This document shows, one piece after another, positions 1-20,000 of a stretch of DNA of 20,000 nt. Location: IMG/VR virus record IMGVR_UViG_3300035698_005365; one strand, written 5' to 3'. This DNA is from an uncultured virus (IMG/VR IMGVR_UViG_3300035698_005365) (Duplodnaviria; Heunggongvirae; Uroviricota; Caudoviricetes). The position numbers were made by a program, and so were the translations under genes. The notes beneath the pieces were generated by a model. The model saw only the letters and a program-made list of their open reading frames with translations, searched no databases and had not been told where the DNA came from. The first letter of the stretch is position 1, and each line of letters begins with the position of its first letter.

Positions 1-2
1 AT

Positions 3-392
3 GAAGATGTTGCAATCTTAGAGAGGCCCGAGCTTGATGAAATTATAGCTAAGTTCCAGAAGTCTCTTGGTAATACTGAGACATGGCAAAAGTTAACTGT
101 ATTTTATTTTCAATGTTTAGATAAATACAGCGACCTAACCAGTGAAGAGATAGTTGAAAAAGATTATCTATATTTAATGATTGGACTACGAAACCCAAGT
201 AACCCAGCAGCAATTATTGGAGTTATGCCCATTGCCTTTAAGAATGAAATACTTTCATTTAGACAGGAAGATTATAATCAGATATGTAATATGCTTGAGA
301 TGGAATTTCCTGTACGACTATCAGTATATAATGATAAGATGACCGTTGGTGTCAAGGAGGTTAAAGATGAGAGTTCTAATAAAGAAGAATGA
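3..392 (+). CDS. Hypothetical protein, 5'-truncated by window edge
   Basis: The frame of the 177..392 ORF is open back to position 3 (EDVAILERPELDEIIAKFQKSLGN...), so the real start is upstream of the window. Confidence 0.75.
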   Translation, partial: EDVAILERPELDEIIAKFQKSLGNTETWQKLTVFYFQCLDKYSDLTSEEIVEKDYLYLMIGLRNPSNPAAIIGVMPIAFKNEILSFRQEDYNQICNMLEMEFPVRLSVYNDKMTVGVKEVKDESSNKEE

Positions 393-609
393 AGATGGTA
401 AGTATACCACCCTTATTGGCGACCTTGATGTGAGCCAATATGTTTCTGGATTCTCAGTAGATGCGAGGGTTGATAAGAGTCCCCAAGTCTATTTAATCTT
501 GACGCCAGATTGTGTCGATATAGATCTAGAGGATATCGAGTTACGCTCGATATCTTATACTAAGTTAAAGAAAATCGAGGGGCATGGGGACCCCGACATC
601 GTTCTTTAA
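367..609 (+). CDS. Small hypothetical protein (80 aa, beta-rich)
   Basis: AAGGAGGT at 354-361 precedes ATG at 367 (MRVLIKKNEDGK...). It overlaps the upstream gene, and its stop lies 1 nt before the next ATG. Confidence 0.75.
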   Translation: MRVLIKKNEDGKYTTLIGDLDVSQYVSGFSVDARVDKSPQVYLILTPDCVDIDLEDIELRSISYTKLKKIEGHGDPDIVL

Positions 610-610
610 A

Positions 611-1690
611 ATGGCTAAGATATTATTCAACTCGGTCTTATATACTCCCGAGGGTATCACCAAGCATGCCCGTGAGGAAGCGAAGGAATTGCTGGCTAGA
701 GGCCATCAATTATTTGTTACTGATATTAACTACAAGAAAGAGTATGGTGAGGAGTATACAAAAATGTATACCCCTTTTGATAGGACTAAAGATGACTATA
801 TTCATTATATGATTCAGCCACCAATACGACCTAATAATATACCAGCATGTCTAGCAGGCTATACTAATGAGAAGAGATTGTTTTATTTTCTAGCATTTGA
901 GGCATCATTGCCGAAGCAGTGGGTTGAAGTAATCAACTATGCGCAGATGAAATGTATCATTGTGCCTAGCATGTATAATAAAAAGGTATTCGAGCGGTCC
1001 GGCATTCGGCATCCTATTGAAATACTGCCACATGGCATAGATCCTAGCTTCGCATACAAGGCTAAGCAGAGCCCATCTGAGGCACTTAAATTATTGTGGG
1101 CTGGTACCCTTCACAACTCAAGAAAGGGCCTCAGAGAGGCTTATATGGCCTTTAAGACCCTATCTGAGAGATACCCACACCTTACCCTAACAATAAAGGC
1201 CAGTGGAGTCTATGGATGCAGTGAAAAGTATAAAGAAATCTTAGATGAAGCAAGCAAGAATCCTCGCATTAATATTATAACAGATATCCTTTCAGATGCT
1301 GAAATGGTAACCTTATTTCAAGACCATCATATATATTTAAGCCCCCATACTAGTGAAGGTTTCGGTATGCATATACTTGAGGCCCTCGGAACAGGGACAC
1401 CTGTCGTTTGCAGTGGCTGGAGTGGCAATGTAGACTTCACAAAGAACGTCGCCCTCCATATAGACTTCGATGAAGAGTATAAAGTAGAAGAGGCCCCATA
1501 TACAGGGCAGATATGGAAGCGTCCATCTGTATCTAGTATCATTGATGTAACCAGTAAATTAATAGAGAACTATGATGATTATGCTAAGCTATTTAAAAAG
1601 CATAGTGTTGATATCCATAAAAAGTACTCATGGATCAATATAGTAGACCAATTAGAGGATCTGTTTATAAAGTATGGTGCAATAAACTAA
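611..1690 (+). CDS. Glycosyltransferase, GT-B fold, family GT4 (Glycos_transf_1-like)
   Basis: Contains IIVPS, ILPHGID, LLWAG...RKG and the EX7E motif SEGFGMHILEALGTGTPVV. The ATG at 611 directly follows the upstream TAA and is preferred over 584. Confidence 0.92.
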   Translation: MAKILFNSVLYTPEGITKHAREEAKELLARGHQLFVTDINYKKEYGEEYTKMYTPFDRTKDDYIHYMIQPPIRPNNIPACLAGYTNEKRLFYFLAFEASLPKQWVEVINYAQMKCIIVPSMYNKKVFERSGIRHPIEILPHGIDPSFAYKAKQSPSEALKLLWAGTLHNSRKGLREAYMAFKTLSERYPHLTLTIKASGVYGCSEKYKEILDEASKNPRINIITDILSDAEMVTLFQDHHIYLSPHTSEGFGMHILEALGTGTPVVCSGWSGNVDFTKNVALHIDFDEEYKVEEAPYTGQIWKRPSVSSIIDVTSKLIENYDDYAKLFKKHSVDIHKKYSWINIVDQLEDLFIKYGAIN

Positions 1691-1701
1691 AGCTTTATAA
1701 A
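1684..1701 (+). promoter_or_regulatory. Putative archaeal-type promoter (A-rich BRE + TTTATAAA)
   Basis: AAACTAAAGCTTTATAAA, with the TATA-like octamer at 1694-1701, about 34 nt upstream of the ATG at 1735. Confidence 0.45.
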
Positions 1702-1734
1702 GAATAAACGGTACATCTAATATGGGGAGTACAC

Positions 1735-1911
1735 ATGATGCCATACTGGATACTATTGTTAGTATCGTCTGATCGAGCACTATACCGCCATCTAGGCCAA
1801 CGTTGTTTTAATTGGTATAGACGGTATCTTTTAAAAATGCCATATATCACAATGAAGTTAGATAAGAAAGATAAATATATCTTTCTATATTCTAGCGACT
1901 TTGATATTTAA
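1735..1911 (+). CDS. Small hypothetical protein (58 aa), not in the ORF track
   Basis: MMPYWILLLVSSDRALYRHLGQRCFNWYRRYLLKMPYITMKLDKKDKYIFLYSSDFDI*. GGGGAG at 1724-1729 precedes it, it fills the gap exactly, and its TAA overlaps the convergent stop (TTAA 1908-1911). Confidence 0.45.
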   Translation: MMPYWILLLVSSDRALYRHLGQRCFNWYRRYLLKMPYITMKLDKKDKYIFLYSSDFDI

Positions 1912-3260
1912 TCTAATCTATATTTACCATCAATAATATTAATAAGTTGTGGCCTACCATGGGGATATAATGCACAATGTGTATTTAACCAACTGCTGGC
2001 CCCCCTATTATATTCTAATTGTAGATTCGTACTAGTTCCAACTACCCATGTATTCCGCTGAATCTGTGGACTGTGGGCGTGTCCTGAGATCGACTTCCCA
2101 GTACTATTCTCCATACTTCTTATAGATCCCCTGGCACCATTGGCACCCAAGTCTCCATGATTAGCAAGCTGGTATCCCCGCACCTTGAAGTCATCATCTC
2201 GTCCTAAGAATGTAACAGCTGGCACCTTGCCATGTGTATATTCAATGCCACGCTCTAATGGATCAGCCCCCTGAAGATAATCCTGTGCCAACTTACATGA
2301 TAGATCTAAATTTTTAGGGTCATCTGTAAACCTTCCCTCCTGTAGATATCTTTCAATGAATTCATCATGATTAGATTTAACAACAATAACTGCCCCATCT
2401 TCTGGAAGAAGTGCCTGCAGTGTATCTAGTGTTTCACCACACATATTAAGTTCGCTTTCTAAATCGTCTCCACCGGCCTTAGCCTTAGCGGCCCTAATCA
2501 TTAATTGTTTCTGGTGATGATGAGAAATACTATATGCATCAAATAGATCATGTATGATAAGATATTTTGGGCGTAGTTCTGCAATCAATTCTTTAGTTGC
2601 CTTAAGCACTTCGTCATTAATGGCCCCCGTGTGCAAGTCCCCTAATACAAGTGCCTCTGCACGATCATACATTGGCGTCGCCGCTCCTGCAAATTCTATT
2701 CCAAGATCATACATTCGTCCAGTGGTATTAGCCTGTAGTTGCCTATAATGGAATGAGTCTTTATTTGCTTCTACTAAGATGCCCCCAAAGACATGATCTA
2801 GGCGGGCCTTCGTATCCCAGTTACCATCTCGATAGTGTGGCATAGTACAAGCGCCCGTAGTCATTAGGACCTTCGGCTTATGCGTATTAGAATTAGGTAT
2901 TACTTGCATCCGTTGCTTTGGACTTGCAAAGATTGCAGACTTATCATATTGAACGAAGCGCCCCCATCCAGTGAGTGGATCTATCTGCTGTGCCTTTACT
3001 GGGAAGCGTCTAATATCTAGATCCCTATGAATAGGCATATCGCCATCTACTATAGAATGTTTTTGTAGACTTGGATGTAGGAGTTCATCTTCAGATGAAC
3101 TCTTCGATGTTGGTGCCTGACCATTGGTCGGCAAGATTAAGATTTCAGCGTCATGATATGATGCTGCTGATTCAAGAGATTCAATAAATTTTTTGTGGGG
3201 TGGTGCTCCACGTTGCGCTGTAGTTATTATATACTTACTTACTTTATCATCTAATGTCAT
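1908..3260 (-). CDS. Calcineurin-like metallophosphoesterase, phage T5 A1-like protein
   Basis: Metal-binding motifs GDLH, HDLFD, SNHD, NHGD and GHAH. The N-terminal YIITTAQ, MTTGACT and HVFGGILVE segments and the C-terminal YNRGASSW...YPHGR...IIDGKY segment match my recollection of T5 A1-family proteins. GGGGGA RBS upstream. Confidence 0.8.
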   Translation of the reverse strand: MTLDDKVSKYIITTAQRGAPPHKKFIESLESAASYHDAEILILPTNGQAPTSKSSSEDELLHPSLQKHSIVDGDMPIHRDLDIRRFPVKAQQIDPLTGWGRFVQYDKSAIFASPKQRMQVIPNSNTHKPKVLMTTGACTMPHYRDGNWDTKARLDHVFGGILVEANKDSFHYRQLQANTTGRMYDLGIEFAGAATPMYDRAEALVLGDLHTGAINDEVLKATKELIAELRPKYLIIHDLFDAYSISHHHQKQLMIRAAKAKAGGDDLESELNMCGETLDTLQALLPEDGAVIVVKSNHDEFIERYLQEGRFTDDPKNLDLSCKLAQDYLQGADPLERGIEYTHGKVPAVTFLGRDDDFKVRGYQLANHGDLGANGARGSIRSMENSTGKSISGHAHSPQIQRNTWVVGTSTNLQLEYNRGASSWLNTHCALYPHGRPQLINIIDGKYRLD

Positions 3261-3328
3261 TTATTCCCCCGATACTCTTTAAGATAGCTACCGCTATAAT
3301 ATAATAGTATCATGTTATTAAAAAATAA

Positions 3329-3580
3329 TTACTTATTTGTTACTATATGAGTTGCTGATAAATTTACCTTCATAAAGTAAAACTCTGCTATATCTAATAC
3401 ACACTTACCAAGAATAACTAATGGTAATGATCCGAATAGTGGCCATAGTTGTGGATACATTGCTACAACGCCAGTAACAACTGGGGTCATTAACTTAATC
3501 ATATCTTTAATCTTGGGCCAATTTTTTTTAAACCAAATGCCCTTATTCCATCCTTTCAAACTTAAGTTTTTGCTTATCAT
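3329..3580 (-). CDS. Small membrane protein (83 aa), holin-like candidate
   Basis: Start corrected to ATG 3580 (AGGTG RBS at 3588-3592). Basic, Trp-rich N-terminus followed by hydrophobic segments (LMTPVVTGVVAM; LWPLFGSLPLVILG). Last gene of the structural cluster. Confidence 0.6.
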   Translation of the reverse strand: MISKNLSLKGWNKGIWFKKNWPKIKDMIKLMTPVVTGVVAMYPQLWPLFGSLPLVILGKCVLDIAEFYFMKVNLSATHIVTNK

Positions 3581-3590
3581 ATATATACAC

Positions 3591-4568
3591 CTATTTCGAT
3601 AATAGTGAAAACCCTTTAATTGTTGGGACACCTGCCGCTGGACTACCAGTAGCTGCAGTTATCTTTACTAATACTCGAGTGGGCTCACTTGTAAATGCTG
3701 TGAAATCACTAATCTCTGGAGCTGTTCGCATACAGTTTAACCATCCACTATCCTCACTAACATTTTGTAATTTATATTCTATATTTGCACCATCTTCCCA
3801 TGTTTCAAGTAATGGTACTCCAATTGCTGAAGATACTGTAGATCCAAGGGTTCCTGTTGGAATATCATGCCAGACTGTTCCATCCGATCCAGCAGTAGTT
3901 GTTGTATATTCTAAACTCCAATATAAATGATTTACGGAAGTGCCCGGGGCAATAGTATTTAATGCTAATCTAACTCCGGAACATGATGTTCCAATAGCAG
4001 TTGTCCCAGTAGCATTCCATAATTGAGTTGTACCATGACTACCAACAAATCCATATGCATCCCAAGAAGATCCATTATATGTATCTATTGCAAGCGATCC
4101 ACTAGTCATATTGACTGCAGATACACTATCTGTTCTAACACGCCATCTAACATCTAATACACTTTTAGTTGATCCAAAAAAATAACCTATTGATGTTGAT
4201 TTTGTTCCGGCAGTAACTACTTCTACGGCAGCGGTCGAATCATTAAAATCTGCAATCCATGTTGGATTTTGCATAACATTAGGATCATATAAAGAATTAT
4301 AATCAGTTGACAACGCACTAACACCTATACCATAATGGTCTGTTGAAAATAACGCTGTTGTTGATCCAGCATTTACAGTATTTTTTCTACCAGAGGCATC
4401 TATATATGCTTCTGCCCACATATCAATAAACCCAGTGGAAATATCTACATCACGGTCTTGTAATTCTCGAATTAAATTTAATCCATTTACAGTATAACAT
4501 ACACTAAAGTTATCATTCAACTGTGTTGATAATAAAGTCGCACGTCTTTTAAAGTCTTCTAATCCCAT
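3591..4568 (-). CDS. Putative tail fibre / receptor-binding or baseplate-associated virion protein
   Basis: N-terminal 'STQLNDNF' resembles fibre anchor peptides. S/T/G-rich beta-sandwich-like body. Located at the distal end of the tail module. Confidence 0.55.
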   Translation of the reverse strand: MGLEDFKRRATLLSTQLNDNFSVCYTVNGLNLIRELQDRDVDISTGFIDMWAEAYIDASGRKNTVNAGSTTALFSTDHYGIGVSALSTDYNSLYDPNVMQNPTWIADFNDSTAAVEVVTAGTKSTSIGYFFGSTKSVLDVRWRVRTDSVSAVNMTSGSLAIDTYNGSSWDAYGFVGSHGTTQLWNATGTTAIGTSCSGVRLALNTIAPGTSVNHLYWSLEYTTTTAGSDGTVWHDIPTGTLGSTVSSAIGVPLLETWEDGANIEYKLQNVSEDSGWLNCMRTAPEISDFTAFTSEPTRVLVKITAATGSPAAGVPTIKGFSLLSK

Positions 4569-4602
4569 TTTTATCTCTTATTATTATAATTATATTTTAT
4601 CC

Positions 4603-4610
4603 TTTATAAA
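4603..4610 (-). promoter_or_regulatory. Putative TATA box (TTTATAAA)
   Basis: Intergenic octamer about 35 nt upstream of ATG 4568, the same spacing as the boxes at 1694 and 16283. Confidence 0.4.
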
Positions 4611-4612
4611 TA

Positions 4613-6028
4613 TTATTGTTTTAAACTATATGCTATTTCCAATGAAAAGATTTTTGCACCATTCATCCCATCTACAAATAGGTATCCCTCATTGCTATCA
4701 TTAGATATAGTCAATAAAGATCCAATTTGATTACTGGATGTTTGCTGAAAATTAATAACTGACCCAGCCCCCGACCCAAAATAATAACCAATAGATCCAG
4801 TCTGTGTTATATTTTCAGTTGAAATGATTTTAGATCCACTTATTAATGATGTATCATATATGTTAAATGAATCAATATCTCTTTCAATCCAGATTGGATT
4901 TGAGGAGCCAATAGCTATCCCAGATCCAATAATACTTGTTGATCCAGTGGCTAAAGTATGTTTTATTATATAGGATGATCCGTTATAATTTGGATTAATA
5001 TTATATGCTGTGGTTTCATTACTTTCAAAAATAGGTCCAAACACATTTGCTGTCACATCATTTTCAGCATCTATATAATATGTATAAGAATCCTTTTTGG
5101 GTTTATCATAATATGTATAACTTCCAAGATTGATATATGGAGTTGAACCAACGGTATCTAATGATGATGAATAATAGACACTTTGACCATTAGTATTTAA
5201 ATTTAAATAATCATTAATTCCTAGGTATGAATCTGCTCCAGCTTTAAAAATAATTTTACCACTCCCAAGTGGTGATGTAATATCTTGAAAATCTAGAAAG
5301 TATCCACTGCCTAAATCCGTGGCATCTTGTATATAAATCTTTTTATAATCTAACCTTGTATCAACTAAGATATTAAGATAGCTACCAGTATAAAACGATC
5401 CAGTTGTATTTAATTCTGTATGAACTCCACTACTAACCTTATTAAATGATATACTACTTCCTAAGTTTAAATAGTAATGATTATTACTATCTTCATAATT
5501 AAAATATAAACTTCCAGCGGTCTTTAAATGATCATATCTAAATGTTGTTTTAAATAAATAATTATTTGCAACATTAAGTTCACTAGATCCACCAGTTAGA
5601 ATATAATTACTAAAGTCTTTATTATTTGGGGCACTGATATCTCTAGCTAGATATGTATCATTCGATACACTAAGCCCTGTCTCTTGTCCAAAAAACATAG
5701 TATCTAGGTATACGCTACCAGTGGATAATCCACCAACGCTTAAATCAAATGATATAATTGAACCTATATCTGGGGCACCCGTCAAGGTACTACCTATTGA
5801 TGATAGATTAAATCCAAACGATATTGGAATTGTATAATCAATAGAGCTCCCAATGTCTGTATTTAGATTAACTACAATGCTGCCAGAATCACCATTAGAT
5901 GTATATACTATATGTAAAAGCGATGTATCAATAGATCCTATATTTTGAAACTGTGCCTGAGAGACTGACTCACCATTTCCTAATTTCAACATTTCTGTTC
6001 CTTGCACTATTGGGGTTATTTTAATCAT
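4613..6028 (-). CDS. Virion structural protein, beta-rich (possible lectin-like central domain), extremely GS-rich
   Basis: 471 aa, S/I/N/T/Y-rich. 24 Gly-Ser dipeptides by manual count. Lies in the tail-tip/fibre region. Confidence 0.6.
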   Translation of the reverse strand: MIKITPIVQGTEMLKLGNGESVSQAQFQNIGSIDTSLLHIVYTSNGDSGSIVVNLNTDIGSSIDYTIPISFGFNLSSIGSTLTGAPDIGSIISFDLSVGGLSTGSVYLDTMFFGQETGLSVSNDTYLARDISAPNNKDFSNYILTGGSSELNVANNYLFKTTFRYDHLKTAGSLYFNYEDSNNHYYLNLGSSISFNKVSSGVHTELNTTGSFYTGSYLNILVDTRLDYKKIYIQDATDLGSGYFLDFQDITSPLGSGKIIFKAGADSYLGINDYLNLNTNGQSVYYSSSLDTVGSTPYINLGSYTYYDKPKKDSYTYYIDAENDVTANVFGPIFESNETTAYNINPNYNGSSYIIKHTLATGSTSIIGSGIAIGSSNPIWIERDIDSFNIYDTSLISGSKIISTENITQTGSIGYYFGSGAGSVINFQQTSSNQIGSLLTISNDSNEGYLFVDGMNGAKIFSLEIAYSLKQ

Positions 6029-6112
6029 TATTATTCACGTATACTTAAAATGTTATATTCTTTTAATACCGATGATGAACACGGCTTTTGTATTTATTGT
6101 CATAATTATTTA

Positions 6113-6370
6113 CTACTCCTTTTTTATAACAGATATCACTTCAATTTTACCATCAGTTTTTATTTTTCTTACTTCACATGGTTTCCCAGTATCGTCTTTT
6201 ACATGGTCGCCATCAACTATGATACCTTTAGGAGAAGTAAATTTTTCTTTATATTCTCCATATAGCGTTTCAGCTTCAGCATCTGTAGTAACATTTAGTC
6301 TGACCAAATTAGCTATTTCTGTTTGTAAATCTGTGTTTTCTTCTTTGATTTCTAAGTATTTGTGTACCAT
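6113..6370 (-). CDS. Small hypothetical protein (85 aa), possible fibre-assembly accessory
   Basis: AAGGA RBS upstream, charged composition, directly downstream of the LamG gene. Confidence 0.65.
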   Translation of the reverse strand: MVHKYLEIKEENTDLQTEIANLVRLNVTTDAEAETLYGEYKEKFTSPKGIIVDGDHVKDDTGKPCEVRKIKTDGKIEVISVIKKE

Positions 6371-6382
6371 TTTTGTTTTTCC

Positions 6383-7087
6383 TTAATCATACTTTAATGC
6401 TGCTCCTGAGTCATATAAATCTGTGATTTCTCCTGGTGTAAGTGTTTTGTTGGAAAGATAAATTTCATCCATCATCCCATCATAATAATCACCGAATCCT
6501 TTAGAACCCATATATGATGTTGTCTTCTGTGCTGCAAAGTTTGTTACTGTTGAATCTGTGTCAATTGATGTTCCGTCCTTATATAAAATCCACCCATTAA
6601 CCGTATTATAGGTTATACTATACATTCTCTTTGTCGTTGATAAAGATGAATCGCTAACCTTTACAGTCCATGCCCCCTGATTGCTTCTTACTTCTAGTGT
6701 TCCCGACAAGATTCTTAATTGTATTGACCCATAATCGTCTCCGAATGGTGCCCAAATATATGCTTCCGTTGATGTATCATCCGTTTGCATCCAGAGATTG
6801 ATTGAAAAATTATTATTAACTGTTGTAACTATTAAATCGCCAGGGAGTGTTGTTGTGTCATTCGTTCCATCGAATCCCCTTCCGAAATTTAATTGCCCAG
6901 TCACCTGTGTCGTGCCTATATTAGTCCCGTTGTTGGCAGAAACCTCATCGACTATACTTGATGTTTCCATCTTAGAATACCAGACTAAGCCAGTTGATAG
7001 TGTCGGATGTGTTACTATTGAGTCCCAACTACCAGAAGATATTTTCTGACCTGATGCGACAATTCCAACTGAAAATGGTGATATCAT
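6383..7087 (-). CDS. LamG / concanavalin-A-like lectin domain protein (receptor-binding candidate)
   Basis: GLVWYSKME, GRGFDGTND, FSINLWM, WILYKDG and YYDGMMDEIYLSNKTLTPGEITDLY match the Laminin_G_3 pattern. Confidence 0.88.
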   Translation of the reverse strand: MISPFSVGIVASGQKISSGSWDSIVTHPTLSTGLVWYSKMETSSIVDEVSANNGTNIGTTQVTGQLNFGRGFDGTNDTTTLPGDLIVTTVNNNFSINLWMQTDDTSTEAYIWAPFGDDYGSIQLRILSGTLEVRSNQGAWTVKVSDSSLSTTKRMYSITYNTVNGWILYKDGTSIDTDSTVTNFAAQKTTSYMGSKGFGDYYDGMMDEIYLSNKTLTPGEITDLYDSGAALKYD

Positions 7088-7750
7088 TTATGCAGCCTCT
7101 AAATCTCCTGAGAGAATCCACTCGTCTGTCCCTAATTTCAATAGCGAACATGATGTATATTGTGCTCTCATTAGCAATGTTTGTGGTGTCCTGATTGTTA
7201 CCCCAGCTCCTGCCGTTATTGTAACTTGTCCAGCTCCAAGCTGACTAATTAAAATTGACGTTCCTGTTACAAACGCTACCGAACTATTAGGTGGGACTGT
7301 TAATGTTGAAGCTCCCGCATTGTTCATTGTAACTGGTTCTGATTTGTCTCCGGCTACCAATGTATATGATGTCCCTGTTTGCGTATTTATTGTGAATGTG
7401 TCTGCTGCCTTAGCATTAAGCTGTGTTTGAATTGCACTTGTTACGCCATTAACATATTCTATTTCTGCTGCCGTTGTAGTTGCTACTGCTACAAAACCAC
7501 TGCCATCTGAAACTAATGCACGAGATACTGTGGTGGCTGCCAATTTATTTAAAGCTATAGCTGCAGCAGCTTTAATGCTTGCATTAGCTAAATTTGTAAT
7601 AGCGTTGCCAGTTCCATCCTCATTTATTGTCTTGTTTGTTAATGTTGCCGTACCAGCTGCAGTAATCCGCGTCTTCTGGTCAGCAACGTGAGTATTCCAT
7701 TCTGATGAACTTAACTCACTTCCTATTCCTTTATTATCGTCCCAGGCCAT
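7088..7750 (-). CDS. Tail fibre-like protein
   Basis: TLTNKTI and 'EIEYVNGVTSAIQTQLNAK' shaft motifs, plus the common phage C-terminal domain NTQTGTSYTLV...GAGQVTI...EWILSGDL. GGTGAT RBS at 7754-7759. Confidence 0.8.
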   Translation of the reverse strand: MAWDDNKGIGSELSSSEWNTHVADQKTRITAAGTATLTNKTINEDGTGNAITNLANASIKAAAAIALNKLAATTVSRALVSDGSGFVAVATTTAAEIEYVNGVTSAIQTQLNAKAADTFTINTQTGTSYTLVAGDKSEPVTMNNAGASTLTVPPNSSVAFVTGTSILISQLGAGQVTITAGAGVTIRTPQTLLMRAQYTSCSLLKLGTDEWILSGDLEAA

Positions 7751-7794
7751 ATTATCACCATATTATTTATTTTTTATTCTTGTTTGTTTTATTA

Positions 7795-8136
7795 TTAAAA
7801 TGTTGTTGGGAATGTCCATGGGAATATTGCAGAGCCTGTTATAGGTTCGGTATTTGATCCACTTGTTACAAAACTTCCGCTTCTAATTAAAGCATCATCC
7901 CATGTTTCTATATTTGATGTAAATTCTGATAAAACATATGTATTATTATTATCAGTATATGATTGATATTCCGCACTATGAGGGCTTCCGGAAAAGTAAT
8001 CAATAACTATATTTGAAGCGCTACCAATATTAATATCAGCTATTAACTGTATTTCACTTACAGATAATAGAGATCCTGCGGGAGACATATTGTTTTTAAC
8101 AATAGGGCCAACTAAATTTGGTATTCGGTTTGTCAT
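7795..8136 (-). CDS. Small tail-tip virion protein
   Basis: Tightly packed in the tail module. Ends in FPWTFPTTF, an FPxTFP-type motif seen in phage tail proteins. 6 GS dipeptides. Confidence 0.55.
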   Translation of the reverse strand: MTNRIPNLVGPIVKNNMSPAGSLLSVSEIQLIADINIGSASNIVIDYFSGSPHSAEYQSYTDNNNTYVLSEFTSNIETWDDALIRSGSFVTSGSNTEPITGSAIFPWTFPTTF

Positions 8137-8139
8137 TAT

Positions 8140-8487
8140 TTATGGAAATAAAATGCTTCCGTCCGCAGCATTCTGACTCATTATGGTAAATCTATCATTT
8201 GTAAAATTTGTAAAAAATTTATTTAATGAATTATATACAATGAATAAATTTTCAGTTTGTTCGTAGTCGGACCCAATCTTAACAACATCTAATTGTCCAT
8301 TTACTGGATCATCTAATATGAAGGCGTTATTCTTAAGATTTTTAAAAATTTTAAACCGCGTATCAATAATCTTTAATGATTCTCTAGTAAATGTAATTCT
8401 TGGAACACTTGACGTTCCTCCCTGAAACTGTAATCTAGTATTATAATTTTGCTGACTTTGCTTTCCTAATGAAACTCCTAATGGCAT
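8140..8487 (-). CDS. Small tail-tip virion protein
   Basis: TAATG coupling with the hub gene, GGTGAG RBS at 8494-8499. FILDDPVNGQLD motif resembles those of viral tail proteins. Confidence 0.55.
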   Translation of the reverse strand: MPLGVSLGKQSQQNYNTRLQFQGGTSSVPRITFTRESLKIIDTRFKIFKNLKNNAFILDDPVNGQLDVVKIGSDYEQTENLFIVYNSLNKFFTNFTNDRFTIMSQNAADGSILFP

Positions 8488-9914
8488 TATAATCTCACCG
8501 CCTTCTCTTCTGTCAATTCAACCTTATCATCTTGTTCGTATTGAAGAAGAGTTGTCCACCCTCCAGTAATTGTAAACCGGTGCCGAACATTTACTAGTCG
8601 TTGATTCACAGATAAGTTTGATAATGGATAAAAAATATTAGTAACATTCCCAGGAATATATGTATTTGCTCCAGGAAATACACTCTTATCAAATTTTCTT
8701 CTATTTTCTGATTCCATTTTTAATTGATCATTACCTATTTCTTGTGCACGAGCAACTGCCTGATCCTTGATTTTTTCTGAATATTCTCTATCATTACTAA
8801 CGGCGGCAGTTACCCCATTGAATATATACAATGCCCCATTAACAGTAACGTCCTCGCCTATCATTGTCCATGGATACGCACTAGGAAAACCATCTACTTG
8901 AATACTTTCTCCAGAATTTCTATCGGCTCCATGATTAATCTCTTTATCTATGATTTCTTTTGCAATATCCATCATTGGTATAAACTTCCATTTTGGACCA
9001 TTCTTAATAAATGATTCTGCATTAATGACAAATGTTGGAGCATCTGAACCATCTGGAACAATGCCCGCATTTATAATATATGCATTTATTACATTATTAT
9101 CTTGTCGCAATGAATCATCGTTATAATCATCTTCAACAATAGCATCTAATGCAACATATGTTTTAAATTTCCAAGCTAACTCATTATTATTATTTATACT
9201 AGTAATATATGTTCCAGCATCGCTATCACCAGTAAAAGATACTAATGATAATTCTTCTATATGCTGGTGAAGTGGCCTATATCCTTTGTTAAAAGAAACT
9301 GTTGGAAACTCAGTTCCATCTGATCGCGTATCTACTATAAATCCACCATTACTTTCAAGAGCAGCAGATAATTGTAGCGCCGAGTTGGCTCCTATAAATT
9401 GGTTTGCAGTTTGAACTAATTCTATTATAAAATCATTAACTTGTTGTCTAATTTCTGAACCAGATACAACCCCCATAAGGGCTGGAGTAAGTGCTGATAA
9501 TAATAACTCACTTCGATCTACGCCCTTAATTTTAAATTCTTTTTTTGAGTTAGAAACTTTTAGATCTACACTTTGAACAATTCCATCCATTAAAAGCGCA
9601 TCGGTTTCAAAATCTAGTGGCTTACTACCATACCATGCATATATTTTAATTCTATCTCCCGAACGAATAGGAGTTGTATCACCTGGCGAAAATAAAGTGT
9701 CGGTATCATATTTAATAGCTAATGCTCCAGTATTTGTTATTTGAGTTTCGTTAAGCTGTGTTGGAAATAAATTAAACTCAAAGGTATCACGTCTAGCTTC
9801 AATCCCTTTTTGAATATCAAGAGTATTAAAATTAGATATAGGTCGAGGACTTGTCTCATACGTATTATCACTAATACGTTTGAATAGTTTTATTTCAACG
9901 CGTGGATTAAGCAT
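8487..9914 (-). CDS. Baseplate hub / Tal-like (T4 gp27-like fold) protein
   Basis: DTFEFNL...GDRIKIYAWYG...LLMDGIVQSVD...IKGVD at the N-terminus and PGNVTNI...LVNVRHRFTITGGWTTLL at the C-terminus are typical of hub proteins. Position after the tape measure gene fits. Confidence 0.75.
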   Translation of the reverse strand: MLNPRVEIKLFKRISDNTYETSPRPISNFNTLDIQKGIEARRDTFEFNLFPTQLNETQITNTGALAIKYDTDTLFSPGDTTPIRSGDRIKIYAWYGSKPLDFETDALLMDGIVQSVDLKVSNSKKEFKIKGVDRSELLLSALTPALMGVVSGSEIRQQVNDFIIELVQTANQFIGANSALQLSAALESNGGFIVDTRSDGTEFPTVSFNKGYRPLHQHIEELSLVSFTGDSDAGTYITSINNNNELAWKFKTYVALDAIVEDDYNDDSLRQDNNVINAYIINAGIVPDGSDAPTFVINAESFIKNGPKWKFIPMMDIAKEIIDKEINHGADRNSGESIQVDGFPSAYPWTMIGEDVTVNGALYIFNGVTAAVSNDREYSEKIKDQAVARAQEIGNDQLKMESENRRKFDKSVFPGANTYIPGNVTNIFYPLSNLSVNQRLVNVRHRFTITGGWTTLLQYEQDDKVELTEEKAVRL

Positions 9915-9915
9915 T

Positions 9916-10284
9916 TTAATTTGCGGTTATTATAACTTCCCCTTGGACTGTGATGGAGAATAAATTATTTTTACTTCCTAATACTGATAAATTAATTGAT
10001 TCTAATATTCCGGATCCAATAGTGTCACCATTTGTAAATCCAAATGATTTAATATAACTACCATTAATATCGCTTGAGGCAAGCACCGTAGTAAATTTAG
10101 AGTTTGAACCAGACTGCGACCAAGTTAAAGGCGTCCTAATAAATTCAGTTATACTGGTTAGGTCTTCACTACCACTCACTGTTGTAATTTCAGTTGTTCC
10201 AAAATATAGATTATCTGGTGTTAGCCCACCGACATTTCTTACAAATTTTTGTAATTCACCTATACCTAATTCTATATATGTCAT
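9916..10284 (-). CDS. Small baseplate protein, tail-collar/fibre N-terminal-like domain
   Basis: YFGT...TEFIR...KFTTVLASSDINGSYIKSFGF...SKNNLFSITVQGEVII resembles stand-alone DUF3751-like domains. AAGGAG RBS. Confidence 0.55.
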   Translation of the reverse strand: MTYIELGIGELQKFVRNVGGLTPDNLYFGTTEITTVSGSEDLTSITEFIRTPLTWSQSGSNSKFTTVLASSDINGSYIKSFGFTNGDTIGSGILESINLSVLGSKNNLFSITVQGEVIITAN

Positions 10285-10289
10285 TTTAA

Positions 10290-10856
10290 TTACTCCTTAT
10301 CCTCTAACATTGTTAATGTAAACATTCCACGACTTTCTTCTCGCTTCACTGGTATCTTCCATGAGCCACTTTTAATAACTACTGGTATTCCACTTCCTGA
10401 ATAAATTGGCTTATGAGCAGTCCCATAATCCTGCATCAATTCATCGAATACACTACCTGATAAATGTAATGTTCGTGGGAACATCTTAAGTACCTTTAAT
10501 ACATATGGTGAAAATATAATAGCAGATCCAGTAAAATTATCGAATGTTTCAAATTCAATAGATGATCCTAATTGATGTACAAAGTCTCCATCTATTTTCC
10601 AGATATCATTCTCATATGAATTGAACTGTATATTTCCTTTGTGTCTAATATTTTTAGTTATTAATGATTCATTGTCACTAGCAACGAAGTCAGTTGATTG
10701 AAATGGCGCTGCCTTGGATGCTATTTGTTCTATGAAGGCATTGTCAATATTCTTTACATATAATAAAATGGGGGACCCATTAAATAATGGATCTGCCGAG
10801 TAATCTATTAATGTTATTGAATTTGTAATAAATTCTTGTTTGTTTGCGGTTACCAT
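10290..10856 (-). CDS. Distal tail protein (Dit)-like
   Basis: Immediately downstream of the tape measure gene, 188 aa, C-terminal FTLTMLE. Call rests mostly on synteny. Confidence 0.5.
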   Translation of the reverse strand: MVTANKQEFITNSITLIDYSADPLFNGSPILLYVKNIDNAFIEQIASKAAPFQSTDFVASDNESLITKNIRHKGNIQFNSYENDIWKIDGDFVHQLGSSIEFETFDNFTGSAIIFSPYVLKVLKMFPRTLHLSGSVFDELMQDYGTAHKPIYSGSGIPVVIKSGSWKIPVKREESRGMFTLTMLEDKE

Positions 10857-10859
10857 TAT

Positions 10860-12434
10860 TTATTCCTCTTGTTCTTGAAGTGACGTTATCTGTGCAAATA
10901 ATGCCTCATTATTTTCTTTAACAGTCGTCTCAAGGATCCCAATTAGTTCATCTGTAGTTCCTAGACTAGATACCTGCATCTCGTTTAATATATTATAGTT
11001 ATTTACTTGTCCTGCTGGCGGTACAACAGCTGATGTCCCTACACTTGCAACACTACTAACCCTATTATTAAATCGATCAGCCTGTGTAAACTTATCAATT
11101 TTATCAAACATGTTACCAAACTCATCTGCCCCTAAAAATTTAAGACTAAGTTTATCTTGTAGGCCTTGTAATTTATCTAACTGATTATCCTGAAAGTCGG
11201 TTGATATATCTATCCCTGGAATTTTATTTAAAAGTTTAATTATACCACGAACGGCACCAACCATTAACTTTGATGCATTAAAAACTAAATCTTTAACTAC
11301 ATTAACTGCGAAAAAGAACACGTTAACAATTGCTCCAGCTAACCCAGCAATTATTTTATATATAAATGAAAAGAAATTACTAGATAGTTGCATTAGTCCT
11401 TGAACTATTAAATCAAAATCTCCTGTGAAGATACCTTTTATTACATTAAATATACCAGTAAAAAATCCTTTTAAATTTCCAAATATTGATTTAATAAATT
11501 CCCATATCCCTGCAAAAGTATTTTTTACAAAGTCTCTAAAACTACCAAGGTCTGTTACCCATAATACAATAAGAGCTGCAAGAACTGCTGCAAATATTAA
11601 TACGCCAGATAAGGTAATACCTGAAAATATTCCAGCCATTGCAGTCTTAAGCCATGGAGCAGTAACTCCTAGGATACGCATTGCACCGAATAATGTTAAT
11701 AATGATAATGTCATCTGACCAACTGTTTGACCAATGATTCCAATTATAAGTCCCCATTTAATTAATGAGCCAGTTAATTCTTTATTGTTATTTACCCAAG
11801 TGGATACCTTCATAATAACATCTATTAACCATGAAACGAAGCCTGACTCTACTAGGGCTTCACCTACTAAGAATTTTAAAAATGTAAATGATGCTCCAAG
11901 GCGAGCAACCTCTTGATTCAATACATTAGTCTCTCCAGCAATCTGAGAGAATGTTGATAGGCCTGCTTTAGCTATTGATTGAAATACTCTACTGATAGCC
12001 ATGCCTGTAAACATCATAGATAGGCCCATACCAAGGATTCCTGCTTCGAGATTCTTTATACCCTTCATCCGCTTCTGTTCTGTTTTTTGTACTTTGACTT
12101 GCTGGCGTTCATAGGCAGCTGTCGCCTCTGCACTAGTATGAGTTACCCTAGTTAATTGTTCTTGTGCCTCTTTATATTCTTTTGAACCCTTTCTAGTTTT
12201 GTTCATAACATCTTGGAGGCCTCTAGTAACACCTAAAAATCGATCTGATGATAAACCAGCAGCATCCATTCTACTTGCCATTTGATTAATAGCATTAGAT
12301 CCACCTAGACTTGTATTAAATTGTTTAATACTATCACCAAGTTTCGCAATTTTCTTTTCGCCCTTCTTGAGCTTTGGAGACATTAAATCCGTAAGTTTTA
12401 ATAAGATGTTAACTGTTTTTGAATTATTTGCCAT
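10860..12434 (-). CDS. Tail tape measure protein
   Basis: N-terminal VNILLKLTDLMSPKL, coiled-coil region, hydrophobic helices and F/W-periodic amphipathic repeats (FAGIWEFIKSIFGNLKGFFTGIFNVIKGIFTGDF). Follows the chaperone genes. Confidence 0.9.
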   Translation of the reverse strand: MANNSKTVNILLKLTDLMSPKLKKGEKKIAKLGDSIKQFNTSLGGSNAINQMASRMDAAGLSSDRFLGVTRGLQDVMNKTRKGSKEYKEAQEQLTRVTHTSAEATAAYERQQVKVQKTEQKRMKGIKNLEAGILGMGLSMMFTGMAISRVFQSIAKAGLSTFSQIAGETNVLNQEVARLGASFTFLKFLVGEALVESGFVSWLIDVIMKVSTWVNNNKELTGSLIKWGLIIGIIGQTVGQMTLSLLTLFGAMRILGVTAPWLKTAMAGIFSGITLSGVLIFAAVLAALIVLWVTDLGSFRDFVKNTFAGIWEFIKSIFGNLKGFFTGIFNVIKGIFTGDFDLIVQGLMQLSSNFFSFIYKIIAGLAGAIVNVFFFAVNVVKDLVFNASKLMVGAVRGIIKLLNKIPGIDISTDFQDNQLDKLQGLQDKLSLKFLGADEFGNMFDKIDKFTQADRFNNRVSSVASVGTSAVVPPAGQVNNYNILNEMQVSSLGTTDELIGILETTVKENNEALFAQITSLQEQEE

Positions 12435-12449
12435 TTACTATTTCTCCCA

Positions 12450-13147
12450 TTATTTCTTTTTACTAGCTTTCTTTTCTGCTGTTTTATATTCCTTATCTTC
12501 AATCTGAATGAGGTAACATAATTGGAAAAACTGTGGTGTTACAAAATTATCTGACCAAAAATCTTCTAATCTGTATGATTTAAATTGCCGTATCATACGA
12601 TAAATAATCCTTGCAATATTTTCTTCATTACTGGATGATGTGCCACCAGTATTTTGGTTAGTGACCTTATGTCGGATGCCACCAGCCCAAGACATAGCCT
12701 CCTTTTTAGTTTCCGGAACTTTCCCGGTAACTAATTTGGGGAGCCACCCGCCTTAAACACTTCAAGGGCTGCCTTATCTTTATCAGTTGAAGCCTTCTCT
12801 TTATTATCCAAACCATTGACCTTTAAAATACTATCAGTTATACTCATAATATTATTAAAACTCATATCATCAATAATATCATTAAGTTCACTATCACTAT
12901 ATTCTGAATATGAAAGTTTTAATGTTTGATAAATCATATCTTGCATACTCTTAGCTTGCTGTAGCGTTGCGGCTTCTTTATCCTCTGTACCATCTGCATT
13001 CAAAAACTTCTTATCATATTTTTGTGTAATATCTACATATGTTTTAAATGGAAGTGGTTTAATATGAATCACCATATCACCATCATCTGATTGTAGTGTG
13101 ATATCGTTTCCACGACCTCGTAGTTTTCTTAAATCTATATTGCTCAT
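12450..13147 (-). CDS. Tail assembly chaperone GT (-1 frameshift fusion, about 232 aa)
   Basis: A -1 slip at C CCA AAT continues LVTGKVPETKKEA into MSWAGG... (the 12450..12695 ORF) with no stop codon. Confidence 0.82.
12706..12740 (-). promoter_or_regulatory. Programmed -1 ribosomal frameshift signal (slippery heptamer + stimulatory hairpin)
   Basis: The mRNA reads C CCA AAU (12740-12734), UAGUUA spacer, then CCGGGA-AAG-UUCCGG. The stem can be extended by UUAGUU/AACUAA. Confidence 0.82.
12731..13147 (-). CDS. Tail assembly chaperone G (138 aa)
   Basis: Lies between the tail tube and tape measure genes. IHIKPL...acidic helical pattern. Ends at a slippery heptamer. Confidence 0.85.
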   Translation of the reverse strand: MSNIDLRKLRGRGNDITLQSDDGDMVIHIKPLPFKTYVDITQKYDKKFLNADGTEDKEAATLQQAKSMQDMIYQTLKLSYSEYSDSELNDIIDDMSFNNIMSITDSILKVNGLDNKEKASTDKDKAALEVFKAGGSPN

Positions 13148-13149
13148 TT

Positions 13150-13506
13150 TTATTCCTCTTGAGTTTGTTCCCCAAACCCTTTAAACTTACGCTCTTCTTG
13201 CTCTGCTGTATTTACTGCTTGCTTATGTACAATAACTTTTAATGTATCAATCTCTCCTTCGAGATGTGCGATATATTGTTTAATATCTTCTAATTGATTA
13301 ATAAAAGTAAACATCTGAGTGTGCATCTCATATGTATCTATTAACTTTAATAGTGCTGCCGGATATAAATCTCCAGCCTCTCTTAAAGCAAAATCTTTAA
13401 ATTTATCATAGATGACCTTCGGACACCTTGTTATTTTAAATTTAATCTTTCGTTGTTCGTCAATTTTATCTCTAAATTCACCAGCATTTAATGGGCTCTC
13501 TTCCAT
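13150..13506 (-). CDS. Hypothetical protein, ribbon-helix-helix-like N-terminus + coiled coil
   Basis: Start corrected to ATG 13506 (AGGTGA RBS at 13515-13520). KFKITRCPKVIYDKFKDFA...YPAALLKLID fits a strand-helix-helix pattern, followed by heptads (LEDIKQYIAHLEGEIDTL). Confidence 0.6.
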   Translation of the reverse strand: MEESPLNAGEFRDKIDEQRKIKFKITRCPKVIYDKFKDFALREAGDLYPAALLKLIDTYEMHTQMFTFINQLEDIKQYIAHLEGEIDTLKVIVHKQAVNTAEQEERKFKGFGEQTQEE

Positions 13507-13529
13507 TTTTGTTTTCACCTTGTTATATT

Positions 13530-13556
13530 AAAAAAAATTGATGGTCTCCCATCAAT
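13530..13556 (-). terminator. Intrinsic terminator/attenuator after the major tail gene
   Basis: Minus strand reads ATTGATGG-GAGA-CCATCAAT-TTTTTTT: a perfect 8-bp stem, GNRA loop and U-tract, about 14 nt after the tail tube stop. Confidence 0.8.
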
Positions 13557-13569
13557 AAAAATTATTTAC

Positions 13570-14175
13570 TTACCACTTAGCCACACTTGTATACGAACCA
13601 ATAGCCATTAATTCACTTCCAGCGTTTGGAGCCTTCTCTTGAATACGTAAGTTACCAGCACTTGTTTCATCAGTTGGAGGGACTGTAAATGTAATAGTTC
13701 CTTTCAAATATCCTTCTGAATCCATCTCTGGTTCAAATCCTGTCAAGTTTGCATCTGCGTAAATAACACGGAGTGCATTTCCTGTTCCAGAAATTGATCC
13801 TGTAGCTAAACTAGCTTCATCAGAAATATCAGAACCTGAAACAATAGTATTTGAATCTCGAACTAGTACAGTAATTCTATAGTCATCCTGCGCTGATCCT
13901 GATGTAAAGTCGCTTCCTGTTCCACCGTGAAACATTCTATACCACTGAGCGTTTGAAATAGAAACATCGAATGCTACTTCTCCATCTTCTTGTGGTTGTG
14001 AGAATTTTACTTTTGCGTTACCGAAATATGGAACTGTTTCAACTGGACGTCCGAAGCCTGATTCAGACCATGAACTAATTTGCGTTGTAACTGTTAATCC
14101 GCTTCCCAAATCATCTTGCTTTGCAATTTCTATTAATGCAAGATCTGGAAAATATGGTTGTGTATTTATTGTCAT
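13570..14175 (-). CDS. Major tail tube protein
   Basis: 201 aa beta-rich protein with ISSWSESGFGRPVETVPYFG, GEVAFDV and GYLKGTITF. Sits before the chaperone/TMP genes, has a strong AAGGTGAT RBS and is followed by a terminator. Confidence 0.8.
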   Translation of the reverse strand: MTINTQPYFPDLALIEIAKQDDLGSGLTVTTQISSWSESGFGRPVETVPYFGNAKVKFSQPQEDGEVAFDVSISNAQWYRMFHGGTGSDFTSGSAQDDYRITVLVRDSNTIVSGSDISDEASLATGSISGTGNALRVIYADANLTGFEPEMDSEGYLKGTITFTVPPTDETSAGNLRIQEKAPNAGSELMAIGSYTSVAKW

Positions 14176-14188
14176 ATAATCACCTTAA

Positions 14189-14740
14189 TTATTTTTTGAT
14201 TGCAGCATCAACTGCCGCATCTATTTTCTCGTCTAAATTACGAGTGTGCTCATCTAAAGCACGTTCCATATAACGGACCCCGTTAATAAATTGTGGATTA
14301 CTCCATAGTGATTTGGAACTTAATCCTCGACCAACATGAATTACATTACCAGTACGTATTGGAACATATGTACCAGATCCTTCTATTCTTGAGACCCAAT
14401 TTCGTAATGAGCCTTTTACACTACGGGTTACCCCGCCTTGAATTCCTTCTTTACTTTCAATTTCAGCAGCGTACTTAGCGGAAGGACCACTAACAAATAT
14501 CTGCCAACTACTAGTTTCTTTTTTTGCAGTAACTCGCTTCCCACGAATATTTGCTACTAAGGCACCTGTTGAACCTGGGGAATCAACCATTGCTATTTCT
14601 ACATTTCTTTTTGCCGTTATCTGCACATCGCGTGCAAGCTTCGACATTACTTTACTAACATTTCTATTGGTTCGGATGCCTAATGTTTTTAAATAATTGG
14701 TAACATCTTTTGAATCTACTATTACTTTAATCATGAACAT
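14189..14740 (-). CDS. HK97 gp10-like neck / tail-completion protein
   Basis: AKRNV...STGALVANI...AKYAAEIE...GVRYMERALD is the typical gp10-like pattern. Basic protein. Confidence 0.75.
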   Translation of the reverse strand: MFMIKVIVDSKDVTNYLKTLGIRTNRNVSKVMSKLARDVQITAKRNVEIAMVDSPGSTGALVANIRGKRVTAKKETSSWQIFVSGPSAKYAAEIESKEGIQGGVTRSVKGSLRNWVSRIEGSGTYVPIRTGNVIHVGRGLSSKSLWSNPQFINGVRYMERALDEHTRNLDEKIDAAVDAAIKK

Positions 14741-15213
14741 TCTCTCCGCGCAAATGATACGGGAAGGAAGCCCCTTAATAAACTAGGCCGGTCTGGATCT
14801 TTTTCGACTCCACTAAAGGATCCGAAGTGTGGAGAATTTAAACCGAAGGGTAATGTATTTCCTTGTCGGAGTGCATCTATTAAAGTACCAGTAAGCCACT
14901 GTTCTACAAAGGCCTCGTTTCTAACACTGCCTGCTGTTGAATAAAATTGATCTTGATTTGATTGTGCCGTATAGAACCAGATGTTAAAAATAATATCTGT
15001 ATCATATGGTTTAGGATCTCCAAAATAATATGTATTTGGTTCTTGGTCAATAGACTGAATGAAGACCTTTGGAAACTTACCTGAGCCTTTTCTTAATTCT
15101 GTGAATGCAAAATCATCTGTGCCGCGGGTTGCTGTAGCTAATGGATCTACTACTGAGCCCGCATTGATATAATCTACCAATAGCTTCTTCGCTTCATAAT
15201 TGCTTAATACCAT
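14731..15213 (-). CDS. Tail terminator-like protein
   Basis: FPKVFIQ...DIIFNIWFY pattern of SPP1 gp17 / lambda gpU-like proteins. ATG 15213 preceded by GGTGGGTG (alternative GTG start at 15219). Confidence 0.6.
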   Translation of the reverse strand: MVLSNYEAKKLLVDYINAGSVVDPLATATRGTDDFAFTELRKGSGKFPKVFIQSIDQEPNTYYFGDPKPYDTDIIFNIWFYTAQSNQDQFYSTAGSVRNEAFVEQWLTGTLIDALRQGNTLPFGLNSPHFGSFSGVEKDPDRPSLLRGFLPVSFARRECS

Positions 15214-15281
15214 AGACACCCACCAGGGATTTAGGAGATTCTCCCGAATCTAATTCTATATTTTATATACCTATTAATAAG

Positions 15282-15881
15282 TTAATAGGTATTCCAAAAG
15301 TTTTGCTCGACTGCACGACCTCTTCGAGGATCGTACTGTTCGTAGCTTGATGAACGAAGTAAACCTTCACCGCCTTTGGATAATGTGCTACCAATCGTTT
15401 CAATCTTCATACGAATGAATTGAAGCCGAGTGTTTGTTGTTTCTTCACCTGAAAAAACATATAATTGATCTAGTACCTGCTCTGCTGCTCGGTACGTTGC
15501 GTACTTGTGAAATATGTATGGAGTATATTCAATCGTCATGCGGCCGCCGTCACTTCCTGTAACTAAGCTGCCCCCTATCGTAATTGCTCCATTGTTTAAG
15601 TCTGATATGTAATTAGTTTCGCCGGCCCCAACTGTTATTGCCGCCCCATCTATTTCTACATTCTCTACTGCAAATATCTTACGCTTATATTCATCTAATA
15701 CATATGTACTACTGCCTGAACTAATATAAGTTTCTACTTTTGTAATTGGCCGTCCATATAAGTCATATATTTCATCTGAGTTATCTGCGATAGCTTGATT
15801 TATATCAGTATCACTAATCTCGTCATTCCTAACACCTGCAAACTGTTTGACTAAATCAATTGTTGTTAAATTGTATGGCAT
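15282..15881 (-). CDS. Head-tail adaptor (SPP1 gp15 / HK97 gp6-like) with inserted beta domain
   Basis: N-terminal LTTIDLVKQFAG...ISDTDINQAI...EI helices, a beta insertion (VENVEIDG...GAITI...IEYT) and C-terminal helices. Confidence 0.7.
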   Translation of the reverse strand: MPYNLTTIDLVKQFAGVRNDEISDTDINQAIADNSDEIYDLYGRPITKVETYISSGSSTYVLDEYKRKIFAVENVEIDGAAITVGAGETNYISDLNNGAITIGGSLVTGSDGGRMTIEYTPYIFHKYATYRAAEQVLDQLYVFSGEETTNTRLQFIRMKIETIGSTLSKGGEGLLRSSSYEQYDPRRGRAVEQNFWNTY

Positions 15882-15892
15882 ATTAAATCACT

Positions 15893-16249
15893 TTATAAAT
15901 TATCTGATACTGAGGATTCTACATTTAAAGTTCCATCAGCATGGATTACATCTCTAGTATGATTACGTAATTCATATGGTGCCCCAGTTAAAGCTACTGA
16001 AACCATAGGCGCATTAGCAGTTATGGTTATTAACATAGATGAACCAGTATAGTCTGTGGTTATGCTACCACTTGTTGTAGTAAAATCATAAACCTCGATT
16101 CCACTTTCATTGACAACCCGCATGGCCCATGTATCGGTGCTCCAATCTATTGCACTGCCAGCATCGCTGACTGCGAAGACTAGGTCTCTACGGCTATATT
16201 GTTTTAAATTAATATTGATGTCTGAAGGCAGACTTGATACGGTTACCAT
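15893..16249 (-). CDS. BppU-N/Ig-like virion protein
   Basis: DININLKQ...DAGSAIDWS...AMRV...ITITA...YEL...GTLNV matches a widespread phage Ig-like/BppU-type domain pattern. Confidence 0.65.
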   Translation of the reverse strand: MVTVSSLPSDININLKQYSRRDLVFAVSDAGSAIDWSTDTWAMRVVNESGIEVYDFTTTSGSITTDYTGSSMLITITANAPMVSVALTGAPYELRNHTRDVIHADGTLNVESSVSDNL

Positions 16250-16282
16250 TTTTGTTCTCTATTTATGTATTTTAAATTATAG

Positions 16283-16298
16283 TTTATAAACGTTTCGG
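16283..16298 (-). promoter_or_regulatory. Archaeal-type promoter (BRE + TATA)
   Basis: Minus strand reads CCGAAACG-TTTATAAA, about 34 nt upstream of ATG 16249. Confidence 0.65.
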
Positions 16299-16299
16299 T

Positions 16300-16584
16300 T
16301 TAACAACAACACAGTGGTGTTGCAGTCGCTTCACTTATAGTTAAAACTCCAGTAGCACTCATTATACTTAATGTGTCTGATACGCTAGTAATTGTTAAGG
16401 TTCCTGTTGGATCTGCGATTGTTAATTCCGCCGTAGCGGTTGATACTGTTAATACTGCTTCTGCGCATGACATAGTTAATACCGCCTGTGGAAAACATAT
16501 CCTTCCTCGAATAAATTCAAGAACATGGATGCCTTCATAGTGTAATTGTTGAAAAAGCTGTACTAGCCTTCTGAAAATCATCAT
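16300..16584 (-). CDS. Small protein with six 9-aa beta repeats and C-terminal Cys-Cys-Cys
   Basis: QAVLTMSCA/EAVLTVSTA/TAELTIADP/TGTLTITSV/SDTLSIMSA/TGVLTISEA, then TATPLCCC*. ATGA overlap with the upstream gene. Confidence 0.65.
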   Translation of the reverse strand: MMIFRRLVQLFQQLHYEGIHVLEFIRGRICFPQAVLTMSCAEAVLTVSTATAELTIADPTGTLTITSVSDTLSIMSATGVLTISEATATPLCCC

Positions 16585-17201
16585 TCGTCTCGACTCACAA
16601 TTTTACTGAATGTTCTTGTTTGAGAATCCAGCAACGTGCTCACGACTGCTATTACTGCCTCCCCATCAGTAATTCTATTTGTACCCTCATCATATTTAAG
16701 GACACCTGTACTTGCCACCTCGGCCATTGCCGTCGATGGTATTAGACTAGTTCCATCAGCTCGCTTAATAACTTCTATAAATGGTGAACCAACATTGGAA
16801 GTTACAATCTGCCCATTCTTAAACCATGTTACTGTATACTCATCTGTTGAACTTACATCATCTATGGTTAAATGAATATCTGCAAGATATATATTTAAAT
16901 CGGAGCCCAATTGAATTTCATTGATAATGGTAGAGTCCATACTTGTGACACCCGCGCTAATATCTGAAACATTATATGTATATCTATCTAATGCTGAAAG
17001 GCCTACCCCACCATCTGCTCTAAATGAATATGTTTTAGTTTGGTCTTCTGTGAAATCAAATTTATAAAGACCCGACCCAACCTCAGTCATTGAGGAGCCG
17101 TTAACAACTACTGCATCTGTATCTCCTTCCCATACTATGATAGATGGAGTGAGTCCTTCGCTAGGTTGTCCGTTATCTGTAAATGATGAAAATATTAACA
17201 T
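16581..17201 (-). CDS. Virion protein with two tandem Ig-like domains
   Basis: Duplicated motif: DNGQ...TPSI...MTEVGSGLYKFD and KNGQ...SPFI...MAEVASTGVLKYD. Confidence 0.6.
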   Translation of the reverse strand: MLIFSSFTDNGQPSEGLTPSIIVWEGDTDAVVVNGSSMTEVGSGLYKFDFTEDQTKTYSFRADGGVGLSALDRYTYNVSDISAGVTSMDSTIINEIQLGSDLNIYLADIHLTIDDVSSTDEYTVTWFKNGQIVTSNVGSPFIEVIKRADGTSLIPSTAMAEVASTGVLKYDEGTNRITDGEAVIAVVSTLLDSQTRTFSKIVSRDE

Positions 17202-17216
17202 TGTATCTCTCTTTTA

Positions 17217-17465
17217 TTATAAAGCTATTATTAAAAAATTAAGTAGTATTCCTAATGCGCCACCAGCAAGTAGTGTCTTTGTGCCAGTCACAAGTATCTT
17301 ACGAAATGATGAATTTTTTTGTACTTCGCTAATAATGCCAGGCCGCCCATTTCCATGAAGAGTTGTATCAATTTTTGTGACCATTATTTTTAATGTGTTC
17401 ACATCGGCATTTAGGGTTGCCATACTCGTAAGTAACTGTGTTTCTATTTTCATTGTTCCTGTCAT
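17217..17465 (-). CDS. Small membrane-anchored coiled-coil protein (XhlA/holin-like architecture)
   Basis: Heptads (LNADVNTLKIMVTKIDTTL), a GNGRPG turn and a C-terminal transmembrane segment (LLAGGALGILLNFLIIAL). Confidence 0.65.
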   Translation of the reverse strand: MTGTMKIETQLLTSMATLNADVNTLKIMVTKIDTTLHGNGRPGIISEVQKNSSFRKILVTGTKTLLAGGALGILLNFLIIAL

Positions 17466-17478
17466 CTCTTATACTATA

Positions 17479-17533
17479 TTTATAAATAAGAAGCTAATAA
17501 TAATATATGTTCTTATGGTTTATAAAGTTATCT
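17479..17533 (-). promoter_or_regulatory. Putative TATA boxes in the AT-rich intergenic region
   Basis: TTTATAAA at 17519-17526 (preceded by AGATAAC on the minus strand) and again at 17479-17486. Confidence 0.35.
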
Positions 17534-17547
17534 ATTTGTTCATTAGC

Positions 17548-20000
17548 TTATGACGATATATTAATTACTCCACTATTTGACCATAGTGCTCCTGAAACCC
17601 CAGGATCACTTGTTGGAATATTAACTATGATTAATTGTCCATCTCTACCATTTACTACAGCAGTTCCTTTTGCACTTAATGTAATAGTAACATCTCCACC
17701 GTTACCGCCTGAACCAGAGCCGCCTGTACCACCAAGGCCAGTCGTGATATTACAATCTCCACCATCTCCTCCACTAGAGGCTGTACTTCCACCAGCGCCT
17801 AAAGCTAAATCAAAATTACCAGCTCTTCCAGGAGTCATGTAAGATGATGCTCCACCACCAGTAATAATATTGAAATCTCCACCTGTACCAGTATTACCAG
17901 TATTTGCATTTCCAGTAGTAAAAGATATTTCTCCACCAGCTCCTGCTCCGCCACACGTCGTAGTTCCACCATCTCCTGCAATTAATGAAAAGCTTCCACC
18001 ATCTCCCGCAGTAAATGTTCCAGTTCCCCCATCTCCTAATGCAATCGAAGCACTTGCTCCATCATATCCAGTAGATGTACCATTATTTCCACCCACTCCA
18101 CCGACTATAGTTAGTACATCCGGTGCTGCTGTTCCTGAACCAAAACTACTAAATCCAGCACGTCCTGTTATTGTTTGAGTCCCTGTCAACTCTAAATCAT
18201 TTCCTACAACTTCAAGAATGGGGTCAAAATCTCCCGAGTTTGAATTATATATTGTAGTTGTTGCATTTCTTGTAGCATCGGTAACATCTGTAAATCCTGT
18301 TTCAATTCTAAAAGCCGTCCTTGCTCGAACGCTTGTATCTAAAACATAATTATGTAATATTTTATTTGAAACACTATGTGATTGTATGTTTTCTAATTGA
18401 AGCATAGTAGGTGTAGTTCCAACTGCATGAATATCAAGTGATGCACCTGCTGTTGTTGCTCCTATTGCTACAGAATTATCAAATGCGTAAACGTCTGCCG
18501 ATTGGAATCTTGCATCTCCTCCTATTAAAAACATTTCAAAGTTATCAGGAGTTCCAGAAGAATCTAATGCTGTCAAAGCTATTTGTGCTCTGTGGTCAAA
18601 TGCTCCTGTTCCTGTATTTTCTATTTTTAGAACTGGCATATTTGCATGATTTCCGTCATCGTCTGCTGATATATGTAATACTTCATCTGGAGAAGCTTCA
18701 CCAATTCCAACAAAACCACCGACCAATAAACCTTCGGTTATAGTTACATCATAAGTTGTAGGGTTAATTCCAAACTTTGCGGCTTGTCCAGTTCCAGCAG
18801 ATATTTCAAAAGCTCCAGAATTTGTTCTTCCCTGAATACTCCAAACATCTGTGGTTGTGTCATAGGTGGCACCATTATATAATCTTAATCTTCCAGATGA
18901 ACCATCGTTTCCGCCACGTATATTAACTGTTCCGTATTGGCTATCACTAACGCCAACTTCAACTGTTGGGTCTGTTCCTGTTATGCTCACATCTCCACTG
19001 AAGGTTGCTAGCTTTGTATCACCAATAACTAAAATGTTATCTGCCGCTGAATTCTTAAATATAAATGAACCAGTAACAGCCTTGGAAACATAAAAACTCA
19101 TATTTCTCGAAGCACTGAATGTTAAATCGTTTTTAGAATTTGGATTTGTTCCGTCGTAAGATGTTATATAACAATCGCTAGCTCCTGAATCAAATGCTAA
19201 AGCTTTATAGGGATACGTTGAGTTTAGTCTAAGTACGCCACTTGTTGTACTTGTTACATCTAGTTTTGCAGCCGCTGAGGTTGCACCAATAGCAACATCA
19301 CCGCCATTAAAATAAGAATCTCCGTTTGAGTATAATGATATCTTTGTTGTTGCTGAGGAATCTCTAACCTCTAATTTACCATGTCCCCCAGTTTGTGTTA
19401 CATCTGTAATCAATTTACCAGCGGTATTTCTAAATCCTGCAACAACTGAATCTGTTGCTAACTGTGTTATATCTAAAGCATATCCTGGTGATGCATTATT
19501 TATTCCAACCTCACCAGAAGCCCTTATAACCATCTTTTGTGTTAAAGAACTTGAGCCTAATGTATGGAAAGTTAAATCACCATCGGTAAAATTACCAAAA
19601 GAACTTCTTGAAATAGCTCTAATCTCAGCATATTTACTACTGACTGCATAGTTCCCGAACTCTATTGCTCCAACAGTATTTCCTGAATTAACAAATTGAT
19701 ATGCTAATTGTATTTTTGGATATGTTGAGATTGTTCCTGCGGTTGGCTTTGCAACTCTAATAACTGTATCATCTGCTGAGTTTCCAAGAATATGTAAATT
19801 TGTTAACGGTGCACTTATTCCAATTCCAACATTACCCATTAAGTTAATTGTCCCATCGCTACCACTTACTGAAAAATCACCAGGAGTTAAGGTAATACTT
19901 CCTCCATTTGCGAAGACCCCCTGTCCTCCATTTAAAGATATACTTCCACCAGATGCACCCATTTGAGTTCCGCCACCTGCTGTTTGAGTTATACTTCCAC
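17548..20000 (-). CDS. Large Gly-rich trimeric fibre/adhesin, 5'-truncated
   Basis: Frame is open to the window end (GSITQTAGGGTQM...). Contains GGxIxLxxG repeats, GNVGIG-type repeats and a terminal IPTSDPGVSGALWSNSGVI motif. Confidence 0.85.
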   Translation of the reverse strand, partial: GSITQTAGGGTQMGASGGSISLNGGQGVFANGGSITLTPGDFSVSGSDGTINLMGNVGIGISAPLTNLHILGNSADDTVIRVAKPTAGTISTYPKIQLAYQFVNSGNTVGAIEFGNYAVSSKYAEIRAISRSSFGNFTDGDLTFHTLGSSSLTQKMVIRASGEVGINNASPGYALDITQLATDSVVAGFRNTAGKLITDVTQTGGHGKLEVRDSSATTKISLYSNGDSYFNGGDVAIGATSAAAKLDVTSTTSGVLRLNSTYPYKALAFDSGASDCYITSYDGTNPNSKNDLTFSASRNMSFYVSKAVTGSFIFKNSAADNILVIGDTKLATFSGDVSITGTDPTVEVGVSDSQYGTVNIRGGNDGSSGRLRLYNGATYDTTTDVWSIQGRTNSGAFEISAGTGQAAKFGINPTTYDVTITEGLLVGGFVGIGEASPDEVLHISADDDGNHANMPVLKIENTGTGAFDHRAQIALTALDSSGTPDNFEMFLIGGDARFQSADVYAFDNSVAIGATTAGASLDIHAVGTTPTMLQLENIQSHSVSNKILHNYVLDTSVRARTAFRIETGFTDVTDATRNATTTIYNSNSGDFDPILEVVGNDLELTGTQTITGRAGFSSFGSGTAAPDVLTIVGGVGGNNGTSTGYDGASASIALGDGGTGTFTAGDGGSFSLIAGDGGTTTCGGAGAGGEISFTTGNANTGNTGTGGDFNIITGGGASSYMTPGRAGNFDLALGAGGSTASSGGDGGDCNITTGLGGTGGSGSGGNGGDVTITLSAKGTAVVNGRDGQLIIVNIPTSDPGVSGALWSNSGVINISS

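What the first reader, a model, noticed from the sequence alone, without database searches (positions are those of the whole stretch)
3591..17201. Virion-wide Gly-Ser motif enrichment: candidate virus-encoded virion O-glycosylation system
Seen (manual counts of GS dipeptides): 24/471 aa (4613-6028, about half of its Gly residues), 8/325 (3591), 6/113 (7795), 5/122 (9916), 6/188 (Dit-like), 7/201 (tail tube), 4/162 (terminator), 4/199 (adaptor), 3/118 (BppU-like), 4/206 (Ig-like). By contrast there are 0 in the glycosyltransferase, 1/450 in the phosphoesterase, 1/138 in the chaperone and 4/524 in the buried tape measure. The motifs are dispersed rather than in linkers, take many preceding residues (I/L/T/S/A/V/N/F-GS) and use diverse codons (GGA TCT, GGT AGT, GGC AGC, GGT TCA, GGG AGC), so selection acts at the protein level. 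Established: some mycobacteriophages glycosylate capsid and tail tube serines with their own glycosyltransferases, and chloroviruses glycosylate their capsid with virus-encoded enzymes. Inference: x-G-S is an acceptor sequon evolved across unrelated surface-exposed folds, giving a glycan-coated virion, with the nearby GT4 as part of the machinery.
Basis: partly seen in the sequence, partly recalled or inferred. Interest (0 to 1): 0.88.

Follow-up and report, generated by a model that had tools for sequence, protein, structure and literature searches.

The report
Gly-Ser excess in phage tail proteins
About a dozen neck, tail and baseplate proteins of this uncultured phage carry Gly-Ser pairs roughly three times more often than chance, a real and unusual lineage trait that may be either a preferred way of building loops or a tag for an attached sugar, which sequence alone cannot decide.

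Summary
Across the 20 ORFs between 3591 and 17201 (4291 aa), GS occurs 89 times against 34.9 expected (O/E 2.55). None of 500 shuffles reached 89.

The signal is protein-level and Ser-specific. It uses 21 codon pairs, mixing TCN and AGY. GT is 1.15, GN 0.60, GD 0.80, GK 0.24 and SG 1.35.

Seven unrelated phage loci give 0.82-1.17, including glycosylated Che8 and a phage with a distant homolog of the GT.

The excess is not virion-wide. Twelve proteins carry it (76 vs 23.6). Four other beta-rich virion proteins do not (20 vs 20.7).

All 14 members of the tail-tube family are GS-rich (99 vs 31.6). Their main sites are largely fixed, and Ser is replaced mainly by Ala or Gly.

The core shared by the clade is [ST]-G-S (4.1x here, 3.2x in relatives).

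The link to the neighbouring GT4 rests on adjacency only. My reading:
- lineage-specific loop or strand-entry building block, about 0.45
- modification tag such as O-glycosylation, about 0.3

This scan has noted similar Ser-Gly and [ST]-G-S excesses on other phage DNA.

The parts
584..1690 (+). GT4-family glycosyltransferase (368 aa), 0 GS.
   Evidence: phrog_2170 at E 6e-42 over the full length. PF20706, PF13692 and PF00534 score above their cut-offs. The best PDB sequence hits are Gtf1/GtfA at 2.6e-5 and PimA at 2.6e-4, which is generic. GS 0 vs 1.24.
1908..3260 (-). T5 A1-like 'DNA transfer' / metallophosphoesterase protein (450 aa), the last gene of the minus-strand block. Not GS-enriched.
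   Evidence: phrog_1745 at E 1.8e-105. tblastn finds it in 1132 phage records. GS 1 vs 2.12.
3591..4568 (-). 325-aa distal tail protein of unknown family, GS-enriched.
   Evidence: GS 8 vs 3.21, p 0.007. No PHROG or Pfam family.
4613..6028 (-). 471-aa near-orphan distal tail protein and the strongest case: half of its Gly residues precede Ser.
   Evidence: GS 24 vs 6.83, p 0.0002. It has only one credible relative, P0015, at 29% identity over residues 297-467, which shares G350-S351, G374-S375, G398-S399, G411-S412 and G436-S437. The fold attempt failed at pLDDT 29.5. The Atlas gives only weak ConA-like beta-sandwich leads.
6383..7087 (-). 234-aa protein with a Laminin_G_3 / ConA-like lectin domain. 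Not enriched.
   Evidence: PF13385 at E 3.8e-12. GS 3 vs 2.75.
7088..7750 (-). 220-aa fibre-like virion protein. Not enriched.
   Evidence: phrog_18179 and phrog_8780. GS 2 vs 1.55.
7795..8136 (-). 113-aa small baseplate-region protein, GS-enriched.
   Evidence: GS 6 vs 1.05, p 0.0006.
8140..8487 (-). 115-aa small protein with a mild excess.
   Evidence: GS 2 vs 0.55, p 0.095.
8487..9914 (-). 475-aa large tail-tip protein, so called from its position downstream of the Dit-position gene (role inferred). Not enriched.
   Evidence: GS 3 vs 2.15. Its homolog in L004 is 25% identical and shares no GS site.
9916..10284 (-). 122-aa protein, GS-enriched.
   Evidence: GS 5 vs 1.84, p 0.02. Two of the 5 sites are shared with the L004 homolog.
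10290..10856 (-). 188-aa protein in the Dit position directly after the tape measure (role inferred from position). GS-enriched.
   Evidence: GS 6 vs 1.11, p 0.0004. The L004 homolog (23% identical) has 1 GS and none is shared.
10860..12434 (-). Tape measure protein (524 aa). Not enriched.
   Evidence: phrog_28 and phrog_58. GS 4 vs 3.48.
12731..13518 (-). Two chaperone-position proteins (138 and 122 aa). Not enriched.
   Evidence: GS 1 vs 0.61 and 0 vs 0.04. The role is inferred from their position between the tube and the tape measure.
13570..14175 (-). Tail tube protein (201 aa), GS-enriched. GS starts at residues 24, 87, 93, 114, 126, 186 and 193.
   Evidence: GS 7 vs 2.29, p 0.002. The model has pLDDT 75.9. 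Foldseek gives probability 1.0 and VIA Z up to 10.2 against siphophage tube proteins. The 14 homologs together have GS 99 vs 31.6.
14189..14740 (-). Tail completion / Neck1-like protein (183 aa) with a mild excess.
   Evidence: phrog_5 at E 1.3e-6. GS 3 vs 1.48, p 0.17.
14731..15219 (-). 162-aa neck protein, GS-enriched.
   Evidence: GS 4 vs 1.04, p 0.0098. Three of the 4 sites are shared with the L003 homolog at 36% identity.
15282..15881 (-). Head-tail adaptor-like protein (199 aa), GS-enriched.
   Evidence: phrog_442 at E 1.5e-5. GS 4 vs 1.36, p 0.033. The L003 homolog (27% identical) also has 4 GS, none at the same place.
15893..16249 (-). 118-aa protein, GS-enriched.
   Evidence: GS 3 vs 0.81, p 0.034.
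16581..17201 (-). 206-aa protein with a mild excess.
   Evidence: GS 4 vs 2.06, p 0.13. No family found.
17548..19998 (-). Gly-rich protein of at least 816 aa (134 Gly) whose 5' end runs off the window. Not enriched.
   Evidence: GS 12 vs 14.29. No PHROG, Pfam or NCBIfam family.

Best explanation
The excess is a real trait of this phage lineage, selected at the protein level. The short pattern [S/T/I/L/A]-Gly-Ser-x-hydrophobic is used again and again as the loop-to-strand junction in about a dozen beta-rich neck, tube and baseplate proteins. There it takes the place of the Gly-Asn, Gly-Asp, Gly-Lys and Gly-Gly pairs that other phages use. On this reading Gly supplies the backbone freedom, the small Ser fits and caps the junction, and no chemical modification is needed.

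Shown: the excess, its specificity for Ser, its conservation in relatives, and its loop location in the tube model.

Inferred: that its role is structural rather than a modification site. Why this lineage prefers Ser remains unexplained.
For: 1. Fixed sites. In 14 tube homologs at 42-71% identity, G24-S25 is present in 13, G87-S88 in 14 and G93-S94 in 13. The latter two lie in an invariant block G87-G93 (GSDFTSG, within TGSDFTSGS), which looks like a structural element rather than a free acceptor loop.

2. Substitution pattern. At the seven major tube sites, Gly is kept in 88 of 98 cells and Ser in 77 of 98. Ser is replaced by Ala 10, Gly 3, Thr 3, Leu 2, Asp 1, Asn 1 and Tyr 1. This is a small-residue pattern, not a hydroxyl pattern.

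3. Location. In the tube model (pLDDT 75.9), all 7 GS lie in loops, short turns or the first residue of a strand. None is inside a strand (my reading of its DSSP line).

4. Sequence context. GS-x-[ILVFY] is 43 vs 10.5 (4.1x) in the window and 29 vs 13.7 in relatives.

5. Depleted alternatives. Other G-x pairs are depleted (GN 0.60, GD 0.80, GK 0.24, GG 0.58) as if replaced.

6. Distribution. The excess is absent from the tape measure and chaperone-position proteins (5 vs 4.5), which I take to be helical, and from the alpha/beta enzymes.

7. Indirect tests of the sugar reading gave no support. Che8, reported to be glycosylated (passage in PMC11256854), has GS O/E 1.05. Grayson, with a GT homolog, has 0.97 in its structural genes.
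Against: No structural rule I know explains why Ser is preferred over Asn, Asp, Thr or Lys after Gly. Nor does one explain why this holds only in this lineage, or across unrelated folds. The genome is AT-rich (GC 0.31-0.41), which should favour Asn and Lys.

Four other beta-rich virion proteins (1745 aa) show no excess (20 vs 20.7).

Some sites turn over while density is kept:
- adaptor, 4 vs 4 with none shared
- Dit-position protein, 6 vs 1
- variable tube loop, GS in all 14 homologs at shifting places, 37 vs 10.8

The beta-propensity of GS flanks (1.07/1.09) is barely above that of other Gly positions (1.04/1.06), so a specific hairpin geometry is not demonstrated.

No coordinates were available, so backbone angles and burial were not measured.
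Confidence: 0.45

Rival explanations
1. GS, with its clade-shared core [S/T]-G-S, is an acceptor tag for a post-translational modification of virion proteins. The most plausible form is cytoplasmic O-glycosylation of Ser by the neighbouring GT4. A host enzyme or another phage enzyme could act instead.
For: A fold-independent, lineage-specific and Ser-specific motif is what a trans-acting reader would produce (GS 2.55 vs GT 1.15).

The excess is confined to virion proteins. The three non-virion proteins have 1 vs 3.6, and if they shared the 2.55x excess the chance of 1 or fewer would be P=0.001.

Density is kept in the variable, low-pLDDT and indel-rich tube loop in all 14 homologs (37 vs 10.8). 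Sites turn over in the adaptor.

A GT4 gene lies 218 bases from the end of the structural block.

NCBIfam names its SdgA model a serine-aspartate repeat adhesin O-glycosyltransferase, and GtfA/B add GlcNAc to Ser/Thr in serine-rich repeats (PMC6973325 passages).

TibC modifies Ser and not Thr (PMC4358343 passage).
Against: There is no chemistry.

The GT matches only generic GT4 models. GtfA scores 33.6 bits against a cut-off of 574.6 and SdgA 25.3 against 800. No further domain was detected in Pfam.

The GT is on the opposite strand. It could equally modify DNA or a host glycan (my inference).

Grayson, with a 26%-identical GT, has no excess. Che8 has none.

Four exposed beta-rich virion proteins lack the motif.

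Ser is swapped for Ala or Gly rather than Thr, and two sites sit in a 9-residue invariant block.

Many sites in the 471-aa protein are flanked by hydrophobic residues.
Confidence: 0.3
2. The excess reflects a physico-chemical selection on exposed loops of a long-lived extracellular particle, with no dedicated reader enzyme. Examples are flexible small-residue loops, or avoidance of Lys, Asn and Asp next to Gly for resistance to proteases or chemical decay.
For: GK (0.24), GN (0.60), KS (0.53) and NS (0.45) are depleted along with the GS gain.

The virion set is richer in Ser (9.8%) and Thr (9.2%) and poorer in Lys (5.0%), Arg (3.2%) and Glu (4.8%) than the pooled controls.
Against: NG (1.12) and DG (1.08), which I recall as the classic decay-prone pairs, are not depleted.

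A Baltic Flavobacterium phage shows no such pattern (0.94).

This reading does not explain GS over GT or GA, or why four beta-rich virion proteins are exempt.
Confidence: 0.17
3. The excess is an artefact of composition, repeats, paralogy, a DNA motif or wrong gene calls.
For: None found.
Against: G-x-S is only 1.2, GG 0.58 and SS 0.93, so Gly and Ser are not simply co-located.

There is no paralogy at E<0.1 among the window proteins and no regular spacing of GS.

Only one short DNA tandem repeat was found.

21 codon pairs are used, and GATC-containing GGA-TCN pairs make up 25 of 89.

The ORFs have homologs, family matches or a confirmed fold.
Confidence: 0.02

Closest known systems
Virion glycosylation of mycobacteriophages (Che8 and relatives) by phage-encoded glycosyltransferases (Freeman et al. 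2023, Cell Host Microbe). That paper is not held. I saw only citing passages in PMC11256854 and PMC12582341.
   Same: It is also a tailed phage that carries its own glycosyltransferase gene. Capsid proteins are reported to bear covalently attached glycans (passage in PMC11256854).
   Different: Che8's first 30 kb, which holds the structural genes, shows no GS excess (77 vs 73.5). I recall, from no call here, that its sites are few and near C-termini. I found no sequon-like dipeptide enrichment in print for any phage. The GT here is a single GT4 with no close relative in 50,697 cultured phage records; the best is 29% identity over part of its length.
Cytoplasmic Ser O-glycosyltransferases acting on short Ser-containing repeats: GtfA/GtfB on serine-rich repeat adhesins (PMC6973325 passages) and SdgA (the NCBIfam NF047880 name).
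   Same: These are enzymes of the kind this GT weakly resembles. They add a sugar to Ser before export at many sites per protein. The window's GT has them among its best PDB and NCBIfam hits.
   Different: The scores are far below the family cut-offs (33.6 vs 574.6 bits, and 25.3 vs 800). PimA scores nearly the same. GtfA works with GtfB through a DUF1975 domain, and neither a partner nor such a domain was detected here. As I recall, their substrates are disordered repeats, whereas the GS sites here are dispersed in folded beta-rich proteins.
Bacterial autotransporter heptosyltransferases (TibC/AAH) on TibA and AIDA-I (PMC4358343, eLife 2014; passages read).
   Same: There is multi-site glycosylation of a beta-rich protein in which Ser, and not Thr, is modified. 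This matches the Ser-only character of the motif here.
   Different: The mapped TibA sites are Ser followed by Gly or Ala (S313 in NSGG, S322 in TSAA), not Gly-Ser. The enzyme is an iron-finger dodecameric heptosyltransferase. The GT here matched only GT4-type Pfam models.
Gly-containing tight turns and bulges of beta-rich proteins (type II' turns with Gly then Asn/Ser/Thr, G1 bulges). This is textbook protein structure recalled from memory, from no call here.
   Same: Gly followed by a small polar residue at a loop-to-strand junction. All 7 tube sites lie in loops or at strand edges.
   Different: As I recall, general turn statistics favour Asn, Asp, Thr and Lys as well as Ser. Here only Ser is used and the others are depleted. 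Seven other phage loci show no such preference.

Membership tests
Phage-encoded virion O-glycosylation system (Che8 type) | The phage carries its own glycosyltransferase gene(s) | tested here: met
   One GT4 gene at 584-1690 (phrog_2170 at E 6e-42; PF20706, PF13692 and PF00534 above their cut-offs).
Phage-encoded virion O-glycosylation system (Che8 type) | Glycans covalently attached to capsid or tail proteins | not testable with these tools
   This needs mass spectrometry or glycan staining of the proteins. The phage is uncultured.
Phage-encoded virion O-glycosylation system (Che8 type) | The GT and the acceptor motif co-vary among relatives | tested here: inconclusive
   The records behind the related loci are not held. 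No GT relative is in IMG/VR. A distant GT homolog in phage Grayson comes with no GS excess (27 vs 27.8), but at 26% identity its specificity need not be the same.
GT4 glycosyltransferases (for the gene at 584-1690) | Match to GT4 / Glycos_transf_1 models above the curated cut-off | tested here: met
   PF20706 scores 47.8 bits (cut-off 26), PF13692 45.5 (27) and PF00534 42.5 (26.4).
GtfA-type or SdgA-type protein Ser O-GlcNAc transferases | Reaches the NCBIfam equivalog or exception cut-off | tested here: not met
   TIGR02918 GtfA scores 33.6 bits vs a cut-off of 574.6. NF047880 SdgA scores 25.3 vs 800.
GtfA-type or SdgA-type protein Ser O-GlcNAc transferases | DUF1975 substrate-binding domain and a GtfB partner (PMC6973325 passage) | tested here: inconclusive
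   The Pfam scan at E<=0.01 reported only GT4-type domains. No second GT-like gene is in the window, but the window is only part of the genome.
Bacterial autotransporter heptosyltransferases (TibC/AAH) | Iron-finger dodecameric heptosyltransferase, with acceptor Ser in repeats of a beta-helix | tested here: inconclusive
   No protein in the window matched anything other than GT4-type models among glycosyltransferases. I ran no dedicated BAHT model. The mapped acceptor contexts are Ser followed by Gly or Ala, not Gly-Ser.
Tail tube protein fold (for 13570-14175) | Structural match to solved siphophage, myophage or Hcp tube proteins over most of the chain | tested here: met
   Foldseek gives probability 1.0 and 23 matches at E<=0.001, all tube-type chains in the listing. 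VIA Z is 10.2 (rmsd 4.2, 138 aligned) to 9jgh and 9.5 to YSD1. The model has pLDDT 75.9.
Defined beta-turn or bulge classes (type II' turn, G1 bulge) | Backbone angles and hydrogen bonds of the class at the GS positions | not testable with these tools
   Only the DSSP string of the model is returned. It shows all 7 sites in loops or at strand edges, but gives no angles.

The most novel reading that the evidence does not exclude
[S/T]-Gly-Ser (more broadly x-Gly-Ser-x-hydrophobic) is a true acceptor tag read by a phage-encoded cytoplasmic Ser O-glycosyltransferase, the GT4 at 584-1690. That enzyme decorates the tube, neck and inner baseplate proteins with sugars while leaving the receptor-binding fibres bare. 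This would be the first sequon-defined virion glycosylation system in a phage outside the actinobacteriophages. Together with the similar Ser-Gly and [ST]-G-S excesses that this scan noted in other uncultured phages, it would hint that glycan-coated tails are common in environmental phages.
Probability: 0.2. Interest if true: 0.85.

Novelty: new variant of a known kind. Interest (0 to 1): 0.5.

Why it matters
A dipeptide used 2.5-3 times too often, across unrelated folds, in one phage lineage only, means that something selects for it.

If that something is an enzyme, the motif would be a readable tag. It would allow virion glycosylation to be predicted from sequence in uncultured phages. That bears on how phages evade recognition, on their stability and adsorption, and on engineering glycan-coated particles.

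If it is purely structural, it shows that lineages can evolve their own loop 'dialect'. That is a caution against reading motif enrichment as a sequon, and a useful marker for recognising distant members of this otherwise unannotated phage clade.

Either way the test is simple: co-express the GT with the 201-aa tube protein and measure its mass.

Tried and rejected
**Ideas tested and rejected**
- DNA-motif origin: codon pairs are diverse, with GGA-TCN only 25 of 89.
- Local Gly/Ser clustering: G-x-S 1.2, GG 0.58, SS 0.93.
- Repeats or paralogy: no window proteins are similar at E<0.1, GS spacing is irregular, and there is one 33-bp DNA repeat.
- A specific hairpin geometry: the beta-propensity of GS flanks is not clearly different from that of other Gly sites.

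**Searches and jobs that led nowhere**
- No whole genome is held.
- No match of the window or the tube among cultured phages.
- The window ends are absent from IMG/VR. The tube and its profile have no relatives there, and neither does the GT.
- The A1-like gene gave only two unrelated contigs, which I used as controls.
- The single genome-contig hit is a weak 75-residue match in a gut MAG, also used only as a control.
- The 471-aa protein had no hits in the word-index search and 3 in the exhaustive search, of which I judge one credible.
- The adaptor had no relative other than itself, so the turnover claim rests on one 27%-identical pair.
- The tube profile found no solved structure by sequence.
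- The 471-aa fold failed at pLDDT 29.5, and its secondary structure is not used.
- The partial GS-rich first ORF of L003 (7 vs 2.09) could not be identified as a capsid protein.
- The records behind L002-L004 are not searchable.
- Four Flavobacterium phages were among the GT matches; the two listed have 23% identity at E 3e-6, which I judged too weak to test.
- Freeman et al. 2023 is not held.
- Earlier-findings look-ups by place and by sequence returned nothing.

**Not attempted**
- Complex prediction of the GT with the tube, because the tool's own guidance says enzyme-substrate pairs are rarely informative.
- Sequencing-run and read-laying tools, because they do not bear on the question.

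Full report
**What the window is**

The minus strand from 19998 down to 1908 is one block of phage late genes. In order it holds:
- a Gly-rich protein of at least 816 aa
- small neck proteins
- a head-tail adaptor-like protein (phrog_442)
- a Neck1/tail-completion protein (phrog_5)
- a 201-aa tail tube protein
- two chaperone-position genes
- a tape measure (phrog_28/58)
- a run of unannotated baseplate and distal-tail proteins, including a LamG-domain protein and a fibre-like protein
- a T5 A1-like metallophosphoesterase (phrog_1745)

The tube assignment is confirmed by fold: model pLDDT 75.9 and pTM 0.75, Foldseek probability 1.0, and VIA Z 10.2 with rmsd 4.2 over 138 aligned residues.

A GT4 glycosyltransferase (584-1690) lies on the plus strand and converges on the end of this block.

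The phage is uncultured and isolated in sequence space. There is no DNA or tube match in 50,697 cultured phage records and none in IMG/VR. No whole genome is held, and the longest contig on record for its proteins is 21,687 bases.

Yes. Over the 20 ORFs lying within 3591-17201 (4291 aa), GS occurs 89 times against 34.9 expected from each protein's own composition. This is O/E 2.55 and z 9.2, and the next dipeptide is at z 3.2. None of 500 within-protein shuffles reached 89.

Six proteins are individually significant at p<0.01 and three more at p<0.035. The 115-, 183- and 206-aa proteins are not significant alone.

The signal is not made at the DNA level. 21 different codon pairs are used, with 53 TCN and 36 AGY serine codons.

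Nor is it Gly and Ser merely sharing loops. G-x-S is 42 vs 34.9, SG is 47 vs 34.9, GG is 0.58 and SS is 0.93.

It is specific to Ser. GT is 1.15 and GA 1.13, while GN (0.60), GD (0.80), GK (0.24) and GG are depleted.

There is no paralogy among the proteins and no regular spacing.

**Is it unusual?**

Yes. I applied the same mechanical ORF calling to unrelated phage DNA:

| Control locus | GS observed vs expected | O/E |
|---|---|---|
| lambda, first 25 kb (structural region) | 41 vs 43.8 | 0.94 |
| Che8, first 30 kb | 77 vs 73.5 | 1.05 |
| Baltic Flavobacterium phage, 50 kb | 59 vs 62.6 | 0.94 |
| L009 | 9 vs 10.9 | 0.82 |
| L010 | 23 vs 25.1 | 0.92 |
| L011 | 24 vs 20.6 | 1.17 |
| Rhodococcus phage Grayson, structural genes | 27 vs 27.8 | 0.97 |

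The chance that Ser follows a Gly is 0.26 here against 0.05-0.08 in the six controls tabulated. GS density is 2.07 per 100 aa against 0.35-0.79.

Seven controls are a small sample, and they were chosen by me.

**Where the excess is and is not**

I grouped the proteins after seeing the data:
- Twelve neck, tube and baseplate proteins carry 76 GS vs 23.6 expected (3.2x). Without the 471-aa protein this is 52 vs 16.8.
- The LamG protein, the fibre-like protein, the 475-aa tail-tip protein and the 816-aa Gly-rich protein together have 20 vs 20.7.
- The tape measure and chaperone-position proteins have 5 vs 4.5.
- The three non-virion proteins have 1 vs 3.6.

So the title 'virion-wide' overstates it. 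The most distal and probably most exposed proteins are exempt.

**Relatives**

The tube has 13 database homologs at 42-71% identity. All are GS-rich, pooled 99 vs 31.6.

Five metagenome loci encode relatives. Pooled over L002-L004, GS is 70 vs 49.7, and 1 of 300 shuffles reached it. The tripeptide [ST]-G-S is 30 vs 9.5 (0 of 300). The window has 30 vs 7.3 (0 of 500), and six control loci have 59 vs 42.9. [ILV]-G-S is enriched only in the window (27 vs 7.5). GS-x-[ILVFY] is 4.1x here and 2.1x in relatives.

I took the idea of testing the tripeptide from earlier notes of this scan on other phages. Those notes are unchecked and are not evidence.

**Conserved or turning over? Both**

In the tube alignment, G24-S25 (13 of 14), G87-S88 (14 of 14) and G93-S94 (13 of 14) are fixed. 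G87-G93 are invariant, forming the block GSDFTSG within TGSDFTSGS.

At the seven sites present in at least half of the homologs, Gly is kept in 88 of 98 cells and Ser in 77 of 98. The mean column majority is 67%. Ser is replaced by Ala 10 (7 of them at one site), Gly 3, Thr 3, Leu 2, Asp 1, Asn 1 and Tyr 1.

The one relative of the 471-aa protein, at 29% identity, shares five GS pairs in its aligned C-terminal part.

There is also turnover:
- The variable, indel-rich, low-confidence tube loop carries GS in every homolog at shifting positions, 37 vs 10.8.
- The adaptor pair has 4 and 4 GS with none shared.
- The Dit-position pair has 6 and 1.

These last two alignments are at 23-27% identity and may be inexact.

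**Structure**

In the tube model, all 7 GS lie in loops or short turns, or Ser is the first residue of a strand. None is inside a strand (my reading of the DSSP line).

No coordinates are returned, so I could not measure exposure, lumen versus outer face, or backbone angles.

The 471-aa model failed at pLDDT 29.5 and is not used.

A sequence-only test shows GS flanks only slightly more beta-like than other Gly positions. The picture of 'hairpin tips' therefore remains an impression from reading the sequence.

**The glycosyltransferase**

It is a bona fide GT4 of phage family phrog_2170.

Its best solved-structure matches by sequence are Gtf1/GtfA at 2.6e-5 and PimA at 2.6e-4. NCBIfam lists GtfA and SdgA among 17 weak hits, all far below their cut-offs. 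I read this as generic similarity of the nucleotide-sugar-binding half.

Its relatives in cultured phages are 23-29% identical. They sit in large Streptomyces and Rhodococcus phages and in a few Flavobacterium phages. IMG/VR holds no relative.

The only indirect co-variation test I could run, on Grayson, was negative. At that distance it is weak evidence.

Nothing else in the window relates to sugars.

**Weighing the explanations**

The structural reading fits:
- the fixed sites
- the invariant block
- the Ala/Gly substitutions
- the loop positions
- the absence from helical proteins

It does not explain why Ser alone is preferred, why only this lineage shows it, or why four beta-rich virion proteins are exempt.

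The tag reading explains:
- the Ser specificity
- the independence from fold
- the restriction to virion proteins
- the kept density in a variable loop

A candidate enzyme also lies next door. But this reading has no chemical support and only adjacency for the enzyme. It fits poorly with the Ala substitutions and with the bare fibres, unless receptor-binding parts are deliberately left unmodified.

I put the structural reading at 0.45, a modification tag at 0.30 (the GT4 specifically at about 0.2), other physico-chemical selection at 0.17, and artefact at 0.02.

**Comparison with what is known**

Mycobacteriophage virion glycosylation is the nearest published system. I saw only citing passages, because the primary paper is not held. 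Its supplements, which I could not see, may list acceptor sites that bear on this.

Che8 shows no dipeptide signal.

TibC/AAH modify Ser and not Thr, but at Ser-Gly or Ser-Ala contexts, and with a different enzyme type.

GtfA/B need a partner and a DUF1975 domain. Neither was detected here.

Four literature searches found no report of a Gly-Ser acceptor motif or of a dipeptide excess in phage virion proteins. They cover only the held library.

This scan has noted similar Ser-Gly and [ST]-G-S excesses on other phage DNA, with mixed readings.

**Verdict**

I rate it of moderate interest because a single simple co-expression and mass measurement would settle it.

Noticed in passing
window 17548-19998 (-), running off the window; L003:1556-7601: A Gly-rich protein of at least 816 aa (134 Gly, many GG/GxG runs) with no PHROG, Pfam or NCBIfam family sits upstream of the neck genes. 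The relative L003 has three large unannotated ORFs (570, 784 and 669 aa) in the same place. No capsid, portal or terminase gene is visible in the window.
   Followed up: partly
window 16300-16584 (-): A 94-aa ORF overlaps the end of the 206-aa gene by 4 bases. It carries repeated T/L/I/S-rich units such as '...LTI...' and ends in three Cys. It could be a real small protein or a frameshifted extension.
   Followed up: no
window 6029-6382: There is a 354-base gap in the minus-strand gene block. It holds only mechanical ORFs on both strands: 6072-6386 (+), 104 aa with 20 Ser, and 6113-6370 (-), 85 aa. It is unclear which, if either, is a gene.
   Followed up: no
window 1908-3260 (-): A T5 A1-like 'DNA transfer'/metallophosphoesterase gene sits at the end of the late structural block. 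Homologs at under 60% identity occur in 1132 cultured phage records of very different hosts (Vibrio, Salmonella, Flavobacterium, Caulobacter and others).
   Followed up: partly
window 5445-5506: A 33-base imperfect tandem repeat (1.9 copies, 81% matches) lies inside the gene for the 471-aa GS-richest protein.
   Followed up: no
L003:3-758 (+): A partial 251-aa ORF at the start of the related locus is GS-rich (7 vs 2.09) but matches no PHROG, Pfam or PDB sequence. By its position it could be a head protein, which would extend the excess to the capsid.
   Followed up: partly
tail tube family, alignment A1 (window 13570-14175): Two features are strictly conserved: a C-terminal motif ending in Lys-Trp (K200 and W201 in at least 90% of sequences) and an acidic block P61-Q62-E63-D64-G65-E66. 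These are likely subunit-contact elements of this otherwise unannotated tube family.
   Followed up: no
window 3329-3631 (-): A 100-aa ORF overlaps the start of the 325-aa gene by 41 bases. It is hydrophobic and rich in Trp, Lys and Met, so it may be a small membrane protein (holin-like position before the A1-like gene). No family was found.
   Followed up: no
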